NCBI GenBank assembly: GCA_023246715.1
Contig: JAHFHZ010000001.1
Location: forward strand, 48,571 to 112,570
Source: Candidatus Magasanikiibacteriota bacterium
GTDB lineage: Bacteria; Patescibacteriota; Patescibacteriia; Magasanikbacterales; GWA2-37-8
Length of the DNA: 64,000 nt
Reading direction: 5' to 3'
Shown: one piece after another, positions 1-64,000 of the stretch
How the letters are laid out: the number at the start of each line of letters is the position of its first letter
Numbering within the stretch: position 1 is the first letter of the stretch
Notes under the pieces: generated by a model
Databases searched by the model: none
The model's input: only the letters and a program-made list of their open reading frames with translations
Told to the model about the DNA's origin: nothing
Position numbers and translations under genes: made by a program

Positions 1-1
1 G

Positions 2-589
2 TATGGCGAGCCGCAAGTGCATCCCCAGGTGGAAGAATATTACGGCAACGTTAATCCGGTTGGCCCCCGCGCTTGTTACGATGAAGGTAAGCGTTGCGCG
101 GAAACGTTATTTTTTGATTATCATCGGATGCACGGCATGGAAATTAAGGTGGTTCGATTATTTAACGTGTATGGCCCACGCATGGGGTTTCATGACGGGC
201 GGGTGGTGTCTAATTTTATTTTGCAGGCTTTGCAGGAAAAACCGTTGACGGTTGACGGGAACGGAACGCAAACACGTAGTTTTTGTTATATTGATGATTT
301 GATTGATGGTTTGGTAAAAATGATGAATTCTCCGAGTGAGTTAATGGGGCCCATTAACTTGGGTAATCCTGTGGAAACAACTATTAACGAGTTTGGCAAT
401 CGGATTATCGAACTTACCGGCTCACCCAGTGCCCTTAGTTACTCTGGAATTTTCCGGGTAAACGATCCCATGCAACGCTGCCCCAACATCACCAAAGCCA
501 AGGAGCTGCTGGGATGGAAACCCACGGTGCAACTGGAAGAAGGGCTTAAAAGAACCATTACAAATTTTCGTGAGCGACTGGCGGTATGA
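2..589 (+). CDS. UDP-glucuronate decarboxylase (UDP-xylose synthase)-like SDR. The 5' end is truncated by the window edge, so only the C-terminal part is present.
   Basis: The translation [36 protein letters not shown]...NVYGPRM...[10 protein letters not shown] matches the conserved C-terminal half of UXS/ArnA-type decarboxylases. The reading frame is open to position 2. Confidence 0.7.
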
Positions 590-1722
590 GTAAACAAAGA
601 ATTTTGATATTTTCCACCGCCTATCTTCCTTTTATTGGCGGAGCCGAAGTGGCCGTTAAAGAAATCACCGATCGATTAGGATCGGTGTTTGACTTTGAAA
701 TGGTCACTGCACGATTGGACTCAAAATTGCCTGTTACTCAACGACTCACTCATAATTTTGTGGTGCACCGTATTGGGGTTGGGAACCGGTTGGATAAATT
801 ACGACTCTATTTTGAGGGTGTCAAACAGGCGCGAACGTTGGGGAAGTTTAACGTGGTGTGGGCGGTTATGGCCAGTTACGCTGGCTTCGCGGCGTTACGC
901 TATAAAAAGCAAAATCCGGCAGCGCGGTTTTTGCTCACCCTGCAAGAGGGGGACAGCAAGTGGCATATTTATAAGCGTGTCTGGTGGTGCTGGTGGTACT
1001 TTAAACAAATTTTTAAGCGGGCGGATCATATTCAAGCGATTAGCACCTATTTGGCCGCGTGGGCCAAACAGCTCGGCGCTACGTGCCCGATTACCGTGGT
1101 GCCAAACGGGGTGGATGTGAAGAGCTTTATTTTATCCGTCGAAGATAAACGCGTGCGTTACCGCGAATCACTCCGCGATGAATTGTGTTTACCAAAGAAT
1201 GCCCCGGTAATTTTTTCAGCTTCACGGCTGGTACCGAAAAATGGCATTGGAGATTTAATTGGTAGCCTACTTTTTTTACCCGCGACTGTTCATTTGGTAT
1301 TAGCTGGTGATGGAGCCCTGCGTGGTAGCCTAGGGGTTTTAGCGCGGCAAAGCAACGTTGCTGCTCGGGTTCATTTTTTGGGCCATCAGGACCCCGATAA
1401 CTTGCCTGCTTTGTTGTGGGGCAGTGATGTGTTTTGCCGACCAAGTTTATCCGAAGGTTTGGGAAATTCATTTTTAGAAGCCTTGGCCGCCGGGGTGCCA
1501 GTGGTGGCCACACCAGTTGGGGGTATTCCGGATTTTTTGCAAGATGGGCAAACCGGACTATTTTGCGCGGTGAACAACCCCAAAGATATCGCCGAAAAAA
1601 TAAAAATTATTTTGAGCGGCGACGCTCTGCGGGGACTCTTATTTGAAAATGGTAAAAAATTAATCAGTCAGAAATATTCCTGGGAGACGGTGGCTGCCCA
1701 GATGAAACAGATATTAGTATGA
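586..1722 (+). CDS. Glycosyltransferase, GT4-like (GT-B fold)
   Basis: C-terminal [28 protein letters not shown] motif (EX7E-type). Start overlaps the upstream stop (ATGA). Confidence 0.75.
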
Positions 1723-2816
1723 AGCTGCTTATTGCCGCGGACATTTTTCCACCAGAATCGGGCGGGCCGGCTACATATAGCGTGACGTTAGCCAATGAAT
1801 TCGTGAAACAGGGGATTGAAGTGAAGATTGTTTCGTTGAATCCAGATTCGGATATTAGTAAAGTGAATTGTCCGGTCTATGCTGTGAGATTTAAAAATAA
1901 ACTACTTCGCTATAAGCATTATTTGTGGCTTTTATTTAAGCATGCTCGGAATGTTGAGGTGCTGTACGCCATGGGTCCGGTCAACGCCGGTTTACCGGCG
2001 CTATTTGCCGCCCGTTTTTGGCGAAAGAAATTTGTAGTGAAAGTAGTGGGGGATTATGCCTGGGAACAGGGACAAGTGTTGGGGATTGTGAGCGATAGTA
2101 TTGACGATTTTCAGGCCAAGCAGTATCCGGGGAAAATTGGTTTATTGCAGCGAATTGAACGATATGTTGTTAAGAGCACTGACTTGACTATAGTTCCTTC
2201 CAAGTATTTAAAAAGTATCGTTACGGGTTGGGGATCCTTAGAAAATAAGACCCACGTTATTTATAACGAGGTACCATTTGAACCCATGGAGGCGATTGCT
2301 CACTCGGGAGAACGTTGGGTGGTTTCAGTTGGGCGTTTGGTGCCCTGGAAGGGAATGGAAACCCTTATTGAAGCTATGGTAGGAGTTTGCAAGGTGATAC
2401 CAGAAGCCAAATTGAAGATTATCGGTGACGGTCCAGAAATGAGTAACTTAAAATTAAAGATTAATAGTTTGCAATTAGAAAACGTTATAGAGTTAACCGG
2501 TAACTTGTCACATTCTAAAACACAAAAATATATTGCTTCAGCGGATGTTTTTGTTCTCAATAGTGCATACGAGGGTTTCTCGCACGTTTTGGTTGAGGCG
2601 CATAATCAAGGCGTGCCTGTTATAGCTAGTCGGGCGGGGGGTAATGAAGAAATTGTAGCGGGGGATGCTCTTTTTGAATATAATAATAAGACTGAAATTA
2701 CAGAAAAAATTTGCCGTTATAGCGGTCTTCAAAAGGCAGGAAAGAAAAAACACAGTTTTGGAACAGGCCTTGTACCCGATACTAGGAAAGTATTAGAGCA
2801 AATATGCCGCAACTGA
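1719..2816 (+). CDS. Glycosyltransferase, GT4-like
   Basis: AYEGFSHVLVEAHNQGVPVIASRAGGNEEIV motif. Translationally coupled to the upstream gene. Confidence 0.7.
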   Translation: MKLLIAADIFPPESGGPATYSVTLANEFVKQGIEVKIVSLNPDSDISKVNCPVYAVRFKNKLLRYKHYLWLLFKHARNVEVLYAMGPVNAGLPALFAARFWRKKFVVKVVGDYAWEQGQVLGIVSDSIDDFQAKQYPGKIGLLQRIERYVVKSTDLTIVPSKYLKSIVTGWGSLENKTHVIYNEVPFEPMEAIAHSGERWVVSVGRLVPWKGMETLIEAMVGVCKVIPEAKLKIIGDGPEMSNLKLKINSLQLENVIELTGNLSHSKTQKYIASADVFVLNSAYEGFSHVLVEAHNQGVPVIASRAGGNEEIVAGDALFEYNNKTEITEKICRYSGLQKAGKKKHSFGTGLVPDTRKVLEQICRN

Positions 2817-3802
2817 TGATTAGCCTGGACAAAAAAATACTTGATCCGAATTCAACAGTTGCTCAACGGATGATTCAGCAGGGCTTACAGGATTCATTAT
2901 TTATTGTGGTACCTGCTGTTTCAACTCAGCAGGTTCGTTTATCAACAACCGTACAAGTTTTAGGAGTAGGGGGTAGTAAATTTTTTCAGTTTTTTGGTAT
3001 TATTAGTTCAGGACGTAAATTTCTTTTTGAACACCCCGAGATTACTGTCGTTACCTGCCAAGATCCATTTTTTACGGCCTTGGCAGCATTTTTTATTTGG
3101 AAACAGCCATTGGTTTTCGAAGTGCAAGTGCACGGGGATTTTTTTGGATCAAACTATTATCGTGCAGGCAGCTTGATGAATCGCGCGCGCTATTATTTGG
3201 GTAAATTTTTCATCCGATTGGCTAATCCTGTCCGTGTGGCGGGGGAACGGATTAAACAGAGTATTATTGCCACAGGAGTCGCTGAACACCGAATCGTGGC
3301 GCGCCCAGTTACCTTAGACCCCGAAGCCACGCCACACTTTAAACCACATTTTAATTTGCACGAGCGTTTTCCTGGTTATGAAAAAATTTTTGTTGCTTTA
3401 GGTCGGCTTGATCCGGTCAAGAATATTGCCTGGCTCATTCAACTCTTTCCTGAATTGCTTAAAACGCATCGTGGCACGCTTTTAGTGATTGTTGGTGATG
3501 GGGTGGAGCGTGCGGCTTTGGAATTGCTCGTCAAGCATTTTTGTCTGCGTGATAATATTGTTTTTACTGGGTGGGTTAACGACCCACTTAGTTACCTGGC
3601 GAGTAGTGATGGTCTTTTATTCCCGAGCCTTTCGGAGGGGTATGGCCTTGCCTTACTTGAGGCAAATGCGGTAGGATGTCCTATAGTTACGACAGATGTG
3701 GGTGTGGCTAATTTTGAACTTAACACCGGACCCGCCGTGCATATTGTCCCGATTAACGACCGGGCAGCATTCCTTAAGGCGGTATTTACTTTGTATAATT
3801 AA
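2804..3802 (+). CDS. Glycosyltransferase, GT4-like
   Basis: SEGYGLALLEANAVGCPIVTTDVG motif. Confidence 0.65.
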   Translation: MPQLMISLDKKILDPNSTVAQRMIQQGLQDSLFIVVPAVSTQQVRLSTTVQVLGVGGSKFFQFFGIISSGRKFLFEHPEITVVTCQDPFFTALAAFFIWKQPLVFEVQVHGDFFGSNYYRAGSLMNRARYYLGKFFIRLANPVRVAGERIKQSIIATGVAEHRIVARPVTLDPEATPHFKPHFNLHERFPGYEKIFVALGRLDPVKNIAWLIQLFPELLKTHRGTLLVIVGDGVERAALELLVKHFCLRDNIVFTGWVNDPLSYLASSDGLLFPSLSEGYGLALLEANAVGCPIVTTDVGVANFELNTGPAVHIVPINDRAAFLKAVFTLYN

Positions 3803-3810
3803 CTGATGGT

Positions 3811-4824
3811 ATGTCCGCCAAAAAAGCCTTGATTACCGGGATTTCTGGTCAGGATGGATCGTACTTAACCAAGCTGTTGCTCGATAAGGGCTACCGTGTT
3901 TTTGGTTTGGTGCGTCGTAGCGTGGACCGAAGCTTGAAGAATTTGGAAGACATGGGCGTGGTAGATAAAATTGAGTATGCCGATGGCGACTTGACCGATG
4001 AATGCTCGGTGATGAAAGCCGTTAAAAGCATCCGCCCCGACGAAGTATATAATCTGGGGGCGCAATCTTTTGTGGGAACTTCCTGGGATAATCCAATCCT
4101 AACTACCGAAGTGAATGCTTTAGGGCCGTTGAAGCTGTTGAACGCTCTGCGGTATTTTCATCCCACGGCCCGCTATTACCAGGCTTCAACCAGCGAAATG
4201 TTTGGCAACAGCCATGATAAAGGCCTGCAGACCGAACAAACACCGTTTCATCCGCGCAGCCCGTACGCAATTTCTAAATTGTATGGACATTGGATTACGA
4301 TTAATTTCCGTGAGAGTTTTGGCATGTTCGCGGTCAGCGGTATTTTGTTTAATCATGAGTCACCCTTGCGCGGTCCGGAATTCGTGACGCGTAAAATTAC
4401 AATGGGTGTCGCCAAGATCAAACACGGGCTGGCGAATGAAATTTTACTCGGCAACTTGGACTCAAAACGAGATTGGGGATTCGCCGGTGATTACGTGGAA
4501 GCAATGTGGCTGATGTTGCAGCAAAAAGAACCAAAAGATTTTTTAATTTCCACCGGCGAAACTCATTCCGTACGGGAATTTTTGGAATTAGCTTTTAAAC
4601 GCGTGGGGATTACAGATTGGGAAAAGCACGTAAAGATTGATCCCAAGTTTATGCGGCCGGCCGACGTTTTTGCTTTGCATGGTCACAGCGCCTCGGCTGG
4701 CAAGGAGTTGGGTTGGAAGCCGAAGGTAAGTTTTGAAAAATTAGTTGAAATGATGGTTGATGCCGACCTGAAGCGCGTGGAAAACTCCGCGCGTGCCGAC
4801 CGGGTGGTGGAAGCGATCATTTAG
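3811..4824 (+). CDS. gmd: GDP-mannose 4,6-dehydratase
   Basis: N-terminus KKALITGISGQDGSYLTKLLLDKGYRVFGLVRRS, YxxxK (YAISKLYGHW), and a length of 337 aa are all typical of Gmd. Confidence 0.9.
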   Translation: MSAKKALITGISGQDGSYLTKLLLDKGYRVFGLVRRSVDRSLKNLEDMGVVDKIEYADGDLTDECSVMKAVKSIRPDEVYNLGAQSFVGTSWDNPILTTEVNALGPLKLLNALRYFHPTARYYQASTSEMFGNSHDKGLQTEQTPFHPRSPYAISKLYGHWITINFRESFGMFAVSGILFNHESPLRGPEFVTRKITMGVAKIKHGLANEILLGNLDSKRDWGFAGDYVEAMWLMLQQKEPKDFLISTGETHSVREFLELAFKRVGITDWEKHVKIDPKFMRPADVFALHGHSASAGKELGWKPKVSFEKLVEMMVDADLKRVENSARADRVVEAII

Positions 4825-4829
4825 GGCGT

Positions 4830-6047
4830 ATGCCGGCGGCGGATAAGAAAATTTTATTGCTCTGCCCACGATTTCCGTATCCCGAATCCGGCGCTTGCGA
4901 ACAGGACCGGGCGGATGGCATTCGGCAGCTGGTTCGCCTAGGCTACACGGTAAACGTGGTCGGTAAGGTGTTTCCTTGGCAGGACACGCGCGTAATTAAC
5001 ACGACGTGGAGTGCTTTGGGTGTTGAAATTAACAATGTTCCGTACCGAGCCAAATCGAAACGTTTTTCACTTTCTCTTTTTTTAGAGAAATTTTTTTATA
5101 TACTGAGAAACTTTCGCTATGCCGACGGCGCGGCGTATGAGTATGCTGATCCGGCGTTCAAAAGGTTGGTTGCTCAGAAACTCCGTGATTTTAAACCGGA
5201 TATTGTTTGGGCGGATTATACGTATCTTTGGCCGCTTAATACATTAATTAAAGCAAGCGGTGCTAAACTGGTAGTGCGCTCGATAAATTTTGAACCCAAG
5301 CATTTTTTGGAGGAAGAAGGTCGTAGCTTATTAGCGTATATCAAGTTTTTACCCAAGTTGGCTGGTGAAATTAAAAGCGCCCGTGAAGCTGATGTGCTAT
5401 TGAGCATGAATCCCCAAGAGCAAAGCAAGTACATCAAATGTGGCGCGCCCCGCGTAGTAAATTTGCCGTTGCGCAGCCTAGGGCGGGATTGGCCAATGCA
5501 TATGCCGCGGGAACGCGAAGTGCTCAATGTTTTCTTTTTTGGATCAACCTACACGGTGTCGCATAACGCTCGGGCGTTGCGTTTTATTCTGCAAGAATTG
5601 GTTCCGGCAATGGAACGTCAGGCTCCCGGCAAGTTTTTTTTTCATATTTTTGGCGGTAAATTTCCCGATGAATTTAAACCATTATTAAAGCCAGGAGTCG
5701 TTGTTCATGGCTTTGTTGATGAACTTGAGACATTGCTGGCGGATCAGGATATCGCGCTCGCGCCGTCTTTTTTTGGAGCGGGAATGCAGCAGAAAGTTTT
5801 TGAGCCGCTCGTGCGCGGTTTCCCAACCATCACCAGCCCGCGTGGATTGGCGGGGTATCCTTTTGTGCCGGGTACGGAGGTGCTGTTGGCTCGAAATTTA
5901 TCCGAATATATTGCGGCGTTGTTGCAATTGCAAGATTTAAGATTACGACGTAACTTAGGGTATAACGCGCGCGCAAAAAGCACGGCTTTATTTTCGGGGG
6001 CGTTGAGCGATACTATCGTAAAACAGGAATTAGCGCGATTATGTTAA
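4830..6047 (+). CDS. GT-B fold glycosyltransferase (family uncertain)
   Basis: C-terminal GAGMQQKVFEPLVRGFPTIT resembles the GT-B donor-binding region. No TM segments. Confidence 0.45.
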   Translation: MPAADKKILLLCPRFPYPESGACEQDRADGIRQLVRLGYTVNVVGKVFPWQDTRVINTTWSALGVEINNVPYRAKSKRFSLSLFLEKFFYILRNFRYADGAAYEYADPAFKRLVAQKLRDFKPDIVWADYTYLWPLNTLIKASGAKLVVRSINFEPKHFLEEEGRSLLAYIKFLPKLAGEIKSAREADVLLSMNPQEQSKYIKCGAPRVVNLPLRSLGRDWPMHMPREREVLNVFFFGSTYTVSHNARALRFILQELVPAMERQAPGKFFFHIFGGKFPDEFKPLLKPGVVVHGFVDELETLLADQDIALAPSFFGAGMQQKVFEPLVRGFPTITSPRGLAGYPFVPGTEVLLARNLSEYIAALLQLQDLRLRRNLGYNARAKSTALFSGALSDTIVKQELARLC

Positions 6048-7732
6048 AGTTTTTTTCACCTTTTCGTTTGAGTGTTGTTGGCTTGGTGATTTTTTTATTG
6101 ATTCCTCGCCTGATTCTGTTAACCAACGGCCTGGACAGCCAGCGAATTTGGGACACTAATACCCCGGCTGCTTTTCAGTTTTTAGCGGCTCTTAAAGACA
6201 ATCGCCTGGGTGAATTTTGGCGTTCGGGGCAGAAATATCCGCTGCTCGGTTCGTATTCGTTTGTTCCAGTCCTTGGTGCTTATTATACCGTAGAGAAAGT
6301 TCGCGGTATTTTTGCGGCGCCGATTGATTTTATGAAGGCGTATGCGCTCGGAGAAACAAACGTGTTTTTTTGGATTCGGTTGCAAATGCTGGTTTTGAAC
6401 TTGGTGACAATCTTGCTTCTTTATCGTTTGACTAAACGGTTTACCGGAGCGTCGCGCCGGGCCGGACTATACGTCGTGCTTTTAGCAGCGGTTAATTTTT
6501 ACGTAGCCTTTTTTTCGGTGATGCCGCGCATACATAGTTTTGCTTTTTTTGCCGTGACTCTGACGCTCTACGCTTCGCTCCAATTACTTGAAAAGAAAAC
6601 TACTCGTAATTACTTACTGGCATTTGGCGCGGCGATTATCGCTGGGAGTGTTTCGCAGAGCGGTGTACCAGCCGTGCTTTTACCGATTGGAGCTCATTTT
6701 TATGATTCTGAGCAAAGCAAGTGGTTACTGCGAATTAATCGGCGTCTTGTTGCCAGCGGAATTGCCTATGCAGTGCTTACGGCTGTTTTGGGTTACCCGC
6801 GCACAGTGCTTTGGTTGGTGGATGCCACATTGCAGTTATTTTCAATGGTTATTTTGGGGGGTAATCATATTATTCCGTCGGTAACGTTCACTTGGGTACC
6901 GGTTTACTATTTACTCTCAACCGAATTTATCGCCGTGTGGCTGGGACTAGTGGCGATATTTTTTGCTATACGGCACTCTATTGTTCGGTCAGCCGAGCGT
7001 TTGCGCTTTGCCCCGGCAGATTGGTTGGCTTTGGGTCACGTGGTTGTTTTTTTTGGCGCATTTGGTTTTTCAAATATTTTTAGCGGCCGATTCATGCTGG
7101 CGGCAATGCCCTCGATGTTGTTTTTGGCAGCGCGCCTCATGATGCAGCTGGAACGTTGGCGCTGCGCGTGGTACCCGCTGGTTGTTTGTTTAGCCTTTCA
7201 GGGTTATGGAATTATTCAACTAAGCTCGGCGGCAGCAGGAGGGGACACGCGCGCGGACGCGGCGAGCTGGATATTAAACAACACTAAACCCACTGATCGA
7301 TTGGCCACCACGCTTGACCCGGTATTTTTGGGGATTGTGCCAACTCCCGAAGCTGTGGGCGGGTACGCAGCGCCAATTTTGGGAGCCAATGAAAGTTTGG
7401 TAAAACAACATAATCTGATCGGGGATAAATCGCGTTTTTTGAGTTGGTTTAACGCTTCTTCTACTCCGGCAATAAAAGCCGACTTGCTTAGCTTTGACTA
7501 CTTGATAGTGTCGGTAACTGATCGGAATGTATTTGTAACCGAGGCAGAACTGCACAACGCTCGTTTTAAATTGGTGCAGAGCTTTTATAACACGCCAGAG
7601 CGGAATGCGTTTGAGCAGTCATTTATTCCCTGGGATTTTATTACGCCCCGACCAAGCATCCCGCACCCGCTCGCTTTGCAACGCTTCAAGGCGTTTGGCC
7701 CAACTGTAGAGATTTATCAACGGATGCCGTAA
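6041..7732 (+). CDS. Polytopic membrane glycosyltransferase, GT-C fold (ArnT/PMT, GT39/GT83-like), with a C-terminal soluble domain
   Basis: About 10 hydrophobic helices in the N-terminal 400 aa. Organisation matches ArnT/PMT-like mannosyl or arabinosyl transferases. Confidence 0.5.
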   Translation: MLKFFSPFRLSVVGLVIFLLIPRLILLTNGLDSQRIWDTNTPAAFQFLAALKDNRLGEFWRSGQKYPLLGSYSFVPVLGAYYTVEKVRGIFAAPIDFMKAYALGETNVFFWIRLQMLVLNLVTILLLYRLTKRFTGASRRAGLYVVLLAAVNFYVAFFSVMPRIHSFAFFAVTLTLYASLQLLEKKTTRNYLLAFGAAIIAGSVSQSGVPAVLLPIGAHFYDSEQSKWLLRINRRLVASGIAYAVLTAVLGYPRTVLWLVDATLQLFSMVILGGNHIIPSVTFTWVPVYYLLSTEFIAVWLGLVAIFFAIRHSIVRSAERLRFAPADWLALGHVVVFFGAFGFSNIFSGRFMLAAMPSMLFLAARLMMQLERWRCAWYPLVVCLAFQGYGIIQLSSAAAGGDTRADAASWILNNTKPTDRLATTLDPVFLGIVPTPEAVGGYAAPILGANESLVKQHNLIGDKSRFLSWFNASSTPAIKADLLSFDYLIVSVTDRNVFVTEAELHNARFKLVQSFYNTPERNAFEQSFIPWDFITPRPSIPHPLALQRFKAFGPTVEIYQRMP

Positions 7733-7738
7733 CGCTGT

Positions 7739-8809
7739 ATGAAACTTTTGATACTTACCCAAAAAGTTGACCGATCAGATAGTAATCTTGGTTTTTTCCA
7801 CGCTTGGCTTATTAAGCTTGCCGCGCAGTGCGAAAAATTGACGGTTATTTGCCTGCAAAAGGGTGAGTATAATTTACCGGCGAACGTAACTGTACTGTCG
7901 CTTGGCAAAGAGAATGGTGTTTCCCGGTTTACTTACGTGATCCGATTTTATCACTATATTTTTTCGCTGCGAGCAGAGTACGACGGAGTTTTTGTGCACA
8001 TGAATCAGTTGTATGTGATTCTCGGCGGTTTTTTTTGGAAAATGTGGCATAAGAAAGTGTTGTTATGGTACGTGCACCGCTCCGTCACCTGGCAGCTGCG
8101 ACTGGCCGAGAAGTTGGTAACGGCTATTTTTACCGCTTCGATAGAAAGTTTTCGTTTGCCAAGCGGCAAAGTCCAGGTGGTGGGGCATGGAATTGATACA
8201 GCAGTTTTTATCCCACCAACGGCCTATCCGCTTTTGCCGCCATTACGCCTGGTGACGGTTGGCCGGGTAACTAAGGCAAAGGATCTGGCCACCTTGATAC
8301 GATCGGTTGCCCGCGTGGCCGAGCAGGTGCCTGCCGCGGGCTGTACCCTCACTATTATCGGCGAACCGGTCCGGGCAGATGATCGGGCCTATGCTCAAGG
8401 TCTGCATGAACTGGTTAAATCCCTCGGCGCGGAGAAAATTATTTTGTTTTATGGACGAGTGGTGCATCAAGAGCTACCACAATTGCTCGCTAGCCATCAT
8501 TTGTTTATCCAGGCCAGCCAGACGGGGAGCGTGGATAAAGCAATTCTTGAACCCCTGGCCACAGGATTAACCGTAATAAGCTCTGGAGATGCGTTCCAGG
8601 GAGGGGTTGCGCAGGACGCTGGCATTGAAACCTATACCCCCCGAGATTATCAAGAATTAGCCCAAAAGATTGAAAAACTCTATAGCTCTGGTATACTGAA
8701 CACACCCAATAAACAGGGTAGGGAATGGGTCAAAAAACATCATAATCTTGAGGTTTTGACCAAAAAAATCGTTGATTTTTTCATTTCCAAACCAGCCCGG
8801 CGTGATTAA
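7739..8809 (+). CDS. Glycosyltransferase, GT4-like
   Basis: GT-B C-terminal region ...LEPLATGLTVISSGDAFQGGV. Confidence 0.6.
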   Translation: MKLLILTQKVDRSDSNLGFFHAWLIKLAAQCEKLTVICLQKGEYNLPANVTVLSLGKENGVSRFTYVIRFYHYIFSLRAEYDGVFVHMNQLYVILGGFFWKMWHKKVLLWYVHRSVTWQLRLAEKLVTAIFTASIESFRLPSGKVQVVGHGIDTAVFIPPTAYPLLPPLRLVTVGRVTKAKDLATLIRSVARVAEQVPAAGCTLTIIGEPVRADDRAYAQGLHELVKSLGAEKIILFYGRVVHQELPQLLASHHLFIQASQTGSVDKAILEPLATGLTVISSGDAFQGGVAQDAGIETYTPRDYQELAQKIEKLYSSGILNTPNKQGREWVKKHHNLEVLTKKIVDFFISKPARRD

Positions 8810-8917
8810 ATCCGTCGACAGGTCTTTGATTTTTATTAGCGTTTACATAACATATTTATTCAGTGCTGGTCGGGCAGTGGCAAGACTCCTTCCGGCAGTT
8901 AGTCTAGTTTATATCGT

Positions 8918-9625
8918 ATGAAAAAAGTTACGATAGTTATTCCGGTGTATAACGAAGAAAAAACTATTGAAAAAATTCTCAAGAAGGTTTCTGAAGCAAA
9001 TACGCTTGGTTTGGAAAAAGAGATTATCACGGTTAATGACTGTTCCAAGGATAATAGTCGTCAATTGCTCGAAAATTTGAAACAGCAGTACGGATTAAAA
9101 GTTTTCCATCAGGAAGTGAACATGGGTAAAGGGGCGGCGCTGCAGCGCGGGTTCCAGGAAGCGACTGGTGATATTGTCATTGTTCAGGACGCGGATTTGG
9201 AATACTCGCCCGATGAATATATAAATTTGTTGCAGCCAATTTTGGACGGCGACGCTGACGTGGTATATGGTTCGCGTTTTATTAGCGATCGTCCGCACCG
9301 TGTGCTCTTTTTTTGGCATTACGTGGCGAATAAAGGTTTAACGCTCCTGTCTAACATGTTCACCAATTTGAATCTTACGGACATGGAAACTTGTTATAAA
9401 GTATTCAAGCGAGATTTAATGAAACATTTCACTATCCGCGAGAATCGTTTCGGTTTTGAACCGGAACTAACGGCAAAATTGGCCCGTATTCCAGAAATAC
9501 GCATTTATGAAGTCGGTATTTCGTATCGCGGCCGCAGCTATGCGGAGGGTAAAAAACTCAATTGGAAAGACGGTTTCCCAACCGTAAAGGCAATTATTAA
9601 GTATGGTCTTTTTAAAGGAAAATAA
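8918..9625 (+). CDS. GT2 polyprenyl-phosphate glycosyltransferase (DPM1/ArnC-like)
   Basis: [32 protein letters not shown] (DxD) and a length of 235 aa are typical of dolichyl/undecaprenyl-phosphate sugar synthases. Confidence 0.75.
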
Positions 9626-10931
9626 ATTATTGACCGTAATTATCGCAGGCTCATTTGTGTTGAGCCTGTTTTATGCTTTTTATTTTCGGATTACCCCGGT
9701 AGTTGACGCGAAAGCCTACGATCGTATCGCCTGGAATTTAGTTCAAGGTAATGGATTTCGGGAGAATGCTGAAACTCCTTTTAGGTATGATTGGGCCATG
9801 CTCCGGGCCGGGCCGGGATATGAATTTCTGTTGGCCGGTGTTTATTTTGTTTTTGGGCATCGTTTTGAGCCGGTATGGGTGCTACAAGCGTTGTTGCACG
9901 CGCTAACGGCTTTGTTGGTGTACGCCATTGCCCGTGAGTTATTTGCGCAAAACGGCCGACAGGCTGGTTTGCTGGCTGCTGCCGCTATCGCGATAAGCCC
10001 GGATTTAATTGAAATTTCGGCCATGCTTATGACCGAAACACTCTATGTTTTTTGTACCGCACTAGCAGTGTATTTATTTTTGCGTCAATTTCGGCCCGGG
10101 ACAGGATTGCTCGGAGCGCTCAGCGTGGGGACGGCCGTAGGGGTTGGCATTCTCACTCGCCCAACATTGGTGTTGTTTATTCCAATCATGGTCTTTTTTT
10201 ACCTGAGTCGTAAAAAATATGTGGCCGCGGTGATGTTGGCAGTTTGCTCGGGGTTGATTTTATTGCCCTGGGTGCTGCGCAACTATTTGTTGTTTAATCA
10301 AATTATCACTACAACGCTTATCGGGTCGTATAATATCTGGCTGGGTAACACGCTTTTTTCCGACGGCGGGCAATACAACAGCACTGTTAATCCGTTGATT
10401 AGTTATGTTACCGAGCATGGTCTGGAAGGGCTAAAAAAGCACGCGAGCGGTGAATTTATGACTTTTTTATTGAGCCATCCGTTGGTGTTTATTAAATTAT
10501 GCGCCATTCGAGTGGTGCGTTATTTTAGTCTTTTGCGCCCAATGGGATTTTGGTTTTATCAGGTTGGCGTTGGAAAGATTGCCATGGTAGGAAGTTCGCT
10601 AGTGTGGATCGCGGCATTGTTTATCAGCGGCTTTGCCGGGCTGGCCAAGCTCGTTCGCGAGAAAAATCAGACCGGATATTTTTTTGTCGCGCTGGCTCTG
10701 AGCGCTCCACTCCTGCTTTTTTTGACAGCCGTACAATCCCGTTATCGTTTTCAAATCTATCCGTTTTTGGCGGTGTCCGGGGCAGGGTTAATTGTTGCCT
10801 GGTGGCAACAGCGGCGGATTGCCTGGAAAGAAAGTTATTTCGTATTTCCGGTTTTGTTTTTATTGGTGATTAGCACAGTTGATTTATTGTCGAGCGTGCC
10901 GGTAATTTTAGCTCATCTAAAGTTATTTTAA
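9603..10931 (+). CDS. Polytopic GT-C membrane glycosyltransferase (ArnT/PMT-like)
   Basis: Multi-pass membrane protein immediately downstream of the DPM1-like GT2. N-terminal loop motif ...[16 protein letters not shown]. Confidence 0.6.
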
Positions 10932-10944
10932 TTCCTTATTCAGT

Positions 10945-12075
10945 ATGGAAACGCAGCAACAGAACGGATTTTGGTTTGGTAAACGGGTGTTGGTGACCGG
11001 GGGGGATGGATTTGTGGCTTCGCATTTAATTAATTATTTATCCACCCAGGGCGCTTTGCCGGTTATGACGGTTCGTCACCGCCGGCCCATGTTTACGCTT
11101 GAATTGATTAAAGATAAAAATTCCTCCGAAAAAGCAATGATGCCGGATATTGAGCAGTGCGACCTACTTGATTATGAGGCTCTGCGTCGAGTGTGCGATC
11201 GCCACCAGATTGACACCATTTTTCATTTGGCGGCATCGGCAATTGTCAGCGACGCGGCTAATTCGCCGGTGTCAACGATTGAGAACAACGTCATGGGGAC
11301 TTTGAATATATTGGAAATCGCCCGGATTAATAAAATTCCGCGCGTGTTGATTGCTTCGACTGATAAATCGTATGGTGATCACTTAGATGATTCTTTGGAA
11401 CCCTTACCGTATCGTGAAGGTTACGCGCTGCGCGGGATGGACGTGTATAGCGCTTCAAAGGTCTGTGCGGATATGTTGACACAAACGTATTCCTATCAGT
11501 TTAAAGTCCCAGCGATTGTGGTGAGATCCTCGAATATTTTTGGACCAGGTGACTTGAATTTTACTAGACTGATTCCACGTACGATTATGTGTTTGCTCGC
11601 CGGTAAAGCGCCGCTGATTAATCAAGGGAATGAAAAAGTTTTGCGTGAATACATCTATATCGATGACGTGGTTCGAGCGTATACTTTTTTGATGGAGAAG
11701 GTGAGTGAAATCTACGGCGCAGATAACTGCCACATGCCGCACCACGGATCAGCAACCTATGGGTGGACGGCGTTTAACGTTGGTAATTATACAGCTGCCG
11801 AAACTGCCGATCCGCAATCATGTGATTCAATTAAAAACGTGAGCGAAATTATTGAACTTTTGCGGAAAAAAATTACTGATATTCCGCCGGTAGTGAAAGC
11901 AAAGGCGGCTAATTTTATTGAAATCCCAGACCAATATCTGGATTGCTCAAAAATTATCAATCTCGGTTTTCGCCCCCACACCAGCTTTGCCGACGGATTA
12001 CAGCGTTCGATTGATTGGTACCGCGAAAATTATAGCTATTTAGAAAAACGCGCGACGCGTTACGTGCACGCTTGA
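10945..12075 (+). CDS. NAD-dependent epimerase/dehydratase, CDP-glucose 4,6-dehydratase-like
   Basis: FWFGKRVLVTGGDGFVASHL N-terminus (RfbG-like FWxGKRV), STDKSYGD, YSASK catalytic YxxxK. Confidence 0.55.
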   Translation: METQQQNGFWFGKRVLVTGGDGFVASHLINYLSTQGALPVMTVRHRRPMFTLELIKDKNSSEKAMMPDIEQCDLLDYEALRRVCDRHQIDTIFHLAASAIVSDAANSPVSTIENNVMGTLNILEIARINKIPRVLIASTDKSYGDHLDDSLEPLPYREGYALRGMDVYSASKVCADMLTQTYSYQFKVPAIVVRSSNIFGPGDLNFTRLIPRTIMCLLAGKAPLINQGNEKVLREYIYIDDVVRAYTFLMEKVSEIYGADNCHMPHHGSATYGWTAFNVGNYTAAETADPQSCDSIKNVSEIIELLRKKITDIPPVVKAKAANFIEIPDQYLDCSKIINLGFRPHTSFADGLQRSIDWYRENYSYLEKRATRYVHA

Positions 12076-12108
12076 TTGCCTGGTCGCGAAGCAGCTTAAC
12101 CCACCGAT

Positions 12109-13977
12109 ATGTGCGGAATTAACGGCTTAACATTTGCAAATCCAGAGCTGATCGCGAAAATGAATCAGCTCACCGCTCACCGCGGTCCTGACCAGACCGC
12201 GGTTTTTACGTCTGAGGGTATTTCGTTAGGCCATAACCGCCTGGCCATTATTGATTTATCCCCGGCAGCCAACCAGCCGATTTGGGATTCCGAGCACCGA
12301 ACGGCCATTATTTTGAATGGTGAGATTTATAATTATCGGGAGTTACGGGCGCAGCTAGCAAAAAAGTATACGTTTGTTTCACAGAGTGATACGGAAGTCA
12401 TTTTATATGCCTACAAGGAGTATGGTCCGGAGTGCCTGACGAAATTGAACGGGATGTTTGCTTTGGCTATTTGGGATAATCAGACAAAAGAATTATTTTT
12501 GGCTCGCGACCCCATGGGCATTAAACCGCTGTGCTATTTTCAAGACCAGCGAGGCTTGTTTTTTTCTTCCGAGATTAAGGCGCTTCTGGCGGCTGGTGCC
12601 CCGCGAAAGGTGAATACTCAGGCTTTTAGCGCTTATTTTAATTTATTGTATATTCCCGAACCACAAACAATGTTTGAGGGGATATATAAGTTACCTGCCG
12701 GGCATTGGTTGCGGTTTAAGGGCGGACAGCGCACGATCCAGCGTTATTACGCGTTAAACAATTTTTTTGATTTTACTGATTACGTGCAGACGGTTAATCA
12801 GGTGAGGGGCCTATTTAAAGATAGCGTGCGGCGACAGTTGGTGTCTGATCGGCCGGTGGGCGTATTTTTGAGTGGTGGATTGGACTCCACAGCGGTGCTT
12901 GGCGCGGCTACCGAGTTTCATGGCCGAGGGATTAAAACTTTTTCGGTTAGTTTTAGCGACAATGTCGAGCCTGATAAATTTGCAGCCGATGCCCGGTTAG
13001 CTAAGCAGACGGCGGCGTATTATGGTAGTGATCATCAGGAATTAGTAATTGGAGCGGGTGATTTTAGCGAGCAGATCAATAATTTAGTATGGCATTTAGA
13101 TGAGCCAAATTTTAACCCAACTGCAGGAGCGATGTTTTTACTGTCCCGCCTGGCAAAACAACACGTGGCGGTGGTGTTGGGTGGGGACGGGGGAGATGAA
13201 TTATTTGGTGGGTACCCGCGGTATTATTATAGTCGATTGATTTCGGCATTTCAGCGGCTGCCAAGCGCGACCCAGCAGATTGGTCGTGGTCTGCTCTCTC
13301 TGGTCGGCAAAAAGGATTTTGCGGAGAAATTAGCTTTGCCCCCCGATGCGCGACGAGTATTGGCTTTTTTACTTCAAAAGCAACAAACGGTGCATAGTGT
13401 GATCCAGCCAAGTTACGCCGATGCTCGGGGCTTGGAGGTTGATTTTCAACAACGCTATTTTGGAGTATCATCCGCTGGCGTGAAGACAGATTTTGAAAAG
13501 CACTTTATGCATATTGATCGGCAAAGCTGGTTGGTAGACGAATCCCTCCTGCGCACTGATCGGATGACCATGGCGTTTGGATTAGAAGCGCGCGTGCCAA
13601 TTTTAGATTATCGTTTGGTGGAATTGGCCTTGCGCATCCCCACGGCGTGGAAGTTTAGTTTGTGGCAACGACCCAACAAATTCCAAGGTAAACACATTTG
13701 GCGCGACGCGGTGCGTGAATACTTGCCAGAACATGTTTTGAACCAACCAAAGCGAGGATGGTTTACCCCCATGGCCAAGTGGGTTCGCGCGGATTTGCGT
13801 TTACTGGTAGAGGACATATTGCTTTCGGATCGGTTACCAACGGAATTTTTTAATCGGGTTGGGGTAGCCCGGATGTGGCAAGATCATCTGAGTAAAAAAT
13901 ACTATAATTTGAACATGCTTTGGGCGATCGTGATGTGGCAGTTATGGTACGAACGGTTCATTAAAAGTTCAAGTTAA
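12109..13977 (+). CDS. asnB: Asparagine synthetase-like glutamine amidotransferase (AsnB family)
   Basis: MCGI N-terminal nucleophile Cys2, PP-loop SGGLDSTAV, length of 622 aa. Confidence 0.85.
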   Translation: MCGINGLTFANPELIAKMNQLTAHRGPDQTAVFTSEGISLGHNRLAIIDLSPAANQPIWDSEHRTAIILNGEIYNYRELRAQLAKKYTFVSQSDTEVILYAYKEYGPECLTKLNGMFALAIWDNQTKELFLARDPMGIKPLCYFQDQRGLFFSSEIKALLAAGAPRKVNTQAFSAYFNLLYIPEPQTMFEGIYKLPAGHWLRFKGGQRTIQRYYALNNFFDFTDYVQTVNQVRGLFKDSVRRQLVSDRPVGVFLSGGLDSTAVLGAATEFHGRGIKTFSVSFSDNVEPDKFAADARLAKQTAAYYGSDHQELVIGAGDFSEQINNLVWHLDEPNFNPTAGAMFLLSRLAKQHVAVVLGGDGGDELFGGYPRYYYSRLISAFQRLPSATQQIGRGLLSLVGKKDFAEKLALPPDARRVLAFLLQKQQTVHSVIQPSYADARGLEVDFQQRYFGVSSAGVKTDFEKHFMHIDRQSWLVDESLLRTDRMTMAFGLEARVPILDYRLVELALRIPTAWKFSLWQRPNKFQGKHIWRDAVREYLPEHVLNQPKRGWFTPMAKWVRADLRLLVEDILLSDRLPTEFFNRVGVARMWQDHLSKKYYNLNMLWAIVMWQLWYERFIKSSS

Positions 13978-13993
13978 TTTTTTAAGTTTACTT

Positions 13994-14725
13994 TTGATTT
14001 TTCATGTGCAGTGTTTTACGATTTTAAGAGAGACCTGGAGAGGAAAGGATATCTATCGAGTGCTGATGAATCAGGCCTGCGCTGATTTTACGATGAAAGG
14101 ATTGACTGTTGATGTTGGCAGTAGCACGCGGCTGGCCAGTTATCATCGATTTTTACAGAAAGACCCCGGTACGACGCTGGAGTGTTTAGATTTGGGTTTT
14201 GAAAGCACCGGAATTGGCGGCAAACGTATAGACTTAGAGCAGGATAAGCTGCCGTACGCCGATGGGGTGGTGGATAGCGTACTGATGTTTAATCTGTTGG
14301 AACATATTTATAACTACGATCAAGCGCTCCGTGAAGCAGCGCGAGTTTTAAAGCCGGGAGGGCAGTTGATTGGCGCGGTGCCGTTTTTAGTTAACTATCA
14401 CCCTGATCCCCATGACTATTGGCGTTTTACGGGCGAGACATTACAAAATATTTTTACGCAAGCGGGCTTTAAGGATATTCAAGTTATTTCCTTTGGTTGT
14501 GGGCCATTCACGGCAGGTTGGTCGCATGTTGAGCAGGTAGTACCGCGGATTTTGAAAATTATCTTTTTACCACTTGTTTTGTTATTTGACGCGGCAGTAT
14601 CGGCGCTTGTACCAAAGATGAATAAAGATCGGTTTAGCCTGGGTTTTTTATTTCATTGCCGAGCGCCTGCCGCGGGAGAAGCGCAGGCAAAATCCATACA
14701 GGTAGCTGGCGCCCAGGCCGCCTAA
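13994..14725 (+). CDS. Class I SAM-dependent methyltransferase. The start is uncertain; alternative ATGs lie at 14066 and 14093.
   Basis: Motif I LTVDVGSST. Methyltransf_11-like spacing. The 3' end overlaps a convergent gene by about 78 bp. Confidence 0.55.
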   Translation: MIFHVQCFTILRETWRGKDIYRVLMNQACADFTMKGLTVDVGSSTRLASYHRFLQKDPGTTLECLDLGFESTGIGGKRIDLEQDKLPYADGVVDSVLMFNLLEHIYNYDQALREAARVLKPGGQLIGAVPFLVNYHPDPHDYWRFTGETLQNIFTQAGFKDIQVISFGCGPFTAGWSHVEQVVPRILKIIFLPLVLLFDAAVSALVPKMNKDRFSLGFLFHCRAPAAGEAQAKSIQVAGAQAA

Positions 14726-15988
14726 GAAGAAAATAATTCCAAGAAGTGGTACGCGCATCCGTGAGTAGCTGACACAGAGCGTTATAACGGCGTTAGCGAG
14801 TATGATTGATCCAAGCGCCAGGGCCACATAGTATTTTTTTTCTTTGTAGAGCGCGACCAAGCCGCCGACAACCAACAAAAGCATTGTTGCCCACACCATG
14901 TTGTCTAGGTAGGTTGCGAAACGCCCTAGGAAGCTTTGTTTTGTTCCTTTACGAATCATGTCGAGGATAGTGTCGTAGCGGCTGTCAAACCAAATTTTGG
15001 GCGCACAGAGTAATTGACTTACAACGATATTTTTTTGACCAATATGAGCAGTTACTTCGGCTGCCTTTTTTTTAATATTGGGATATTCGTTGGCGTTAAA
15101 ACCAACCATTGCGCTGCCCACGCGACCTTTAGCATCAAATATCTGCGGGCCCTCTTCGAGGGATTTTTTTTCGGCTGGAGTACCAAAAATACTGATGACG
15201 TTATATTGATAGCTTGAGCTTAATGTTGGCGTGCCGAGCAAAGCGTAATTGCGGATCAACCAAGAGCTTATTAATAACATGAAACATGTTGCAAAAAGCA
15301 GGCACCCTTTCAGTTTTTTTGCTAACGGAACCTGTTGGTTGGAAATAAGCAGCAGTCCCAGCCCCGGAGTCCATAGCAAGCCGACCGGGCGAGCGAGGGT
15401 GGCAATTCCCAGGGCTACCCCCGCCACCGCTGAGCGCAACCAAAACCATTTGGCTGATTCCGTATTTGGTCGGCGTAAAAGCAGGTATAGGGATAGAAAC
15501 ATGAAAAAACCATAGAAGCTTTCACTCATGGTTTGAAGTGACAACATCCATTGGAGCGGTTCGATTAAGAACAAACCCGTGAAACAATAACCGATTTTTG
15601 GTCGCCCGTATTGATCAAATAGTTTAAACAGCATCCAGCCCGAGAGGAGGAGTAAAATTTGTTGAACAGCGATAATCAGCAGGCCGCTTTTATCAAAGAA
15701 TTCTAGCGCGGCCAGAAATAAAGGGTAGCTTGGGGGCCGTAGTACCTGGGGGAGGTAAGGGGCATTTGGCGAGAGTGAAAACCCATGCCCAGCAAGAACA
15801 TTCTGGCCAATCAGACGGTATTGTAAGGCATCTTGAATCGGTGAAATATCCAAGTGCTTAGTGGCTACAAAATATATGCTGGCGGCGTGCAGAATGGCCA
15901 AAAAACCAAAAAAAATTAGCCGAGGGTGGCGGCGTAAAAAACTGAATTTTTTTGAGGTGCCGCGTTCGATTGCGGCAGACGTTTCCAT
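14648..15988 (-). CDS. Polytopic GT-C membrane glycosyltransferase (ArnT/PMT-like)
   Basis: More than 10 predicted helices. Adjacent to a DPM1-like GT2. Confidence 0.6.
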   Translation of the reverse strand: METSAAIERGTSKKFSFLRRHPRLIFFGFLAILHAASIYFVATKHLDISPIQDALQYRLIGQNVLAGHGFSLSPNAPYLPQVLRPPSYPLFLAALEFFDKSGLLIIAVQQILLLLSGWMLFKLFDQYGRPKIGYCFTGLFLIEPLQWMLSLQTMSESFYGFFMFLSLYLLLRRPNTESAKWFWLRSAVAGVALGIATLARPVGLLWTPGLGLLLISNQQVPLAKKLKGCLLFATCFMLLISSWLIRNYALLGTPTLSSSYQYNVISIFGTPAEKKSLEEGPQIFDAKGRVGSAMVGFNANEYPNIKKKAAEVTAHIGQKNIVVSQLLCAPKIWFDSRYDTILDMIRKGTKQSFLGRFATYLDNMVWATMLLLVVGGLVALYKEKKYYVALALGSIILANAVITLCVSYSRMRVPLLGIIFFLGGLGASYLYGFCLRFSRGRRSAMK

Positions 15989-16005
15989 ATCTTAATTAAG
16001 GTATT

Positions 16006-16713
16006 TTAGAGTTCGCTTTTTTTGGTGAATAAAATACGCAGCGCAAAAGGCGCGTAGCGGAAGCGTTTCCAGGTATTCATCTTGGATACCCCTTCGGTTC
16101 GTTTACGCCAAATTGAAGGAATTTCGATTGCTTTGTACCCAAGCCTCAGCGGCTTAAGCGTGGTTTCCATAGCTATCTCATGCAATTCTCCCCACCAGTG
16201 TACTTCTTTGAGCAATCGGGCGTTGAATATTTTAAACCCGTAGGTCAGGTCGTGTAGTTTGGTGAAATACAAAATGCGAAACACAATTTGGAAACCCCGA
16301 TTCAAGACATAGGTAAGCGGATCGTATTTATACACAGCACCTCCTTTGATCCAACGGCTGGCCACGGCCAGATCGTAGCCCTGTTCGGCAGCTTTAATCA
16401 TTTTTGGTACAGTTGCCAGATCCATTTCACCATCGGCATCGAGCATGAGCACATGACTGCCAGTGACTAGTGTAAACGCTTGGCGATAAGCGCGGCCAAG
16501 TCCAGGGTTTTCTTTTTGCGTGTAGTGACGCAGGAAGGGGTAGATTTTTTCCAGTTCCTGACAAATTTCAAAAGTACGCTGGCTGGAGCGCGGCGACACA
16601 ATGATGATTATTTGGTGCAAAGCGCTGCTGTTCCCCGCTACCAGAGCGTGGACTGTTTTACGCAGCACCTCTTCTTCAGACCACACCGGAATTATTACCG
16701 AGAGTTTGATCAT
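16006..16713 (-). CDS. GT2 polyprenyl-phosphate glycosyltransferase (DPM1-like)
   Basis: MIKLSVIIPVWSEEE, LMLDADGE (DxD). The start was moved to the internal ATG to avoid a long overlap with fcl. Confidence 0.7.
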   Translation of the reverse strand: MIKLSVIIPVWSEEEVLRKTVHALVAGNSSALHQIIIIVSPRSSQRTFEICQELEKIYPFLRHYTQKENPGLGRAYRQAFTLVTGSHVLMLDADGEMDLATVPKMIKAAEQGYDLAVASRWIKGGAVYKYDPLTYVLNRGFQIVFRILYFTKLHDLTYGFKIFNARLLKEVHWWGELHEIAMETTLKPLRLGYKAIEIPSIWRKRTEGVSKMNTWKRFRYAPFALRILFTKKSEL

Positions 16714-17680
16714 ATAACACTTTTTTCTTACGATCAGCTTCAATTTTATGGGCGAGGTACCAGGTAACGGTTTTTTGCAGGCCGTCACGCAGTGTTTGTC
16801 GTGGTTCCCAGCCGAGTTTTGTTTTCATTTTCGTGACGTCAAGAATTTTTTTGAGCTGGCCATCTGGTTTGCTGGTGTTCCAGGTTATCTCTCCTTGGTA
16901 AACAACTACCTCGCGAATCATTTCGGCTAACTCCCGAACGCTACAACCATTAGTGGTGGTTAAGTTCATTGGTGCGCCATCATCGTATTTTTCGGTGGCG
17001 AGCACGATCCCGTTGGCCGCATCTTCAACATACAAAAAATTGCGAGTTGGCGCTCCGGTTCCCCACACTTCCACAAATGGCATTTTGTCCATTTTAGCTT
17101 CCACAAAACGCCTGATTAGCGCACCTACGACGTGCGAACTGCCAAAATCAAAATTATCGCCCGGGCCATACATGTTGGTGGGAATTAAAAAAATAGAGTG
17201 AAATCCGTATTGTTTTTTGTAAGCCCACGATTGAACAGATAAAATACGCTTCACGATGCCGTAATCAAGAGCGGTTTCATGGGGTGGTCCTGTCCAGAGA
17301 TCTTCTTCGACTAAAATATCTTTATTCAGATATCCGGGGTAGGCGCAATCTGATCCGATGATGACAAATTTTGCTACTTTGTTAACACGCGCCGCTTCAA
17401 TTAAATTCGTACTCATCATTAGATTTTCGTAGTAGATATTTCCTGGAAATTTTTCGTGGATAGCCATTCCGCCATAAAAGGCGGCACAATGGATAATAAT
17501 GTCAAATTTTTGTTCAGCCAGGTATTTTTCGGTGGCTGCTTGACGGGTAAAATCAACTTCGCTACGGTGCGGTGTTACTATGGCGCCGGAGCGTGGCAGC
17601 AGCCGCTCTCGAATTTGGCTCCCCAGGAATCCGTTGCCACCAGTAATTAATATTTTTTTGTTTTGGAAAAAATTGGTCAT
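16676..17680 (-). CDS. fcl: GDP-L-fucose synthase (GDP-4-keto-6-deoxymannose 3,5-epimerase/4-reductase), or the ColC homologue
   Basis: KKILITGGNGFLGS; SHVVGALIRRFVEAK...VEVWGTGAPTRNFLYVEDAA matches the Fcl/GMER signature region. Confidence 0.8.
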   Translation of the reverse strand: MTNFFQNKKILITGGNGFLGSQIRERLLPRSGAIVTPHRSEVDFTRQAATEKYLAEQKFDIIIHCAAFYGGMAIHEKFPGNIYYENLMMSTNLIEAARVNKVAKFVIIGSDCAYPGYLNKDILVEEDLWTGPPHETALDYGIVKRILSVQSWAYKKQYGFHSIFLIPTNMYGPGDNFDFGSSHVVGALIRRFVEAKMDKMPFVEVWGTGAPTRNFLYVEDAANGIVLATEKYDDGAPMNLTTTNGCSVRELAEMIREVVVYQGEITWNTSKPDGQLKKILDVTKMKTKLGWEPRQTLRDGLQKTVTWYLAHKIEADRKKKVLYDQTLGNNSGVV

Positions 17681-17779
17681 AGCCTGGCTGCTTCTGAAAT
17701 CATCCTCGAATAGAACTCATTTGGTGTTTTTACAAAATCCTTTTTGTAATTAGCCAATATAATGTGACCCTATATTACC

Positions 17780-17861
17780 TGTCATTCCCGCGAAAGCGGG
17801 AATCCAGACACTCACGTTTTTGTCTTACCATGATTGGATTCCCGCTTTCGTGGGAATGACA
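17780..17861. repeat. Nested palindromic element. Arms are tgtcattcccgcgaaagcgggaatcc (17780-17805) and ggattcccgctttcgtgggaatgaca (17836-17861). Each arm is itself a GAAA-loop hairpin.
   Basis: Read directly from the sequence. The arms are reverse complements with 1 mismatch. The ATTCCC-N8-GGGAAT core is present. It lies in the 324-bp divergent intergenic region between fcl (-) and a GT4 gene (+). Confidence 0.8.
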
Positions 17862-18004
17862 ATTGGGAAAACTCTAAATAAGTTAGAGTCTCTATACTCT
17901 ACCAGATTAGCCCGTGTCAGGCAACTGGCCTCGAGGCCCCGGAATAGCGCAAAAAAATGACAAACAAGACAAAAATTGCTAAGCTAAGAAGGTTAATTTA
18001 GACT

Positions 18005-19126
18005 ATGCCTTTTGACCCACCTACACTGATTTACCTGGCCACAATCCGTCTGCCGACAGAAAAGGCCCACGGTCTCCAAATCATGAAGACGTGCGAGGCT
18101 TTAGCGGGTCGCGGGGTGGAGCTGCGGTTGCTGGTACCAAAGAGAAAAAATATTTTATCCGGTAGCGCTTTTGATTTTTACCAGATAAAGCAAAATTTTA
18201 AACTTGATTTTGTACCTTGCGTTGACGCGATTAATTGGCTGATTGGCCGATTTGGTTTTTGGTTGACTAATTGGAGTTTTTATCGCCAGGCAAAAAAATT
18301 TTTTACTCCTAACGCGTTGTTTTATACGCGTGATTTGCTGTTAGCGATGGCTTTGACCAGGGATCATAAGCCTTTTATCTATGAGATTCACAGTTTGCCT
18401 GAAAAAGCGAGTAAACACCATATCCGAGTCTGGCAAAGCGCGAGCGGAATTGTGGTGATCAGTGACGGATTGAAAAACCAGTTGATCGCCTGGGGTGTAA
18501 GTGAGAGTAAAATAACCGTGGCACGCGATGCGGTCGAGGTTGAGAAGTTCCAAATCGCGGAATCTAAACACGACTGCCGTCAGAAATTGAATTTACCGCT
18601 TGATGGGCAGATCGTCGTGTATACTGGGCATTTATACGCGTGGAAGGGAGCCGGAATTTTGGCGCAAGCGGCCACGATTTTGCCCCAGGCAACCCAAGTG
18701 TATTTGGTTGGTGGTACGAATGAGGATGTAGCTCGGTTTAAAACTTTATATACGGCGCCTAATTTGCACATTGTTGGCTGGCAACCCCACGCCCAGATGC
18801 CTTTTTGGAATAAAGCAGCCGATGTTTTGGTTATTCCCACCAGCGGCAAAGAAAAGATTGGCGCCGTCTATACTTCACCCATGAAATTATTTGAATATTT
18901 GGTCTCGGGGAATCCGATTGTCGCTTCGGCTATTCCGGCGTTGCAAGAAATATTAAGTGAAGATCGAGCGATTTTTTTTGTCCCCGATAACGCTCCGGAC
19001 CTGGCTCGCGCTGTGCAACAGGCCCTTACAACACCGCCCCAGGCAAAAGCCGGGGATCTTAGTGAGTACTCGTGGGGACAACGAGCGATCATTATTGCTA
19101 ATTTTATTAACACACTCAACCTTTAA
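18005..19126 (+). CDS. Glycosyltransferase, GT4-like
   Basis: GT-B; ...SPMKLFEYLVSGNPIVASAIPALQEIL. Confidence 0.65.
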   Translation: MPFDPPTLIYLATIRLPTEKAHGLQIMKTCEALAGRGVELRLLVPKRKNILSGSAFDFYQIKQNFKLDFVPCVDAINWLIGRFGFWLTNWSFYRQAKKFFTPNALFYTRDLLLAMALTRDHKPFIYEIHSLPEKASKHHIRVWQSASGIVVISDGLKNQLIAWGVSESKITVARDAVEVEKFQIAESKHDCRQKLNLPLDGQIVVYTGHLYAWKGAGILAQAATILPQATQVYLVGGTNEDVARFKTLYTAPNLHIVGWQPHAQMPFWNKAADVLVIPTSGKEKIGAVYTSPMKLFEYLVSGNPIVASAIPALQEILSEDRAIFFVPDNAPDLARAVQQALTTPPQAKAGDLSEYSWGQRAIIIANFINTLNL

Positions 19127-19140
19127 CGATAGCATTTTCT

Positions 19141-21030
19141 ATGTGTGGTATCGCAGGCTTTGTAGGAGCGGGGGATAGGAGTGTGCTAGAAAAAATGACC
19201 ACCACTATTAAGCATCGAGGGCCTGATGACGTGGGCTTCTTATTGCGCGAGAATGTCGGTTTTGGGCACCGGCGCTTGAGCATTATTGATTTAAGCCCGA
19301 CCGGCCACCAGCCCATGGGCAGCGCTGATGGTCGAATACAAATGGTGTTCAACGGTGAAATCTATAATTTTTTGGAGTTAAAAAAAGATTTAATTGCCAA
19401 AGGGTATGCCTTTCGGGGCGGGAGCGATAGCGAAGTGATTATCGCTTTGTACCAGGAATACGGCACAGAATCATTCTGTAGGCTTAATGGCATGTTCGCG
19501 ATTGCTCTCTATGATTTTAAGGATCGTGAGTTAGTGTTGGTGCGAGATCGGTTGGGTAAAAAACCTTTGTATTATAGCCAGATTGGCGGTGTGTTTTTGT
19601 TTGGCTCGGAATTGAAGGTTTTGTTAGAGCACCCGGCATTTGTTAAAAAATTGAATTTAGCTGCCGTTAACACTTATTTTGCGTGCGATTATATTCCCAC
19701 ACCAGCTACTATTTTTGAAGGCGTTTTTAAATTAGAGCCCGGCACCTATTTAAGTCTGAAGAGTGGCCATATCCAGAAGTATAAATTTTGGGATATCAGC
19801 TTTGATGCTGACCCTGAAGCAGTCCGTTTATCTAAGGAAGGCAAGGTAAATGAAATTTTTTCGGCGCTGGATGCACGCCTGGAATCAGCGGTACATAAGC
19901 GTTTGATGGCGGATGTTCCCTTAGGCGTTTTTTTAAGTGGGGGTATTGATAGTTCGACCGTGGCTTATTACGCACAAAAAAATAGCGTCCAGAAAATAAA
20001 AACTTTTTGTATTGGTTTTAAGGACCAAAGTTATGATGAAAGCTCTTATGCGCGCCAAGTAGCCAAGTTTTTGGGAACCGAGCATCACGAAGCGATTCTT
20101 GAGCCTAAGGAATGTCTGGAGCTTATACCCCGGCTAGCTGATTTGAGCGACGAGCCAGTGGCAGATTATTCTTTTATTCCGACGTATTTATTATCGCGTT
20201 TCACTCGACAGCACGTTACTGTTGCGCTTGGCGGGGACGGAGGGGACGAGCTATTTTTTGGGTATGGAACCATTGTGGCCGAACGAATCGCCCAGGCTGT
20301 ACGTTTTTTCCCTGTGGCAACAGATATTGGTTTGATGCTATTGGGAATGCTGCCGGTTTCGCACGCTCGATTTAATACGCGTTTTAAACTGGAGCGATTT
20401 TTGGCTGGGCTTAATTCGCCAAAATTATATCGCCATCAGGCGTGGCTTGGCACGTTTGATGCCTCAGAGCGAAACAAATTATTTACCCGACAAGCGCAGC
20501 AACAATTGGCCAGCACAAATGGCTATACTCACCTGGATAATTATGGAATTACGACTAAAAATTTTCACCGGTTTAATGAATTGATTTACTTGTATTTACG
20601 GACGTATCTGATGGATCAGGTGTTGGTAAAAGTTGACCGCGCCAGCATGGCCAACTCTTTAGAAGTTCGAGCGCCATTTTTAGATTATGAATTCGTTGAC
20701 TTCGTTAATTCACTTTCGTATACTTATAAAATTAAAGGTTTACAGACTAAATGGCTGCTCCGCAAGTTAATGCATGGTAAATTACCCCCCGAAATAATTC
20801 GGCGTCCCAAAGCTGGTTTTGGCATTCCGTTGTCGGATTGGTTAAGTGCTGAATTAAAGCCGCTGATGCTGGAATTATTAGCCCCGGAGAATCTCCGCCC
20901 AACCGGTCTGTTTAATCCCGATTATACCCAGGGGATTATTGCCCAGCACCTGGAGCGGCGCAAAGATTGCCGTAAGGAATTGTGGAATTTAATAACCTTT
21001 CAATTGTGGGCCAAAAAATGGCTGATTTAG
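19141..21030 (+). CDS. asnB: Asparagine synthetase-like glutamine amidotransferase (second AsnB paralogue)
   Basis: MCGIAGFVG, SGGIDSSTV PP-loop, 629 aa. Confidence 0.85.
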   Translation: MCGIAGFVGAGDRSVLEKMTTTIKHRGPDDVGFLLRENVGFGHRRLSIIDLSPTGHQPMGSADGRIQMVFNGEIYNFLELKKDLIAKGYAFRGGSDSEVIIALYQEYGTESFCRLNGMFAIALYDFKDRELVLVRDRLGKKPLYYSQIGGVFLFGSELKVLLEHPAFVKKLNLAAVNTYFACDYIPTPATIFEGVFKLEPGTYLSLKSGHIQKYKFWDISFDADPEAVRLSKEGKVNEIFSALDARLESAVHKRLMADVPLGVFLSGGIDSSTVAYYAQKNSVQKIKTFCIGFKDQSYDESSYARQVAKFLGTEHHEAILEPKECLELIPRLADLSDEPVADYSFIPTYLLSRFTRQHVTVALGGDGGDELFFGYGTIVAERIAQAVRFFPVATDIGLMLLGMLPVSHARFNTRFKLERFLAGLNSPKLYRHQAWLGTFDASERNKLFTRQAQQQLASTNGYTHLDNYGITTKNFHRFNELIYLYLRTYLMDQVLVKVDRASMANSLEVRAPFLDYEFVDFVNSLSYTYKIKGLQTKWLLRKLMHGKLPPEIIRRPKAGFGIPLSDWLSAELKPLMLELLAPENLRPTGLFNPDYTQGIIAQHLERRKDCRKELWNLITFQLWAKKWLI

Positions 21031-21038
21031 TAGTTTGT

Positions 21039-21743
21039 ATGCCGGAAATCTCGATTATTATCCCAATTTATAACGAACAAGCAATTTTGCATAAAGAAGT
21101 TTTAAGCATCGTCAGCGAGCTTAAAAATTTTTTGCCGCAGATAAACTACGAAATTATTTTGGTTGAAAATGGCAGCGTAGACGCGACCCGTTCAATCGCC
21201 GAGGGGCTAACACGATCTTACCCAACAATTCGTTTGGTACATTTACCGGCAGCCAGCTATGGCCGCGCGCTTAAGCATGGAATTAATGAAAGCCGGGGAG
21301 TGTATACGGTGCTGTTTAATATTGATTTTTGGGATGTGCCCTTTATCGTAAAGGCGCTCGAGATAATGCGCTACGGAAAAATGGATATGGTGGTTGGTTC
21401 CAAGACAATGAAGGGGGCGGAAGATACTAGGCCGTTTTTGCGCCGTCTGATTACGCAATTGTTCAATAAATTACTACGGTTAATCTTTGGCTTTACCGGT
21501 ACGGACACGCATGGAATTAAACTTCTGCGTCAGGATAAAATTTTGCCGGTGGTGGCCGCCTGTCAGACGGAGCGCGAAATTTTTGATACCGAGTTCGTGT
21601 TGCGTTCGCAACGAATGGGTTTGCTTACGGCAGAAATCCCCGTCGTTTGCCAGGAAAAGAGAGCCACGGTGTATCACATTAGCAAACGGATACCTCGAAC
21701 AATTAAAGATTTAATCGTGTTATTTTTTTCATTGCGCCGTTGA
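21039..21743 (+). CDS. GT2 glycosyltransferase (DPM1-like)
   Basis: MPEISIIIPIYNEQ, LFNIDFWD. The start was taken at the first ATG after the asnB stop. Confidence 0.65.
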   Translation: MPEISIIIPIYNEQAILHKEVLSIVSELKNFLPQINYEIILVENGSVDATRSIAEGLTRSYPTIRLVHLPAASYGRALKHGINESRGVYTVLFNIDFWDVPFIVKALEIMRYGKMDMVVGSKTMKGAEDTRPFLRRLITQLFNKLLRLIFGFTGTDTHGIKLLRQDKILPVVAACQTEREIFDTEFVLRSQRMGLLTAEIPVVCQEKRATVYHISKRIPRTIKDLIVLFFSLRR

Positions 21744-21746
21744 TGT

Positions 21747-23189
21747 ATGCCTTTGCTGATTGCTTGGAGTAAACAATGGTGGCCGGCAGTGCTCGCTGGG
21801 ATTTTTTTTCTTGGCGCGGTTGCGTATGGTTTTCCCGACAGTCCTGCGCCATGGTTTGATCAAGGGATTAATTTGGGCATAGCCAAAACCTACGCCTTGG
21901 ATGGCGTGTATAGCTTGGGGCTTGGGGCTGGAAAGGTGGTTGAAAACAGGCCGCTGATGATCAGCACCAATTACCCCCTGCTCGCTTGGATTACTCTGGG
22001 GTTTAAGCTTTTTGGTGTTGGTTTAGCGCAAGCTCAACTAGTAATGCTTGCTTTTTTAGTAGTTTTTTTGTTTGTCAGTTTTTTATTGGCTCGTCGGCTA
22101 TTTGGCGGGCAATCGGCTTTTTTGGCCATAGGATTGACGGTTACTTTTCTACCTTTTTACGGGAACGGGTTAAGCGGGGGTTTAGGCGAAGTGCCAGGGT
22201 TGGCTTACCTATTTTTAGCTTTGTTATTTTTTGATCGCCGAGAATCCCCCGTGACTGCTCTGGCCGGGATTTTTTTTGGTCTGGCGATTACGACGAAAAT
22301 TTTTTATTTATTGCTGCTGCTGCCAGTGCTGCTGGTGGAAATTATTTTTGCTTGGCGTGAACGTGTGGTCCCCTGGAAGCGGTGGTTTTGGTTGTCGGTG
22401 GGGATAGTGCTGCCCTTGATTATTTGGGTTCGAACTTTGTTGCCCGGGGGCTTTAGTTCAACTGGCTTGCAAGAGGCTCTGGCGTATTACCGCAACCCGT
22501 ATCGCCTGGTAGAATCAACCTTCCTTAAAAATATTTTTTCCTTTGCTACCGAGAGCACTTTGGCGCACTTTGCCTTTTTAGGCGCGATTGTATACGGAGG
22601 TTTTTTTACGCAAAAAAGATGGCGAACCGTTCAGCGGGCTGAGTTGATTTTATTATTATTTGTTCCGTTGAATTTAATTTATTTCCTTAAAGGACCAGGC
22701 TGGTTCAGGTATTTATTCCCGGCGCATTTGGTTTTATTGGTTATGTCCCCGGGCATGCTCTCTGCGCTCATTGAGCGCTGGCGGCCTAAGCAAATTGCCG
22801 GTTGGTTGGTGATAGGAGTGCTGGGAATACTTATTGCCGCGCAGACAATTCATTTTTTTAGGCATCGTTCCGATAAACTTTATTATAATCCCGCCCCGCG
22901 CGCGCAGGCGGCCGAATTATCCGCGGAGATCCCGGCTACAGCTGATTTGTACCTCGTTGATCATCCCGAATTATGGTTTTTATTGCCGGGTACGGGCGCA
23001 CGACAGTTTATTCATATGAATCCCTACACGGCTTTTGGAGATGATTTCTTTACTTTAGGCAATTATCCGCGTTATGTTGTGGTTGATCGGCCCGAGCAGG
23101 CTTTTAAAGAGGCGGACTATGCCATTTTTTCTAGGCGCTATGCACCATATAAGAATTTTGGCTTATATACAGTTTTTTTATTGCGTTAG
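21747..23189 (+). CDS. Polytopic membrane protein, GT-C-like glycosyltransferase
   Basis: About 12 hydrophobic helices. Follows the GT2 gene. Confidence 0.5.
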   Translation: MPLLIAWSKQWWPAVLAGIFFLGAVAYGFPDSPAPWFDQGINLGIAKTYALDGVYSLGLGAGKVVENRPLMISTNYPLLAWITLGFKLFGVGLAQAQLVMLAFLVVFLFVSFLLARRLFGGQSAFLAIGLTVTFLPFYGNGLSGGLGEVPGLAYLFLALLFFDRRESPVTALAGIFFGLAITTKIFYLLLLLPVLLVEIIFAWRERVVPWKRWFWLSVGIVLPLIIWVRTLLPGGFSSTGLQEALAYYRNPYRLVESTFLKNIFSFATESTLAHFAFLGAIVYGGFFTQKRWRTVQRAELILLLFVPLNLIYFLKGPGWFRYLFPAHLVLLVMSPGMLSALIERWRPKQIAGWLVIGVLGILIAAQTIHFFRHRSDKLYYNPAPRAQAAELSAEIPATADLYLVDHPELWFLLPGTGARQFIHMNPYTAFGDDFFTLGNYPRYVVVDRPEQAFKEADYAIFSRRYAPYKNFGLYTVFLLR

Positions 23190-23195
23190 TTTTTT

Positions 23196-24968
23196 ATGAA
23201 TACCTATACTTGGAAAATTTTTTTGTTTCGGAGCATTTCGTTTTTTCGCACCCACGCCTTTGGATTGCTATTAGCGGGAGCGGTTACGTTGGCGGTGAGC
23301 CTGCCTCCGGTTATTTGGCATTTTTCGACTGATTTCCGAGGCGTGGAGATGCTTAAAACTAACACCGAAGCGCACTATGTCGCTCAAGTACAGGAGGTAT
23401 ATGATGGCCACCCACGTTTGGGCAACACTTTTTTTCAAGGTCTAAAAAATTCTGATTACTTGTTTCCGCCACTATCTCCAAATTTGGTTGCTTTATTTGG
23501 CAAGCTTATTGGGGTAGGGGCAGTCGGCGCGGTTATTGTAGGGCGTTTTTTGTTTGTATTTTTGTTGGCTTTGGCAATTTACGGTTTCGCGTATCGTCTG
23601 TTTGGCAGCACTCGTTGGGCGGCGGTGGCAGCCCCGTTCATTATTTTGGGCTATGCGTTGTTTGATCCACACACGCTCTTGCGTTTATTTTCTTTTGGCC
23701 AAGGGGCTGGCGAGGCTACCTTCATTGATTATGGTCGGCCCATTAACCCCCAAATTAGTTCATTATTCTTTTTTGGGTATCTATATTTTTTCTGGCAGTT
23801 TTTGATTGTTCCATCTCGCCGTACCTTGTTGGGAGTGGTTTCGGCCGTATTGCTGGGCGCTAGTTTTTACGTGTACTTATTTACCTGGACTTATTTATTT
23901 ACCCTCAATGGTTTTTTATTTTTATTATTTTTACTGCGTAAAGATTTTGAGAGTGTTAAACGAGTTGTGGCGGTTACTATTGCGGCCGCGGTACTTGGCA
24001 TACCGTACGCATTTAATTTGTTGGCGGCTAGCCAGAATACCTGGTATGCCGAAACGGCAGTACGTTTTGGGTTTGTGGCTTCCCACGCGCCCAATATTAG
24101 CCGGTTGGTGCTTGGTTTAATAGTCGTTTATTTATTTGCGAAGTCTTTGCTCACCACGAAACAGCGTGTTTTTTTTGGGTCATTTTTTGTAACAGCGTTG
24201 GTGGTGGCCAATGAACAAATTATAACCGGTAAATATATTTTTAATCATCACTATCACTGGTATTACACCACACCGCTCGTGGCCCTAGGCGTACTCGCGT
24301 TTTTTGCTCAATGGTTTAAGGCCCATCCCGACAAAAAGCGGGTTGAAGTTTTGGCGGTAGCGCTGTTGGTTGCATTATTTTTTGTACAGGGAATCAAGGT
24401 GCAGGTTTTGTCGTATCAAGCATCCAAGGAATCAATGGTTGATGAGCAGCGTTACGCCCCAGTGATTGATTGGTTTAACCATGAAAGCCCCCTAGACAGC
24501 GTGATTTTTGCCCCCGCCCCGTTGCTACGTTTGCTTCCCGCGGTTACGCATAATAATGTGTACTATTACGGCACTGGTATCTACACTCTTGTTTCAAATG
24601 AACGGCTCATGGATACTTATTTGGCGCAGATCTATTTACAGCGTGTGCCACAAGTGGATATCCGTCTGTATCTAGACGAGCATCAGGCAGAAATTGCGGG
24701 GTGGGTGTTTGGGTACACTTTCAGTTTTCAGCCCGGAGTATGCAGCACCTGCGTGCCAGAGGATTTTTTGGATAAGGCCGCCGAACGTTACCGACAGCTT
24801 ACTGACGCCAATTTTGCATCGTTTTTACTTAAATACCCTTTGGATTATATCGTGACCGATGAAAAAACCGACCCGGGTTGGAGAGTGGATCGGTTTGGTT
24901 TCGTTCCGGTTGCTAAATTCGGCACGCTGACTATTCATTCGGCCGCGGCTCTTCTTGCCGGGCCATAA
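23196..24968 (+). CDS. Large polytopic membrane protein (590 aa). Possibly GT-C, or an O-antigen polymerase/ligase-like protein.
   Basis: Many TM helices and a C-terminal soluble domain. No diagnostic motif recognised. Confidence 0.35.
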   Translation: MNTYTWKIFLFRSISFFRTHAFGLLLAGAVTLAVSLPPVIWHFSTDFRGVEMLKTNTEAHYVAQVQEVYDGHPRLGNTFFQGLKNSDYLFPPLSPNLVALFGKLIGVGAVGAVIVGRFLFVFLLALAIYGFAYRLFGSTRWAAVAAPFIILGYALFDPHTLLRLFSFGQGAGEATFIDYGRPINPQISSLFFFGYLYFFWQFLIVPSRRTLLGVVSAVLLGASFYVYLFTWTYLFTLNGFLFLLFLLRKDFESVKRVVAVTIAAAVLGIPYAFNLLAASQNTWYAETAVRFGFVASHAPNISRLVLGLIVVYLFAKSLLTTKQRVFFGSFFVTALVVANEQIITGKYIFNHHYHWYYTTPLVALGVLAFFAQWFKAHPDKKRVEVLAVALLVALFFVQGIKVQVLSYQASKESMVDEQRYAPVIDWFNHESPLDSVIFAPAPLLRLLPAVTHNNVYYYGTGIYTLVSNERLMDTYLAQIYLQRVPQVDIRLYLDEHQAEIAGWVFGYTFSFQPGVCSTCVPEDFLDKAAERYRQLTDANFASFLLKYPLDYIVTDEKTDPGWRVDRFGFVPVAKFGTLTIHSAAALLAGP

Positions 24969-26514
24969 TAAACATATTGTCTCGTAAATTCAGCGGAATA
25001 GAGAGTCGGTTCAGCCGGCTTTTTTGTAGGTAATTAGATATTTTTCGCCAGATTGCCTGGTGGCGAATAGTATACATAATTTGGAAGATGTAAGCCGGTT
25101 GGAATTTTTTGCCAATATTTCCGATTTCAATCACGGTGAAGTCGTGTTTATTTAAGATCATCGACAGATTTTTGGGATTGAAAAGCCGGATGTGTTCGGG
25201 TGGAATAATTAAAGGCCAAAAACGCCCTAAAATTTTGGCGACGGCGCTCCCGGCATTTGGCATATTCATTACCACAATTCCACCCGGTTTAAGTAATTTG
25301 GTTATTTTGAGTAAGGTTAAATTGGGGTCGGGCAGGTGTTCAAATACGTCCCAGAGAGTTATAACATCGAACGAATGCGGAGCGAAGACGGCATTGTCTA
25401 GGGTACCGGTTTGCACCGCTAGCCCACGGCCCCGAGCGGCCGCAGCCGCGTAGTCGGAAATTTCTACTCCGGCCACCTGCCACCCCCGCTGTTTTGCTAT
25501 GGTTAAAAAAGATCCGGTGGCAGCGCCGATGTCTAGAATACTGCCCTTGTTAGGATGTTTTGCTTCAATTTTATCTAAATATATTTGCAACGTGACATTT
25601 TCCGCTTGTTTGGTTTGCTCATAATCAACATAACCAAAGCCTTGCGTGGCGCCAGTAAAATAATCCGCGGAGTAGAGGGCGTTAAATTGATCAGGAAGTG
25701 GCGCGATAAAAATCAGCTGGCAAGCAACGCAGCGCCTTACTTTGCAGTTATTTTTGGTAAACCAGAAACGTGTATTCAGCGAGGCGCAAGCGGGACAAGG
25801 CAACGCGCCGCCTGGTTGCCAACGAATCAAATTCCAGGGCAGCAGCACTCCTTCCTGGATAATACGTAGGGAAATTTTTGATTCACCGCTGAGGCGACTT
25901 TTAAATAGGATGGGTAGTTCTACGATTCGTTTGCCGAGCTTCCAGATTTTGTATTTTAGATGCATTAAAAAGGCGTAACCAGAAGGATCGATTTCCGAAA
26001 AATTAATTTCGCGTAGCATCTTTGTGTTTAAGCACATGAATCCGCTGGTGCAATCGGTGATTGGCAGACCGGTAACCAAACGGCAATACCAGTTACCGCC
26101 ACGGCTTAAAATTTTTCGCCATAGTTCCCAACCTTCAATGCCGCCTTCGCCTGTGTAGCGGGAGCCGATTACCAGGTCGTGATTAGCGCCCAGACGAATT
26201 AATTCTGGCAGGTACGACGGGTCATGCGATCCGTCTGCATCCACGGTACAGATGTGGGTAAATCGGCCCTCGGTTAAAATTTTGCTGAAAGCATCAGAAT
26301 ATGCCCGGCCCAAGCCTTCTTTTTTAGGTCGAGAATAAAGTATTAAACGAGGAAATTGCGCGGTAAGTTCAGTTACCGCCGCTGCTGTACCATCGGGTGA
26401 GTTATCGTCGATAACCATTACCGAAACGTGGGGAACGGTAGCAAAAATTTTAGGGATCACTGCCCGGATGTTTTCTTTTTCATTATACGTGGGCAGCAGA
26501 ATTATCGTTTCCAT
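24931..26514 (-). CDS. Bifunctional GT2 glycosyltransferase (DPM1-like) / zinc-ribbon / class I SAM methyltransferase fusion
   Basis: N-terminus METIILLPTYNEKENI...DDNSPDGT. Middle CPACASL...CVACQ zinc ribbon. C-terminus ILDIGAATGSFL methyltransferase motif I. Confidence 0.7.
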   Translation of the reverse strand: METIILLPTYNEKENIRAVIPKIFATVPHVSVMVIDDNSPDGTAAAVTELTAQFPRLILYSRPKKEGLGRAYSDAFSKILTEGRFTHICTVDADGSHDPSYLPELIRLGANHDLVIGSRYTGEGGIEGWELWRKILSRGGNWYCRLVTGLPITDCTSGFMCLNTKMLREINFSEIDPSGYAFLMHLKYKIWKLGKRIVELPILFKSRLSGESKISLRIIQEGVLLPWNLIRWQPGGALPCPACASLNTRFWFTKNNCKVRRCVACQLIFIAPLPDQFNALYSADYFTGATQGFGYVDYEQTKQAENVTLQIYLDKIEAKHPNKGSILDIGAATGSFLTIAKQRGWQVAGVEISDYAAAAARGRGLAVQTGTLDNAVFAPHSFDVITLWDVFEHLPDPNLTLLKITKLLKPGGIVVMNMPNAGSAVAKILGRFWPLIIPPEHIRLFNPKNLSMILNKHDFTVIEIGNIGKKFQPAYIFQIMYTIRHQAIWRKISNYLQKSRLNRLSIPLNLRDNMFIMARQEEPRPNE

Positions 26515-26539
26515 GAGGATGCTTTATAAAAAATTTTGT

Positions 26540-28015
26540 TTAGCGAATATTTTTTGCGATGATCAGCAGTGTCGCAAATGGTCCGGTATTGAATAATCGA
26601 AAAGCCAACCAGATGCCCGTCAGGTAGGCAATACCCTGGCCTATCAGTAACATACAAAAGTGAAGAGTCGAGAGAGATAAAAGGGTTTTCCCCCAGAACA
26701 GATATGGCAGGCAGATTATCAAGCTCAGCAAGAGTGGGGTAATAATTTTTGCCAGCATATCACGGTACTTTATGAGCGTCAATTGAGTTAAAGAGCGTAA
26801 GTTTAGGCAAAAAACAGGCAACATCCCGACTAATAACGCGCCAGCCGCGCCATTGATGCCCCAGCGGACTGTGGCCGGGATAATCAGGCTGGCAGTGGTG
26901 CAAATTTTAACAATCGTGAACCCGGTTTGAGCGCGAGGTTTGCCTAACGCGTTGGAAAGAGCCAGTACCAAGTCGTTGATATTGCCAAGAAAAAAATAGA
27001 AAAGAAATATGGATAGCGCGCTAGCCATTGGCAGCCAGGGCGTACCCAGTACGATCGTGACTAGCTTGTTTCCAACAAAGAGGGTTAAGAGGCAAATTGG
27101 AATTAGAAAAAAACCGATAATATCTAAATTTTTTAAAAAACCGTCGGTAATTTTTTGTTTATCGGTTTGAATTTTGGCAAAGGCGGAAAAACTAATTTGG
27201 TTGAGCATCGGGCCTAAAAAACCAGGGGCTACCGCGGCCATGCTTTTGGCTTTACTGTAAAGCCCCAGGCTGCTTAGGGTGGTGAGGCGGGCCACACTCG
27301 TGCTCTCTAGCAAGCCGTAGAGCTGATCTAGCCAGCTTTGGCCGACGATCCATTTGCTGTAATGGAATAACTCCCGGAGAATATTGAGGTTAAAAGATAG
27401 CCGTGGACGATAGGGGTGTAAAAAGTAGGTGATAATTGTTTGAGTGAGATAATAGGCGAGTTGGGCAAAAAATAAAACCCAGTATGATGGCCAGAGTAAC
27501 GCTCCCGCGATACTGACGATAATATAGGCAATTTCACGAACCAAATTACGGATAAAGATTTTTTTGAAATCTAACTCTTTGAATAAATAATTTTCTCCGA
27601 TGTTGCCTAAATTTAGGATAAGCATGAAAATCCCGCCCAAGCTGATGGCTAAGATAGCCTGCTCCCCATGCAGGAAACCGGCTAGCCAAGGCCCAACGGC
27701 AAGCACCACCACGAAAATAGCCAGGCCTTTGAGCACGTGGATTGTCCAGAGCGGGTTGAGAAATTTTTTAATGTCCCCCTCTTTTTGAATGAGCGCGCTG
27801 GCAAAACCGGTATCGGCGGTGGCATCTAAAAAGCGGGGCAGCAGAATAACCAGTCCCATTATGCCAAAATCCTCCGGCTTCAAGAGTCTAGCCAAAATAA
27901 AAAACGAAACCAAACCAAGGCATTTTTGGATCACATATCCGAGTGAAAGCCATTTACCGCTCTGAATTGATTTTTTTAGCACGCCTTCGGGGGGCGCAAT
28001 AGCGCTTGATTGCAT
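26540..28015 (-). CDS. wzx: Wzx-like oligosaccharide flippase (MOP superfamily polysaccharide biosynthesis protein)
   Basis: About 12-14 TM helices with PST-family topology. The start was taken at an internal ATG, leaving a 75-bp divergent intergenic region. Confidence 0.6.
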   Translation of the reverse strand: MQSSAIAPPEGVLKKSIQSGKWLSLGYVIQKCLGLVSFFILARLLKPEDFGIMGLVILLPRFLDATADTGFASALIQKEGDIKKFLNPLWTIHVLKGLAIFVVVLAVGPWLAGFLHGEQAILAISLGGIFMLILNLGNIGENYLFKELDFKKIFIRNLVREIAYIIVSIAGALLWPSYWVLFFAQLAYYLTQTIITYFLHPYRPRLSFNLNILRELFHYSKWIVGQSWLDQLYGLLESTSVARLTTLSSLGLYSKAKSMAAVAPGFLGPMLNQISFSAFAKIQTDKQKITDGFLKNLDIIGFFLIPICLLTLFVGNKLVTIVLGTPWLPMASALSIFLFYFFLGNINDLVLALSNALGKPRAQTGFTIVKICTTASLIIPATVRWGINGAAGALLVGMLPVFCLNLRSLTQLTLIKYRDMLAKIITPLLLSLIICLPYLFWGKTLLSLSTLHFCMLLIGQGIAYLTGIWLAFRLFNTGPFATLLIIAKNIR

Positions 28016-28090
28016 TTTTTCTTTTCCTATATTAGTATGTTTAAGTATAGTCGGTACCCCCCGTAACGTCAATTTTAGTTTTACTACGGT

Positions 28091-29335
28091 ATGGATAATT
28101 CTTCAGCTAATACTACACTGGAAAAATACCCGCAACAAATCGGTGTAGGCACTTGCATTATTAGTGAAAGGGCTCGCCGGTATGTTAATGATGTGCTAGA
28201 CAGCGCGCGGTTGACCTATGGGCCATTTTCGCAGGCTTTTGAAAAGAAATTTGCCGAAGCACATAATTGTAAATTCGCCGTGTTGATGAATAGCGGTACG
28301 AGCGCGTTACGCGTGAGTATCGCGGCTTTAAAAGAAAAGCATGGTTGGCAAGATGGCGACGAAATTTTGATTCCCGCGATTACCTTTATTTGTGATGTCA
28401 ACGTTATTACTTCGAATGGTTTGACGCCGGTGTTTGTTGATGTTGATCCGCTCCGATTCAGCATGGACCCAGCATTGGTGGCAAGCAAGCTAACCAGCCG
28501 CAGTCGCGCGATTATGCCAACGCATCTGTGTGGGCTTCCGGCCAACATGGAGGCGCTGATGAAGTTGGCCTGTGAGCGAGATTTACGGGTGATTGAAGAT
28601 GCTTGCGAAGCGGCTTTTGCCCGTTATAATGATAAACCAGTAGGTAGTTTTGGCGATATTGGCTGTTACTCTACCTACCAGGCCCATATTGTGGCTACTG
28701 GGGTGGGGGGCCTGGCGCTGACTAATGACCCCGAAACGGCGGTTTTGCTACGCAGCCTTGCTAATCATGGCCGGGACGGTATTTATATCCAGATTGACGA
28801 CGATAAAGGCAAAACCAAGCAAGAGCTGGAGCAGATTGTGAGCAAGCGGTTTACTTTTATCCGGCCAGGATTTAGCTTTCGAGTCACCGAGCTTGAAGCT
28901 GCTATTGGGCTGGCCCAATTGGAAGACGGTATGGAACCGGATTTATTGCGCCGCCAGCAAAACGCCGCGGCGCTTACCAAACGGCTAGAACGCCATGCCA
29001 GTATTTTACAATTGCCAACTGTGCCCGCTGACTCATCACATGTCTTTATGATGTACCCGTTGGTGGTTAGGCCGGGCTCAGGCGTGAGCCGCGATGAGTT
29101 GGTTAATTTTTTAGAAGAGTATAATATTGAAACTCGCAAGCTTTTGCCTATTTTAGACCAGCCCTTCATCATTAAGCGCTATGGTGATTTGGCGGCACGC
29201 TACCCCGTGGCGGATTCTTTGAACAAAGGAGCTTTTTATATCGGTTCCCACTCAGGAATAGGGGAGGAAGAAATCGAATACATCGGTAAGGTGTTTGACA
29301 TTTTTTTTGCCAGCCGAAAATTGGCAACAACATGA
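28091..29335 (+). CDS. DegT/DnrJ/EryC1/StrS-family PLP enzyme with His in place of the Schiff-base Lys; ColD/E1-like sugar 3-dehydratase candidate
   Basis: Conserved EDAC...VGSFGDIGCYSTYQAHIVATGVGG aligns to the SF(H/Y)PTK..GEGG block, with H199 at the Lys position. Confidence 0.75.
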   Translation: MDNSSANTTLEKYPQQIGVGTCIISERARRYVNDVLDSARLTYGPFSQAFEKKFAEAHNCKFAVLMNSGTSALRVSIAALKEKHGWQDGDEILIPAITFICDVNVITSNGLTPVFVDVDPLRFSMDPALVASKLTSRSRAIMPTHLCGLPANMEALMKLACERDLRVIEDACEAAFARYNDKPVGSFGDIGCYSTYQAHIVATGVGGLALTNDPETAVLLRSLANHGRDGIYIQIDDDKGKTKQELEQIVSKRFTFIRPGFSFRVTELEAAIGLAQLEDGMEPDLLRRQQNAAALTKRLERHASILQLPTVPADSSHVFMMYPLVVRPGSGVSRDELVNFLEEYNIETRKLLPILDQPFIIKRYGDLAARYPVADSLNKGAFYIGSHSGIGEEEIEYIGKVFDIFFASRKLATT

Positions 29336-29344
29336 GCGGTATTT

Positions 29345-30280
29345 ATGGAAGAAAAATCGCGATTGCAACATAAAAAAATTTTGATTACTGGGGGAACCGG
29401 TTTTATTGGTAGTCATTTGGCTCGCCTGCTTAGCCCTACTAACGAGGTATGGGTAGCGGGACGCAGTGGCGAACAACCAAATTCGGCAGTACAATTTTTT
29501 AAGGGTGATATTCGTGAACAGGTTTTTTTTGAATTTGTCCGCAATGAAAATTTTGACGTTATTTTTCATTTGGCTGGTAACGCCAACCAGGCAAAGAGTT
29601 TAGAGGATCCCCGTTATGATTTAGAACACAATCTGCTGGCGACGTTTAATTTACTTGAAGTTTTGCGGCAGCTGCAAAAACCACCGCGTTTAATCAACGC
29701 TTCGTCGGTGACGGTGTATGGAGATAACGACGACGCTGTTCTCAATGAAGACACCTCGGTGCTTTTGCCGATTGTTAACTACGGGGCTTCAAAATTGGCG
29801 GCTGAACGATATTTGTACGCGTACGCACGACAATACGGGTTGCCAGCGATTACTCTGCGGCTTTTTTCTACCTATGGACCCGGGTTGCGTCGTCAAATGG
29901 TTTATGACTTTATCCGCAAGCTTTCGGTTAACCAGGATAGGTTGGAAATTATTGGAACTGGCAATGAGGCGCGAGACCTTACGTTTATTGTTGATCAGGT
30001 AAGTAACATTGTCCGGGTCGCCGAACAGGCGGATTTTAAAGGTGAAGCCTATAATTTGGCTTCGGGTTCTTTATATTCTACCCGTCAGGTAGCCGAATCT
30101 GTGGCTCGAGCGCTCGGCCTAACGCCGGAATTTATCTATACTGAAAAAGCACGAGTTTTTGACGCTCCGAGTTGGCTGGCAGATGTAAATAAAATTAAAA
30201 AATTTGGAGCCTCGACCCCGACTAAACTTGACCATGGCGTTGAACAGACCGTGCGTTGGTTTAAAAATGTAGGTTCCTGA
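29345..30280 (+). CDS. NAD-dependent sugar epimerase/dehydratase (SDR)
   Basis: KKILITGGTGFIGSHLARLL, YGASKLAAE (YxxxK). Confidence 0.7.
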   Translation: MEEKSRLQHKKILITGGTGFIGSHLARLLSPTNEVWVAGRSGEQPNSAVQFFKGDIREQVFFEFVRNENFDVIFHLAGNANQAKSLEDPRYDLEHNLLATFNLLEVLRQLQKPPRLINASSVTVYGDNDDAVLNEDTSVLLPIVNYGASKLAAERYLYAYARQYGLPAITLRLFSTYGPGLRRQMVYDFIRKLSVNQDRLEIIGTGNEARDLTFIVDQVSNIVRVAEQADFKGEAYNLASGSLYSTRQVAESVARALGLTPEFIYTEKARVFDAPSWLADVNKIKKFGASTPTKLDHGVEQTVRWFKNVGS

Positions 30281-30296
30281 GAGCATAACAGTTGCT

Positions 30297-31217
30297 ATGT
30301 CACAGCCTAAAACAATTCTTTTTGGCGGCAGTGGTTTCCTGGGCCCAACTATTTTGGAGAAGTACCCTGATATTGTTTCGATTGGCCGACACGCTCCGCC
30401 AGATTATGTCGGAAACCAGCATATCAATTTGCCAGACTTCGATGATTTAAGCGTCCTAGACAATTTTGATTTTGATAAGGTTATTTTTTTGGTCGGCAGC
30501 TCTAACCACCATCTGATAAATAATCATGCCACCATGGGCCTTGATTATAATGTGTACCCGCTTAAGAAGGCGTTGCATTATTTTGCCAAACGCCAGTTAA
30601 AAAAATTTATTTGTTTTACCACTATTTTGTTATACGATGCCGAAAGAATGACCTTTCCGGTGGGCGAGGAGCAGCCGATCAACCCGTATATCAATGAGTA
30701 TGTTTTTAGCAAATATCTTTCGGAGGAATTGGTACGTTTTTATGCCGAGAAAGTGCCAACTATTACGATCCGTTTTAGTAATATTTACGGCCCGACCAAG
30801 CTGATTCGCCCTGACGTGGTGCCGACCCTGATTCAAAAGGTGCTTTCTCCTAACCCGGTGACTGTTTGGAATACTAAGCCGATTAGGGATTTTTTGTATC
30901 TTGAAGACGCGGCCGAAGCGATTGTGCGGCTACTCGACACAGATTACACCGGGCCCGTCAATTTGGGAACAGGAGTAACGGTTAGTATCGGCCGGATTGC
31001 CGAAATTTTAGAAGAATTATCGGGTAAAAAAATTACCAATCTGGATCAAGCGGTCAACGGGCCAATGTTTTTTTGCTGTGATATCAGCAAGGTGACTAAA
31101 CTGACCGACTGGAAACCGGCGCACACGATCGAAGAGGGATTAAAAAAAACGTATGAACGAATGAAGGGCTGGGCGGATGAGTGTCGGTGGTGGGAACAAC
31201 CCAGTTCTAAATTTTAA
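30297..31217 (+). CDS. NAD(P)-dependent epimerase/reductase-like SDR (atypical)
   Basis: TILFGGSGFLGP Rossmann motif, YVFSK (YxxxK). Confidence 0.5.
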   Translation: MSQPKTILFGGSGFLGPTILEKYPDIVSIGRHAPPDYVGNQHINLPDFDDLSVLDNFDFDKVIFLVGSSNHHLINNHATMGLDYNVYPLKKALHYFAKRQLKKFICFTTILLYDAERMTFPVGEEQPINPYINEYVFSKYLSEELVRFYAEKVPTITIRFSNIYGPTKLIRPDVVPTLIQKVLSPNPVTVWNTKPIRDFLYLEDAAEAIVRLLDTDYTGPVNLGTGVTVSIGRIAEILEELSGKKITNLDQAVNGPMFFCCDISKVTKLTDWKPAHTIEEGLKKTYERMKGWADECRWWEQPSSKF

Positions 31218-31219
31218 AT

Positions 31220-32326
31220 TTGAAAATGTCTATGAAGCGAATTTTGTTTCTGACCGAGACAATGAATCCGACTTCTGGTTGGGGCAGGATTGCTGACGAA
31301 ATCAGCCGGCGGCTGCCTGACCATGGTTTTGAGCCGGTGGTGCTAACGGAAGACAGCTCGGGATACTTAGGCAAACCATTGTTGCGTAATTCACTGGCCT
31401 CGCTTAAATCAACGCTACTTAATAGTTGGGGCGTTCGCCCCTACGCCAAGGATGCTGTCTTGGTACACGCGCTTGATGCGTATCCGTATGGAATTATTGG
31501 CGCTTTGGCGACGCTGGGCACGCGGGTGCCGCTCGTTATGACTACGGTTGGCACCTACGCCATTATGCCGCTCGAGAATAAAAAAATCCGACCGTTTATG
31601 CTGTGGGCTTTTCGGCGAGCAAAAATGCTTTTTCCGATTGTTAATTTTACCATTGCAGAAATAGCCAAACGTGCTTCGGGGCTGCCTCCCCAAAAACGAG
31701 TGTTGCTCGGGGTAGACCCGAGCCGCTTCCAGCTCGCTCCAATCACGCCAGGCGCAGCAGCGCCAATTTTGTTGAGCGTGGGCGCTTTAAAAAAGCACAA
31801 AGGGTATCATTACGTGATACCGGCTTTGGCAATCGTGAAAAAAACCTGCCCTTTGATACGATATTGTATCGTCGGTGATACTTCGGATACGGCGTATATT
31901 GATTTTTTGAAAGGGGAAATTAAAAAATACGGCGTTGAACAGAACGTGCAAATTTTAGGTAAAATTCCGGAAGGCGAAGTATTGGATCTGTACGGGCGCT
32001 GTTTGGCGTTTGTGTTAATTCCAGAAAATCATCCGACTAATTTTGCGGGTTTCCACCTTACGTATCTGGAAGCAAATGCCATGGGCAAACCGGTCATTGG
32101 AGCGAAAGGATACGGATCGGAAGAAGCCGTCCAGGAAGGAAGAACTGGTTTTTTAATCACGCCGGAAAAGCCCGAAGAAATCGCGGCAGTTATCGGCCGC
32201 CTGATTGTTGAACCGGTTTTGCGAGCTGAGCTGCGTGAGTATTCGCGAGCTTGGGCCGAAGAACTGACGTGGGATAAAACGGTCGCCCAATATGCCGCGT
32301 ATTACCGCGCGATACTTGGAGAATAA
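31220..32326 (+). CDS. Glycosyltransferase, GT4-like
   Basis: ...FHLTYLEANAMGKPVIGAKGYGSEEAV. Confidence 0.65.
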   Translation: MKMSMKRILFLTETMNPTSGWGRIADEISRRLPDHGFEPVVLTEDSSGYLGKPLLRNSLASLKSTLLNSWGVRPYAKDAVLVHALDAYPYGIIGALATLGTRVPLVMTTVGTYAIMPLENKKIRPFMLWAFRRAKMLFPIVNFTIAEIAKRASGLPPQKRVLLGVDPSRFQLAPITPGAAAPILLSVGALKKHKGYHYVIPALAIVKKTCPLIRYCIVGDTSDTAYIDFLKGEIKKYGVEQNVQILGKIPEGEVLDLYGRCLAFVLIPENHPTNFAGFHLTYLEANAMGKPVIGAKGYGSEEAVQEGRTGFLITPEKPEEIAAVIGRLIVEPVLRAELREYSRAWAEELTWDKTVAQYAAYYRAILGE

Positions 32327-33173
32327 TTTTTTAGAAGCAATATTTTATTTAAAACAGCCTGTCGAGGCGAAAGTATACTACCAGCCTATGCCCGAAGCGC
32401 CCGTACAACCCAAGCAGAATGACTGGAATTTTCAATGGGAGAATTTTTACGATGATTCTTTGTTTTTGTTTAAGGAATGGATTTTTCCGCATACTTTGGA
32501 AACCTTCCGGGGAAAGAGCGTGGTTGATTGCGGGTGCGGCGGAGGGCAACATATTAATTTTGTCGCCCCCTTTGCCCGTCGAATTATTGGCATTGACTTG
32601 AACACCACCGCAATCGCCCGTGAACACACCGAACAGCACAGCATTGTTTCGTTTGTGGAAGGGGATTTGGCCAGCGTGAGCCTGCCCGAACAGCATGACG
32701 TGGTTTATTGCATTGGCGTTTTACAACATACCACCAACCCGGACGCCACGTTCGCGAATATAAAAAAAATGGTCGCGTCGGGGGGGCGTTTAATGATCTG
32801 GTGTTATTCCAAAGAGGGTAACTGGCCTAATTGGCTTATTTTGGAACCCTTGAAACGTTGCTTTATCCTTAAATTACCTAAACGAGCATTACTGTATTTG
32901 GCTACGGCGCTGACCGCGCTTTTGTACCCTGTTATTTATACGCTGTATTTATTGCCGCTCAGGTTTTTGCCTTATTACGAATATTTTGGTAACTGGCGTA
33001 AATTATCGTTTGGACGGAATCGATTAAATGTCTTTGACAAACTGAACGCGCCCATCACTAATTTTATTACGCGAGTTCAAGTAGAACGTTGGTTTAATCA
33101 GGCTGAATTTTCGGATATCTTTATTGATCAGTATAAAGGAGTGAGTTGGCGTGCTTCGGGTGTTAAATTGTAA
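32292..33173 (+). CDS. Class I SAM-dependent methyltransferase (alternative start at 32388)
   Basis: VVDCGCGGGQH motif I. Ends in ...LMIWCY. Confidence 0.6.
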   Translation: MPRITARYLENNFLEAIFYLKQPVEAKVYYQPMPEAPVQPKQNDWNFQWENFYDDSLFLFKEWIFPHTLETFRGKSVVDCGCGGGQHINFVAPFARRIIGIDLNTTAIAREHTEQHSIVSFVEGDLASVSLPEQHDVVYCIGVLQHTTNPDATFANIKKMVASGGRLMIWCYSKEGNWPNWLILEPLKRCFILKLPKRALLYLATALTALLYPVIYTLYLLPLRFLPYYEYFGNWRKLSFGRNRLNVFDKLNAPITNFITRVQVERWFNQAEFSDIFIDQYKGVSWRASGVKL

Positions 33174-33177
33174 AAAT

Positions 33178-34629
33178 ATGCTTGCGGCATTTCGGAATTT
33201 CTATCAAGCCCAGCGCGTGCCAATTATTTTGTTCGTGACGGCATTTGTTTTTCACGCGGCCATGTCGGCTTATTTATACTATCGTTTTGGCGATTCGGTT
33301 TTATGGTTTCAAAATGAAGACGCGCAAGGGTACGTGGAATTGGCGCGTAACGTGCTTACCGGGCGAGGTTTTACCCATGACGGCGCTGCGCTCGCGATTC
33401 GTACCCCGGCGTGGCCGTTGATGCTATCTTTAGGTTTGCTTTTGCCCGGCTCCGCAACAGCAGCAATTTTATTTTTGCAGGTTGTATTGCTGGGGGCTTC
33501 GGGTATTATAATTTATAAAATAGGTGAGTTATTTTTTTCAAAATTTGCCGGGTTAATCGCCTCGACACTCTATATTGTTGAACCTTACTTAGCGATGAAT
33601 ACGGCTTTGGCAACCACTGAAGTTTTTTTTAATTTTGGTTTATTGATAACGGTGTATTGTTTTGGACGTTGGTATCTTCGGCGCGACTCCCAGGCTTGGC
33701 TGGCTGCTTCGGGGCTTTGGCTGGGACTTTGTATTCTTATTCGGCCAGTGGCCTTGTATCTGCCGTTTTTATTTTTGATTTTTATCATCATTCGCCTCCT
33801 GTATTTTAAAAAGAGCACTCTGTCATTACTGGTTAGTTTGTTTATCCTAAGCGCCACTACCACATTGGTGGTGGCGCCATGGTCGATTCGCCAGTATATC
33901 CGTTTTGGTACTCCGCGCATTACCAATATTGACGCGATGTTATTATACTTTCGGGTGGCGCCGCTGGTTATCGGCGCTGAACAAGGCATTAGCTATAACG
34001 CGGCGATTCAGCAGTTGCACGGCGAATTGGAGCGTTCGGTTGAGCTTTATAATCCTGATGATTTAAATGCTAATTTTGTTCATTATGAATTCATGAGCGC
34101 AAGAGTGGCGGAATTGGTTCGTCAACGCCCAGATGTGGTAGCAAAAAGTTATTTGGCTTCAATGGTACCGGCCCTGTTTGGTACGGGTTACGAATATATG
34201 TTGGAAGAAGTGCTTGGTTTAGAGCGCGCCACGCAACGCCCCAGCTACTCCGCGCTGTTAGCTCGGGGAGATTTCGCTGCTTATTTTAGGGCTCTTCGCC
34301 AAATCGATATTTTTCAAGCTGTTTTATTAACTGGCGCGCTGTTGTGGATGGCTGCTTACGTATTTATTGTTTATTACGTAACCCGCAGGTTTGTTTGGAG
34401 AGAACGTTTTTTGAGTTTAGTGCTGCTCGGAGGCCTGCTTGGTTATTTTGTTTTTTTTGCGTTGGGCCCTGCCAGCCACGCCCGTTATCGCTTACCTACA
34501 TTTCCGTGGTGGTTTCTACTTATTGGCGCCAGCCTTGATTTTATTAAGCAAAAGCGTATACTAGGCTCACGCAAAGAGGCTGCTTCTTTTGGCCTTAATA
34601 AGCCTTTTATCCCCGGCCAGACCCCTTAA
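33178..34629 (+). CDS. Polytopic GT-C membrane glycosyltransferase (ArnT/PMT-like)
   Basis: Loop-1 motif ...DAQGYVELARNVLTGRGF and about 12 TM helices. Immediately followed by a DPM1-like GT2. Confidence 0.6.
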   Translation: MLAAFRNFYQAQRVPIILFVTAFVFHAAMSAYLYYRFGDSVLWFQNEDAQGYVELARNVLTGRGFTHDGAALAIRTPAWPLMLSLGLLLPGSATAAILFLQVVLLGASGIIIYKIGELFFSKFAGLIASTLYIVEPYLAMNTALATTEVFFNFGLLITVYCFGRWYLRRDSQAWLAASGLWLGLCILIRPVALYLPFLFLIFIIIRLLYFKKSTLSLLVSLFILSATTTLVVAPWSIRQYIRFGTPRITNIDAMLLYFRVAPLVIGAEQGISYNAAIQQLHGELERSVELYNPDDLNANFVHYEFMSARVAELVRQRPDVVAKSYLASMVPALFGTGYEYMLEEVLGLERATQRPSYSALLARGDFAAYFRALRQIDIFQAVLLTGALLWMAAYVFIVYYVTRRFVWRERFLSLVLLGGLLGYFVFFALGPASHARYRLPTFPWWFLLIGASLDFIKQKRILGSRKEAASFGLNKPFIPGQTP

Positions 34630-34634
34630 TTTAT

Positions 34635-35486
34635 ATGCAAAAAATTTCAGTTATTCTGCCTGCTTACAATGAAGAATTGGGGATTGCTAAAGTTCTTTCT
34701 CGGCTTAAGGAAGTTTTGGCTAACGCCCCAGATTCGGAAATACTGGTTGTTAATGATGGGTCAACAGACGCCACGGCCAGCATTGCCATGGCCCATGGAG
34801 CGCGGGTAATTTCTAATCCAACCAACATGGGTTATGGATTTTCGTTGAAGCGTGGTTTTGTGGCCGCGGTTAACGAATGCGTGGTGATTACCGATGCGGA
34901 TGGCACGTATCCAATTGAGCGTTTGCCGGATTTAGTCGCTGAATTTGATAAGGGCTTGGATTTGGTGGTGGGCGCGCGCCAGGGTGCCAATTATTGGTCT
35001 AGTTGGACCAAGGGTTTTGCTCGTTTGTGCTTTAAATGGATGAGTCAATTTGTCGTGGGCAAGCGGATTCCCGATATTAATTCGGGTTTTAGAGTCATCC
35101 GCCGCAGCAAAATTGTGCCGGTTTTGAACGATCTTTCTAACGCTTTTTCATTTACCACCTCAATGACCTTGATTTTTTTCTTGAAGCATTATTTCATCCG
35201 TTATTTGCCAATTAGTTACGAACAAAGACAAGGTCGGTCTAAAGTGCACTACTTCCGCGATACATTAATCACCTTGCAGATTCTGGCCGATATTATCGCT
35301 CGCTATAACCCAATAAAATTATTTTTATTGCTGGCGTTGTTTCCTTTCGCGCTGATGTTGGTTTGTTTGGTTTTCGCGTTGGTTTGGGGGGTGTGGCTCT
35401 GGTTGCCACTGGCCTTTTTGGCCGGCTTTGGCGCGTTGTTGATTGTCGCGCTTGGTTTTATTGCCACAATTTTTAGACGCAATTAG
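34635..35486 (+). CDS. GT2 polyprenyl-phosphate glycosyltransferase (DPM1/GtrB-like) with C-terminal TM helices
   Basis: MQKISVILPAYNEELGI, VNDGSTDAT, ITDADGTYP. Two C-terminal TM helices as in GtrB. Confidence 0.75.
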   Translation: MQKISVILPAYNEELGIAKVLSRLKEVLANAPDSEILVVNDGSTDATASIAMAHGARVISNPTNMGYGFSLKRGFVAAVNECVVITDADGTYPIERLPDLVAEFDKGLDLVVGARQGANYWSSWTKGFARLCFKWMSQFVVGKRIPDINSGFRVIRRSKIVPVLNDLSNAFSFTTSMTLIFFLKHYFIRYLPISYEQRQGRSKVHYFRDTLITLQILADIIARYNPIKLFLLLALFPFALMLVCLVFALVWGVWLWLPLAFLAGFGALLIVALGFIATIFRRN

Positions 35487-35488
35487 GT

Positions 35489-35866
35489 ATGGCTGGTTCG
35501 AAGGCGCGAGCGCAGCTTGGGGTGGGAGTTGATATCGAAGAAGTTACCCGATTTACAAAACGCTCTTCCCGGGCGTTTAAATTATTTTTAAAACGTTTGT
35601 TTACTGATCAAGAATTGACCTACTGTTTCGAGCGAACTCGGACAGCGGAGCATTTAGCGGCCCGTTTCGCCGCCAAAGAAGCAATTATTAAAGCGCTGGC
35701 AATACTTGGTTTTGCCCCTCCTGATTATCAGCAGATTGAAATTAGGATGAATGGAAAGTTGCCGACGGTTTGCCTGTATGATAGTTCTTTAAAGCCGTAT
35801 CGTGTTTTAATCAGTTTGTCACATACTCGTACCTTGGCTATGGCTTTTGCAGTAATTACTGCCTAA
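35489..35866 (+). CDS. acpS: Holo-ACP synthase (4'-phosphopantetheinyl transferase)
   Basis: GVGVDIEEVTRF...FAAKEAIIKAL, 125 aa. Confidence 0.75.
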   Translation: MAGSKARAQLGVGVDIEEVTRFTKRSSRAFKLFLKRLFTDQELTYCFERTRTAEHLAARFAAKEAIIKALAILGFAPPDYQQIEIRMNGKLPTVCLYDSSLKPYRVLISLSHTRTLAMAFAVITA

Positions 35867-35870
35867 TCAT

Positions 35871-37682
35871 ATGGAAGAAATTATTCGACATGTTGAAATT
35901 AACAACCCTCAAAGCATTACTGATTATCGGCGATTGGCCCGAGAGCTGGTGGCTAACTTTGAATCATCTTGGCAGGGTGCTGTGGAATTGCGTTTAGCAG
36001 TGCTCGCGAGTTTTACCTTAAAAGGTTTGGCCGATATTTTGTTTGTGGAATGCGCTCGGCAAGGTATTAAAACTGAGGTATACCTGGGGGAATACAATCA
36101 GTACGCGCAAGAAATTTTGAATCCAACGAGCGGTTTGCATAGCTTTAAACCCTCGGCCGTGGTGCTATTTATAGATACTCAAGCGCTTTTGGGTGAAGCG
36201 TATTTCCGCCCCTACGGGAGTTTGCAGGCCGCCGACCGGCGTCTGCTTATTGATGAAAAACTTGCCGAAACGCAGCAGTACGTTCAAATACTTCGTGAAC
36301 GAACGGGCGCGGTGGTGATCGTGCATAACGCCGAGGTTCCGGGCTACTCGCCGCTGGGTATTTTGGAAGCCAAACAAGAGTTTGGAATTGTTGAAGCCGT
36401 TGAATCTTTTAACCGCCGTCTGAATGAGTTTTACAAATCAGTCAGTGATGTTTTCGTATTTGATTATAATGCCTGGTGCTCGCGGTGGGGAAAAAGCAAG
36501 CTCGTTGATTATCCTTTGTATTATTTAGGAGATTTTCGTCTCGGATTAGAGCATTTGGCAGAATTGGCCCGGGCTTATTTACATTTTATCAAACCGCTCG
36601 CGGCAAAAATTAAAAAGTGTATCGTGCTAGATCTGGACAATACGCTCTGGGGAGGGGTAGTTGGAGAAGATGGGGTGGAAGCTCTCCGGCTTGGCCCAAC
36701 CCCGGAAGGGCGGCCATTTTGGGAATTTCAAAAATATCTTTTAGCCCTTTTGGAGCGAGGAGTGATTCTGGCCATTAACAGTAAAAATAATCTCGAGGAT
36801 GCCCTGCGCGTTTTGCGCGAGCATCCGCATATGATCTTGCGCGAACAACATTTTGCCGCTCTGGCAATCAATTGGAACGACAAAGCCACTAATTTAAAAC
36901 AACTCGCCGAAGAACTCAATATCGGCTTAGATAGTCTGGTATTCATCGATGATGACGCGGCCAATCGAGCGCTTGTTCGGGAATCTTTGCCCCAGGTAGA
37001 AGTCGTGGAGCTCCCGAAAGATCCTAGCCGATACGCGTCGACCCTCAAGGATTTGAATTCTTTTCAGACCCTTAGTTTTACTACTGAAGACGCCGTTAAA
37101 GGAAAAATTTACGCTGCCGAGCGAGAACGCCGTGAATTTCAGAATGTTGCCAGCGACTTAAGCGGATTTTTACGCGGCCTCGGCATGGCTGTAACGGCGC
37201 GAGCGGCCGACGCCTTTTCTTTACCGCGTCTGGCGCAATTGACGCAAAAGACCAATCAGTTTAATCTAACCACGCGCCGCTATCGCGAAGAGCAGTTGGC
37301 TGAATTGGCCAATCGGCCAGATCGTTTGGTGCTTGGTGTTGAAGTAAAAGATCGTTTTGGTGATAACGGGTTGGTGGGAGTGGCGATAGTCGAGAAAACT
37401 CCTCAAGTTTGGAATATTGATACGTTTTTGTTGAGTTGTCGCGTAATTGGGCGGGGAGTGGAGCAAGCGTTGGTGGGTCTGCTAATCAACCGTGCCCGTG
37501 AAGCCGGTGTTGAGTTTTTAACGGGTGAGTTCATTGCCACTAGCAAAAATGCTCCGGCCAAAGATTTTTATGCCTTGAACGGTTTTAAATTGCAGTGGCA
37601 GCGAGATGGCGTGGAGAGCTGGCAATATGCGATCGAGCAGCCTTTTATAATTCCGGATTATCTTACTCTGGTAGAAAATTAA
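35871..37682 (+). CDS. HAD-IIIC/FkbH-like domain protein with a C-terminal GNAT-like fold (ACP-loading enzyme candidate)
   Basis: LDLDNTLWGGVVGEDGVE HAD motif I, FIDD motif. The C-terminus has a GNAT-like segment (VIGRGVEQALV). Confidence 0.65.
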   Translation: MEEIIRHVEINNPQSITDYRRLARELVANFESSWQGAVELRLAVLASFTLKGLADILFVECARQGIKTEVYLGEYNQYAQEILNPTSGLHSFKPSAVVLFIDTQALLGEAYFRPYGSLQAADRRLLIDEKLAETQQYVQILRERTGAVVIVHNAEVPGYSPLGILEAKQEFGIVEAVESFNRRLNEFYKSVSDVFVFDYNAWCSRWGKSKLVDYPLYYLGDFRLGLEHLAELARAYLHFIKPLAAKIKKCIVLDLDNTLWGGVVGEDGVEALRLGPTPEGRPFWEFQKYLLALLERGVILAINSKNNLEDALRVLREHPHMILREQHFAALAINWNDKATNLKQLAEELNIGLDSLVFIDDDAANRALVRESLPQVEVVELPKDPSRYASTLKDLNSFQTLSFTTEDAVKGKIYAAERERREFQNVASDLSGFLRGLGMAVTARAADAFSLPRLAQLTQKTNQFNLTTRRYREEQLAELANRPDRLVLGVEVKDRFGDNGLVGVAIVEKTPQVWNIDTFLLSCRVIGRGVEQALVGLLINRAREAGVEFLTGEFIATSKNAPAKDFYALNGFKLQWQRDGVESWQYAIEQPFIIPDYLTLVEN

Positions 37683-37689
37683 TTGCAGT

Positions 37690-37923
37690 ATGGAAAAATT
37701 ATATTCGCTAGTAGCTAAGGTGTTAGACATTGAAGCGCTTACAATTACCCCTGAAACTTCACCGGATACTGTGGAAAATTGGGATTCATTTAACGGTTTA
37801 ATGCTGGTTTCCGAGTTAGAGAATGTTTTTGGCGTTAAATTTACCATGGATGAAATTGTGGCAGTTAAAAAGGTGGGTGATATTACCGAGGCGTTGAAGC
37901 GCCACGGCGTTGAGTTGGAATAA
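37690..37923 (+). CDS. Acyl/peptidyl carrier protein
   Basis: 77 aa. The ENWDSFNGLMLVSELE segment carries the DS phosphopantetheine-attachment serine. Confidence 0.7.
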   Translation: MEKLYSLVAKVLDIEALTITPETSPDTVENWDSFNGLMLVSELENVFGVKFTMDEIVAVKKVGDITEALKRHGVELE

Positions 37924-37925
37924 GT

Positions 37926-38327
37926 ATGCGTTTTCAGGATATCGTTATCGGGAGTGTGTGTCAATTTGAACGCCAAATCAATGTGGATGACGGGCTTTCT
38001 TTTGCCAAGCTCACCGGTGATACCAACCCCTTACATACCAGCGCTGAATTTGCTGAACAGTCGCCTTTTGGGCGAACAATCGTGCACGGCTTGTTGATTG
38101 GTGGTTTGTTTTCTACTTTAGTTGGTGTGCACTGCCCGGGTGATAATTGTTTATATGTCAGCCAGACTTTACAGTTTAAAGCGCCCGTTTTTTATGGAGA
38201 CGTGGTAGTAATTCGCGGCATCGTGACCGATAAGCATGACAGTATTAGCATGGTCCGAATGAAGACAGAAGCCTTGGTGAATGGGGAAGTCAAAGTAACT
38301 GGCGAGGCGGTGGTAAAAGTGCTTTAA
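37926..38327 (+). CDS. MaoC-like (R)-specific hotdog-fold dehydratase
   Basis: FAKLTGDTNPLHTSAEFA...IVHGLL. Confidence 0.7.
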   Translation: MRFQDIVIGSVCQFERQINVDDGLSFAKLTGDTNPLHTSAEFAEQSPFGRTIVHGLLIGGLFSTLVGVHCPGDNCLYVSQTLQFKAPVFYGDVVVIRGIVTDKHDSISMVRMKTEALVNGEVKVTGEAVVKVL

Positions 38328-38339
38328 TTTTTTGAATAT

Positions 38340-39074
38340 ATGTCTGAACAAAAAACAGTGGTGGTAATCGGAGGTAGCGGCGGGATTGGTCGGGCGATCG
38401 TAGACGTTTTGATGAAAGACGAGTTTATCGTTCACGCGACTTTTTTTAGCCAAGACGAGCTTCTACATAAAGCGAGCGGGGCAGATAGATTGTTCTGGCA
38501 TAAATTAGACGCGACGGAGGCGGTGGCAGTTGCGGACTTGTGGAAGGTTATTTTGAAAACTTCGCCGACTATTAATGGGGTTGTTTTTGTCGCAACGCTG
38601 CCTACCGCATATCATCCCTTAATGAAACTGGATTGGAAAGATTTTACCGCGCATTTTAATGTTCAGGTCGGAACCTTTTTTCATACTCTGGCGGCTTTGC
38701 GCGAAAATTTGTCGGCAATCGGACCATGTCAGTTTATTCCGATTTTGACTGAGTACTGCCAAGGTCGACCCCCGGCTGGTTTAAGCGATTATGTTGCCGC
38801 TAAGATGGCTCTACAGGGTTTTGCTCGCACTATGGTGGCAGAGTTGGCCAAGTACGGTTGCCGGGTAAATATGATTTCGCCGGGGATTACGCTTACTGAA
38901 TTAACCAGTTCGCTGCCACCTAAATTTTTAGAAATTGCCGCTGAACAGAATCCGCTCAAGCGACTAGCGCAGAGCACAGACGTGGCGGCCGTGGTGAAAT
39001 TTTTATTATCTGAACAAGCGGCATACTTGAATGGCGTCAATATTCCGGTGAATGGTGGGTCGACAGTACAATAA
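38340..39074 (+). CDS. SDR family oxidoreductase (3-oxoacyl-ACP reductase-like)
   Basis: VVVIGGSGGIGRAI, YVAAKMALQG (YxxxK). Confidence 0.7.
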   Translation: MSEQKTVVVIGGSGGIGRAIVDVLMKDEFIVHATFFSQDELLHKASGADRLFWHKLDATEAVAVADLWKVILKTSPTINGVVFVATLPTAYHPLMKLDWKDFTAHFNVQVGTFFHTLAALRENLSAIGPCQFIPILTEYCQGRPPAGLSDYVAAKMALQGFARTMVAELAKYGCRVNMISPGITLTELTSSLPPKFLEIAAEQNPLKRLAQSTDVAAVVKFLLSEQAAYLNGVNIPVNGGSTVQ

Positions 39075-39100
39075 CTCATTTTGTCACGGGCTTATTTGTT

Positions 39101-40579
39101 ATGCTTTTTAATTCACTTCAATTTTTGATTTTTTTCCCGGTTGTGACCGTGCTGTATTTTGCATTACAGCATCGATTTCGCTGGATTTTATTATTATTGT
39201 CGAGCTGCTATTTTTACATGGCGTTTGTTCCCAAGTATATCTTGATCCTGTTTGCGGTTATTTTGATTGATTACTTCATGGGGTTGGCGATCGCGCGGGA
39301 ATCTAATCTGCAGAGAAAAAAGGCCTTTCTATTGATCAGCATTGTGGCCAACATAGGCATTTTGTTTGTTTTTAAATATTTTAATTTTTTTAACGCCAAC
39401 TTTACTGCCCTGGCCGAAATGATTGGCTGGAATTATCCCATCAAACATTTAGCGCTTATTTTGCCCATTGGCTTGTCTTTCCATACTTTTCAGAGCCTGA
39501 GCTATATCATTGAAGTGTACCGCGGCAATTACCCGGCCGAGCGCCGTTTAGGCATTTATGGCCTGTACGTCTTATTTTTTCCGCAACTAGTGGCCGGCCC
39601 GATTGAGCGTCCACAGCATATTTTGCCCCAGCTGCATATTGAACAACGGTTTGATTTTACGCGTGTTGCTTCTGGGTTGCGCCTCATGCTGTGGGGTTTG
39701 TTCAAGAAAATTGTCATCGCCGATAATTTAGCGGTGGTTGTATCCCAGGTGTATGATTATCCGTCACAGTTTGCGGGAGCCCATTTTATCGTAGCTACCG
39801 TCGCTTTTTCCATTCAGCTTTTTTGTGATTTTTCGGGGTACTCGGATATTGCCATCGGCAGCGCGCGTGTTCTGGGTATTCGTTTAATGCAGAATTTTAA
39901 CCGACCATATAGCGCGCCATCAATTACGGAATTTTGGAAGCGCTGGCATATTTCACTTACCAGCTGGTTTCGTGATTATGTCTATTTGCCGCTCGCGCGT
40001 TTCAAAGTAACTCCAATTTGGCTATATGCCGCGACGATTATTGTTTTTACCCTGAGTGGTTTATGGCATGGCGCTAACTGGACTTTTGTTGTTTGGGGGC
40101 TCTACCACGGAATCTATATGACTGTTTCTTTGGCTACGCGGAGGATTAGGGCGCGGATAGTTAAACTACTTCATCTTAATGCTTGGCCCCGATTACACCG
40201 AGCAATTCGAGTAGCCACAACTTTTTCGTTGGTCAGTATCTCGTTCATTTTTTTTCGAGCAACATCATTGTCCGATGCGTGGTATATGGTATCTCATTTG
40301 AGCGAAGGGTTAATGGCAACCTTTGGCTCATTGTTCAACCCGCTTAATCTTTCGGGTTTTATTGAATCCCTTGGCATTAGTCCTTTTACTTTTTTACAAG
40401 TACTGATTGCCGTGGCGCTGCTTACGACCGTTTATACTTTGAAAGCCAAGACAACAGCGTTTTTACGTTTTGATGCTGCTCCACCCTGGGTGCGTTGGAG
40501 TGTTTATAACGCGTTGATTATGTGGATTATATTTTTTGGTTACTTTGGCGAGCAACCGTTTATTTATTTTCAGTTCTAG
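39101..40579 (+). CDS. MBOAT-family membrane-bound O-acyltransferase (DltB/AlgI/PatA-like)
   Basis: 492 aa, polytopic, with the invariant-His region FWKRWHISLTSWFRDYVYLPL. Confidence 0.8.
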   Translation: MLFNSLQFLIFFPVVTVLYFALQHRFRWILLLLSSCYFYMAFVPKYILILFAVILIDYFMGLAIARESNLQRKKAFLLISIVANIGILFVFKYFNFFNANFTALAEMIGWNYPIKHLALILPIGLSFHTFQSLSYIIEVYRGNYPAERRLGIYGLYVLFFPQLVAGPIERPQHILPQLHIEQRFDFTRVASGLRLMLWGLFKKIVIADNLAVVVSQVYDYPSQFAGAHFIVATVAFSIQLFCDFSGYSDIAIGSARVLGIRLMQNFNRPYSAPSITEFWKRWHISLTSWFRDYVYLPLARFKVTPIWLYAATIIVFTLSGLWHGANWTFVVWGLYHGIYMTVSLATRRIRARIVKLLHLNAWPRLHRAIRVATTFSLVSISFIFFRATSLSDAWYMVSHLSEGLMATFGSLFNPLNLSGFIESLGISPFTFLQVLIAVALLTTVYTLKAKTTAFLRFDAAPPWVRWSVYNALIMWIIFFGYFGEQPFIYFQF

Positions 40580-40581
40580 CT

Positions 40582-41784
40582 ATGCCCAGCTGGAAAACAA
40601 TCCGTAGCGCGGTTGGCCAACTATGGCTGGTTTTTTTGGCCGGACTTTTATGTTTAGGGGTGGTAGAGGGGGCGCTCCGGCTTAAGAGTCGATGGGGGGA
40701 ACAGCGTGGTTACCGGGTAACCCAGCCAAATGGTTTGGTCACGCTTGAGCCAGCTTTGGATACCCTTATTCGCGGCAGTACCGGCGAGTTGATTCATTTT
40801 AAAACTAATCACGAAGGGTTCGCGAGCGAAAATCACGCGGTGGTGGCTGCCACGGGCACTAAACGAATTGCTTTTTTAGGTAATTCTTTTACTCAGGGAA
40901 CAGATGTTGATTACGAGAAAAAAATGACGACGCTTATTCAGCGTTTATATCCCAAAACCAGTGACGGCCAAAAAGTTGAAATAATGAATTTTGCCATTGG
41001 CGGCTATAGCATCGTTGAACAAATGGTGCTTTACAATGAATATGTACGCAAATATCGCCCAGCGGCCGTGATTCTAGTATCTTATGTGGGCTATGATTTT
41101 TCAACTAACCTTCGTTTTTTACCTGAACAAAAAATCATCCTGGAAGGCGATATTCAGGCCCTCACGGCTGCAACGGTGAAACAAGCCACGGATGCTTTTA
41201 CCAAACAACAGCAAACACTCAAGAATCGACTGGTCGCGACATTCGAGGTGGTGCGGTTTTTGATCCGACTGACTCAGGAAAACCAAACGCTTAACACGGC
41301 CGCGGTTAACCTCGGGTTGCTTAAGCAACCATTTAGCGAGCAGGCTGCGAACTATTTGACTGACATTTGGGCTTATTTTAATCCTAATTCCGCGCCACAC
41401 CGCGAAGTAATGGAATTTACGGCCGCGACGATTAAGCGTTTGCAAAGCCAGATAACCAGAGACGGGGCTTCTTTTGGTCTGGTGCTTATTCCAAGTTATT
41501 GGCAGGTTAACGAAAAATATATTGCACAGCTTAAGGCAAAGCACATCCCTTTGCAGCTCGACTTGCCGAACACTACCCTTAAAAAACAACTCAATAACGC
41601 ATTGCCAATTTTAGATTTATCCACGCCGATTTATCGAGCATTGAACACGGAGCGTACCCCCATTTTTATTAAAGATATAGGCCATTTCACCGAGCAGGGC
41701 AATAGCTTGGCAGCGGAACAAATCGTTGAATTTTTGAAAGCCAATGAGTTTCAATTGCGGCTGAAACGCCCGGGCAAAAATTGA
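40582..41784 (+). CDS. DltD/AlgJ/AlgX-like SGNH-fold protein (extracytoplasmic acyl-transfer partner of MBOAT)
   Basis: N-terminal TM anchor; IAFLGNSFTQGTDV (GDS-like block). Confidence 0.45.
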   Translation: MPSWKTIRSAVGQLWLVFLAGLLCLGVVEGALRLKSRWGEQRGYRVTQPNGLVTLEPALDTLIRGSTGELIHFKTNHEGFASENHAVVAATGTKRIAFLGNSFTQGTDVDYEKKMTTLIQRLYPKTSDGQKVEIMNFAIGGYSIVEQMVLYNEYVRKYRPAAVILVSYVGYDFSTNLRFLPEQKIILEGDIQALTAATVKQATDAFTKQQQTLKNRLVATFEVVRFLIRLTQENQTLNTAAVNLGLLKQPFSEQAANYLTDIWAYFNPNSAPHREVMEFTAATIKRLQSQITRDGASFGLVLIPSYWQVNEKYIAQLKAKHIPLQLDLPNTTLKKQLNNALPILDLSTPIYRALNTERTPIFIKDIGHFTEQGNSLAAEQIVEFLKANEFQLRLKRPGKN

Positions 41785-41833
41785 CTTTCTGCCTTGTGAC
41801 AGGTATATATCAGTACACAGCTAAACTATTTTT

Positions 41834-43360
41834 ATGAAAGCCTGCATTTTTCTGCAAGGACAATATAGCAAACTCGGCCATGCTCTAGCGCGGGTTTTAA
41901 AAGAACAGCATGGCGTGACGGAATTTTGCGCCTATGTCTATTCATTGGGGGCTGCGGAATTCGTTCGCCAGGGCCAGTCGGACATTGCTTATAATCCGAT
42001 TTTAGTTGACCATGAGCTCCACGAACGTTTTCGGGCTGAGCAGATTGATTTACAATTCCTTGAACGTTTCGAGCATGAGTATGGCACGCCGCATTTATGG
42101 AAGTATTTATATGCGGATCGAAAATTGCTTATGTCAATTGGGCCTAAGGAAGAAACAACCGCCGTAATTGATCCGTTGTATGAACACGATGATTTACTGC
42201 GTATTTTTCAGAGTCGCGCGCGAGCGATTGAAGAAATGTTGCTTAAAGAACGACCAGATTTTGTTTTTTTCTTTGCTATTGGTGCAATTGGCAACATGCT
42301 GGTATATCATGTGGCTAAAAAATTAGGTATTCGTATTTTTACGATTGATTTTCCGCGGATCGGGAATTGGATTTCACTTTCTTCGGATTACAATACGCTC
42401 ACGGGGATTGAAGAGGGATTCAAATCTATCCGCGCTGGCCGTGATAACGAGCCAGTCCGGCAGAACGTGCGAAAATTCCTGACGGAGTTTCGCGCCACCG
42501 GTAATTTGAATTTAGAATATATTAAAATTGCCCAGCAGCTTAACCCGATGAAAGCGCCGTCATTTTTACATCCTAAACGGTTGCTCCGCACCTTTAAATA
42601 CTTGATCACCCTCACCAGAAATTGGTTAAAGAATCGCCAGCTGTTTGTGTATGGTGAAACCCATCTGAACCCTTTGCGTTTTGTTTGGTATAACAGCATT
42701 CGTAAATTCCGCCGTGCCCGAGGATTGGATGACTTGTATACGCAGCCGGTAGCTGGCGAAGAATATGCTTTTTTCCCGTTGCATTATGAGCCGGAGCTAT
42801 CAATTTTAGTGCTTTCGCCATTTTATTTTGATCAGCTTAACCTGATTCGGATAATTGCCCGGTCGTTGCCGGTACACATGAAGCTGTATGTGAAGGAACA
42901 CCCCTCGATGATTTTCCGTCGTTCGCGTAAGTATTACAAAGACTTGCTCAAAATTCCAAATGTTCGCCTGGTGCCGCACACTATTAAAAGTTTTGAGTTA
43001 ATTAAAAATTCTAAGTTGGTAACGGTAATTTCGAGTAGTGCTGGATGGGAGGCGTGTTTGCTTAAGAAGCCGCTCATTAGTTTTGGCGAAGTCTTCTATA
43101 ACGCTTTGCCCTTTGTGCGGCGTTCACGTACGCCGGATGATTTGCCAGAGTTAATTAAGGATCGTTTGGAGCATTTTGATTACGATGAGAAGACGTTGGA
43201 AGATTTTTTGGTCGCCACGTTTGAGGAGTCTTTTCCGTTTGATTACGCTGGATTATGGTATCAGAATGACATTGCAGCTTTGATGAAAGACGCGGGGGTA
43301 CAGGCCATTGCTCAGCGCGTCATGAAGCGCGTGAAAAGTTTAAACAGCCAGGCGGCTTAA
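41834..43360 (+). CDS. KpsC/KpsS/TagF-like GT-B protein with an HP motif; candidate CMP-ulosonic acid transferase
   Basis: ...PVHMKLYVKEHPSM... (K..HP pattern); ...VISSSAGWEACLLKKPLISFGE. Confidence 0.35.
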   Translation: MKACIFLQGQYSKLGHALARVLKEQHGVTEFCAYVYSLGAAEFVRQGQSDIAYNPILVDHELHERFRAEQIDLQFLERFEHEYGTPHLWKYLYADRKLLMSIGPKEETTAVIDPLYEHDDLLRIFQSRARAIEEMLLKERPDFVFFFAIGAIGNMLVYHVAKKLGIRIFTIDFPRIGNWISLSSDYNTLTGIEEGFKSIRAGRDNEPVRQNVRKFLTEFRATGNLNLEYIKIAQQLNPMKAPSFLHPKRLLRTFKYLITLTRNWLKNRQLFVYGETHLNPLRFVWYNSIRKFRRARGLDDLYTQPVAGEEYAFFPLHYEPELSILVLSPFYFDQLNLIRIIARSLPVHMKLYVKEHPSMIFRRSRKYYKDLLKIPNVRLVPHTIKSFELIKNSKLVTVISSSAGWEACLLKKPLISFGEVFYNALPFVRRSRTPDDLPELIKDRLEHFDYDEKTLEDFLVATFEESFPFDYAGLWYQNDIAALMKDAGVQAIAQRVMKRVKSLNSQAA

Positions 43361-44286
43361 CGGCCCGCCAACGAGAATATAATCACTGTGCCACCGGTGC
43401 AAAGCGCGCCGAGCCAGTCCCGGCGGTAAAAATTTTTTCGTTCACCAAACACCAACAATCCGAGCACCACGCCACTCAATACGGTGAGCACGTCGTGCAC
43501 GGAGAGTACGATAACCCCAGGGCCAAGTGAAAGCGCCCAGTAGGTGAGGCCAAGTGTAGTAACGGTAGTGCAGCCGAGGATCGGCAAGATCAGATAAGTA
43601 GTTTTTCTCAGTGGGGAAGCGCCGATAACTTGCGGCGCTTTTTTATTTTGTTTGCTAAACCAGGCGCTGATTAGTCGTATAAGAACAGTCGCGGCAAAAG
43701 CCGCTGGGTACCAGGAGGCAAGAAAAATATCCGTGGGGATTGCTTTGAGAGAAAAAAATTTTAAAAGGAAGTTTACCACTCCCCAAATCACCACGGCGCT
43801 ACCAGCGTAGTATGCCCAGGCACCGTCCGCTTGCGCCTGCCCGGCAGGAGTTGTTTGGGGGCCGGAAGTGGCAAAACAGGTTAATGCCGCAAACGCCATT
43901 ATTATGCCGGCAATGCGGAGCATCCCATTGGCGGTAGTGGGATTAAGCAGGGACCATTCGCCCAGAAAAATTGCGATGAGGACTATGCCTAGGACGGCTA
44001 TTAGGGGGCGTGTTAACACGGAGCGCGTTAAATTGATCCGAATCGCTTTTAAAAAAAACCAAGCTCCTAGCGCATTTATCCCCGCCACGGAGGCTATTAG
44101 CAGTGAATTTTCCGAAAAAACCATTTCTTTCCGCACAGCCAGGTGATAGCCAACGGCGAGTATCGCGGCGGTGCCGAAGGCGCCGAGCGTGATTGAAACC
44201 GCAGGAAGACGGTTGGCAAGGTATTTTTGTATATACTGATGGGCGGCTTCTACCGTTATCAGTAGCCCAAGAGCTATCCAGAGCAT
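43357..44286 (-). CDS. DMT/EamA-like 10-TM transporter
   Basis: Two tandem 5-helix hydrophobic repeats. Only minus-strand gene in this block. Confidence 0.4.
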   Translation of the reverse strand: MLWIALGLLITVEAAHQYIQKYLANRLPAVSITLGAFGTAAILAVGYHLAVRKEMVFSENSLLIASVAGINALGAWFFLKAIRINLTRSVLTRPLIAVLGIVLIAIFLGEWSLLNPTTANGMLRIAGIIMAFAALTCFATSGPQTTPAGQAQADGAWAYYAGSAVVIWGVVNFLLKFFSLKAIPTDIFLASWYPAAFAATVLIRLISAWFSKQNKKAPQVIGASPLRKTTYLILPILGCTTVTTLGLTYWALSLGPGVIVLSVHDVLTVLSGVVLGLLVFGERKNFYRRDWLGALCTGGTVIIFSLAGR

Positions 44287-44307
44287 AGGTTATTGTAAAA
44301 ATAACGC

Positions 44308-44342
44308 CTTTTTGCTATAGTATTTACTTACCTAGCAAAAAT
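44308..44342. promoter_or_regulatory. Inverted repeat tttttgcta-N14-tagcaaaaa in the divergent intergenic region upstream of pseB. Candidate operator/promoter.
   Basis: Read from the sequence. TTGCTA resembles a -35 box. Confidence 0.25.
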
Positions 44343-44382
44343 AGCTACATATTGAAGATATTAGCTTAGTTTAGCAGAATTT

Positions 44383-45369
44383 ATGGCTTTTGAATATCTG
44401 AAGGGAAAATCTATCCTGGTTACTGGTGGTACCGGCTCATTTGGGCAAGCTTTCGTGCGTACTTTGCTGACCCAGACCGAAGCGGCCCGTATCGTCATTT
44501 TTAGTCGCGATGAATTGAAGCAATCCCAGATGGAATCGGCTTTGAGCCAGTATGAGCCAAGACTGCGCTTTTTTATCGGTGACGTGCGCGATTTAGAGCG
44601 GCTCGAGCGTGCTTTTCGTGGTGTTGATTATGTGGTCCACGCCGCGGCTCTCAAGCAGGTGCCTATTTTGGAATACAATCCGTTTGAAGCGGTGAAGACT
44701 AATATTCTTGGCACCCAGAACGTGATCAACGCCGCGATTAATCAAAATGTTAAAAAAGTTGTTTTAGTTTCTACCGACAAAGCGGCGAACCCTGCTAATT
44801 TGTATGGGGCAACTAAATTATGCGCCGAGCGCCTGATGATGAGCGCGAATAGCTTTGCCCCCACTGGCCCCCGATTTGGCATTGTGCGTTATGGAAACGT
44901 GATTGGTAGCCGTGGCAGCATCGTGCAGGTCATTCGTCATCAAAGCCAAAAAGGTGTTGTCACGCTAACGCACGAGGAAATGACCCGTTTTTGGATCACG
45001 CTGGAGCAGGGAATTGAATTGGTTCTGCGAGCCCTGGAAGAAATGCATGGTGGTGAGATTTTTGTTCCCAAAGTCCCGAGCATGAAAGTAAAGGATTTTA
45101 TCCGTGTTTTGGCACCGGACGCGGAAATTAAACTGGTGGGCATTCGGCCGGGCGAAAAATTGCACGAAGTGCTGGTTACCCCCGAAGAAGCCCGTCACAC
45201 CAAAGAAATGGAGACACATTACGTTATTTTACCCGAACACGCCCACTGGCCGCATCATGAACATTATCAAGGAAAGCAAAATGTCGGAGATGATTTCTTT
45301 TTTTCCAGCCACACTAATCCGCAATGGCTTGAAAAAGAATCGCTTGAAGCTATGTTAAAAAATTTGTAA
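44383..45369 (+). CDS. pseB: UDP-N-acetylglucosamine 4,6-dehydratase (inverting), PseB/FlaA1 family
   Basis: KSILVTGGTGSFGQAFV, IFSRDELKQSQM, FFIGDVRDLERL, VVHAAALKQVPILEYNP, YGATKLCAERL and MTRFWITLEQG are close to the H. pylori/C. jejuni PseB signature. Confidence 0.85.
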   Translation: MAFEYLKGKSILVTGGTGSFGQAFVRTLLTQTEAARIVIFSRDELKQSQMESALSQYEPRLRFFIGDVRDLERLERAFRGVDYVVHAAALKQVPILEYNPFEAVKTNILGTQNVINAAINQNVKKVVLVSTDKAANPANLYGATKLCAERLMMSANSFAPTGPRFGIVRYGNVIGSRGSIVQVIRHQSQKGVVTLTHEEMTRFWITLEQGIELVLRALEEMHGGEIFVPKVPSMKVKDFIRVLAPDAEIKLVGIRPGEKLHEVLVTPEEARHTKEMETHYVILPEHAHWPHHEHYQGKQNVGDDFFFSSHTNPQWLEKESLEAMLKNL

Positions 45370-46313
45370 TGGATACTTCCGCCCACAAACGAATCTTGAT
45401 TACGGGCGCAAGCGGCCTGCTTGGGGCCAATCTCTTGTACTTATTTCCCAAGCAATGGTCGTTGACCGGCCTTGTCCATAATCACCTTCTCCGGAGCAGC
45501 GCGCCGGAGATTGTTTTTTTACCGGTCGATATTACGCAGCCGGATTTTTTGCGTTGGCTACGGCAACAGGGCGCGTTCGACGTGATTATGCACTGCGCCG
45601 CGCTTACGAGTGTTGAAGCGTGCGAGCAAGACCAGGCTCAAGCCGACCGTTTGCATGTTGAAGCGACCCGTCAGTTGGCTCAATTCTCGGCTGAGCAGAA
45701 TGCTCATTTTATTTATATCTCCACAGATCATATTTTTGGGGGTGGTGAGGGGAATTACGCCGAAGATGCCTTGCCGGAACCCCGTAATTATTACGCCCAG
45801 AGCAAGCTCAAAGGCGAACAGGCGGTGCTGGCCGGAGGCGGGCATTCAACGATTATTCGAACTAATTTTTTTGGTTTTAATTTTCAACCTAAACATGATA
45901 TTGCGGGCTGGATGATGGAGGCGCTGAACAAGCGCCAACCCCGTACTCTTTTTACAGACGTTTTTTTTTCGCCTATATTGGTCAATTTTTTGGCGGAAGC
46001 AATTTCCGCGGTTATTGAAAAAGGTATTTATGGAATCATTAATATCGCCGGTAGTGATGGTTGTTCTAAATACGACTTTGGAATCAAATTGACCAAAGCG
46101 TTTAATTTGGACAATTCTGTCTTTGCGCCTGGCCTGGTTGATGAAGCCGAACAGCTTGTTGCTCGGCCAAAGAATATGACGCTTAATACCAGTCGAGCAA
46201 GCCAGGTTTTGGAGTACACGCTTCCGACAGTTGACGTTTCGATTGCGCGATATAAAGCTCTAGCCGATCAGGGCTACCAAGCGAGCTTGCGAGAGGCCTT
46301 TAGCGCAGGCTGA
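45369..46313 (+). CDS. RmlD-like NAD(P)H sugar 4-ketoreductase (dTDP-4-dehydrorhamnose reductase family)
   Basis: RILITGASGLLGANL, YAQSK (YxxxK), about 314 aa. Confidence 0.6.
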   Translation: MDTSAHKRILITGASGLLGANLLYLFPKQWSLTGLVHNHLLRSSAPEIVFLPVDITQPDFLRWLRQQGAFDVIMHCAALTSVEACEQDQAQADRLHVEATRQLAQFSAEQNAHFIYISTDHIFGGGEGNYAEDALPEPRNYYAQSKLKGEQAVLAGGGHSTIIRTNFFGFNFQPKHDIAGWMMEALNKRQPRTLFTDVFFSPILVNFLAEAISAVIEKGIYGIINIAGSDGCSKYDFGIKLTKAFNLDNSVFAPGLVDEAEQLVARPKNMTLNTSRASQVLEYTLPTVDVSIARYKALADQGYQASLREAFSAG

Positions 46314-46376
46314 TTTTATTGACAAAATCCTAAAAAATAGGCTAAAATAAGATCGGTTTCTAAGGCTGTTTTCTTT

Positions 46377-47075
46377 ATGGTTAAGCAAAATATCGTCGTC
46401 GCGACCATCCGCCCCTGGAACATTGAACGGTTCGCCCGTTGGGTTCCGCCGGAAGGCTATGAAGCCCAGTTGATTTCGGATAAGGGTTCTTTGACACTAT
46501 CGGCACTCACTCAATTGGCGCCACGGTATGTTTTTTTTCCACACTGGTCATGGATTATTCCAACAGAAATTTTGAATAATTTTGAATGCGTGCTGTTTCA
46601 CATGACCAATCTGCCGTTTGGCCGTGGAGGTAGCCCAATGCAGAATCTGATTGAACAAGGGATTTATCAAACCAAAATTTCAGCCATCCGGGTTGCTGAT
46701 GGGTTGGATGAAGGGCCGGTGTACTTGAAGCGCTCTTTGGATTTATCAACCGGTTCGGCTCAGCAACTGTTTGAAAAAATGGCTGATGAAATTTTTGTCA
46801 TGATGACCGAAATTACCACTACTCAACCGCAACCGGTTGAGCAAAGCGGCGAGCCCACTTTTTTTAAACGGCGTACCCCGGAACAAAGCCAAATTACCCC
46901 CGGTCTATCGGGTCGAAAATTGTACGATTTTATCCGTATGCTGGATGCCGAAGGTTACCCGCGAGCTTTCGCACATGTTGGCGACGTTCGTGTTGAATTT
47001 AGTGGCGCCGAGTTGTTGGATAATGAACAGGTGGCAGCCCGAGCGATTTTTAAATCCATTGATCCTATTGTTTAA
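46377..47075 (+). CDS. Formyl-transferase-domain protein (sugar N-formyltransferase candidate)
   Basis: HMTNLPFGRGGSPMQN matches the HxSLLPxxRG N10-formyl-THF binding motif. Confidence 0.6.
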   Translation: MVKQNIVVATIRPWNIERFARWVPPEGYEAQLISDKGSLTLSALTQLAPRYVFFPHWSWIIPTEILNNFECVLFHMTNLPFGRGGSPMQNLIEQGIYQTKISAIRVADGLDEGPVYLKRSLDLSTGSAQQLFEKMADEIFVMMTEITTTQPQPVEQSGEPTFFKRRTPEQSQITPGLSGRKLYDFIRMLDAEGYPRAFAHVGDVRVEFSGAELLDNEQVAARAIFKSIDPIV

Positions 47076-47079
47076 TGTT

Positions 47080-47790
47080 ATGACTATTCATCAGCCAAAA
47101 AATATTCTGGTTGTGGCCGCTCACCCCGACGATGAAATTTTGGGTTGCGGGGCGATGATCGCCAAACATATCGCGCAAGGTGACCAAGTAACGGTGCTGA
47201 TTTTAGGCGAGGGAATTTTGGCGCGCAAGGAAATGATCGGGGCAAACTTAGCCGAGGGGCAATGCCAGCTCAATAAGCTTTGGGATGATGCCCGCGAAGT
47301 GCATCGTTTTTTGGGGGTTAAGGAACTCGTACTGCATAATTTTCCAGATCTTAAATTCAGCACGGTACCACACTTAGACATGGTGCACGTGATTGAAGCG
47401 GTGCGGGACCGTTGCCGCCCGTCAATTATTTACACGCACCACCATGGCGACGCTAATATGGATCATCAGACCGTTTCCAACACCATGCAGGCTGTTTGCC
47501 GCGCTTTGCCAGACTCTACTATCGAGGCGGTTTATGCCTTTGAAATTGCTTCCTCGACCGAATGGAATTTTCGTCACGATCGGCAATTCCGCCCGAATGT
47601 TTATTTCGACATTTCGGGGGGCTTTTTAGAAAAAAAATTACAAGCGTTGGAATTGTACCGTTCGGAAATCCGCGATTTCCCACACCCGCGCTCCCGCGGG
47701 TACTTGGAGGCGCTTGCCACAGTACGCGGCGGCCAGGCTGGCTTTATGGAGGCAGAAGCTTTTGAACTTGTTTACCAGAAGCAGAAGTAA
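47080..47790 (+). CDS. PIG-L/LmbE-family N-deacetylase
   Basis: ILVVAAHPDDEILGCGAMI...HHHGDANMDHQ zinc-binding motifs. Confidence 0.7.
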   Translation: MTIHQPKNILVVAAHPDDEILGCGAMIAKHIAQGDQVTVLILGEGILARKEMIGANLAEGQCQLNKLWDDAREVHRFLGVKELVLHNFPDLKFSTVPHLDMVHVIEAVRDRCRPSIIYTHHHGDANMDHQTVSNTMQAVCRALPDSTIEAVYAFEIASSTEWNFRHDRQFRPNVYFDISGGFLEKKLQALELYRSEIRDFPHPRSRGYLEALATVRGGQAGFMEAEAFELVYQKQK

Positions 47791-47796
47791 TTTTTC

Positions 47797-49497
47797 TTGC
47801 ATATGTATATTTTAGGCCTGCATCATGATACCGACACGGGAGCCGTCTTGCTCAAAGACGGTCAGGCTGTTTTTGCTATTAACGAGGAGCGTTTAAGCCG
47901 CGTCAAGTTAGATGAATCTTTTCCCGAACGTAGCATTCAGGCCACCTTGGCGTACGCGGGCATTACGCTTAGCGATATTGACGTGGTGAGCTTTGGCTGG
48001 CATAGCGGATTTCCGTATGAAGAACATTTAACCGGGTATGTTTCGCGTTGCGTGGATATTGCCGAAGGAAGCGCAGAAGCAAAAAAAATTATGCTGGAGC
48101 GGGTGGCGGTGGAAATCAGCCAGGACGTGCCGAAAAAAAGATTCTTTGATGAACAGATGAAGCGTTTGGGATTGACGGCTAAAATGGAATATTTTGACCA
48201 TCATCGCAGCCACGCGTCGTGCGCGTTTTATCCCTCGCCGTTTGACGAAGCGCTCGTGGTAACGCTTGATGCCCGTGGCAATTTTAGGAGCGGAGCCGTT
48301 TTTCACGGTAAAGGTTCGGAAATGAAAGAGATCTCGTGTAATTATTCGTTTGATAGCCTGGGGTTTTTGTACGGACAAATTACGGATTATTTGGGATTCA
48401 AGCCGCACCGGCACGAGGGTAAAATTACTGGTTTGGCCGCTTATGGCGACCCAGAAAAATGTTTGCCGATCATGCGAGAAATGATTAAAGTCAAAGATGG
48501 CAAAATATACGGTGTGATTGGTAAGTACTATAAGCCTTTTTATACGCAACATCTGGTAGCTTTGAAACAGGCCCTGGCCCCGCATTCACGCGAAGATATC
48601 GCGGCGGCCGTGCAACGCCACCTTGAAGATGTTACTTGCGAATATATTGAGTATTACGTTAAAACTACCGGGCTCACCAAAATTGCGGCAGCGGGCGGTG
48701 TGTTTGCCAACGTGAAATTAAACCAGCGAATCCGGGCGATTCCCGGAGTGGAGGATTTGTATGTCTTTCCACAAATGGGAGATGGCGGTTTGGCCATGGG
48801 CGCGGCGCTGTTGAGTTGGCATGCTCGGAGCGCCGAGCGCAAAGCCTTGGCCAACGTTTATTTGGGACCGGAATGGACCAACGGACAGATTGAGGAAGCC
48901 GTGGCCAAGCATACTGGCAAGTTGCAAATTACTCAGTTTGCTTCCAATCAGGAGTGCGCGGGCCGCGTGGTAGAATTGCTCAAAAAAGATTCCATCATCG
49001 GCTTGTTCCAGGGCCGGATGGAGTATGGGCCCAGGGCCTTGGGCAATCGGACTATTTTGTATCACGCCAACGACCGATCGGTGAATGATTGGCTTAATAA
49101 GCGTTTGAACCGGACGGAGTTTATGCCGTTCGCGCCGGTGACTATTAAGGAATTAGCCCCCCGTTGTTTTATGGGCTGGAAACCGGAACACGTTACCACG
49201 ACATTTATGACTGAGTGCTATGATTGCACCGATGAAATGAAGCAGAACGCCCCAGCGGTGGTGCACGTGGACGGCACGGCCCGTCCGCAGATTATTGCTC
49301 GGGAAGATAATCCTTTTTATTACGACGTTATTAAGGGTTGGAACGCGGCTACTGGCGGGCTGTGTTTGATTAACACCAGCTTTAACGAGCACGAGCACCC
49401 AATCGTTTGTTCGATTGATGACGCGTTAAACAGCTTGCTTGGCAACAACGTGGACTGCGTGGTGGCTAATGGCCGGTATCTTATTCAGCCCATTTAA
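47797..49497 (+). CDS. NodU/CmcH-family carbamoyltransferase
   Basis: N-terminus ILGLHHDTDTGAVLL, FDHHRSHASCAF, about 566 aa with a Carbam_trans_N/C layout. Confidence 0.8.
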   Translation: MHMYILGLHHDTDTGAVLLKDGQAVFAINEERLSRVKLDESFPERSIQATLAYAGITLSDIDVVSFGWHSGFPYEEHLTGYVSRCVDIAEGSAEAKKIMLERVAVEISQDVPKKRFFDEQMKRLGLTAKMEYFDHHRSHASCAFYPSPFDEALVVTLDARGNFRSGAVFHGKGSEMKEISCNYSFDSLGFLYGQITDYLGFKPHRHEGKITGLAAYGDPEKCLPIMREMIKVKDGKIYGVIGKYYKPFYTQHLVALKQALAPHSREDIAAAVQRHLEDVTCEYIEYYVKTTGLTKIAAAGGVFANVKLNQRIRAIPGVEDLYVFPQMGDGGLAMGAALLSWHARSAERKALANVYLGPEWTNGQIEEAVAKHTGKLQITQFASNQECAGRVVELLKKDSIIGLFQGRMEYGPRALGNRTILYHANDRSVNDWLNKRLNRTEFMPFAPVTIKELAPRCFMGWKPEHVTTTFMTECYDCTDEMKQNAPAVVHVDGTARPQIIAREDNPFYYDVIKGWNAATGGLCLINTSFNEHEHPIVCSIDDALNSLLGNNVDCVVANGRYLIQPI

Positions 49498-49506
49498 GAT
49501 TACCAT

Positions 49507-50040
49507 ATGCGGCTTAGTGATTTGCGCCCGATGATTCAAACTTCCCGGTTAGGTCTACGCAAATTGACCCTTGAAGACGCCAATGAGCGGTATGTTGGCT
49601 GGTTGAATGACCCTGAGGTAAACGTCTACTTGGAAACGCGAACCGCCACGGTACAGGGTATCCGCGATTATATTGATAAAAAATCAAGTAGCGATACAGC
49701 TTTGCTGCTTGGTATTTATTGGCAACAGAATGATGACTTTATTGGTACGGTGAAACTGGAACCGATTGATTTTGCCACTGGAGTGGCGACAATGGGTATT
49801 TTGATTGGCGATAAAGTTTATTGGGGCAAGGGGGTAGCTACCGAAGTGGTGAATGCTATTACTGAGTATGCTTTTAATAGCTTGGGCCTTTCTGAAGTGA
49901 ATTTAGGGGTACTCGGCGCGAACTTGCCAGCTATCCGGGTCTATGAAAAGTGTGGTTTTGCTACGTATCAAGTTGACAAAAATGCCCGACAACACGGCGA
50001 CGCCACGTACGATCAGGTGTGGATGCGGCGTAACAAATAA
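49507..50040 (+). CDS. GNAT-family N-acetyltransferase (PseH/RimL-like)
   Basis: 177 aa; ...GVATEVVNAITEYAFNSLGLSEVNLGVLGANLPAIRVYEKCGF. Confidence 0.6.
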   Translation: MRLSDLRPMIQTSRLGLRKLTLEDANERYVGWLNDPEVNVYLETRTATVQGIRDYIDKKSSSDTALLLGIYWQQNDDFIGTVKLEPIDFATGVATMGILIGDKVYWGKGVATEVVNAITEYAFNSLGLSEVNLGVLGANLPAIRVYEKCGFATYQVDKNARQHGDATYDQVWMRRNK

Positions 50041-50053
50041 TTTATAAATTAGT

Positions 50054-51037
50054 TTGCTTATGAACTTGGTGGCAAATATATTGCTGGTTGGTTTCGGCTC
50101 TATCGGGCGGCGGCATTATGCCAACCTGCTTGCTTTGGGGCATACTGCAATCAGCGTGGTTGATCCGGATGATTCGCGATTTATCGATCAACCCGGCGTA
50201 CGCCGTTTTAACCAAGAATTAAGCGAACAAAATTTAGCTCAATTTAACATCGTGTTTATTTGTAATCCGACGAGCGCCCATATCCCGGTAGCGCTCCTGG
50301 CCGCCCGGGCGGGCTGTCATTTATTTATTGAGAAGCCATTGTCGCACACGCTGGAGGGTGCCCGGGAGCTTGCCCTGCTCGCCATAAAGCAAAAATTGAT
50401 TACTATGGTTGGCTGCAATCTGCGTTTTGACCCGGCGATTTCTAAAATGAAAGAGCTGTGCGCGGCTGGCGCGGCGGGTAAAATTTTAGCAGTGTATTTG
50501 GAATATGGCCGGTATTTGCCGTATCAACGTCCAACGGTTGATTATAGGACTGTCTATGCTGGTAAAAAAGCGATGGGCGGCGGAGTTTTATTGGATGATA
50601 TCCACGATTTTGATTTATTAACGTGGTTTTCCGACCAGGCGTCGCTTGAAAAGATACAAATCTTTAAAGCCCATGTAAGTAATTTGGAAATTGACGTGGA
50701 AGATATTGCGAACGTGGTGGTGCAGTTTGAAAATGGCATTATCGGGAGCATCCGTTGTGACTATCTGCAACAATATAAACACCGCAATTTAAAGATTATC
50801 GGCGAGAAAGCGAATTTGGTTTGGGAATTCCGCGAGAATAAAATTTGGGGGGAGTACTATGATCAAGGTACGGAGCGTCGTGATTTACTCGCTGCGTTCG
50901 AGCAGGCTGATCCAAATAAAATGTATCAGGACGAACTTAATTATTTTTTAAGCTGTGTTCAAGATAAAAAAGAAACCTTTCATGGCGTGAGCGATGCAGC
51001 GGCCGAAATTGAATCTTTACTTACCGCGAAGCTATGA
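50054..51037 (+). CDS. Gfo/Idh/MocA-family NAD(P) oxidoreductase
   Basis: LLVGFGSIGRRH Rossmann motif; EKPL motif. Confidence 0.75.
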   Translation: MLMNLVANILLVGFGSIGRRHYANLLALGHTAISVVDPDDSRFIDQPGVRRFNQELSEQNLAQFNIVFICNPTSAHIPVALLAARAGCHLFIEKPLSHTLEGARELALLAIKQKLITMVGCNLRFDPAISKMKELCAAGAAGKILAVYLEYGRYLPYQRPTVDYRTVYAGKKAMGGGVLLDDIHDFDLLTWFSDQASLEKIQIFKAHVSNLEIDVEDIANVVVQFENGIIGSIRCDYLQQYKHRNLKIIGEKANLVWEFRENKIWGEYYDQGTERRDLLAAFEQADPNKMYQDELNYFLSCVQDKKETFHGVSDAAAEIESLLTAKL

Positions 51038-51795
51038 CGCTCAATATTTTTATTCAGGCGCGGATGGGTTCCACGCGCTTGCCTGGCAAAATGCTGGCTT
51101 TAATTGCGGATAAAACTGTTCTGCAGGTTTTAGTAGAGCGGTTGCGGCGTGTAAATGGCCGCCCACAGATTATCCTGGCAACGAGCAGCTCGCCCGAGAA
51201 CGATGTTTTAGAGTCAGAAGCGAGGCGTTTGGGAATTGCTGCTTTTCGCGGCGCGGAAGAAAATATTTTAGACCGTTTATACAAGGCCAGCCAAGAATTT
51301 CCTGCGGATTTATTGGCTAGGGTAACTGGTGATTGTCCGTTGATTGATTCCGCGCTTATTGATGAAGGGCGACAAGTTTTGGAGCGAGGCGGCTACGATA
51401 TGGTGAGTAACGTGCGCGTACGCTCTTATCCCGACGGGCTTGATTTTGAATTGTTTAAACCGGCGGCTTTGGAGCGAGCGTGGCAGGCCGAACAGGCTGA
51501 CGAACGCGGAGGAGACGTTTTTATTAATCCCACTCAGTATATTCACCACCAGCCGAATTTTAAGGAGCATGATTTAGTGCATGAACCGAACCTTGGCGAA
51601 TTACGCTTGACGCTCGACCATCCTGAAGACCTGGAAGTCATCCGGCAGGTTTACGCCGGGCTGGCGCACAACGAGGAATTTGGTTTACAGGAGATCGTTG
51701 CTTTCCTGCAGGCAAACCCCCACATTGTAGAACTTAATAAAAAATACGTTCAATTGGATTACGGCTTGAGTCCAGCTGTAGGGGTGACCACTTAA
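51034..51795 (+). CDS. Acylneuraminate/pseudaminate cytidylyltransferase-like (CMP-sugar synthetase)
   Basis: IFIQARMGSTRLPGKML, DCPLID. Confidence 0.7.
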   Translation: MTLNIFIQARMGSTRLPGKMLALIADKTVLQVLVERLRRVNGRPQIILATSSSPENDVLESEARRLGIAAFRGAEENILDRLYKASQEFPADLLARVTGDCPLIDSALIDEGRQVLERGGYDMVSNVRVRSYPDGLDFELFKPAALERAWQAEQADERGGDVFINPTQYIHHQPNFKEHDLVHEPNLGELRLTLDHPEDLEVIRQVYAGLAHNEEFGLQEIVAFLQANPHIVELNKKYVQLDYGLSPAVGVTT

Positions 51796-51811
51796 TTGCC
51801 ACCCAGCTTTC

Positions 51812-51839
51812 TTGCCTTATTCCCCGGCCGCAGTATAAT
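51812..51839 (+). promoter_or_regulatory. Sigma-70-like promoter candidate: TTGCCT-N16-TATAAT upstream of the first amidotransferase module
   Basis: Read from the sequence, in the 69-bp gap after the cytidylyltransferase. Confidence 0.35.
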
Positions 51840-51864
51840 AGTTTAGTTATCCTAAAATACCCCT

Positions 51865-53028
51865 ATGAATACCAGAATTGTCAGTGATTCCAAGGATCTA
51901 ATTCGCTGTTCGCGCTGCGTGATGCCCGAAACCCAGGAGCCGATTATGTTCGACGCCGAGGGGGTTTGTAATACCTGCCGGAATTTAGAAATAAAACAGC
52001 AAAAAATTGACTGGGACGCCCGACTGAAACAGTTTGAGGAAATCATTAATCAATACCGGGGCAAGTACCAGTACGATTGCATTGTCCCATTTAGCGGCGG
52101 CAAGGATTCCACCTATACCGTGTGGGCGCTGGTTAAAAAGTTCGGTTTGAAGCCGTTGGTGGTGCGGTACAACCACCATATGATTCGGCCGCAAACTTTG
52201 CGCAATCAGGAAATGACGATTAAACAGCTTAAGTTGGATTTTTTGGAATATCGCACTGATTGGGATTTGGTAAAAAAATTAATGCGCGTCAGCCTGGACC
52301 GCAAGGGTGATATTTACTGGTACCAACACACTGGCATTTTTTGTTTCCCGATGCACATGGCGATTAAGTTCAACGTACCATTGATTATTTGGGGCGAGCC
52401 CACGGCCGAGTACGCCGCGTATTACCGCTATGATGAAGAAGAAATCGGCGACGAGGAGCGCTTCAATTATTTTATCAATCTCGGAATTACCGCCCAAGAC
52501 ATGATCGGTTTTTTGAATGATCCGACCGTAAAATTAGCTGATCTTTGGGCCCATCAGTTCCCGGCCCGCAAAGATTTACAGGCGATTGAATGTCGCTCAA
52601 TTTGTTTGGGAACCTACACTCCGTGGGATGTAAAGGCGCAGGCCAAGATTATTCAAGACGAACTTGGTTGGAAAGGTGATATGGTAGAAGGGGTGCCACC
52701 GGAGTATAACTACGAAAAAATTGAAGACATGCTACAGGGCGTACAAGATTATCTTAAATATATCAAACGTGGCTATGGTCGCATGAGCCACCTGGCTTCG
52801 ATTGATATTAGGAATGGTCGATTGACCCGCGAAAAGGCAATGCAAATGGTGGAGCAATGGGAAGGCCGCCGCCCCGGGAGCCTTGATGCGTTATTAAAAT
52901 GGCTCAATTTGTCCGAAGTGGAATTTTATGAAATTGCCAATCGGCATCGAGTGAGCCCCTGGAAACACGATTCTTCCCAGACCAAACGCGGCGAATCGCT
53001 CCCAGATCAAAAGGATTGGGTGATTTAA
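51865..53028 (+). CDS. N-acetyl sugar amidotransferase (PP-loop ATPase; WbuX/PseA family)
   Basis: N-terminal Cys4 ribbon (CSRCVMPE...CNTC), PP-loop VPFSGGKDSTY. Confidence 0.8.
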   Translation: MNTRIVSDSKDLIRCSRCVMPETQEPIMFDAEGVCNTCRNLEIKQQKIDWDARLKQFEEIINQYRGKYQYDCIVPFSGGKDSTYTVWALVKKFGLKPLVVRYNHHMIRPQTLRNQEMTIKQLKLDFLEYRTDWDLVKKLMRVSLDRKGDIYWYQHTGIFCFPMHMAIKFNVPLIIWGEPTAEYAAYYRYDEEEIGDEERFNYFINLGITAQDMIGFLNDPTVKLADLWAHQFPARKDLQAIECRSICLGTYTPWDVKAQAKIIQDELGWKGDMVEGVPPEYNYEKIEDMLQGVQDYLKYIKRGYGRMSHLASIDIRNGRLTREKAMQMVEQWEGRRPGSLDALLKWLNLSEVEFYEIANRHRVSPWKHDSSQTKRGESLPDQKDWVI

Positions 53029-53035
53029 AACTCGT

Positions 53036-53659
53036 ATGATCGTAGTGGTTGACTACGGCATGGGAAATTTGGGTTCGATTGCGAAAGCCCTGGAGTATGT
53101 CGGGGGTGAAGTACTCGTAACCAACGACCCTGCCCGTGTGGCACAAGCCGATAAATTAGTGCTCCCCGGAATGGGCGCTTTTCAGGATGGCATGAAACAT
53201 CTGGAGGAGCGTGGTTTGGTGCCCCTGTTGACCGATTTGGTGTTGAACCAAAAAAAACCATTTTTGGGGATTTGTTTAGGCATGCAGCTTTTGGCTAAAC
53301 GCGGTTTTGAATGGGGCGAATACCCCGGTTTGGGTTGGATTGACGCCGAGGTGGTTCGATTTGAAGTTGATAAAATCAAGGGATTAAGCGTGCCCCACGT
53401 GGGATGGAATGATTTAACTTTGACGCGGAGCACGCCGTTATTTGCTGGCTTGGAGAATGGGGCGGATGTTTATTTCGTGCATAGCTATCATTTGGCGTGC
53501 CGTGAACCGAAGTTGGTGACTGCTACATTTGAATACGGCGATACTTTTACCGCCGCTTTAATGCAGGAGAATATTTTTGCCACGCAATTTCACCCAGAAA
53601 AAAGTCAACGTGATGGACTGACGATGCTCAAGAATTTTTTATCTTGGCAACCCCAGTGA
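53036..53659 (+). CDS. hisH: HisH-like class I glutamine amidotransferase (WbuY-like)
   Basis: MIVVVDYGMGNLGS, GICLGMQLL (catalytic Cys), HS...FHPEKS. Confidence 0.85.
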   Translation: MIVVVDYGMGNLGSIAKALEYVGGEVLVTNDPARVAQADKLVLPGMGAFQDGMKHLEERGLVPLLTDLVLNQKKPFLGICLGMQLLAKRGFEWGEYPGLGWIDAEVVRFEVDKIKGLSVPHVGWNDLTLTRSTPLFAGLENGADVYFVHSYHLACREPKLVTATFEYGDTFTAALMQENIFATQFHPEKSQRDGLTMLKNFLSWQPQ

Positions 53660-53660
53660 T

Positions 53661-54416
53661 ATGTTGAAACAGCGCATTATCCCGATGCTACTACTCTATA
53701 AAGGGAGAATGGTTAAGACCGTTCAATTTGCCGAGTATCGTGATGTTGGCAACCCCGTCACCACCGCGCGTGTTTTCCAGGCGCAACGAGCCGACGAATT
53801 GCTCTTCCTGGATATTTCTGCTAGCATCGAAGATCGGGGGATACTTTTTGATATCGTTAAAGAGGTCTCCGGTGAATGTTTCATGCCTTTGGGCGTTGGC
53901 GGCGGCCTGCGTACTTTGGAGGATATTCGCGCGATTTTGGAAAAAGGCGCGGATAAGGTAATTATTAATACCGCGGCAGTGGAACATCCCGGCTTTATAG
54001 AAGACGCGGCGCGACGATTCGGCAGTTCCACGATTGTAGTTTCGATTGATACGAAAAAAAGGAACGACGGGACTTACGAAGTGTATACGCGCCGGGCGAC
54101 CAACGCTACCGGGCTTGATCCGGTTGCCTGGGCCGTTGAAGCCGCGCGGCGCGGCGCGGGGGAAATTATTATTACCCGGGCTGATTTGGACGGGACGATG
54201 CAGGGATTGGATATTGGACTCATTACGAAAGTTGTCCAATCCGTGAACGTGCCCGTGGTGGCTTCGGGTGGGGTGGGATCGCTCGATGATTTTCGCAACG
54301 CTTTTCAGGCTGGAGTATCAGGAGTAGGCGCGGGGAGCATTTTTCACTTTACCGATCAGAGCATTGTTAAAACCAGAAAATATTTATGTAATGCCGGGAT
54401 TAATGTACGGCCTTAA
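53661..54416 (+). CDS. hisF: HisF-like cyclase/ammonia-channel subunit (WbuZ-like)
   Basis: RIIPMLL..G..VKTVQF, DELLFLDISAS, VGGGLRTLEDI. Confidence 0.85.
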   Translation: MLKQRIIPMLLLYKGRMVKTVQFAEYRDVGNPVTTARVFQAQRADELLFLDISASIEDRGILFDIVKEVSGECFMPLGVGGGLRTLEDIRAILEKGADKVIINTAAVEHPGFIEDAARRFGSSTIVVSIDTKKRNDGTYEVYTRRATNATGLDPVAWAVEAARRGAGEIIITRADLDGTMQGLDIGLITKVVQSVNVPVVASGGVGSLDDFRNAFQAGVSGVGAGSIFHFTDQSIVKTRKYLCNAGINVRP

Positions 54417-54428
54417 TAATAGGGATGT

Positions 54429-55481
54429 ATGATTAAAGACATTCGCCTGGGTAATCGCGTGCTGGGGTTGGAACAACCGGTTTTTATTTCGGCCGAAGTA
54501 GGCACTACCTGCAACGGTGATTTTGAAACTGCTAAAAAATTAATCAAAGCCGCCAAAGATGCTGGCATGGACGCAGTAAAATTCCAAATTCTTGACCCGC
54601 TTGATAAATACAGCGACCATTCGCTCACTTATACCTATAAGCGGTTCAACGGCGAAGAAGTAACTGAAAATTTTATTGAGATGCTTAAAAAGTACGTGCA
54701 ACCCAAAGAAAATTGGCGGGCGCTAAAGGAATACGCCGATGAGTTGGGAATTATTATGTTTGCCACCCCCGACCATATGGCGGCGGTGGATCTGATGGAA
54801 GAATTGGGGATGCCCGCCTATAAAGTGGCCACTTGGGACGTAACCTGGTATCCATTTTTACGCAAAATTGCTTGTACCAAAAAACCAGTTGTTTTGGACT
54901 TTGGCGCTTCGGATAAAGAAGAAATTGCCCGGATTTTGAAAATTTTTGAAGAAGAAGGCAATGACCAATTGATTTTACTGCATTGCTACCATACCAATGA
55001 TTTTGCCCAAATGAACATCCGCACCGTGGAATATTTGCGTGAAGCGTTTGGCCACCTGAGCGGCTATTCGGCAGATGACGCGAATCATGATTTAGATTTT
55101 ATGTCACTCCCATATCGCCCGGTGTATATTGAAAAGCGTTTGACACTGAACCGTGAGGACCCTAACCATCATCATGGTAAGGCCGCGCAGCCAGAAGAAA
55201 TGGTGGCTTACGTACAGCGTATTCATGAATTGAGTAAAGCGCGTGGAGTGTTTGATGTGCGCCCGACTGAAGGAGATTTGCGCGATAAATTTAAGTATTT
55301 CCGCCGAATTGTGGTTTATCGCGACCTTAAAGCAGGTGAAACGTTGACGGAAGAAAACACGATGTGCAAGCGTCCATTGCAAGGCGGGGTCGACCCACAG
55401 TATTTGCCTTTATTTTTGGGGCGTACGGTTAAACGGGCGATGAAGGAAAACGAACCAGTCCAATGGGTTGACTTGGAATAA
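54429..55481 (+). CDS. NeuB/PseI/LegI-family nonulosonic acid synthase
   Basis: PVFISAEVGTTCNGDFETAKKLIKAAKDAGMDAVKFQ; C-terminal SAF-like domain. Confidence 0.8.
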   Translation: MIKDIRLGNRVLGLEQPVFISAEVGTTCNGDFETAKKLIKAAKDAGMDAVKFQILDPLDKYSDHSLTYTYKRFNGEEVTENFIEMLKKYVQPKENWRALKEYADELGIIMFATPDHMAAVDLMEELGMPAYKVATWDVTWYPFLRKIACTKKPVVLDFGASDKEEIARILKIFEEEGNDQLILLHCYHTNDFAQMNIRTVEYLREAFGHLSGYSADDANHDLDFMSLPYRPVYIEKRLTLNREDPNHHHGKAAQPEEMVAYVQRIHELSKARGVFDVRPTEGDLRDKFKYFRRIVVYRDLKAGETLTEENTMCKRPLQGGVDPQYLPLFLGRTVKRAMKENEPVQWVDLE

Positions 55482-55490
55482 TTTTCATTT

Positions 55491-56732
55491 ATGAATTACT
55501 GCCAACGCTGCTGTTATCCGGCCAATGCAAAACCTACGATTGCTTTTGACGATCAAGGAGTTTGCAGCGGGTGCCGATTGCACGACGCGCGCAAGCAAAT
55601 TGATTGGAAAGAGCGCGAAACGTGGTTCCGGGAAATTATGGAAAAATATAAAGCCGAAGGCAAAAAGCGCGGCAATATTTATGACTGCGTGATCGCGGTC
55701 TCGGGTGGCAAAGACAGTTTCTATCAAGCGTGGTTGGCTAAACAATACGGCATGAATCCGCTTTTGGTGACGTTTAACCATACGTTTAATACCAAAGTAG
55801 GGATTTATAATTTGCAAACGATGGTCAAAAGCCTGAATCTGGACTTGTTGCGCTTTACCCCGAACGAAGAATCAGTGCGCAAAATTTCGCGCCATATGGT
55901 GAAGACGGTGGGTGACTGCGATTGGCATTCGCATGCTGGCATTATGACTTTCCCCATTCGCGTGGCCGTGCAATACAACACCCCGTTGATTATCTGGGGT
56001 GAACACGGGTTTGCGGACCAGACGGGTATGTTCAACCAAAATGACATGGTGGAATTCACCAAGAAAACTCGCCGCGAACACAGCATGCGCGGTTTTGAGC
56101 CTGAGGATTTGGTGGGGCATGAAGGGCTGGCTGAAAAAGATTTAGGACCGTACCATTATCCATCGGACGAAGAAATTGAGCGCGTTGGTTTGCGCGGTAT
56201 TTACATCAGTAATTACTTTTTCTGGAATGGCAAAGCCCAGGCGGAATTTTTGATTAAGAATTTTAATTTCCGTACGGCCGCGCAGAAGGACCGAACGTAT
56301 AATATTTACGACAAAATTGATGGGTTCCATCAATGCGGCACGCATGATTATTTGAAATACCTGAAGTTTGGATATGGTCGGGCGACTGATGACGCTAGTA
56401 TGGATATCCGCCATGGTCGGATGACCCGCGAAGAGGGGATTGAAATGGTACAAAAATACGATCATGTTCGGCCAACCGATTTGGATGTATACCTGAAGTG
56501 GGTGGGACTAAGCGAGGCAGAATTAATGGGCGTGGTGGATACCATGCGCGACCAGAAAATTTGGCAGAAAGACGCTGCTCACAAATGGCAGATAACTGAT
56601 TCAATTGGTAATCATATCAATGATCCTGGAGCGCAAACGGCGAAATTACCGCTTGATGGAGATCGCGGTGGTTATACCGCGAATCTACCCCCGTATTATT
56701 GGGAGCGTGATGATCAATATATTATTTTGTAG
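55491..56732 (+). CDS. N-acetyl sugar amidotransferase (second paralogue; PP-loop ATPase)
   Basis: CQRCCYPA...CSGC zinc ribbon, VSGGKDSFY PP-loop. Confidence 0.8.
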   Translation: MNYCQRCCYPANAKPTIAFDDQGVCSGCRLHDARKQIDWKERETWFREIMEKYKAEGKKRGNIYDCVIAVSGGKDSFYQAWLAKQYGMNPLLVTFNHTFNTKVGIYNLQTMVKSLNLDLLRFTPNEESVRKISRHMVKTVGDCDWHSHAGIMTFPIRVAVQYNTPLIIWGEHGFADQTGMFNQNDMVEFTKKTRREHSMRGFEPEDLVGHEGLAEKDLGPYHYPSDEEIERVGLRGIYISNYFFWNGKAQAEFLIKNFNFRTAAQKDRTYNIYDKIDGFHQCGTHDYLKYLKFGYGRATDDASMDIRHGRMTREEGIEMVQKYDHVRPTDLDVYLKWVGLSEAELMGVVDTMRDQKIWQKDAAHKWQITDSIGNHINDPGAQTAKLPLDGDRGGYTANLPPYYWERDDQYIIL

Positions 56733-56753
56733 TGGGTTAGTAAGCTGTCGGTT

Positions 56754-57389
56754 ATGATCGGCATTGTAAATTATCAGGCCAATAATTTGCGCTCAGTTGC
56801 CAACGCTCTTAAGGCGATTGGCGCTGAATTTTTTATTGCCGATGAACCAGCTCGCTTGGCCAAGGCAACGGCTATTGTGCTGCCTGGCGTGGGCGCTTTT
56901 AGCGACAGTATGACCAATTTGAGGCGTCTGGGCTTTATCGAGCCCCTGCAACAGGCGGTGCGCGTTGAAAAAAAACCGGTGTTAGGCCTCTGTCTGGGGA
57001 TGCAGTTGATGGCAGAAAAAAGTTTTGAATTTGGCGAGCATGAAGGTTTGGGTTGGTTACAAGGAACAGTAGAAAAAATTGAGCCAAACGATCAGTCGTT
57101 CAGGGTGCCGCACATGGGTTGGAATAATTTGGAACATATTTCGCCCGCCAGCATGCTGTTGCAGAGTATCGTGCAGCCAGCGGTAGTTTATTTTGTGCAT
57201 AGTTATTATTTTAAACCGGTCGCTGGAGCGGAAGCGGTAGTAACTTCAACTGTTTCACACGGACTCACCCTTACAGCTACGGTGGAAAAAGATTATATTT
57301 TTGGTTGTCAGTTCCATCCCGAAAAAAGCCAGCAAGCCGGTTTGCTGATTTTGCAAAATTTTGTTGAATATACCAAACAACATGCTTAA
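56754..57389 (+). CDS. hisH: HisH-like glutamine amidotransferase (second copy)
   Basis: MIGIVNYQANNLRS, GLCLGMQLM, FHPEKS. Confidence 0.85.
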   Translation: MIGIVNYQANNLRSVANALKAIGAEFFIADEPARLAKATAIVLPGVGAFSDSMTNLRRLGFIEPLQQAVRVEKKPVLGLCLGMQLMAEKSFEFGEHEGLGWLQGTVEKIEPNDQSFRVPHMGWNNLEHISPASMLLQSIVQPAVVYFVHSYYFKPVAGAEAVVTSTVSHGLTLTATVEKDYIFGCQFHPEKSQQAGLLILQNFVEYTKQHA

Positions 57390-58188
57390 GAAGCGTTTGA
57401 TTAGCTGCCTGCTGTGGCGGGAAGGCACGCTGGTTCAATCCCGACAATTCCAGCATACTAATTCGGTTGGAGATGCCCTGACAGCGGTTGATTTTTTTAA
57501 TACCTGGGCGATTGACGAGATCGTGCTGCTGGACGTTAGTCGCACTCCGAAACATCGAGCGTTGTTTCACGAACATTTACGCGAATTGTCGGAACGTTGC
57601 TTTGTTCCCTTGGCGGTGGGTGGCTGGGTAACTACCCTTGCGGAAATTCGACAGTTACTTTCCGAAGGGGCGGACAAAGTGGTGGTTAATACGGCCGCAG
57701 TCCGAGATCCAAATTTTATTACGATGGCTTCTGAATCTTTTGGCGCTCAATGTATTGTTGTTTCAATTGATGCCAAGAAAAATACAACTGGCGAGTATGA
57801 GGTATTTGTTAATCGAGGGAAGGATGCTGCCGGAATGCGGCCTGATCAATTAGCAAAAGTTTCCGAAGAACGGGGAGCTGGGGAAGTTTTTATTACTTCG
57901 ATTGATCATGATGGCAGGCAAGCCGGCTATGATATGGAGCTAGTTCGTTTGGTGCGACAGGCGACCAGCGTGCCGGTGGTTGCTTCGGGCGGGGTGGGTG
58001 AATGGTCGCACCTAGCCGAGGCAATTATCGAAGGCGGGGCTGATGCGGTTTCGGCGGCAAATATTTTTCATTATTCGGATCAAAGTACCAAAAAAGCCAA
58101 AGATTATTTGAAGTTAGTAGGGATTGACGTTCGCGAACCGGAATTTTATAAGATTTTATTACCACGCAAGCCGGTTTATAGGGTATAA
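57382..58188 (+). CDS. hisF: HisF-like cyclase subunit (second copy)
   Basis: MLKKRLISCLLWREG; VGGWVTTLAEI. The start overlaps the hisH stop (ATGCTTAA). Confidence 0.8.
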   Translation: MLKKRLISCLLWREGTLVQSRQFQHTNSVGDALTAVDFFNTWAIDEIVLLDVSRTPKHRALFHEHLRELSERCFVPLAVGGWVTTLAEIRQLLSEGADKVVVNTAAVRDPNFITMASESFGAQCIVVSIDAKKNTTGEYEVFVNRGKDAAGMRPDQLAKVSEERGAGEVFITSIDHDGRQAGYDMELVRLVRQATSVPVVASGGVGEWSHLAEAIIEGGADAVSAANIFHYSDQSTKKAKDYLKLVGIDVREPEFYKILLPRKPVYRV

Positions 58189-58197
58189 TCAGTTCTT

Positions 58198-60504
58198 ATG
58201 TTATTCGAACAGCTTAATCAGGGTTCGTGCCGGGCATATTTGATTGGCGACGAAAAGTCACGCCAAGCTATTTTGATTGATCCTCGACTGGAATTTGTGC
58301 CGAACTATCTTGTTTATTTGGAAAAAAATGGGCTAAAACTTACTCATGTCATTGATACACACACCCACGCCGACCATATTTCGGGGGCGACGCTCCTGGC
58401 TAAAGAAAATGGCGCCAGCTATTTAATGCATCGCGCTTCACCGGTGAGTACGCTCGCGGAGCGAATTGAAGATGGTTTTACCCTTGAGCTGGGCCAGATT
58501 AAAGTGTCGGCGCTCTATACCCCGGGGCACAGTAAAGATTCCGTGTCCATTTTGGTGCCGGGAAAAATTTTAACGGGTGATGCTTTATTTTTAGATGACG
58601 GCGGCGCGGGCCGCGATGACTTATACGGTGGTGATTCAGGCGAACATTGGGAAAGCTTGCAGCGTTTGGGCGCGCTCGATGAACGATTGTTGGTTTTGCC
58701 AGGCCACGAGTATCGCGGGTACGCGCCTTCGACCCTGGCCCAACAAAAACGAACTAATCCAATGTTGCGTTACGAAAATAAACAATCATATGTTGATTTT
58801 ACTCATAACACTTTGTATGGCGCGGCTGACTGGATGAAACCGATTGTGGCGGCCAACATCGCGGGTGTAACCGAAGCCTTGGCAGAGCCGCTGGGAGCAG
58901 ACACGGCTTGTGAAGTCATGGCTTGCGAACCAATGAGCCCGTGCGAGCCTGTTAAGGGAGCTGTCAGTTTTGCGGGCGCGGTATTGAGTGTGCCCCAGCT
59001 GCTCGAGAAATTAAACAGCACCGAGCCGCCAATAGTATTAGACGTGCGGGAAGAACACGAATTGTTAGGGGAGCTGGGTAGACTGGATAATATTATTCAC
59101 ATTCCCGTTGGTGAATTGACGGCGCGTTTGAGTGAACTTGTTGAATACAAACACCGCGAATTGATCGTGGTTTGCCGCACCAGCAACCGATCACTTAAAG
59201 CAGGGGGTATACTCTCTCGCGCTGGATTTATCAAGGTGGGGGTTTTAGCCGGTGGCATGCATGCGTATCGAGGGGTGGAAAATTCATCCTCGTGGATGGT
59301 TGATCAACCAATTTATTTGGATCACGCCGCAACGACATACCTTGATCCGCGGGTGAAAGCCGTAATGGAACCTTTTTGGGAAACTGATTTTGGTAATCCT
59401 TCAAGCACTTACAGTCTTGGTCGCCGCTCCAACGATTCTGTTGAAACCGCGCGGGCCAGAATTGCTGAATTGCTTAAGGTCGAAGCACAGGAAATTATTT
59501 TTACCGCTGGGGGAACAGAAAGCATTAATTTGGCTATTTTTGGAGTAGTCGAAAGACTTATTGCGCAGGATTCTAAACCTCATATTATTACCTCTGCCAT
59601 TGAACATAGCGCGGTACTTAAAAGTGTTGAAGCGCTGCAACGCCGGGGGTGCGCGGTGACGATTTTGTCGGTTGACCGGGAAGGATTTATTGATTTGCGG
59701 CAACTCGAGCAGGCAATTACCCCGGCGACGACTTTGGTATCAATTATGTATGCTAATAACGAGATTGGCACTGTTCAACCAATCGCGCAGATTGGAAAAT
59801 TATTACGTAAAATAAACGAAACACGTGAACCGAAAAAATTACCCCGTATTTTATTTCATAGTGATGCTTGTCAGGGAGCCGGCGCTTTGAGTATTGATGT
59901 GCAAAAACTTGGCGTTGATTTATTGACAATTAATGGAAGCAAGCTCTACGGGCCTAAGCAGACCGGCTTATTGTATTGCCGAACGGGAGTAGCTCTGACG
60001 CCGATTATATATGGTGGTGGCCAGGAGCATAGTTTAAGAAGTGGAACGGAAAACGTCCCGGGCATTGTTGGTTTGGCAAAAGCTCTGGAGCTTGCCCAAC
60101 AAGAAAGCGAGGCGGAAAACTATCGTTTGCGTGAACTGCGCCAGTTCGGGTTTGATTGGCTAAAGAAGGAAGTCCCCGAGATGTTGGTGAACGGCGCAGA
60201 GGAAGACTCTGCGTCTGAGCTCCGGCGGTTACCAAATAATATTAATGTTTCTTTTCTAGGGGTTAATGGTGAAAATTTGCTGGTGTATTTAGACCGGCAT
60301 GGTATCTGCGTTTCAACTGGCAGCGCTTGTTCGGCAAAGCATACTGGAGCGTCGCATGTGTTAACCGCTATTGCCTGCCCGCCTGATTATATTAATGGCA
60401 GTTTGCGTATCACGCTTGGTAAAAGGACCAACAAAAACCAATTACAAAAAGCACTTATGGTTGTCGCAGACGGCGTTCGGCGGCAACGAGAAAAGCGAGT
60501 TTAA
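58198..60504 (+). CDS. Tri-domain fusion: MBL-fold persulfide dioxygenase/glyoxalase II-like + rhodanese + class V cysteine desulfurase (NifS/IscS-like)
   Basis: DTHTHADH, TPGHS, TGDALF (MBL); CRTSNRS (rhodanese Cys loop); IYLDHAATTYLDP...SGTENV and a 768-aa length (desulfurase). Confidence 0.75.
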   Translation: MLFEQLNQGSCRAYLIGDEKSRQAILIDPRLEFVPNYLVYLEKNGLKLTHVIDTHTHADHISGATLLAKENGASYLMHRASPVSTLAERIEDGFTLELGQIKVSALYTPGHSKDSVSILVPGKILTGDALFLDDGGAGRDDLYGGDSGEHWESLQRLGALDERLLVLPGHEYRGYAPSTLAQQKRTNPMLRYENKQSYVDFTHNTLYGAADWMKPIVAANIAGVTEALAEPLGADTACEVMACEPMSPCEPVKGAVSFAGAVLSVPQLLEKLNSTEPPIVLDVREEHELLGELGRLDNIIHIPVGELTARLSELVEYKHRELIVVCRTSNRSLKAGGILSRAGFIKVGVLAGGMHAYRGVENSSSWMVDQPIYLDHAATTYLDPRVKAVMEPFWETDFGNPSSTYSLGRRSNDSVETARARIAELLKVEAQEIIFTAGGTESINLAIFGVVERLIAQDSKPHIITSAIEHSAVLKSVEALQRRGCAVTILSVDREGFIDLRQLEQAITPATTLVSIMYANNEIGTVQPIAQIGKLLRKINETREPKKLPRILFHSDACQGAGALSIDVQKLGVDLLTINGSKLYGPKQTGLLYCRTGVALTPIIYGGGQEHSLRSGTENVPGIVGLAKALELAQQESEAENYRLRELRQFGFDWLKKEVPEMLVNGAEEDSASELRRLPNNINVSFLGVNGENLLVYLDRHGICVSTGSACSAKHTGASHVLTAIACPPDYINGSLRITLGKRTNKNQLQKALMVVADGVRRQREKRV

Positions 60505-60515
60505 TTTTTTCTAAA

Positions 60516-60552
60516 TAAAAAAGAGCTGGTTATTTTCAGCTTCTTTTTTTAT
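60516..60552. terminator. Bidirectional rho-independent terminator candidate (A-tract, imperfect GAGCTG/CAGCTtC stem, T-tract) between convergent genes
   Basis: Sequence aaaaaagagctggttattttcagcttcttttttt. Confidence 0.4.
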
Positions 60553-60746
60553 TTTCCACGCGTATTAGCAGCCGAAGCCAGCGCGAGCAGCATGGACGCC
60601 ACGGCCAGAACCGGGTGCCATGGTCCCACGCCGTTGAGCCATTCAAGGATGTCGCCGCCGCTGATCAGCATCCAGCCGAACCAACCAGCTAGGACGAGTC
60701 CGCCAGCTAGTCGGAGGACCTGTAGTAGTGCTGTGCTTTTTTTCAT
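60549..60746 (-). CDS. Small hypothetical membrane protein (65 aa, 2 TM)
   Basis: Hydrophobic ORF flanked by a terminator and an upstream intergenic region. No homology recognised. Confidence 0.3.
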   Translation of the reverse strand: MKKSTALLQVLRLAGGLVLAGWFGWMLISGGDILEWLNGVGPWHPVLAVASMLLALASAANTRGK

Positions 60747-60794
60747 TGTCGAAGGTCTCCTTTTTTGAGGATTTCATATCATATTTTATCGCTC

Positions 60795-60823
60795 TTGTCA
60801 ATATTTTTGGCTTAGGTTAAACT
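60795..60823 (+). promoter_or_regulatory. Sigma-70-like promoter candidate: TTGTCA-N17-TAAACT upstream of the second neuB-like gene
   Basis: Read from the sequence, in a 136-bp AT-rich gap. Confidence 0.3.
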
Positions 60824-60882
60824 AATTCTTGGCGTTATATTGATGGTAGGGTTATATTAATTTCATTAAGTGGATAATTAGC

Positions 60883-61968
60883 ATGAAGTCTTTCTGTATT
60901 CCTACTCCTCAGGGCGGTTTGCGCCACATTGGGCCAGGCCAGCCCTGTTTTATTATCGCCGAAATGTCCGGAAATCATCACCATGATTATGATAAAGCCG
61001 TAGAAATTATTAAAGCGGCCAAGGCGGCTGGCGCCGACGCGATTAAAATTCAGACCTACACCCCGGATACTATGACGATTGATTGCGATAAGCCGTGGTT
61101 TATGGTGAAAGGCAAAGATCAGCCCGAATTGTGGCAGGGGCAGAAGCTCTATGATTTATACCAGACTGCTTATACGCCGTGGGAATGGGACGCTAAACTG
61201 CAGAAAGTCGCGGAAGCCGAAGGATTGATTTTTTTCTCCACCCCGTTCGATCCGTCCGCGGTTGATTTTTTGGAACCGCTTAATCCACCTTGTTATAAAA
61301 TTTCTTCGTACGAAGCAACCGACTTTACCCTGCTCCGACGCGTGGCGCAGACCGGCAAGCCGGTTATACTGTCGGTTGGATTCGCGGAGCGTGACGAGGT
61401 TGATTTTGCAATTGAAACCCTCCGTAAATATGGCGCGAAGGATATTGGCATTCTGCACTGCGTCACCGCCTATTCGGACAAGCCCGAAATTGATGAAACG
61501 AATATGCTGACAATGCTTGATATCCGCGACCGCTACGACGTGGTGTGCGGTTTTTCGGATAATAACGCCGGAATTGAAATTCCGACTGTAGCCGCCATGG
61601 CGGGAGCTTCGATTGTTGAAAAGCATTTTATGATTGAGCGCCAGGAAGGCGGGCCGGACGCGCGGTTTTCGATTGAACCCAGTGAGTTTGAAAAAATGGT
61701 CCAAAGCATTCGACGCGCGGAGCGAATTATGGGAAAGGTTAATTACGGCTGCCAGAGTGATAAGGAACGGGAAAATACTTTTTTTCGCCGATCGTTGTTT
61801 GTGGTGGAGGATATTAAAAAAGGAGAAAAGTTTACCTCGCGTAACGTACGCTCAATCCGGCCTTCCAAGGGGATGGAGACTAAGTACTATGATGAGGTGA
61901 TTGGCCAAAGCGCGGCAGAGGATATTGAACGCGGCACGCCATTTGTTTGGGAGTTGATTCAAAAATAG
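60883..61968 (+). CDS. NeuB/PseI/LegI-family nonulosonic acid synthase (second copy)
   Basis: CFIIAEMSGNHHHDYDKAVEIIKAAKAAGADAIKIQ; C-terminal SAF domain (...GEKFTSRNVRSIRP). Confidence 0.8.
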   Translation: MKSFCIPTPQGGLRHIGPGQPCFIIAEMSGNHHHDYDKAVEIIKAAKAAGADAIKIQTYTPDTMTIDCDKPWFMVKGKDQPELWQGQKLYDLYQTAYTPWEWDAKLQKVAEAEGLIFFSTPFDPSAVDFLEPLNPPCYKISSYEATDFTLLRRVAQTGKPVILSVGFAERDEVDFAIETLRKYGAKDIGILHCVTAYSDKPEIDETNMLTMLDIRDRYDVVCGFSDNNAGIEIPTVAAMAGASIVEKHFMIERQEGGPDARFSIEPSEFEKMVQSIRRAERIMGKVNYGCQSDKERENTFFRRSLFVVEDIKKGEKFTSRNVRSIRPSKGMETKYYDEVIGQSAAEDIERGTPFVWELIQK

Positions 61969-61969
61969 T

Positions 61970-62725
61970 ATGCTTCGGTACGGCCTTAAGCTATGGACTC
62001 AGAATCATGAATTGTTCGGCGAGGCGGCTGGCTTGGTGGCGGGTAAACGCTTTGACGCAATTGAATTGTACAATAATCCAAAAGTGCCTCTGGATTTTGT
62101 GGAGCTGGCTACATTACAGGGAATTGTGGCGAGCATTCATAACCCCCACAGCCATGGTTGGCATGAATTTTTCCTTCAGAATGATGAGCAAGCCGAGCAG
62201 TGGAAGCAAACACAGCAACTGGCTGATTTTTTTGGAGCGCAGCAGATTATAGTTCACCCCTCCCGGGGCCACGCGCTGCCTGATTTATTTGTTAATTTGG
62301 AAAAAATTCATGATCAGCGGATTATTGTTGAAAATATGGCTGGCTGCGATATTGATAACCAACCAATGCGCGCGGGCCAAACTCTTGAGGATTTGGAGGT
62401 AATTCGAAAACACTACGCAATTTGTTTTGATTTAGAAAAAGCCGTGAAAGCCGCAGTATTCCAGGGGCTTGATTATCGAAATTATATAACTAAGGCGATT
62501 GCCAGCTTGCAGCCGGATTATTTTCAATTATCTGGTGGAGATAAAGACAGTCCGATAGATGAACATCAGAATTTGTGGAAAGCAAATTTTGATATTGCCT
62601 GGATTAAGCAGCAATTAGTGCGCGAAGCTCTTAACCGTGATATTCTGCTGGTGCTCGAGACGCCAAAGGCGGGTAGCACGCTCGAGAATGACTGCAAGAA
62701 TCTGGAGTTTTTTAAGTCGGTATAA
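61970..62725 (+). CDS. Xylose-isomerase-like TIM-barrel protein (sugar phosphate isomerase/epimerase family); weak call
   Basis: DAIELY, IIVHPS and LLVLETP blocks resemble the AP_endonuc_2/TIM family. Confidence 0.35.
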   Translation: MLRYGLKLWTQNHELFGEAAGLVAGKRFDAIELYNNPKVPLDFVELATLQGIVASIHNPHSHGWHEFFLQNDEQAEQWKQTQQLADFFGAQQIIVHPSRGHALPDLFVNLEKIHDQRIIVENMAGCDIDNQPMRAGQTLEDLEVIRKHYAICFDLEKAVKAAVFQGLDYRNYITKAIASLQPDYFQLSGGDKDSPIDEHQNLWKANFDIAWIKQQLVREALNRDILLVLETPKAGSTLENDCKNLEFFKSV

Positions 62726-62737
62726 ATTTTTTATAGG

Positions 62738-63172
62738 TTGCTTTTTATGCAAGGAATCAGCGTTCAAAAAATTTTGGCGGTCGGCGGATCTGACGCGCGT
62801 GGGGAAACACGCGAATTATTTAAAGGTAAGCCTGGTTTGCAAGTAACTTTGTATCATCGGCACGTCGGAGCAATATTTGCTGAACATTTTCATAAGGGGC
62901 TTGACCCATCCAAGGATCCGGAATATTTTTTTCTGATTAGCGGCCAGGTGGAAGTAGAAGCTGTTAATGGTATTACTCAGGAACGCACTGTTTTTAGCGT
63001 AAACGCCAATGAATTGGTAACGATCGAAAAAAATATTTTTCATCGATTTAGAGCCTTGACCGAGGCGGTATTTCTGGAATATCGTACCACGGTGTTTGAT
63101 TCGAGCAATGCCGATTGTTTTTCGGAAGCTGAATACCAGCCATATATTGATAGTTTAAAAATAATTAGCTAG
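62738..63172 (+). CDS. Cupin-fold WxcM/FdtA-like sugar 3,4-ketoisomerase candidate
   Basis: About 140 aa. HRHVGAIFAEHFHKG resembles the RGxHAH(K) metal/His motif of FdtA/QdtA. Confidence 0.45.
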   Translation: MLFMQGISVQKILAVGGSDARGETRELFKGKPGLQVTLYHRHVGAIFAEHFHKGLDPSKDPEYFFLISGQVEVEAVNGITQERTVFSVNANELVTIEKNIFHRFRALTEAVFLEYRTTVFDSSNADCFSEAEYQPYIDSLKIIS

Positions 63173-63186
63173 GGAGTTTGTTTACT

Positions 63187-64000
63187 ATGCCAAAGAATTC
63201 TCGTTTTTCAGCTCTGCTCAATAAGCGCCACAGCCTTATTCCCGGCGCGGCGCATACCTACTCTAAAGGTGATGATCAATTCCCACGGACTGCTCCGCCA
63301 GCGATTGTGCGCGGTAAGGGTGCGTACGTTTGGGGAACAGACGGAAAGAAATATTTGGATTGGTGCATGGGATTGCGCTCGGTGCTTTTGGGTCATGCGT
63401 ATGAACCGGTTAACCGCGCGGTGGCCAAGCAAATGAGCCTGGGGACTAATTTTGGCCGCCCCGCGATGATTGAATTTGAGTTTGCCAATGAATTGGTAAA
63501 AATGTTGCCGAACACCGACATGGTGAAGTTTGCCAAGAATGGTTCCACGGTTACCACGGCCGCTACCAAGCTCGCGCGAGCGTTTACTGGGCGCAAATAT
63601 ATTGTGGTTTGCTCGAGCCAGCCTTTTTTTAGCTATGATGATTGGTTCGTGGGCACCACGCAATCGCCAGCGGGGATCCCCGAAGAAGTCCGCAAATTGA
63701 CCCTGACGTTCGCGTATAACGATATTGCCAGCCTGGAGCGTGTTTTTGCCGAACATCAAAACGAAATCGCCTGCGTGATTTTGGAAGTTATGGCCGGCGA
63801 CGAACCCAAGGATAATTTTTTGCAGAAGGTAGAGGCGCTCACGCATCGCGAAGGCGCGCTGTTGATTATTGACGAGATGATTACCGGGTTTCGCTATGGA
63901 TTCCCGGCTTTGCATGACCGTTATGGGCTTAAGCCGGATCTAACTACCTATGGAAAGGGGATCGCCAACGGGTATTCGTTGGCAATTTTGGCCGGGCGCA
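63187..64000 (+). CDS. Class III PLP aminotransferase (glutamate-1-semialdehyde aminomutase-like). The 3' end is truncated by the window edge.
   Basis: The frame is open from ATG 63187 to the window end. GAAHTYSKGDDQFP, DEMITGFR and TYGKG (PLP Lys) are present. The listed minus ORF 63208..63915 is its antisense shadow. Confidence 0.75.
   Translation, partial: MPKNSRFSALLNKRHSLIPGAAHTYSKGDDQFPRTAPPAIVRGKGAYVWGTDGKKYLDWCMGLRSVLLGHAYEPVNRAVAKQMSLGTNFGRPAMIEFEFANELVKMLPNTDMVKFAKNGSTVTTAATKLARAFTGRKYIVVCSSQPFFSYDDWFVGTTQSPAGIPEEVRKLTLTFAYNDIASLERVFAEHQNEIACVILEVMAGDEPKDNFLQKVEALTHREGALLIIDEMITGFRYGFPALHDRYGLKPDLTTYGKGIANGYSLAILAGR

Follow-up and report, generated by a model that had tools for sequence, protein, structure and literature searches.

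Parallel GT2/GT-C gene modules in a surface-glycan island of a Magasanikbacteria-like CPR bacterium suggest multiple transmembrane glycosylation systems

Gene content of the locus

The stretch of DNA analysed here (the window, 64 kb) originates from an uncultured, ultra-small, Magasanikbacteria-like CPR bacterium. Family matches assigned the content of the entire window to glycan biosynthesis, with eight GT4 genes, a Wzx gene, nucleotide-sugar pathways and O-acylation genes, while two genes for Wzy_C-TPR proteins lie directly upstream of it in the same organism. Judged by these matches, the locus belongs to a predicted island for surface-glycan biosynthesis that spans at least 64 kb.

Five GT2 and six GT-C genes were found at the locus (Table 1), and every one that had been reported in a first-pass annotation of the DNA proved to be present in its place. 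Pairwise identity is only 21-35% among the GT2s and at most 28% among the GT-Cs, the latter falling into at least four sequence families, and they are therefore considered to be old, functionally distinct paralogues and not recent duplicates. None of the GT2s or GT-Cs reached an NCBIfam equivalog cut-off and therefore no specific activity can be assigned to them.

Table 1. Features of the locus, with positions in the window
Feature	Position	Strand	Supporting match or remark
Gmd gene	3811-4824		405 bits (cut-off 415)
GT-C fold glycosyltransferase, divergent family	6041-7732	+	C-terminal extracytoplasmic alpha/beta domain
GT2, no TM helix, predicted polyprenyl-phosphate sugar synthase	8918-9625	+	PF00535, 120.7 bits
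GT-C glycosyltransferase, PMT_2 type	9603-10931	+	PF13231, 59.3 bits
GT-C glycosyltransferase, PMT_2 type, variable minus-strand cassette	14648-15988	-	PF13231, 35.1 bits
GT2, no TM helix, predicted polyprenyl-phosphate sugar synthase	16006-16713	-	PF00535, 83.8 bits
GDP-L-fucose synthase-like epimerase/reductase, first gene of minus-strand cassette	16676-17680	-	NCBIfam GDPFucSynFcl, 285 bits
GT2, no TM helix, predicted polyprenyl-phosphate sugar synthase	21039-21743	+	PF00535, 69.2 bits
GT-C glycosyltransferase, PMT_2 type	21747-23189	+	PF13231, 35.3 bits
GT-C fold glycosyltransferase, C-terminal extracytoplasmic domain	23196-24968	+	Family without Pfam or NCBIfam model
DPM1-like GT2 fused to class I SAM-methyltransferase	24931-26514	-	PF00535, 79.8 bits; Methyltransf_23, 99.4 bits
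Wzx/MOP-type flippase	26540-28072	-	PF13440 (Polysacc_synt_3), 217.6 bits
DegT-type sugar aminotransferase, upstream of the 33151/34635 module	28091-29335	+	PF01041, 281 bits
GT-C glycosyltransferase, PMT_2/PMT type	33151-34629	+	PF13231, 46.2 bits; PF02366, 29.1 bits
GT2, two C-terminal TM helices, predicted polyprenyl-phosphate sugar synthase	34635-35486	+	PF00535, 93.4 bits
Unclassified multi-TM protein	43357		Second candidate lipid-P-sugar flippase

GT2 proteins

All five GT2s scored above the gathering score of PF00535 (Glycos_transf_2). The top solved relative was in each case a polyprenyl-phosphate glycosyltransferase (DPMS, 5mlz, or ArnC, 9hwj), matched over nearly the full length by four of the five, and the best NCBIfam matches were AglJ, ArnC, PgfS, PpgS and dolichyl-phosphate hexose transferase. 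The earlier description of these proteins as DPM1-like thus agrees with a resemblance to DPMS, ArnC, GtrB, AglJ, PgfS and PpgS that extends over almost the entire protein, the DPMS match of GT2_21039 being partial.

In GT2_8918, a DAD motif lies at residue 91, the best solved relatives are DPMS 5mlz (residues 3-213) and ArnC, and the NCBIfam matches to AglJ, ArnC, PgfS and PpgS are nearly full-length. The DAD motif is also carried by GT2_16006 (5mlz, residues 2-227), the ORF of which runs to a GTG at 16788 with the ATG at 16713 as the probable start. For GT2_21039 (ORF 20982-21743), alignment with orthologues placed the true start at the ATG at 21039; its best PDB match, again 5mlz, covers only residues 3-140 of 234 and NID is found where DxD is expected. 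The GT2 part of the 24931 methyltransferase fusion matches 5mlz over residues 2-233 (E 2e-28) and has unfused orthologues within a minus-strand block of GT2, KpsS-like and Wzx genes in two relatives (L003 and L005). GT2_34635 is the only one with TM segments (229-247 and 259-277, by hydropathy); its best PDB matches are ArnC 9hwj (residues 2-257) and GtrB 5ekp (residues 3-270, TM region included), and it scores 106.8 bits against the NCBIfam dolichyl-P hexose transferase model. It should be noted that some characterised synthases without TM helices require a membrane partner, as in GacI/GacJ (PMC8035078); a GacJ-like partner for the four TM-less GT2s was not found in the window.

GT-C proteins

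PMT_2 was passed by four of the six GT-Cs, for which no solved relative is detectable by sequence, while no valid Pfam family could be assigned to 6041 or 23196. The 23196 family comprises approximately 3,500 clusters. All strong structural matches of the membrane proteins were to GT-C enzymes, with AftA being the best match of 23196, at a sequence identity of only 9-14% in the structural alignments.

The multi-pass topology and first-loop acidic motif expected of such enzymes in the first-pass annotation were both recovered. Six to nine TM segments were counted in each protein (hydropathy, conservative count), and acidic residues of the first extracytoplasmic loop are conserved in every GT-C family, namely D32/D38 (6041), D35/D40 (9603), D33/D38 (21747), E58/E67/D70 (23196), D57 (33151) and D53 (14648), the last of these being conserved in the alignment with paralogues only. 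Homologues of GT-C_9603 (nine TM segments by hydropathy) number at least 350, mostly from CPR/Magasanikbacteria, with D35, Y39, D40, E137 and R186-P187 invariant. The motifs D-A-x-x-Y...N-[LV]-x-x-G-x-G-F, (T/S)E and L-x-R-P are common to 9603, 14648 and 33151. D57, E-P, T-E and R-P are kept in four orthologues of GT-C_33151, whose first ATG lies at 33178, and the loop-1 motif GFPDxPxPWFDxGxNLG of GT-C_21747 is invariant in six orthologues.

Coupling of GT2 and GT-C genes

The first-pass annotation had placed every GT2 beside a GT-C, and four pairs on the same strand with spacings of -23 to +17 nt bear this out, GT2_8918 and GT-C_9603 overlapping by 23 nt. The fifth GT2, the methyltransferase fusion at 24931, is convergent with 23196 (overlap 38 nt), co-oriented with the Wzx gene and shares an operon with no GT-C; it is thus a neighbour of a GT-C and not an operon partner. 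Adjacency of all five GT2s to a GT-C had P = 1.5e-4 when the order of the 59 genes was shuffled and P = 3.7e-3 for the first 30 genes only.

The 8918/9603 pair is kept in relatives L009 and L010, and the order of a 33151-like GT-C, DegT and GT2 is retained in L001 and L004. The Fcl-GT2_16006-GT-C_14648 unit, by comparison, is a variable, inserted cassette that L009 and L010 lack at this position; GDPFucSynFcl is the best match of its first gene, but below the equivalog cut-off.

In four independent related MAGs, orthologues of GT2_21039 and GT-C_21747 form a single ORF of 711-729 aa. Within the window the two are in frame and split by a single TGA (21741-21743), being 64% and 46% identical to the N-terminal and C-terminal halves, respectively, of the 711-aa fusion protein of L001. 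L008 encodes a fusion of a GT2_8918-like with a 6041-like domain, and within the 23196 family there are members joined to a GT2 (five of five tested) or to GtrA flippase domains (three of three tested). The fusions in relatives constitute independent evidence of functional coupling, and they support the architecture put forward in the first-pass annotation, in which the predicted synthesis of lipid-phosphate-linked monosaccharides is followed by extracytoplasmic transfer.

Proposed pathway and alternatives

It is likely that several multi-component transmembrane glycosylation modules operate in parallel at the locus, each of the GtrB/GtrC, ArnC/ArnT or Ppm1/Pmt type, and these, from the gene content, would most likely decorate a surface glycan. 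At the cytoplasmic face, each of the five mutually divergent GT2s would move one monosaccharide from a nucleotide sugar to polyprenyl phosphate. The lipid-P-sugar would then be flipped across the membrane. Wzx 26540 may be the flippase of the repeat unit, of the lipid-P-sugars or of both, Wzx-type flippases such as GacK having been proposed for C55-P-GlcNAc (PMC8035078), and the protein at 43357 is a further candidate; no GtrA-like or small SMR-like flippase gene was found within the window. At the outer face, the adjoining GT-C would pass the sugar to the acceptor by means of its conserved loop-1 Asp or Glu, the acceptor most probably being a heteropolysaccharide or oligosaccharide built by the GT4s, Wzx and upstream Wzy_C-TPR proteins of the island. 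GT2_8918 probably feeds both 9603 and 6041, and GT2_21039 probably feeds 21747 and perhaps 23196 too. DegT 28091, which resembles RfbH, PseC and ArnB, may supply an amino sugar to the 33151/34635 module.

The same enzymatic scheme could act on secreted or surface proteins such as S-layer proteins or pilins, as PMT/Ppm1-like protein O-glycosylation, which is considered unlikely. The PMT_2 assignments, together with the PMT match of 33151, point in this direction, as do the upstream Wzy_C-TPR proteins, the Wzy_C family also including PglL-type O-oligosaccharyltransferases. Pilin glycosylation is also suspected, yet unexplored, in CPR bacteria (PMC11623550). However, PMT_2 also contains ArnT and many other glycan- or lipid-directed enzymes, enzymes that act on glycan or lipid acceptors (AftA, ALG12 and ArnT) score equally or higher, the surrounding genes are typical of polysaccharide loci and the window has no gene for a candidate acceptor protein.

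It is also quite unlikely that the GT-Cs use lipid-P-sugars to assemble the main glycan chain on the outer side of the membrane, in stepwise or processive fashion, much as arabinan and mannan are made by Aft, Emb, Mpt and PimE in mycobacteria. Six GT-Cs and five donors do exceed the usual one to three decoration systems, and UbiA and HAD genes, a DPA/PPPRS-like donor route, lie beside the GT2/GT-C genes of L009 (PMC11127046). The cytoplasmic assembly line is nevertheless complete, which suggests that the backbone is made conventionally, and a dedicated synthase for each GT-C agrees with the addition of single sugars.

Very little probability is given to the GT2s being ordinary cytoplasmic Leloir enzymes that extend an Und-PP-linked repeat unit, with locus crowding explaining the adjacency and the GT-C donors coming from elsewhere. 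The huge size of the GT2 family, the missed equivalog cut-offs, the four TM-less GT2s and the partial, DxD-lacking GT2_21039 would agree with this, but polyprenyl-P sugar synthases are in every case the top relatives, solved as well as curated, and cover four of the five GT2s almost completely, whereas models of processive or repeat-unit GT2s match only the N-terminal ~100 residues. The shuffle result and the recurrence of fusions, in two different GT2/GT-C combinations as well as with GtrA, also argue against it. Finally, it is highly improbable that the membrane proteins include Wzy polymerases, O-antigen ligases, transporters or oligosaccharyltransferases (23196 as AglB/STT3-like), as 6041 and 23196 in their lack of a Pfam assignment might allow. 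The first-pass annotation had named Wzy, ligase or transporter matches as the outcome contrary to its reading, but none of the six has a Wzy_C, ligase or transporter family match. None of the 32, 25 and 37 family members examined carries a WWDxG-type OST motif, and the GT2 and GtrA fusions of 23196 relatives are hallmarks of monosaccharide-P-lipid systems.

Comparison with known systems

The proposed glycosylation scheme matches experimentally established systems (PMC8035078; PMC11754754). The mechanism is already known and the interest lies in the number of modules, the two unclassified enzyme families and the natural fusions in relatives. GtrA/GtrB/GtrC of Shigella and Salmonella phages and CsbB/GtcA/YfhO, GtlA/GtcA/GtlB and GacI/J/K/L of Firmicutes share the logic of C55-P-monosaccharide synthesis by a GT-A/GT2 enzyme and transfer of the sugar outside the membrane by a multi-pass GT-C encoded next to it (PMC8035078). 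There, as at the locus, GT-Cs are mutually dissimilar and often recognisable by structure alone, the synthase may lack TM helices (GacI) and a Wzx-type flippase is an option (GacK) (PMC8035078). The locus differs in its five synthases and six GT-Cs as opposed to one to three, in a window without a GtrA gene or GacJ-like partner, in its uncultured CPR host, in two GT-C families without Pfam or NCBIfam models and in the merging of GT2 and GT-C into one polypeptide in relatives.

More than one GT2/GT-C pair in a single cell-wall polysaccharide locus is also known from Streptococcus mutans, where SccN/SccM and SccP/SccQ both add glucose to rhamnan, in two anomeric forms, each GT-C using the product of its own synthase, with the flippase unidentified there (PMC11754754). 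The synthases of the present locus are more numerous and far more divergent.

The 34635/33151 module resembles ArnC/ArnT in its GT2, with a GT-A domain, two C-terminal TM helices and ArnC as best solved relative, in its PMT_2/ArnT-like partner and in the DegT aminotransferase and SDR enzymes just upstream (cf. ArnB and ArnA). ArnC and ArnT synthesise Und-P-L-Ara4N and transfer L-Ara4N to lipid A, whereas CPR bacteria are, to our knowledge, monoderm and without lipid A. Scores at the locus are also far below the equivalog cut-offs (ArnT 23 against 567 bits; ArnC 65 against 529), and no ArnD, ArnE or ArnF genes were found.

Many GT-Cs are likewise fed by polyprenyl-P-sugars for envelope glycans in the mycobacterial and corynebacterial Ppm1-Pmt, AftA-D, Emb, PimE and Mpt systems, which the locus resembles in the AftA match of 23196 and in DPMS/Ppm1-type GT2s as predicted donor synthases. 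Many of the mycobacterial GT-Cs share two donors (PPM and DPA), however, while nearly every GT-C here has its own adjacent synthase, and identity to them is as low as given above.

The pentofuranose systems (PPPRS, small transporter and GT136 GT-C) use UbiA-type phosphoribosyltransferases (PMC11127046), whereas donors in the window would be made by GT2s, and no small EmrE/ArnE-like transporter was found in the window. They are alike in the extracytoplasmic, post-polymerisation addition of side chains proposed here and in a GT-C with a C-terminal soluble domain (PMC11127046), and the UbiA and HAD genes of L009 add to this likeness.

Glycosyltransferase content of the locus

Scans against Pfam and NCBIfam showed that the 64-kb window is entirely devoted to glycan biosynthesis, with ~97% of it coding. 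Eight GT4 glycosyltransferases, Gmd, an Fcl-like enzyme and several SDR epimerases/dehydratases were identified, together with two AsnB-type amidotransferases, DegT, Wzx, a carbamoyltransferase, an acylation set (MBOAT, SGNH and carrier protein), two NeuB proteins and two HisH/HisF-like pairs. Set among these are predicted polyprenyl-phosphate sugar synthases (GT2) and predicted GT-C membrane glycosyltransferases, named here by gene start position. Starts at 21039, 33178 and 16713 are ATGs in agreement with domain boundaries and orthologues.

The GT2 genes listed in the first-pass annotation were all present in the ORF map, and their PF00535 domains scored above the Pfam cut-off in five of five. 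Its GT-C calls were borne out by PMT_2 domains for 9603, 14648, 21747 and 33151, but not in the family libraries for 6041, which falls short of the cut-off, or for 23196, which matches no family.

Coordinates of glycosyltransferase genes and associated features in the window
Feature	Position	Strand	Basis or remark
GT2 (PF00535)	8918-9625	+	Pfam scan
GT2 (PF00535)	16006-16788	-	Pfam scan; ATG start 16713
GT2 (PF00535)	20982/21039-21743	+	Pfam scan; ATG start 21039
GT2 + SAM-methyltransferase fusion (PF00535)	24931-26514	-	Pfam scan
GT2 (PF00535)	34635-35486	+	Pfam scan
PMT_2 (PF13231) GT-C	9603-10931	+	above gathering score
PMT_2 (PF13231) GT-C	14648-15988	-	above gathering score
PMT_2 (PF13231) GT-C	21747-23189	+	above gathering score
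PMT_2 (PF13231) GT-C	33151-34629	+	above gathering score; PF02366 PMT also passed
GT-C	6041-7732		below Pfam cut-off (24.0 bits vs 26.1)
GT-C	23196-24968		no Pfam or NCBIfam match
Fcl-like/GT2_16006/GT-C_14648 cassette	14648-17680	-	absent between methyltransferase and GT4_18005 in L010
Inverted repeat	17780-17861		27 nt, 96% complementary, 28-nt spacer; TGTCATTCCCGCGAAAGCGGGAATCCA
O-acylation set	35489-35866, 35871-37682, 37690-37923, 37926-41784	+	Pfam

The top PDB match of 8918, 16006, 21039 and 24931 was the Dol-P-Man synthase (DPMS) of P. furiosus (5mlz), while 34635 matched ArnC (9hwj) and then GtrB (5ekp). Four of these alignments span nearly the entire protein (3-213/235, 2-227/235, 2-233 and 2-257/283), running past the N-terminal Rossmann half and through the interface-helix region, with 21039 aligning to DPMS over 3-140/234 only. 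The best NCBIfam matches (AglJ, ArnC, PgfS, PpgS and Dol-P hexose transferase) were also near full-length, while models of repeat-unit or processive GT2s matched only the N-terminal ~100 residues; none of the GT2s reached an NCBIfam equivalog cut-off. A DAD motif, corresponding to the DxD metal and nucleotide-sugar motif of GT-A/GT2 catalytic domains, is found in 8918, 16006, 24931 and 34635, in place of which 21039 and its orthologues carry NID. Two C-terminal TM helices, as in ArnC and GtrB, are present in 34635 and none in the other four. No gene for a GacJ-like membrane partner was found in the window. TM-less members of the polyprenyl-phosphate GT2 group are known, such as human DPM1 and GacI, and in relatives of the locus the membrane anchor of the GT2 comes from fusion to a GT-C. 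The five proteins share just 21-35% identity with each other, which points to old paralogues, plausibly with different sugar specificities; an origin of the cassettes by recent tandem duplication was rejected on this ground.

Fold and conserved motifs of the GT-C proteins

Hydropathy analysis gave 6-9 strong TM segments per GT-C, and AF2 models of 6041 and 23196 contained ~11-13 membrane helices. Lys/Arg residues could be read from the sequence ahead of TM1 in 9603, 23196 and 6041, and the polytopic topology with a cytoplasmic N-terminus is that of GT-C enzymes, which have 8-13 TM helices. In profile-profile comparison, the 23196 family resembled the 9603 family over its N-terminal 180 columns (probability 75%, E 2.5e-5). 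By hhalign, the 6041 and 9603 families matched weakly (probability 38%), and 6041 was settled by structure. A PDB sequence search with 9603, alone or as a 37-sequence profile, gave no match.

The GT-C reading of the first-pass annotation hinged on an acidic motif in loop 1 and on the proteins not matching Wzy, O-antigen ligase or transporter families, and it held on both points. A conserved Asp/Glu was located in all families. Within the 9603 family (37 sequences), D35, Y39 and D40 are invariant straight after TM1, as are E137 and R186-P187 further on. E58 of 23196 is invariant in 16 close relatives, and E67 and D70 are kept in at least 90% of 32 sequences. Invariant residues were likewise found in 6041 (D32 and D38, 25 sequences), 21747 (D33 and D38, six sequences) and 33151 (D57, four sequences). 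As a metagenome scan with 14648 returned zero relatives, its loop-1 Asp (D53) was aligned with paralogues only. The loop-1 motif D-A-x-x-Y...N-[LV]-x-x-G-x-G-F is common to 9603, 14648 and 33151, which also share (T/S)-E and L-x-R-P motifs, and GFPDxPxPWFDxGxNLG is kept in the orthologues of 21747.

Pfam detected no Wzy_C (PF04932) or transporter signature in any of the six membrane proteins, and their structural matches were to GT-C enzymes only, in keeping with a three-dimensional GT-C fold; an identity as Wzy polymerase, ligase or transporter was therefore rejected. An oligosaccharyltransferase identity (STT3/AglB/PglB, GT66) was rejected for 23196, the WWDxG motif being found in 0/32 members of its family, as in 0/25 of the 6041 family and 0/37 of the 9603 family. 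Against the ArnT equivalog NF009784, 9603 scored 23.4 bits vs a cut-off of 567 and the other GT-Cs gave no match. Equivalog scores lie far under the cut-offs, which excludes the window proteins as ArnT or ArnC orthologues; the GT-Cs are ArnT-like in fold and predicted mechanism, but they are not ArnT.

Coupling and fusion of GT2 and GT-C genes

The first-pass annotation had also placed each GT2 next to a GT-C. All five do adjoin one (gene-order shuffle, P = 1.5e-4 with 59 genes and 3.7e-3 with 30 genes), and in four of the pairs the two genes share a strand and are spaced -23 to +17 nt apart. The exception in orientation is the GT2-methyltransferase gene, which is convergent with 23196 and co-oriented with the Wzx gene.

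Related loci in other MAGs take this coupling further. Orthologues of GT2_21039 and GT-C_21747 form a single ORF of 711-729 aa in four independent MAGs (loci L001/L007, L003, L004 and L006), the two halves being 64% and 46% identical to the respective window proteins. In the window itself, both genes are in one frame and are split only by TGA-TGT-ATG at 21741-21749, for which re-initiation after a nonsense split, read-through and a sequencing error are possible explanations. Recoding of UGA is unlikely, as TGA is the stop codon of 12 among 56 window genes tallied and the gene map under table 11 is compact. Locus L008 has a fusion of a GT2_8918-like domain (42% identity) with a 6041-like membrane domain, suggesting from sequence that GT2_8918 may feed 6041 too.

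A profile of the 23196 family recovered 3,490 representatives at E <= 1e-3 among 1.84 billion cluster representatives (about 3,500, counted as clusters at 50% identity). Members with ~240 extra N-terminal residues were found to carry a GT2 domain (5/5 tested) and those with ~140 a GtrA domain (3/3 tested), and one N-terminally extended member carried a GT4 domain. The 23196 homologues invariably follow a GT2 without a gene between them, or else a GT2 and a GT-C, fused or separate. Adjacency and fusion to GT2 and GtrA domains lend indirect support to the predicted use of a lipid-phosphate-linked sugar donor by the GT-Cs.

It should also be noted that L003 contains an 879-aa ORF (11742-14381) in which a domain like GT-C_33151 (32% identity) is joined with a DegT aminotransferase (59% identity). 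This may be a real fusion or an assembly or frameshift artefact; L001 and L004 carry the two as separate neighbouring genes.

Source and modularity of the locus

Exact window proteins were also found in the metagenome assemblies ENA ERZ27296333 and Logan SRR14366772 and in a 142-kb NCBI contig. Homologues of GT-C 9603 are ~50% identical and, where named, belong to Candidatus Magasanikbacteria, Niyogibacteria, Paceibacterota or Patescibacteria. The related loci come from Magasanikbacteria MAGs and are similar mosaics with several GT2 and several PMT_2 genes. The contigs of L003, L006 and L007 carry the label 'uncultured Gammaproteobacteria', which is probably wrong given their CPR/Magasanikbacteria-like gene content and closest relatives.

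A core order of GT4a-b-c-(Gmd/GT4d)-GT4e-GT2_8918-GT-C_9603-AsnB-MTase-GT4_18005 is common to the window, L009 and L010. As the methyltransferase of L010 runs straight into GT4_18005, the Fcl-like/GT2_16006/GT-C_14648 unit that separates them in the window is, judged by gene order, an inserted and variable cassette. One of its edges is a 324-nt divergent intergenic region holding a 27-nt inverted repeat, which occurs once in the window (0 matches expected by chance) and could be an operator or an insertion scar. The adjoining methyltransferase (13994-14725, +) is 243 aa long vs 221 aa in L010, and its 3' end overlaps the convergent GT-C_14648 by 78 nt, which is consistent with the insertion having altered its C-terminus.

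The sequence just upstream of the window in the same organism (ENA ERZ27296333, 21,978-bp contig) encodes two Wzy_C-TPR proteins of 754 and 674 aa, along with a 229-aa TPR protein and another protein of >1,079 aa. A similar 685-aa Wzy_C-TPR gene is present at the edge of L010. The proteins encoded upstream of the window are candidate polymerases, ligases or O-oligosaccharyltransferases for the window glycan.

Proposed pathway and comparison with known systems

As far as sequence and structure prediction reach, these results support the proposal that the locus directs lipid-phosphate-sugar synthesis followed by extracytoplasmic transfer. Every GT2 would make its own polyprenyl-phosphate monosaccharide at the cytoplasmic face, the lipid-phosphate sugar would then be flipped over the membrane, and the adjoining GT-C would move the sugar onto an acceptor outside by way of the acidic residue in its loop 1. 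Most likely, the acceptor is a glycan made by the GT4 enzymes, Wzx and the Wzy_C proteins of the same island; it is also possible that the acceptors are proteins, or that the GT-Cs build the chain. Gene context hints at a GDP-6-deoxyhexose as the sugar of the 16006 module (Gmd and the Fcl-like enzyme) and at an amino sugar in the case of the ArnC-like 34635 module (DegT and SDR enzymes).

No GtrA-family flippase (PF04138) was matched among the window proteins scanned, and no unannotated small ORF with at least two TM segments was found in the window. A 309-aa protein at 43357-44286 (-) has at least six strong TM segments, appears DMT/EamA-like by eye and matches nothing by sequence in Pfam, NCBIfam or the PDB. 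Speculatively, it could be the flippase for the lipid-phosphate sugars.

The scheme is the same as in the multi-component transmembrane glycosylation systems (PMC8035078), and the nearest multi-pair precedent is SccN/SccM with SccP/SccQ of S. mutans (PMC11754754). Mechanistically, the window modules are also related to ArnC/ArnT, Ppm1/Pmt, the DPA/PPM-dependent GT-Cs of mycobacteria and the three-component systems for pentofuranose (PMC11127046). GtrABC includes a GtrA gene, which is not seen among the window proteins scanned. The co-orientation of Wzx with the DPM1-like GT2-methyltransferase resembles GacI/GacK (PMC8035078). The window is thus an unusually multiplied case of an already known kind of system, which differs in that a single locus of a CPR host brings together five synthases with six GT-Cs, two GT-C families lack a Pfam or NCBIfam model, and GT2-GT-C genes are fused (relatives) or TGA-split (window). 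No CPR-specific work on GT-C/GT2 cassettes was found in the literature searched. In L009, from a Magasanikbacteria relative, UbiA and HAD genes (13644-15170) lie directly behind PMT_2/PMT_2/GT2 genes, resembling the DPA/PPPRS route to polyprenyl-phosphate-pentofuranose donors (PMC11127046).

A bolder and rather improbable extension is that, in this CPR lineage, most of the assembly of the envelope glycan takes place outside the membrane and is done by a GT-C array, each member hard-wired to its own lipid-phosphate-sugar synthase. The fused GT2-GT-C and GtrA-GT-C proteins and the TGA-split pair would then be self-contained machines for synthesis, translocation and transfer, with donor hand-off and possibly flipping occurring inside a single protein or complex and without a free-standing flippase, and the 23196 family would be an unrecognised major GT-C family.

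CPR/Patescibacteria are ultra-small and mostly episymbiotic, with genomes of typically roughly 1 Mb, and the >64 kb that the present bacterium gives over to a single glycan island is a large share of such a genome. To our knowledge, their surface chemistry is essentially unknown. If the modules act as proposed, the cell surface bears a heavily and variably decorated glycan, with at least one module (Fcl-GT2-GT-C) being a gained or lost cassette, and this glycan would be an obvious candidate for what determines host recognition or resistance to phages. Two GT-C families, one with thousands of members, are missed by current family libraries. The natural GT2-GT-C and GtrA-GT-C fusions are attractive structural targets for donor hand-off from synthase to flippase to transferase; hand-off of lipid-linked donors is still unresolved even in model systems (PMC11754754).

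Other modules of the island

The acylation set includes two small genes absent from the coarse ORF map, for a 4'-phosphopantetheinyl transferase (PF01648) and a 77-aa carrier protein (PF00550), alongside an FkbH-like/GNAT protein, a MaoC dehydratase, an SDR, an MBOAT and an SGNH/AlgX-like protein. It is like Dlt in its carrier protein, MBOAT and SGNH, with an FkbH-type loader in addition, from which we infer an extracytoplasmic O-acylation module for the glycan.

The region 44383-62725 apparently holds two nonulosonic-acid-type pathways. It encodes NeuB (54429 and 60883), a PseB-like dehydratase, a CMP-transferase-like gene, HisH/HisF-like pairs (53036/53661 and 56754/57361) and PP-loop 'N-acetyl sugar amidotransferase'-like proteins (51865 and 55491), as well as a formyltransferase, a PIG-L deacetylase, a carbamoyltransferase and a GNAT protein. 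These genes suggest heavily modified acidic sugars bearing acetamidino groups. Also inside the glycan island is a 768-aa protein (58198-60504, +) with metallo-beta-lactamase, rhodanese and class-V aminotransferase (cysteine desulfurase-like) domains.

Follow-up and report, generated by a model that had tools for sequence, protein, structure and literature searches.

Neisseria intergenic mosaic elements (NIMEs) are built from pairs of dRS3-type repeats in inverted orientation, with a short variable segment in between. The dRS3 repeat itself, 20 bp in length and of the form ATTCCC-N8-GGGAAT, belongs to a family that was defined in Neisseria (PMC11893778). The Neisseria Transformation Sequence (NTS), a motif of 28 nt that Chenal et al. 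(Nat Commun 2025; PMC11893778) describe as CGTCATTCCCGCGMAVGCGGGAATCYRG, contains dRS3, yet its flanks give it an orientation. A degenerate motif, the Ssn-related motif (SRM), was formulated in the same work as HGTCWYN(0-2)YYVSBRHN(0-5)WNVSBRGN(0-2)RNCYNB. NTS is bound and cut, solely as single-stranded DNA, by SsnA, a small single-domain GIY-YIG protein (cd10448), which reduces transformation of N. meningitidis by DNA carrying NTS (PMC11893778). Binding and cutting by the Ssn family has been reported for N. meningitidis, N. elongata, N. wadsworthii and Wolbachia, and ssn genes across phyla typically have the repeat on their flanks (PMC11893778). In addition, genes near dRS3 copies in Neisseria display higher sequence variability between isolates, and the repeats were proposed to serve as recombination substrates (PMC11893778). 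A different account was given by Bertels and Rainey (bioRxiv 10.1101/2021.07.10.451892), who regarded the ATTCCCGCGCAGGCGGGAATC doublets of N. meningitidis as REPINs tied to a Group 2 RAYT (REP-associated tyrosine transposase; NMAA_0235). PMC11893778 cites work on REP-associated IS200/IS605 transposases; the words REPIN, RAYT and doublet are absent from it, and the tail-to-tail doublet is not described there as a common unit. The same Neisseria repeat is left with two unreconciled published accounts, namely REPIN/RAYT and NTS/Ssn.

Here, we analysed a palindrome in a 64-kb stretch of DNA (positions 1-64000, hereafter the window), nearly all of which forms one glycosylation island that is encoded almost wholly on the plus strand. 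The modules of this island repeat asparagine synthase, GT2 and PMT_2 genes, copies of which are just 25-34% identical. Inspection of the surroundings confirmed the placement given in the first-pass annotation, between a minus-strand epimerase gene and a plus-strand GT4 gene in the window's one large divergent intergenic region (Table 1). The start codon of the fcl-like epimerase gene is located 99 nt from the left arm of the palindrome and that of the GT4 gene 143 nt from the right arm. Homologues of the GT4 protein with a named source mostly derive from Candidatus Magasanikbacteria (44-51% identity), and the nearest homologues of any kind reach 57-58%. In a second assembly (L001), the intergenic region including the doublet is identical. 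Open reading frames over the doublet yield short spurious translations alone, e.g. WIPAFAGMT and SFPRKRES. Rfam searches returned no family at gathering thresholds in the whole window and, at E<=10, chance-level matches alone in the region; the tRNA scan detected none, and no terminator-like site was called at the doublet.

Two further observations concern this part of the window. The methyltransferase and PMT_2 open reading frames are convergent and share an unusual 78-nt 3' overlap (14648-14725), which represents the other edge of the minus-strand block. Moreover, a Logan contig from SRR14366772 encodes an identical GT4 protein and begins 212 nt upstream of GT4, at window position ~17793 and hence within the left arm; this start looks like an assembly break at repeated or hairpin sequence. 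The contig stems from a different strain, as the length of the downstream AsnB differs (611 vs 629 aa).

Table 1. Positions of the doublet and its neighbours in the window, and of Ssn-like genes and their NTS pairs in other loci (window positions unless a locus is named).
Feature	Position	Strand	Remarks
Methyltransferase ORF	13994..14725	+	
PMT_2 ORF	14648..15988	-	
GDP-L-fucose-synthase-like epimerase (fcl)	16676..17680	-	Pfam; homologues named GDP-L-fucose synthase
Whole doublet	17780..17861	.	82 bp; TGTCA...TGACA at its ends
Left arm, intact NTS/SRM copy	17780..17807	+	TGTCATTCCCGCGAAAGCGGGAATCCAG; 1 mismatch to NTS; SRM exact
Right arm, decayed NTS copy, inverted (tail-to-tail)	17834..17861	-	Reads TGTCATTCCCACGAAAGCGGGAATCCAA on the minus strand
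Spacer between 28-nt motifs	17808..17833	.	26 nt; 28 nt between the 27-nt complementary arms
Complementary arms (repeat finder)	17780..17806 / 17835..17861		27 nt, 96% complementary, 1 mismatch, 28 nt apart
Doublet flanks			Left ...CTATATTACC; right ATTGGGAAAA...
GT4 glycosyltransferase	18005..19126	+	Pfam families; homologues
L042, Omnitrophota	6913..7626		Ssn-like gene inside tail-to-tail NTS pair
L072, Anaerolineales			Ssn-like gene
L073, Gammaproteobacteria	828..1188		Ssn-like gene inside tail-to-tail NTS pair
L098, Candidatus Peribacteria	6617..6989		Ssn-like gene inside tail-to-tail NTS pair
L098, exact NTS	6617..6644	+	
L098, Ssn-like gene	6665..6931	-	Between the exact and the variant NTS
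L098, variant NTS	6962..6989	-	
L147, viral/prophage	3004..3378		Ssn-like gene inside tail-to-tail NTS pair
L189, viral/prophage			Ssn-like gene

The palindrome is the strongest inverted repeat in the entire 64-kb window. The near-perfect inverted arms noticed at first pass are real, but comprise 27 rather than 26 nt, with a single mismatch according to the repeat finder. An occurrence count, which had been suggested for the core and the arm sequence and was carried out here within the 64-kb window, located both at the two arms alone: the ATTCCC-N8-GGGAAT core is present in each arm without mismatch, giving just two matches as compared to 0.16 expected from shuffled sequence, and the 27-mer with up to three mismatches is likewise restricted to these two sites (0.00 expected). 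The first-pass annotation had further described each arm as a hairpin. This holds for the left arm, which forms a perfect 8-bp stem closed by a GAAA loop (ATTCCCGC-GAAA-GCGGGAAT); it does not hold in full for the right arm, where one stem pair is broken (A.C on the minus strand, G.T on the plus strand) by a G-to-A change, resulting in a weaker hairpin. In the left arm, the palindrome is preceded by GTC at its 5' side and followed by C at its 3' side, and the same GTC flank and 3' C are seen in both arms.

Applying the published criterion for NTS, i.e. at most one mismatch to the 28-nt sequence (PMC11893778), the left arm qualifies as NTS, the only deviation being T for C at position 1. It also provides the one SRM site of the window, as compared to a mean of 0.11 sites in 100 dinucleotide shuffles, and it combines a hairpin palindrome with oriented, non-palindromic flanks, as is characteristic for NTS and SRM. 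The right arm differs from NTS at three positions and falls short of both the NTS threshold and the strict SRM pattern. Both arms conform to the definition of dRS3, though the host is not Neisseria. Therefore, the connection to Neisseria dRS3 that had been drawn at first pass is correct and can be sharpened, as the left arm corresponds to NTS/SRM, an oriented 28-nt motif that contains dRS3. We conclude that the palindrome is a copy of an already described hairpin repeat family, arranged as a tail-to-tail NTS/SRM doublet, rather than a new kind of regulator. Considering all data, it is probably best explained in full as a REPIN/NIME-like NTS doublet that belongs to the Ssn target family and reached this locus by a lineage-specific insertion.

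Comparison with the described systems reveals likenesses and differences alike. With NTS/SRM, the left arm shares the oriented 28-nt motif, the 8-bp stem and both flanking features, GTC on the 5' side and C behind the palindrome, and the doublet is likewise intergenic. Unlike in the published cases, however, the host is probably a CPR bacterium, a group that the text of PMC11893778 does not mention, there is one doublet and no ssn gene in 64 kb, and the right arm lies below the published thresholds. As in dRS3/NIME elements, both arms carry the ATTCCC-N8-GGGAAT core and enclose a short variable segment, but in contrast to Neisseria NIMEs we see a single unit instead of an array and no link to antigen genes or to the integration of filamentous prophages. 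The doublet also has the structure by which REPINs are recognized, that is a pair of REP copies in inverted orientation, separated by less than ~130 bp and folding together into a hairpin (here 28 nt and -33.5 kcal/mol), and resembles them in its inverted short palindromes, its short spacer and the missing target-site duplication. It departs from REPINs in that it is known here as one doublet in 64 kb and not as a population.

Structure prediction for both strands, another analysis suggested at first pass, returned a long hairpin on each of them, for RNA as well as for single-stranded DNA. Within a 98-nt region, the single-stranded DNA folds into one long hairpin with a free energy of -33.5 kcal/mol on the plus strand (z -10.5) and -31.0 kcal/mol on the minus strand; the corresponding values for RNA are -53.2 and -51.5 kcal/mol. 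When folded alone as single-stranded DNA, the left arm reaches -10.7 kcal/mol (z -5.8) and the right arm -5.2 kcal/mol (z -2.2). Thus, the long hairpin has about twice the stability of both small hairpins together (~-16 kcal/mol) and is predicted to be preferred, meaning that the single-stranded flanks that SsnA needs would be buried.

To place the element within its family, we scanned other genomes, with each species represented by one genome, for exact copies of the 25-mer GTCATTCCCGCGAAAGCGGGAATCC and obtained at least 120 genome stretches. The hosts among the matches listed include Alpha-, Beta- and Gammaproteobacteria (Pseudomonadota), lineages labelled Deltaproteobacteria, Chloroflexota, Acidobacteriota, Planctomycetota, Nitrospirota, Omnitrophota, Bacteroidota and a Rickettsia endosymbiont. 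Seven loci among the matches listed belong to CPR bacteria, namely to Paceibacteria, Parcubacteria, Saccharibacteria, Peribacteria (two loci), Falkowbacteria and Sungiibacteriota. The same 25-mer is present in 95 viral or prophage stretches of IMG/VR, 80 of which are listed (L128-L207). The wide phylogenetic spread reported for NTS/SRM is reproduced by these matches; it sets the repeat apart from classical REPIN populations, which are lineage-specific. The occurrence of a dRS3-like repeat at this locus had been called unexpected. In view of the breadth of the family this surprise is unwarranted, since the exact core is known from many phyla, CPR bacteria among them.

The 120 genome loci (855,538 bases) and 95 viral loci (816,783 bases) were fetched, making up 215 loci or ~1.7 Mb in total. 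A search of the genome loci for SRM identified 248 sites, and 78 pairs of neighbouring sites are at most 150 nt apart. The majority of these pairs (57) is arranged tail-to-tail, as compared to 15 direct and 6 head-to-head pairs. Spacers of the 57 tail-to-tail doublets have a median length of 28 nt with an interquartile range of 20-42 nt, to be compared with the 26 nt between the 28-mers in the window; overall, spacer lengths elsewhere extend from 5 to 96 nt. In the viral and prophage loci the orientation bias is weaker, with 23 tail-to-tail, 34 direct and 8 head-to-head pairs.

Alignment of 42 distinct 28-nt variants revealed that 96.4% of the cells in the stem are paired, and pairing drops to 22-52% once the register is slid. 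Double-sided changes in the stem number 43 as compared to 11.7 in shuffles, a value that was reached in none of 500 shuffles. Judged from this alignment, the stem is under selection, with compensatory changes in its pairs. The invariant GTC and 3' C in the same alignment do not count as independent evidence, as they are imposed by the SRM search pattern. The doublets can also be copied as units: in five within-locus pairs (L063, L071, L089, L095 and L210), arms and spacer together are 0.76-0.95 identical, whereas the flanks are at the background level of 0.55-0.65. REPINs, too, are copied as doublets amid unrelated flanks. By eye, the doublet spacers of L010 (Gallionella) and L040 (Sideroxydans), which represent two genera of the same family, look similar; if so, a doublet 'master' sequence may have been passed on vertically in this family. 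The spacer of the window doublet resembles neither the spacers of other doublets nor any other sequence in the 120 genome loci and L001. A 21-mer of this spacer had no match in JGI metagenome contigs either, a weak null result, as the host proteins have no JGI record.

We also compared the locus with related CPR glycan loci. In L122, L124, L125, L223 and L224 (~47 kb), NTS is absent even when up to five mismatches are allowed, indicating that the doublet is lineage-specific. In these relatives, GT4 directly follows another gene, which encodes a methyltransferase (L122, L126) or a PMT_2 protein (L223), and fcl follows a gmd-like gene on the same strand. The doublet of the window is therefore located where gene order breaks relative to the relatives. 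A comparison of window positions 12109-23189 with L223 and L224 shows that the gmd-like gene, fcl and GT2 point in one direction in the latter, whereas fcl and GT2 of the window reside on the minus strand in a leftward operon with PMT_2. The fcl and GT2 proteins are 71-75% conserved in L223 and L224 (71% in both for fcl), as compared to 38-53% for their neighbours, which could mean that they represent a transferred cassette. An empty-site allele, in which the left flank would be joined to the right with 0-10 nt in between, was searched in JGI metagenomes with no hit, in a collection that is probably devoid of the host.

Among the four options offered by the first-pass annotation, i.e. a regulatory operator, a bidirectional structured RNA, a MITE-like insertion or a recombination site, the MITE-like insertion comes closest. 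The locus carries a doublet of a dispersed repeat that is absent from related loci and copied as a unit elsewhere, but a target-site duplication is lacking, and no direct repeat is visible in the flanks (...TATTACC on the left, ATTGGGA... on the right). Like MITEs such as the Correia elements of Neisseria, the doublet is short, non-coding and intergenic and has terminal inverted repeats. It differs from them in that its termini are themselves hairpins and in that the candidate partner is a GIY-YIG nuclease instead of a DDE transposase. As a MITE in the strict sense the element was thus rejected. We also rejected a CRISPR array. An arm resembles type I-E CRISPR repeats, but there are just two copies, these are inverted, and spacer lengths elsewhere vary from 5 to 96 nt.

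Which enzyme could be the partner of the repeat? Unbiased clustering of the open reading frames in the genome loci retrieved a small GIY-YIG protein as the sole repeat-specific family. Using tblastn, Ssn-like genes coding for single-domain GIY-YIG proteins of 94-98 aa were found in 6 of the 215 fetched loci (Table 1), including one CPR locus (L098) and two viral/prophage contigs. Pfam analysis of three of the six proteins assigned PF01541 with E values of 1e-14 to 1e-17, next to one weak overlapping match to T5orf172. The family is large and highly conserved, as 4,029 of 4,041 candidate proteins match at E<=1e-10; named sources of the top matches include Absconditabacterales (CPR, P0131), Ignavibacteria, Omnitrophota and Francisella. 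With Peribacteria and Absconditabacterales, Ssn-like genes are known here from two CPR lineages. NTS/SRM hairpins are present on both sides of five of the six genes, and L189 has one nearby copy. Four of the genes are enclosed by a tail-to-tail NTS pair. Hence, an ssn gene flanked by NTS in several phyla, as described previously, is seen again in loci that were fetched independently of PMC11893778. The Ssn-like gene of the Peribacteria locus L098, which lies between an exact and a variant NTS, has an in-frame TGA at codon 55, where the closest homologue (P0121, 89% identical) has Trp. As the frame goes on with conserved motifs, this may reflect a pseudogene, a sequencing error or a recoding event. 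In the 64-kb window, no Ssn-like gene was detected by hmmsearch (E<=10) or tblastn (E<=1).

The REPIN/RAYT account makes a different prediction, namely that the doublet was spread by a RAYT and not by Ssn, as proposed for the Neisseria repeat. It can draw on the assignment of ATTCCCGCGCAGGCGGGAATC doublets by Bertels and Rainey (bioRxiv 10.1101/2021.07.10.451892) and on the REPIN geometry of the window doublet, which folds as a long hairpin. However, with E. coli RayT as the single query, a search that could miss distant RAYTs, no RayT-like match was obtained in the window and the 120 genome loci (phmmer and tblastn) or in the 95 viral loci (tblastn), whereas the 215 loci contain six Ssn-like genes next to the repeat. 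In the ~1.7 Mb around repeat copies, the associated gene is of the GIY-YIG Ssn type and never RayT-like; the absence of a RAYT near the copies examined is a further difference from REPINs. On the basis of these gene neighbourhoods, the sampled loci favour Ssn over RAYT as partner, and spread of the doublet by a RAYT appears quite improbable.

These observations point to a tentative idea about how the repeat spreads. A gene-less doublet could be a miniature, non-autonomous form of a selfish NTS-ssn-NTS unit that would be mobilized by a GIY-YIG single-stranded DNA nuclease instead of a transposase and would pass from one phylum to another, with CPR bacteria and phages among its carriers. That gene-less doublets have the same geometry as the NTS-ssn-NTS unit suggests that they are miniature derivatives, and transfer of such a unit between phyla would account for the presence of one and the same 25-mer throughout the bacterial domain. 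The enclosure of four of six ssn genes by tail-to-tail pairs, the copying of doublets as units and the lack of RAYT genes near the copies examined are all in line with this idea, which we nonetheless put forward as a possibility less probable than not.

Several other explanations have to be weighed against a lineage-specific insertion of an NTS doublet. Cis-regulation of the divergent fcl and GT4 genes by the doublet, acting locally as operator, promoter donor or 5'-UTR hairpin, would fit the placement in the window's one large divergent intergenic region. The RNA hairpin would be very stable (-53 kcal/mol), and the outer end of the left arm contributes ATGACA and TATATT at a distance of 18 nt, directed toward fcl (17756-17785, minus strand). 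However, one promoter-like site was found as compared to 1.7 expected in shuffles, Rfam has no match, the orthologous fcl and GT4 genes of relatives have no such doublet upstream, and hundreds of unrelated contexts in many phyla harbour the same sequence. Local regulation is thus an unlikely explanation, and a regulatory role would be secondary to the identity of the repeat and not replace it. That the element marks an inversion of the minus-strand block 14648-17680 as a recombination scar or site, as also envisaged at first pass, appears more doubtful still. The doublet does sit at a gene-order break, fcl and GT2 being reversed relative to their co-directional arrangement with the gmd-like gene in L223 and L224, and Neisseria dRS3 copies, near which genes are more variable, have been proposed as recombination substrates (PMC11893778). 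Yet, the synteny comparison with relatives that had been recommended, made here with L223 and L224, bears out a different orientation of fcl and GT2 and at the same time argues against a simple inversion, as the PMT_2 orthologue is oriented alike in both genomes. Moreover, neither a second NTS copy nor a long inverted repeat exists near the 14.6-kb boundary, the paralogues are old (25-34% identity), and the relatives, with 38-75% protein identity, are too distant for dating. The inversion-marker idea is therefore unsupported. An inverted segmental duplication centred on the doublet was rejected as well, given paralogues of 25-34% identity and no self-match at the DNA level.

A chance palindrome or an intrinsic terminator has practically no likelihood. 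The hairpin shape alone speaks for it, whereas 0.00 matches are expected by chance and identical 25-mers exist in more than 200 loci elsewhere. There is no T-run on either side of the hairpin, no terminator was called, and both flanking genes point away from the element, for which reasons an intrinsic terminator was rejected. The first-pass annotation had held that an element unique in the genome and absent from orthologous regions would rather be a fortuitous palindrome or a simple terminator; both properties apply in the data available, yet the doublet is clearly not a product of chance, so that this reasoning is invalid. More serious is the possibility that the doublet is an inert relic of horizontal transfer or of an old insertion, which decays without function in a genome that has no cognate nuclease. 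One doublet per 64 kb, a unique spacer, a right arm with three mismatches of which one breaks the stem, and the absence of Ssn-like and RayT-like genes from the window are consistent with such a fate. On the other hand, the left arm reproduces the cross-phylum 25-mer core perfectly, which argues for recent arrival or constraint, Ssn-like genes do exist in CPR bacteria, and the window covers 64 kb while ~1 Mb of genome lies outside. We regard a relic as a minority reading that nevertheless deserves consideration.

Under the preferred explanation of a lineage-specific NTS doublet, the element most likely came into a Magasanikbacteria-like CPR lineage as a non-coding, non-autonomous insertion in the divergent intergenic region. 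Any action would depend on single-stranded DNA, as it arises during transformation, replication or repair. In single-stranded form, the left arm would adopt its hairpin, and an Ssn enzyme could read the GTC in front of the palindrome and the C behind it. If such an enzyme acts like SsnA, it would cleave a few nt 5' of the motif, just outside the outer ends of the doublet and on opposite strands. Given its decayed right arm, its occurrence as one doublet in 64 kb and the absence of an Ssn gene from the window, this particular copy may be an inactive relic.

Taken together, our data remove a candidate novel regulator at this locus, and any effect of the doublet on the adjoining glycan genes is probably incidental. 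The NTS/SRM repeat is present in several CPR lineages and in viral/prophage contigs, and its common form is a tail-to-tail doublet with a spacer of ~28 nt. If gene-less doublets indeed turn out to be miniature forms of a mobile NTS-ssn-NTS unit, the 'REPIN' population of Neisseria would need re-attribution from RAYT to Ssn.

Follow-up and report, generated by a model that had tools for sequence, protein, structure and literature searches.

A recurrent fusion of a polyprenyl-phosphate sugar synthase-like glycosyltransferase with a zinc-ribbon methyltransferase, and its candidate role in making a methylated lipid-linked sugar

Results

A glycosyltransferase, a zinc ribbon and a methyltransferase in one open reading frame

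The window analyzed here is a stretch of 64,000 nucleotides from contig JAHFHZ010000001.1 of a Candidatus Magasanikiibacteriota bacterium. It contains a gene for a 527-aa fusion protein, a membrane protein gene upstream of it on the same strand, and a gene that converges on its 3′ end. The features, with positions in the window, are as follows.

24931-26514, minus strand: whole fusion gene, ATG start, 527 aa plus stop (GT2, Cys4 ribbon, class I SAM methyltransferase)
25816-26514, minus strand: DPMS/DPM1-like GT-A (GT2) domain, residues 1-233, including predicted amphipathic interface helices 131-148 and 218-231
25711-25803, minus strand: Cys4 zinc ribbon, residues 238-268 (C240, C243, C262, C265), modeled as a three-stranded beta ribbon
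25579-25689, minus strand: family-specific aromatic motif, residues 276-312 (Y281..D-Y285-F286..G-F-G294-Y295..D-Y298..K302)
25126-25578, minus strand: class I (Rossmann) SAM methyltransferase core, residues 313-463 (motif I D328-x-G330-x-A-x-G334; E351; D389-V-x-E392-H393; W433...P-P439-E440-H441)
24931-25125, minus strand: C-terminal extension, residues 464-527 plus stop, basic (net +7) and aromatic-rich, with helices 473-484 and 487-497 and two strands
26540-28072, minus strand: Wzx-type MOP-family membrane protein (PF13440, E 2.8e-64)
23196-24968, plus strand: convergent polytopic membrane protein, 590 aa, GT-C fold, unannotated
24931-24968, no strand: overlap of the 3′ coding ends of the two convergent genes, 38 bp, with an 8-bp GC hairpin; same overlap in L001

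A sequence-only reading of this DNA had described a DPM1-like glycosyltransferase, a Cys4 ribbon and a class I SAM methyltransferase joined in a single frame. Pfam domains and conserved residues confirmed this as a genuine 527-aa gene. Both kinds of domain that the reading had proposed as a check were matched by Pfam: PF00535 (Glycos_transf_2) at residues 5-169 (E 2.9e-22) and PF13489 (Methyltransf_23) at residues 313-463 (E 2.3e-28). The motif I that it had spotted, ILDIGAATGSF, occupies residues 325-335. In the homologue alignment, the N-terminus, METIILLPTYNE, lines up with the start of the family consensus. The AF2 model of the protein has a mean pLDDT of 90.8 and a pTM of 0.66, with uncertain inter-domain geometry. 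No TM segment was detected in the fusion protein (KD19 maximum 1.45); human DPM1 is likewise TM-less.

A frame of this kind could also be produced by a sequencing or assembly frameshift that merges two separate genes, and two separate, overlapping genes do occur in many relatives. We give this explanation next to no credence. The same 527-aa gene, identical, is present in an independent ENA assembly (L001), and more than 60 full-length fused protein clusters from NCBI, JGI, ENA and Logan, at 36-59% identity, share its architecture, which shows that the fusion is not an assembly artefact. Furthermore, no frameshift was found, the junction residues 226-240 align among homologues without disturbance of the frame, and the query sits in a tree clade of 20 sequences, all of them fused. 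Where source names are given, the fused clusters come from Parcubacteria, Paceibacterota or Kaiserbacteria.

The GT2 and the methyltransferase form a conserved, translationally coupled gene pair, whose fusion is optional and recurrent. To the question raised earlier, whether relatives conserve the fusion or split it, the answer is both: many keep it, and many others carry two overlapping genes. In at least 17 loci, the split form consists of a GT2 gene of about 235 aa and a zinc-ribbon methyltransferase gene of about 290 aa, which lie on the same strand and overlap by 4-34 nt. On a rough tree, the two forms do not separate but intermingle, and at least 12 changes are needed. The GT2 subfamily of the fusion is also found independently joined to a canonical GxGxG methyltransferase without a ribbon (P0090), to an FkbM-type methyltransferase (PF05050; P0093) and to PMT_2 (P0078). 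In another relative (P0038), a GtrA module of four helices separates the GT2 from the zinc-ribbon methyltransferase, two GT-Cs of the 590-aa family flank the gene, and no Wzx is nearby. The position of GtrA between the catalytic halves supports a cytoplasmic location of both, beside a lipid-sugar flippase. Orthologous methyltransferase genes in L089, L104, L110, L116 and L117 have no GT2 within reach, indicating that the methyltransferase is not strictly dependent on the GT2.

The GT2 half is a predicted polyprenyl-phosphate glycosyl synthase

The GT2 half has a GT-A fold and matches the GT2 family model. Its best match in both sequence and structure is PfDPMS, followed by ArnC and GtrB. The metal/donor motif DAD (D92-A-D94) matches D89/D91 of PfDPMS, and the nucleotide-binding Asp, D37, matches its D39. 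Across the 52 homologues in which we scored residue conservation, D37 and D94 do not vary, and D92 is kept in at least 90%. R119, R133 and S137, also invariant, align with PfDPMS R117, R131 and S135, which bind the Dol-P phosphate and are described as a conserved feature of bona fide DPMSs (PMC5526996). The Arg and Lys of the A-loop are likewise kept, and helices 131-148 and 218-231 are predicted to be amphipathic (hydrophobic moments 0.57 and 0.48), with residues 134-147 reaching 0.71, the highest value in the protein. The GT-A fold, the DAD motif, the Arg/Arg/Ser triad and the A-loop Arg/Lys, along with two predicted interface helices, are common to the fusion and the dolichyl/polyprenyl-phosphate mannose synthases (PfDPMS, 5mlz; human DPM1; bacterial Ppm1-type GT2s). 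A PfDPMS construct that stops at residue 229, the position matching the end of the GT2 half, is still membrane-targeted and fully active (PMC5526996), and this delta230-352 construct is TM-less, as is the fusion. Unlike the DPMS/DPM1 enzymes, the fusion carries a zinc-ribbon SAM methyltransferase at its C-terminus. The assignment of the GT2 half as a polyprenyl-phosphate glycosyl synthase is a prediction, and a well-supported one.

Of the PfDPMS sugar contacts, D89 and H94 are kept as D92 and H97, and K178 is replaced by Ala. The exchanges of PfDPMS Q93 and K178 for S96 and A181 are common to methyltransferase-free bacterial homologues. Scores against NCBIfam equivalog models stayed below their cut-offs (AglJ, 53 bits vs 325; PpgS, 37 vs 370). 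No mapped donor or acceptor position differs among 3 fused, 26 methyltransferase-adjacent and 77 methyltransferase-free GT2 homologues. That the donor pocket is the same as in methyltransferase-free homologues favors methylation after transfer, on the polyprenyl-phosphate sugar.

The methyltransferase half is probably active on a sugar

The core of the second half shows the class I hallmarks of a glycine-rich loop, an acidic residue and a motif IV Asp. D328, G330, A332 and G334 of motif I and D389 of motif IV are invariant in the 52 homologues, and E351, after strand 2, is at least 90% conserved. A loss of SAM-binding residues, which the sequence-only reading had named as counter-evidence, is therefore not what the domain shows. 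By sequence, the core is closest to uncharacterised generic methyltransferases (3cc8, E 2.8e-19; 1vlm), and it has weak matches to UbiG- and PE-N-methyltransferase-like lipid methyltransferases. Such matches would suit a half that methylates a lipid or a protein, or one that serves as a SAM-sensing or structural module regulating or oligomerizing the GT2. We consider this highly improbable: neither the SAM motif nor the E-H pair shows any variation, whether the genes are fused or split, which argues for catalysis, and the conserved placement in an operon with a lipid-sugar synthase and a GT-C, together with the recurrent fusion of other methyltransferase classes to the same GT2, points to the sugar pathway. 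As judged from these residues and this context, the methyltransferase half is probably active, and probably on a sugar.

Beyond the generic enzymes, the closest structures are those of the NDP-sugar methyltransferases TcaB9, KijD1 and MtmC. The PPEH of the fusion aligns with the catalytic Y-x-E-H segment of this class (YLEH), and the titles of PDB entries show that E224 and H225 of TcaB9 have been targets of mutagenesis. In contrast to this agreement in the core, the zinc and C-terminal domains of these enzymes (PF08421 + PF13489 + PF08484) have no match in the fusion, and hhalign aligned the methyltransferase core alone. No match to PF08421 was found at E ≤ 1 in 15 family members, the Cys4 ribbon standing at the equivalent position, and none to PF08484 at E ≤ 1 among family members; in the fusion, just 64 residues follow the methyltransferase core. 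This basic, amphipathic extension stands where TcaB9-type enzymes have PF08484. Its helix 487-497 has a hydrophobic moment of 0.67, and K469, Y475 and N513 are invariant in the 52 homologues, whose C-terminal consensus is ..IARKK; the last seven residues, EEPRPNE, are lineage-specific and lie past the usual family C-terminus. The fusion thus differs from TcaB9, KijD1 and MtmC in its short basic C-terminus and in being joined to a lipid-sugar synthase. Their substrate is nucleotide-linked, whereas that of the fusion is probably lipid-linked.

That the nearest solved relatives act on nucleotide sugars is a point against a lipid-linked acceptor. In a rival order, the methyltransferase would work first on the nucleotide sugar, either C-methylating an NDP-4-keto sugar in the manner of TcaB9, KijD1 and MtmC or adding an O-methyl group, and the GT2 would then load the methylated sugar onto polyprenyl phosphate. 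We regard this order as decidedly unlikely. No family member matches PF08421 or PF08484 at E ≤ 1, and the presence of the basic amphipathic extension in place of the latter counts for methylation after transfer. The GT2 active site is the same as in the 77 methyltransferase-free homologues at every mapped position, so that nothing suggests it has adapted to a modified donor. Moreover, the dehydratase and aminotransferase neighbors are not kept beside the fusion in relatives.

The ribbon follows the pattern C240-P-A-C243 ... C262-V-A-C265, with C240, C243 and C265 invariant and C262 at least 90% conserved in the same 52 homologues. Its strands in the AF2 model are 248-254, 257-262 and 268-270. 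The family matches are weak: DUF2387 at residues 240-266 (E 2.8e-4, under the gathering score) and generic zinc-ribbon models only. Between ribbon and methyltransferase core lies the aromatic motif, in which Y281, Y285, F286, Y295 and Y298 are invariant and G294 and K302 nearly so (52 homologues). Standalone methyltransferases also possess it. Residues 276-312 are a candidate substrate lid.

A GT-C partner and a candidate flippase

The convergent 590-aa protein is well supported, as to enzyme class, as a GT-C-fold glycosyltransferase, of a family that has no Pfam model. Orthologues directly adjoin the GT2/methyltransferase in at least 13 other loci, and at least 12 contigs of matching size are common to the match lists of the two. 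The GT-C is a conserved partner of the pair and no bystander, a relationship that had been missed earlier. In other relatives, YfhO-like or PMT_2 GT-Cs adjoin the fusion instead. A GT-C transferase is thus encoded alongside the synthase.

As the sequence-only reading had stated, the fusion is co-oriented with a Wzx gene, which is its immediate upstream neighbor on the minus strand at a distance of 25 nt. The true start of this gene is probably the ATG at 28015: a promoter-like site lies on the TTG start of the ORF, and homologue alignments begin at residue 28. In L169 and L170, the gene just upstream of the fusion is likewise an orthologue of this Wzx (42-48% identity). Within the window, the fusion has no GtrA or SMR gene as a neighbor; L002 has a separate GtrA gene about 7 kb downstream. 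The Wzx-type protein is a candidate flippase of the module for the fusion's lipid-sugar. The classical substrates of Wzx-type proteins, however, are polyprenyl-diphosphate oligosaccharides and not monophosphate monosaccharides; this one may serve the larger glycan cluster instead.

The cluster itself suggests a further possibility. The window holds a very large set of glycan genes, with many GT1/GT4 enzymes and a Wzx, and given its many other methyltransferases and glycosyltransferases, the methyltransferase half may act on another cytoplasmic intermediate of the same surface glycan, with the GT2 merely placing it at the membrane. One such intermediate would be the non-reducing end of a polyprenyl-diphosphate oligosaccharide, capped or terminated as by WsaE or WbdD. 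The existence of orthologous methyltransferases without an adjacent GT2 is in line with this reading, as is WsaE, whose methyltransferase domain, fused to GT domains, adds a 2-O-methyl group to the rhamnose at the end of a lipid-linked glycan (PMC2943079). Nevertheless, we hold it to be rather unlikely, because the tight GT2-methyltransferase-GT-C unit recurs in otherwise different neighborhoods, because the methyltransferase of P0038 is fused to GT2 and GtrA between GT-Cs and away from any Wzx, and because three unrelated methyltransferase classes are fused to the same GT2 subfamily, which makes membrane anchoring alone hard to credit. The hallmarks of terminator systems are an ABC transporter and a coiled-coil ruler; no ABC transporter was found among the window ORFs of at least 150 aa.

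Discussion

A model for the module

We propose a four-step model, to which we give an even chance, in which the fusion is a cytoplasm-facing peripheral bifunctional enzyme within a three-component extracytoplasmic glycosylation module. In the first, well-supported step, the DPMS-like GT2 would dock on the inner membrane face via its amphipathic interface helices and load polyprenyl phosphate with a hexose taken from an ordinary sugar nucleotide, yielding a polyprenyl-P-sugar; mannose from GDP-mannose is our default guess. In the second, we infer that the zinc-ribbon methyltransferase methylates the lipid-bound sugar at the cytoplasmic face, most likely by O-methylation with the conserved E440/H441 pair as general base. 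The methylated lipid-sugar may then be flipped by the co-transcribed Wzx-like MOP protein or by a GtrA module such as the one inserted between the catalytic halves in one relative. In the final step, well supported as to enzyme class, the adjacent 590-aa GT-C would hand the sugar on, outside the membrane, to an acceptor at the cell surface. The most likely effect of the fusion is to channel the lipid intermediate between its two active sites.

The earlier suggestion that the fusion makes a methylated lipid-linked sugar, or methylates its product immediately, stands as the best-supported model on the basis of gene context, conserved residues and topology. Its methyl acceptor would, by elimination and context, be a lipid-linked monosaccharide. 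The surface of these cells is probably decorated with a sugar that is methylated and built on a lipid carrier. That the CPR surface is built in part from a methylated polyprenyl-P monosaccharide transferred outside by a new GT-C family is a tentative proposal, which we place just short of an even chance.

Relation to known systems

Three-component systems of a lipid-sugar synthase, a flippase and a GT-C are the general bacterial route for extracytoplasmic addition of sugars to surface polymers. The known edits of the lipid-linked monosaccharide are deformylation (ArnD), deacetylation (NaxD) and epimerization (DprE1/2). A built-in methyltransferase would extend this list by methylation, and we know of no described case of methylation at the lipid-linked monosaccharide stage. 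As in GtrB/GtrA/GtrC, CsbB/GtcA/YfhO, ArnC/ArnEF/ArnT and the pentofuranose systems (PMC11127046), synthase, flippase candidate and GT-C occur together here, and the likeness extends to the GtrA module within P0038 and to the YfhO- or PMT_2-type GT-Cs beside the fusion in relatives. The present module differs from those systems in that the synthase contains a SAM methyltransferase or is translationally coupled to one, in that the GT-C comes from a family without a Pfam model, and in that the adjacent flippase candidate is Wzx-type rather than GtrA/SMR.

WsaE of Geobacillus stearothermophilus (PMC2943079) and WbdD of E. coli O8/O9a (PMC11127046) resemble the fusion in combining a methyltransferase with a GT2-type domain in one soluble or peripheral protein and in working on a polyprenyl-linked glycan at the cytoplasmic face. 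The polymer that both of them cap, at its non-reducing end, is diphosphate-linked and exported through an ABC transporter, whereas the GT2 of the fusion is of the DPMS type, a monophosphate-sugar synthase, and has a GT-C partner. We rejected a chain terminator of the WsaE/WbdD type as a description of the fusion on account of this DPMS-type GT2 and the lack of an ABC-transporter domain among window ORFs of at least 150 aa. Another parallel is AglP of Haloferax volcanii, which acts on a lipid-linked glycan. The likeness is at the level of the pathway, AglP being a SAM-dependent methyltransferase in dolichol-phosphate-based glycosylation (PMC3871713). In contrast to the fusion, it is a stand-alone archaeal enzyme for the hexuronic acid of an oligosaccharide, with neither synthase fusion nor zinc ribbon.

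If the model is true, it would describe, as far as we know, the first SAM-dependent methylation at the level of the lipid-linked monosaccharide donor, and a new GT-C family with a methyl-sugar donor. It would also offer a simple biochemical route to O-methyl sugars on the cell surface of CPR bacteria; to our knowledge, the envelopes of these uncultured, host-dependent organisms are almost unstudied. If the methyl acceptor is something else, an ordinary multi-domain glycan enzyme remains. In addition, a GT-C family without a database model is now tied to a specific donor-making enzyme, which makes both proteins tractable for heterologous reconstitution.

Overlap of the convergent gene ends

The overlap of the fusion with the convergent GT-C gene measures exactly 38 bp, as had been read from the sequence. 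Its hairpin (z-score -1.86) has no T-run and was not called terminator-like. Because the last seven residues of the fusion exceed the family C-terminus, and because the corresponding overlap in close relatives is just 4 nt or absent, the 38-bp overlap is probably incidental.

Integrity of the fusion gene

Three adjoining genes are at issue:
24931-26514 (-): gene starting with ATG, encoding a 527-aa protein that joins a GT2 glycosyltransferase, a Cys4 ribbon and a class I SAM methyltransferase (MT)
26540-28072 (-): Wzx, a MOP protein, directly upstream of the fusion gene
23196-24968 (+): 590-aa membrane protein, convergent with the fusion gene

The ORF listing confirmed that the 527-aa protein is encoded by a single ORF, and Pfam recovered the GT2, ribbon and MT proposed in the sequence-only reading: Glycos_transf_2 at residues 5-169 (E = 2.9e-22), a weak zinc-ribbon match below the gathering score at 240-266, and Methyltransf_23 at 313-463 (E = 2.3e-28). 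The motif I ILDIGAATGSF is present at residues 325-335. The description of the GT2 as DPM1-like also held, the nearest solved protein by sequence being the dolichyl-phosphate mannose synthase of Pyrococcus furiosus, PfDPMS (5mlz; E = 2.2e-28 over residues 2-233). The upstream gene on the same strand is indeed Wzx-like (PF13440, E = 2.8e-64), and the 3′ overlap with the convergent ORF is exactly 38 bp, as had been claimed.

The 527-aa gene recurs unchanged, 38-bp overlap included, in an independent ENA metagenome assembly (L001). Protein search returned the query's own entry and over 60 full-length clusters, 36-59% identical, in which all the domains recur. These were drawn from NCBI, JGI, ENA and Logan and, where the source names an organism, always come from Parcubacteria, Paceibacterota, Kaiserbacteria or Patescibacteria. 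Checks of the query for a frameshift and for loss of SAM-binding residues found neither defect; both are excluded because the gene recurs identically, has full-length homologues and retains the SAM residues in an alignment of 52 sequences. An assembly artefact is likewise ruled out by the identical second assembly and by the position of the query inside a clade that is entirely fused.

The query runs seven residues (EEPRPNE) past the usual family C-terminus. The convergent overlap can form an 8-bp GC hairpin (z = -1.86), which the scan did not call terminator-like. The overlap as a shared bidirectional terminator is unsupported, given a weak hairpin without a T-run and relatives with an overlap of only 4 nt (L170) or none (L169). 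We treat the overlap as incidental.

Fused and split forms in relatives

Whether the fusion is conserved in relatives or split into two genes had been raised as a check, and both states were found. Proteins of ~290 aa consisting of ribbon and MT only were also among the matches to the query. For one such cluster, P0085, three independent assemblies have one gene arrangement in common, comprising a 233-aa GT2 gene (52% identical to query residues 1-230), an MT gene whose start overlaps the GT2 gene by 25 nt, and a gene for a 582-aa membrane protein immediately downstream of the MT gene. We next used the MT half as seed and scored the ORFs of the 80 best metagenome loci with HMMs from our own alignments, counting as orthologous any MT of at least 300 bits in MT-half scoring. 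A GT2 gene lies immediately upstream of the MT gene on the same strand, overlapping it by 4-34 nt, in 14 of the loci with an orthologous MT, and likewise overlaps it from immediately upstream in L002, L009 and L011; a few orthologous MTs lack a GT2 within the sequence available. None of the 80 loci is fused, which reflects sampling and permits no estimate of frequency. A scan of genome contigs with the full-length alignment yielded mostly GT2-only homologues from many phyla, together with three loci covering both halves. A candidate fusion outside CPR, in a Gemmatimonadetes MAG (L051), was rejected for its weak, generic MT match (33 bits).

Neighbour-joining of 95 MT halves gave a rough tree, without support values, in which fused and split forms are interleaved with at least 12 state changes, and the query sits in a 20-sequence clade whose members are all fused. 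This pattern, indicative only, suggests that the pair may have been fused and split repeatedly during evolution.

The GT2 half resembles an active truncated DPMS

Across the 52 full-length fusion homologues, the GT2 half conserves the DAD motif, G117-S-R119, R133, S137, D154 and G210-x-S-K213. We mapped PfDPMS onto the query by sequence alignment to 5mlz (chain index = native number + 22), taking residue roles from PMC5526996. The PfDPMS residues that bind the Dol-P phosphate, R117, R131 and S135 (PMC5526996), correspond to query R119, R133 and S137, all of which are invariant. Further equivalences are E12 to E12, D39 to D37, R63 to R62, D89/D91 to D92/D94, H94 to H97, G122 to G124 and, in the A-loop, R202 to R207 and K208 to K213; the positions that differ are PfDPMS Q93 (S96 in the query) and K178 (A181). 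No TM helix was found in the query. PfDPMS lacking residues 230-352 is still targeted to the membrane via its interface helices and has wild-type activity, and the GT2 half of the query ends at the equivalent point (PMC5526996). The predicted interface helices of the query are amphipathic, and the hydrophobic moment of the whole protein peaks at residues 134-147. In the genome scan, members of this TM-less GT2 subfamily (40-48% identity) occur widely, in many bacterial phyla. From these comparisons we conclude that the GT2 half is a putative polyprenyl-phosphate glycosyl synthase. The query reached no NCBIfam equivalog cut-off. GDP-mannose should be available in the organism, since the window encodes a GDP-mannose 4,6-dehydratase.

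At each of the 16 mapped positions, fused (3), MT-adjacent (26) and MT-free (77) homologues agree, and the pocket of the GT2 shows no sign of having adapted to a modified donor. A181 and S96 as pocket adaptations to a methylated sugar were rejected, as S96 and a small amino acid at 181 are also found in all 77 MT-free homologues.

In other Patescibacteria-type sequences the same GT2 subfamily acts as a highly modular unit, fused to PMT_2 GT-C, an N-terminal GDP-mannose-dehydratase-like epimerase, GT1, an FkbM-type MT or a ribbon-less class I MT (clusters P0078/P0080/P0083, ~805 aa; P0088/P0095, 569 aa; P0089, 613 aa; P0093, 523 aa; P0090 group, 454-458 aa).

The methyltransferase half

In the same 52-sequence alignment, three ribbon cysteines (C240, C243 and C265) are invariant and the fourth, C262, reaches at least 90% conservation. 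The MT half retains intact, invariant SAM-binding motifs, its conserved residues being D328, G330, A332, G334, E351, D389, E392 and H393. Two motifs are specific to the family, Y281..D-Y-F..G-F-G-Y..D-Y..K302 and W433...P-P-E-H441. By sequence, the MT core is nearest to the uncharacterised MTs 3cc8 and 1vlm, followed by the NDP-sugar C-methyltransferases TcaB9 and KijD1 (~E 1e-9 to 1e-8). By Foldseek, KijD1, TcaB9 and MtmC align over 300-328 columns, covering nearly the entire ribbon and MT half. Profile comparison aligned P-P-E440-H441 with Y-L-E-H of a TcaB9-type protein from L170 (probability 96.7%). We take the Y-L-E-H-type segment of TcaB9 to hold catalytic residues, in agreement with the mutants Y222F, E224Q and H225N named in PDB entry titles; a residue-by-residue equivalence with the PPEH segment of the query would follow from the alignment. 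Membership of the TcaB9 family was nevertheless rejected, as no member of the query family matches the zinc domain PF08421 or the C-terminal PF08484, and the likeness is confined to the MT core and general layout. The MT core is followed instead by 64 residues that are basic (net +7), aromatic-rich and partly amphipathic.

An unannotated GT-C family accompanies the GT2-MT pair

The 590-aa ORF has no Pfam match even at E≤10. Its product has ~9-12 hydrophobic segments with a soluble domain of ~180 aa after them, and shares 24% identity (E = 3e-30) along 554 residues with the homologous 582-aa protein encoded downstream of the split pair. A search with the 590-aa protein returned 56 proteins, none with a Pfam domain, and at least 12 of them come from contigs equal in length to those of fusion homologues. 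Compared with known GT-Cs, it matched AglB (21.7), Pmt4 (20.1), STT3B (18.7) and ArnT (17.6), followed by ALG12, PglB, AftB and PimE, in every case at ≤14% sequence identity. The family conserves E67..D70-G71 just after TM1, which we take to be the site of the catalytic acidic motif in GT-C enzymes. Orthologues lie directly downstream of the MT in nine loci (L002, L009, L011, L092, L099, L102, L105, L115 and L139) and directly upstream in L094. The 590-aa neighbour is a partner of the GT2/MT and belongs to an unannotated GT-C family; in other relatives, a YfhO-like or PMT_2 GT-C adjoins the fusion.

The closest fused relatives, L169 and L170 (55-56% identity to the query), have the same arrangement as the window. 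Wzx (42-48% identity) lies directly upstream of the fusion on the same strand in L170 and one Capsule_synth gene away in L169, and a convergent 590-family GT-C (43-48%) follows the fusion in both. Wzx proteins classically flip diphosphate-linked oligosaccharides, and Wzx in the window may serve the rest of the glycan cluster despite its conserved place beside the fusion in the close clade. A 664-aa cluster, P0038, has a GtrA domain between GT2 and ribbon-MT. GtrA, a small membrane module found with GtrB-type synthases, is considered to be their flippase. The number of helices between the halves of P0038 is even, and both catalytic halves therefore lie on the same, cytoplasmic side. At its locus, L171, 590-family GT-Cs flank the fusion on both sides and no Wzx was found nearby.

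Several minor features were seen at these loci. At 28015-28072 (-), the TTG start listed for Wzx (28072) probably lies upstream of the true one: a promoter-like TTGACG-17-TATACT (10/12 matches) covers it, an ATG (residue 20) lies at 28015, and homologue alignments start only at residue 28. Within a few kb of the module, L170 encodes a TcaB9-type C-methyltransferase (9-1286, -; PF08421+PF13489+PF08484) and a 556-aa protein in which a UDP-glucose-dehydrogenase-like domain is fused to a methyltransferase domain (2592-4262, -). In L101, a standalone orthologous Zn-MT (5905-6789) shares 26 nt with the convergent gene of a 552-aa, 7-TM protein, a second convergent overlap of this MT family with a polytopic membrane protein; the 552-aa protein did not match the 590-family profile.

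Stage of methylation

The MT uses SAM and has no signal peptide or TM helix, and therefore acts in the cytoplasm, before the sugar is flipped. It may act on some other intermediate of the glycan cluster, as glycan synthesis occupies the entire 64-kb window, which encodes many GTs and several other methyltransferases. A functional link to the GT2 is supported by the finding that this GT2 subfamily has also been fused independently to MTs of two further classes: P0090 has a canonical GxGxG MT lacking the ribbon, and P0093 an FkbM-type MT. If the MT acts on the sugar handled by the GT2, its acceptor is either an NDP-sugar or a polyprenyl-P-sugar. We favour methylation of the lipid-linked sugar on three grounds taken together: a donor pocket that shows no change, the absence of the C-terminal domain that binds nucleotide sugars, and a C-terminal extension suited to a membrane. 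The predicted structure of the query has a pTM of 0.66, with the orientation between domains uncertain. Precedents exist for methylation in a dolichol-phosphate-based pathway (AglP; PMC3871713) and for an MT fused to GT domains (WsaE; PMC2943079).

The fusion is best interpreted as combining the synthase and an editing enzyme of a three-component extracytoplasmic glycosylation system in Patescibacteria. The full model, in which the synthase product is methylated on the lipid and passed to a GT-C system, has in our estimate about an even chance of being correct. Systems of this kind are already known; the proposed built-in methylation step and the unannotated GT-C family would be new. In the limited literature collection searched, we found no paper on a GT2-MT fusion or on Patescibacteria surface glycans.

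Other glycan genes in the window

Many GT1, GT2 and GT4 genes, several other methyltransferases, nonulosonic-acid genes and at least five GT-C genes are present in the window, the GT-C genes (the 590-aa protein included) within 35 kb. Small TM-less GT2s (235-283 aa) are repeatedly paired with PMT_2-type GT-Cs (442-492 aa), and one further set includes an MT:
8918-10931: GT2 (8918) and GT-C (9603)
14648-16788 (-): GT2 (16006) and GT-C (14648)
20982-23189: GT2 (20982) and GT-C (21747)
32292-35486: MT (32292), PMT_2 (33151) and GT2 (34635)
This repetition suggests that a single organism with a small genome has several lipid-sugar/GT-C modules working in parallel.

Two asparagine-synthase-like genes (glutamine amidotransferase + Asn_synthase; 12109-13977 and 19141-21030) lie inside the glycan cluster, and a similar gene adjoins the module in L169; they may encode sugar-acid amidotransferases. 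Within the glycan region, Pfam at E≤1e-5 matched none of six ORFs of 235-563 aa (6041-7732; 40522-41784; 43357-44286, -; 51865-53028; 55491-56732; 63208-63915, -), which might include further unannotated membrane enzymes like the 590-aa GT-C. Genes for a 603-aa protein with an FkbH_N domain, for a short-chain dehydrogenase and for an MBOAT acyltransferase are grouped at 35871-40579, which suggests that a surface polymer is modified with acyl or glyceryl groups.

The right-hand third of the window (44383-62725) looks like a nonulosonic-acid and amino-sugar biosynthesis region. It encodes a PseB-like dehydratase (44383), a carbamoyltransferase (47797), a CMP-transferase-type protein (51034), two NeuB proteins (54429 and 60883) and HisH/HisF-like pairs (53036/53661 and 56754/57361), together with GNAT, PIG-L deacetylase and formyltransferase genes. 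Among these sugar genes sits an unusual 768-aa fusion of metallo-beta-lactamase, rhodanese and class V aminotransferase (cysteine-desulfurase-like) domains at 58198-60504.
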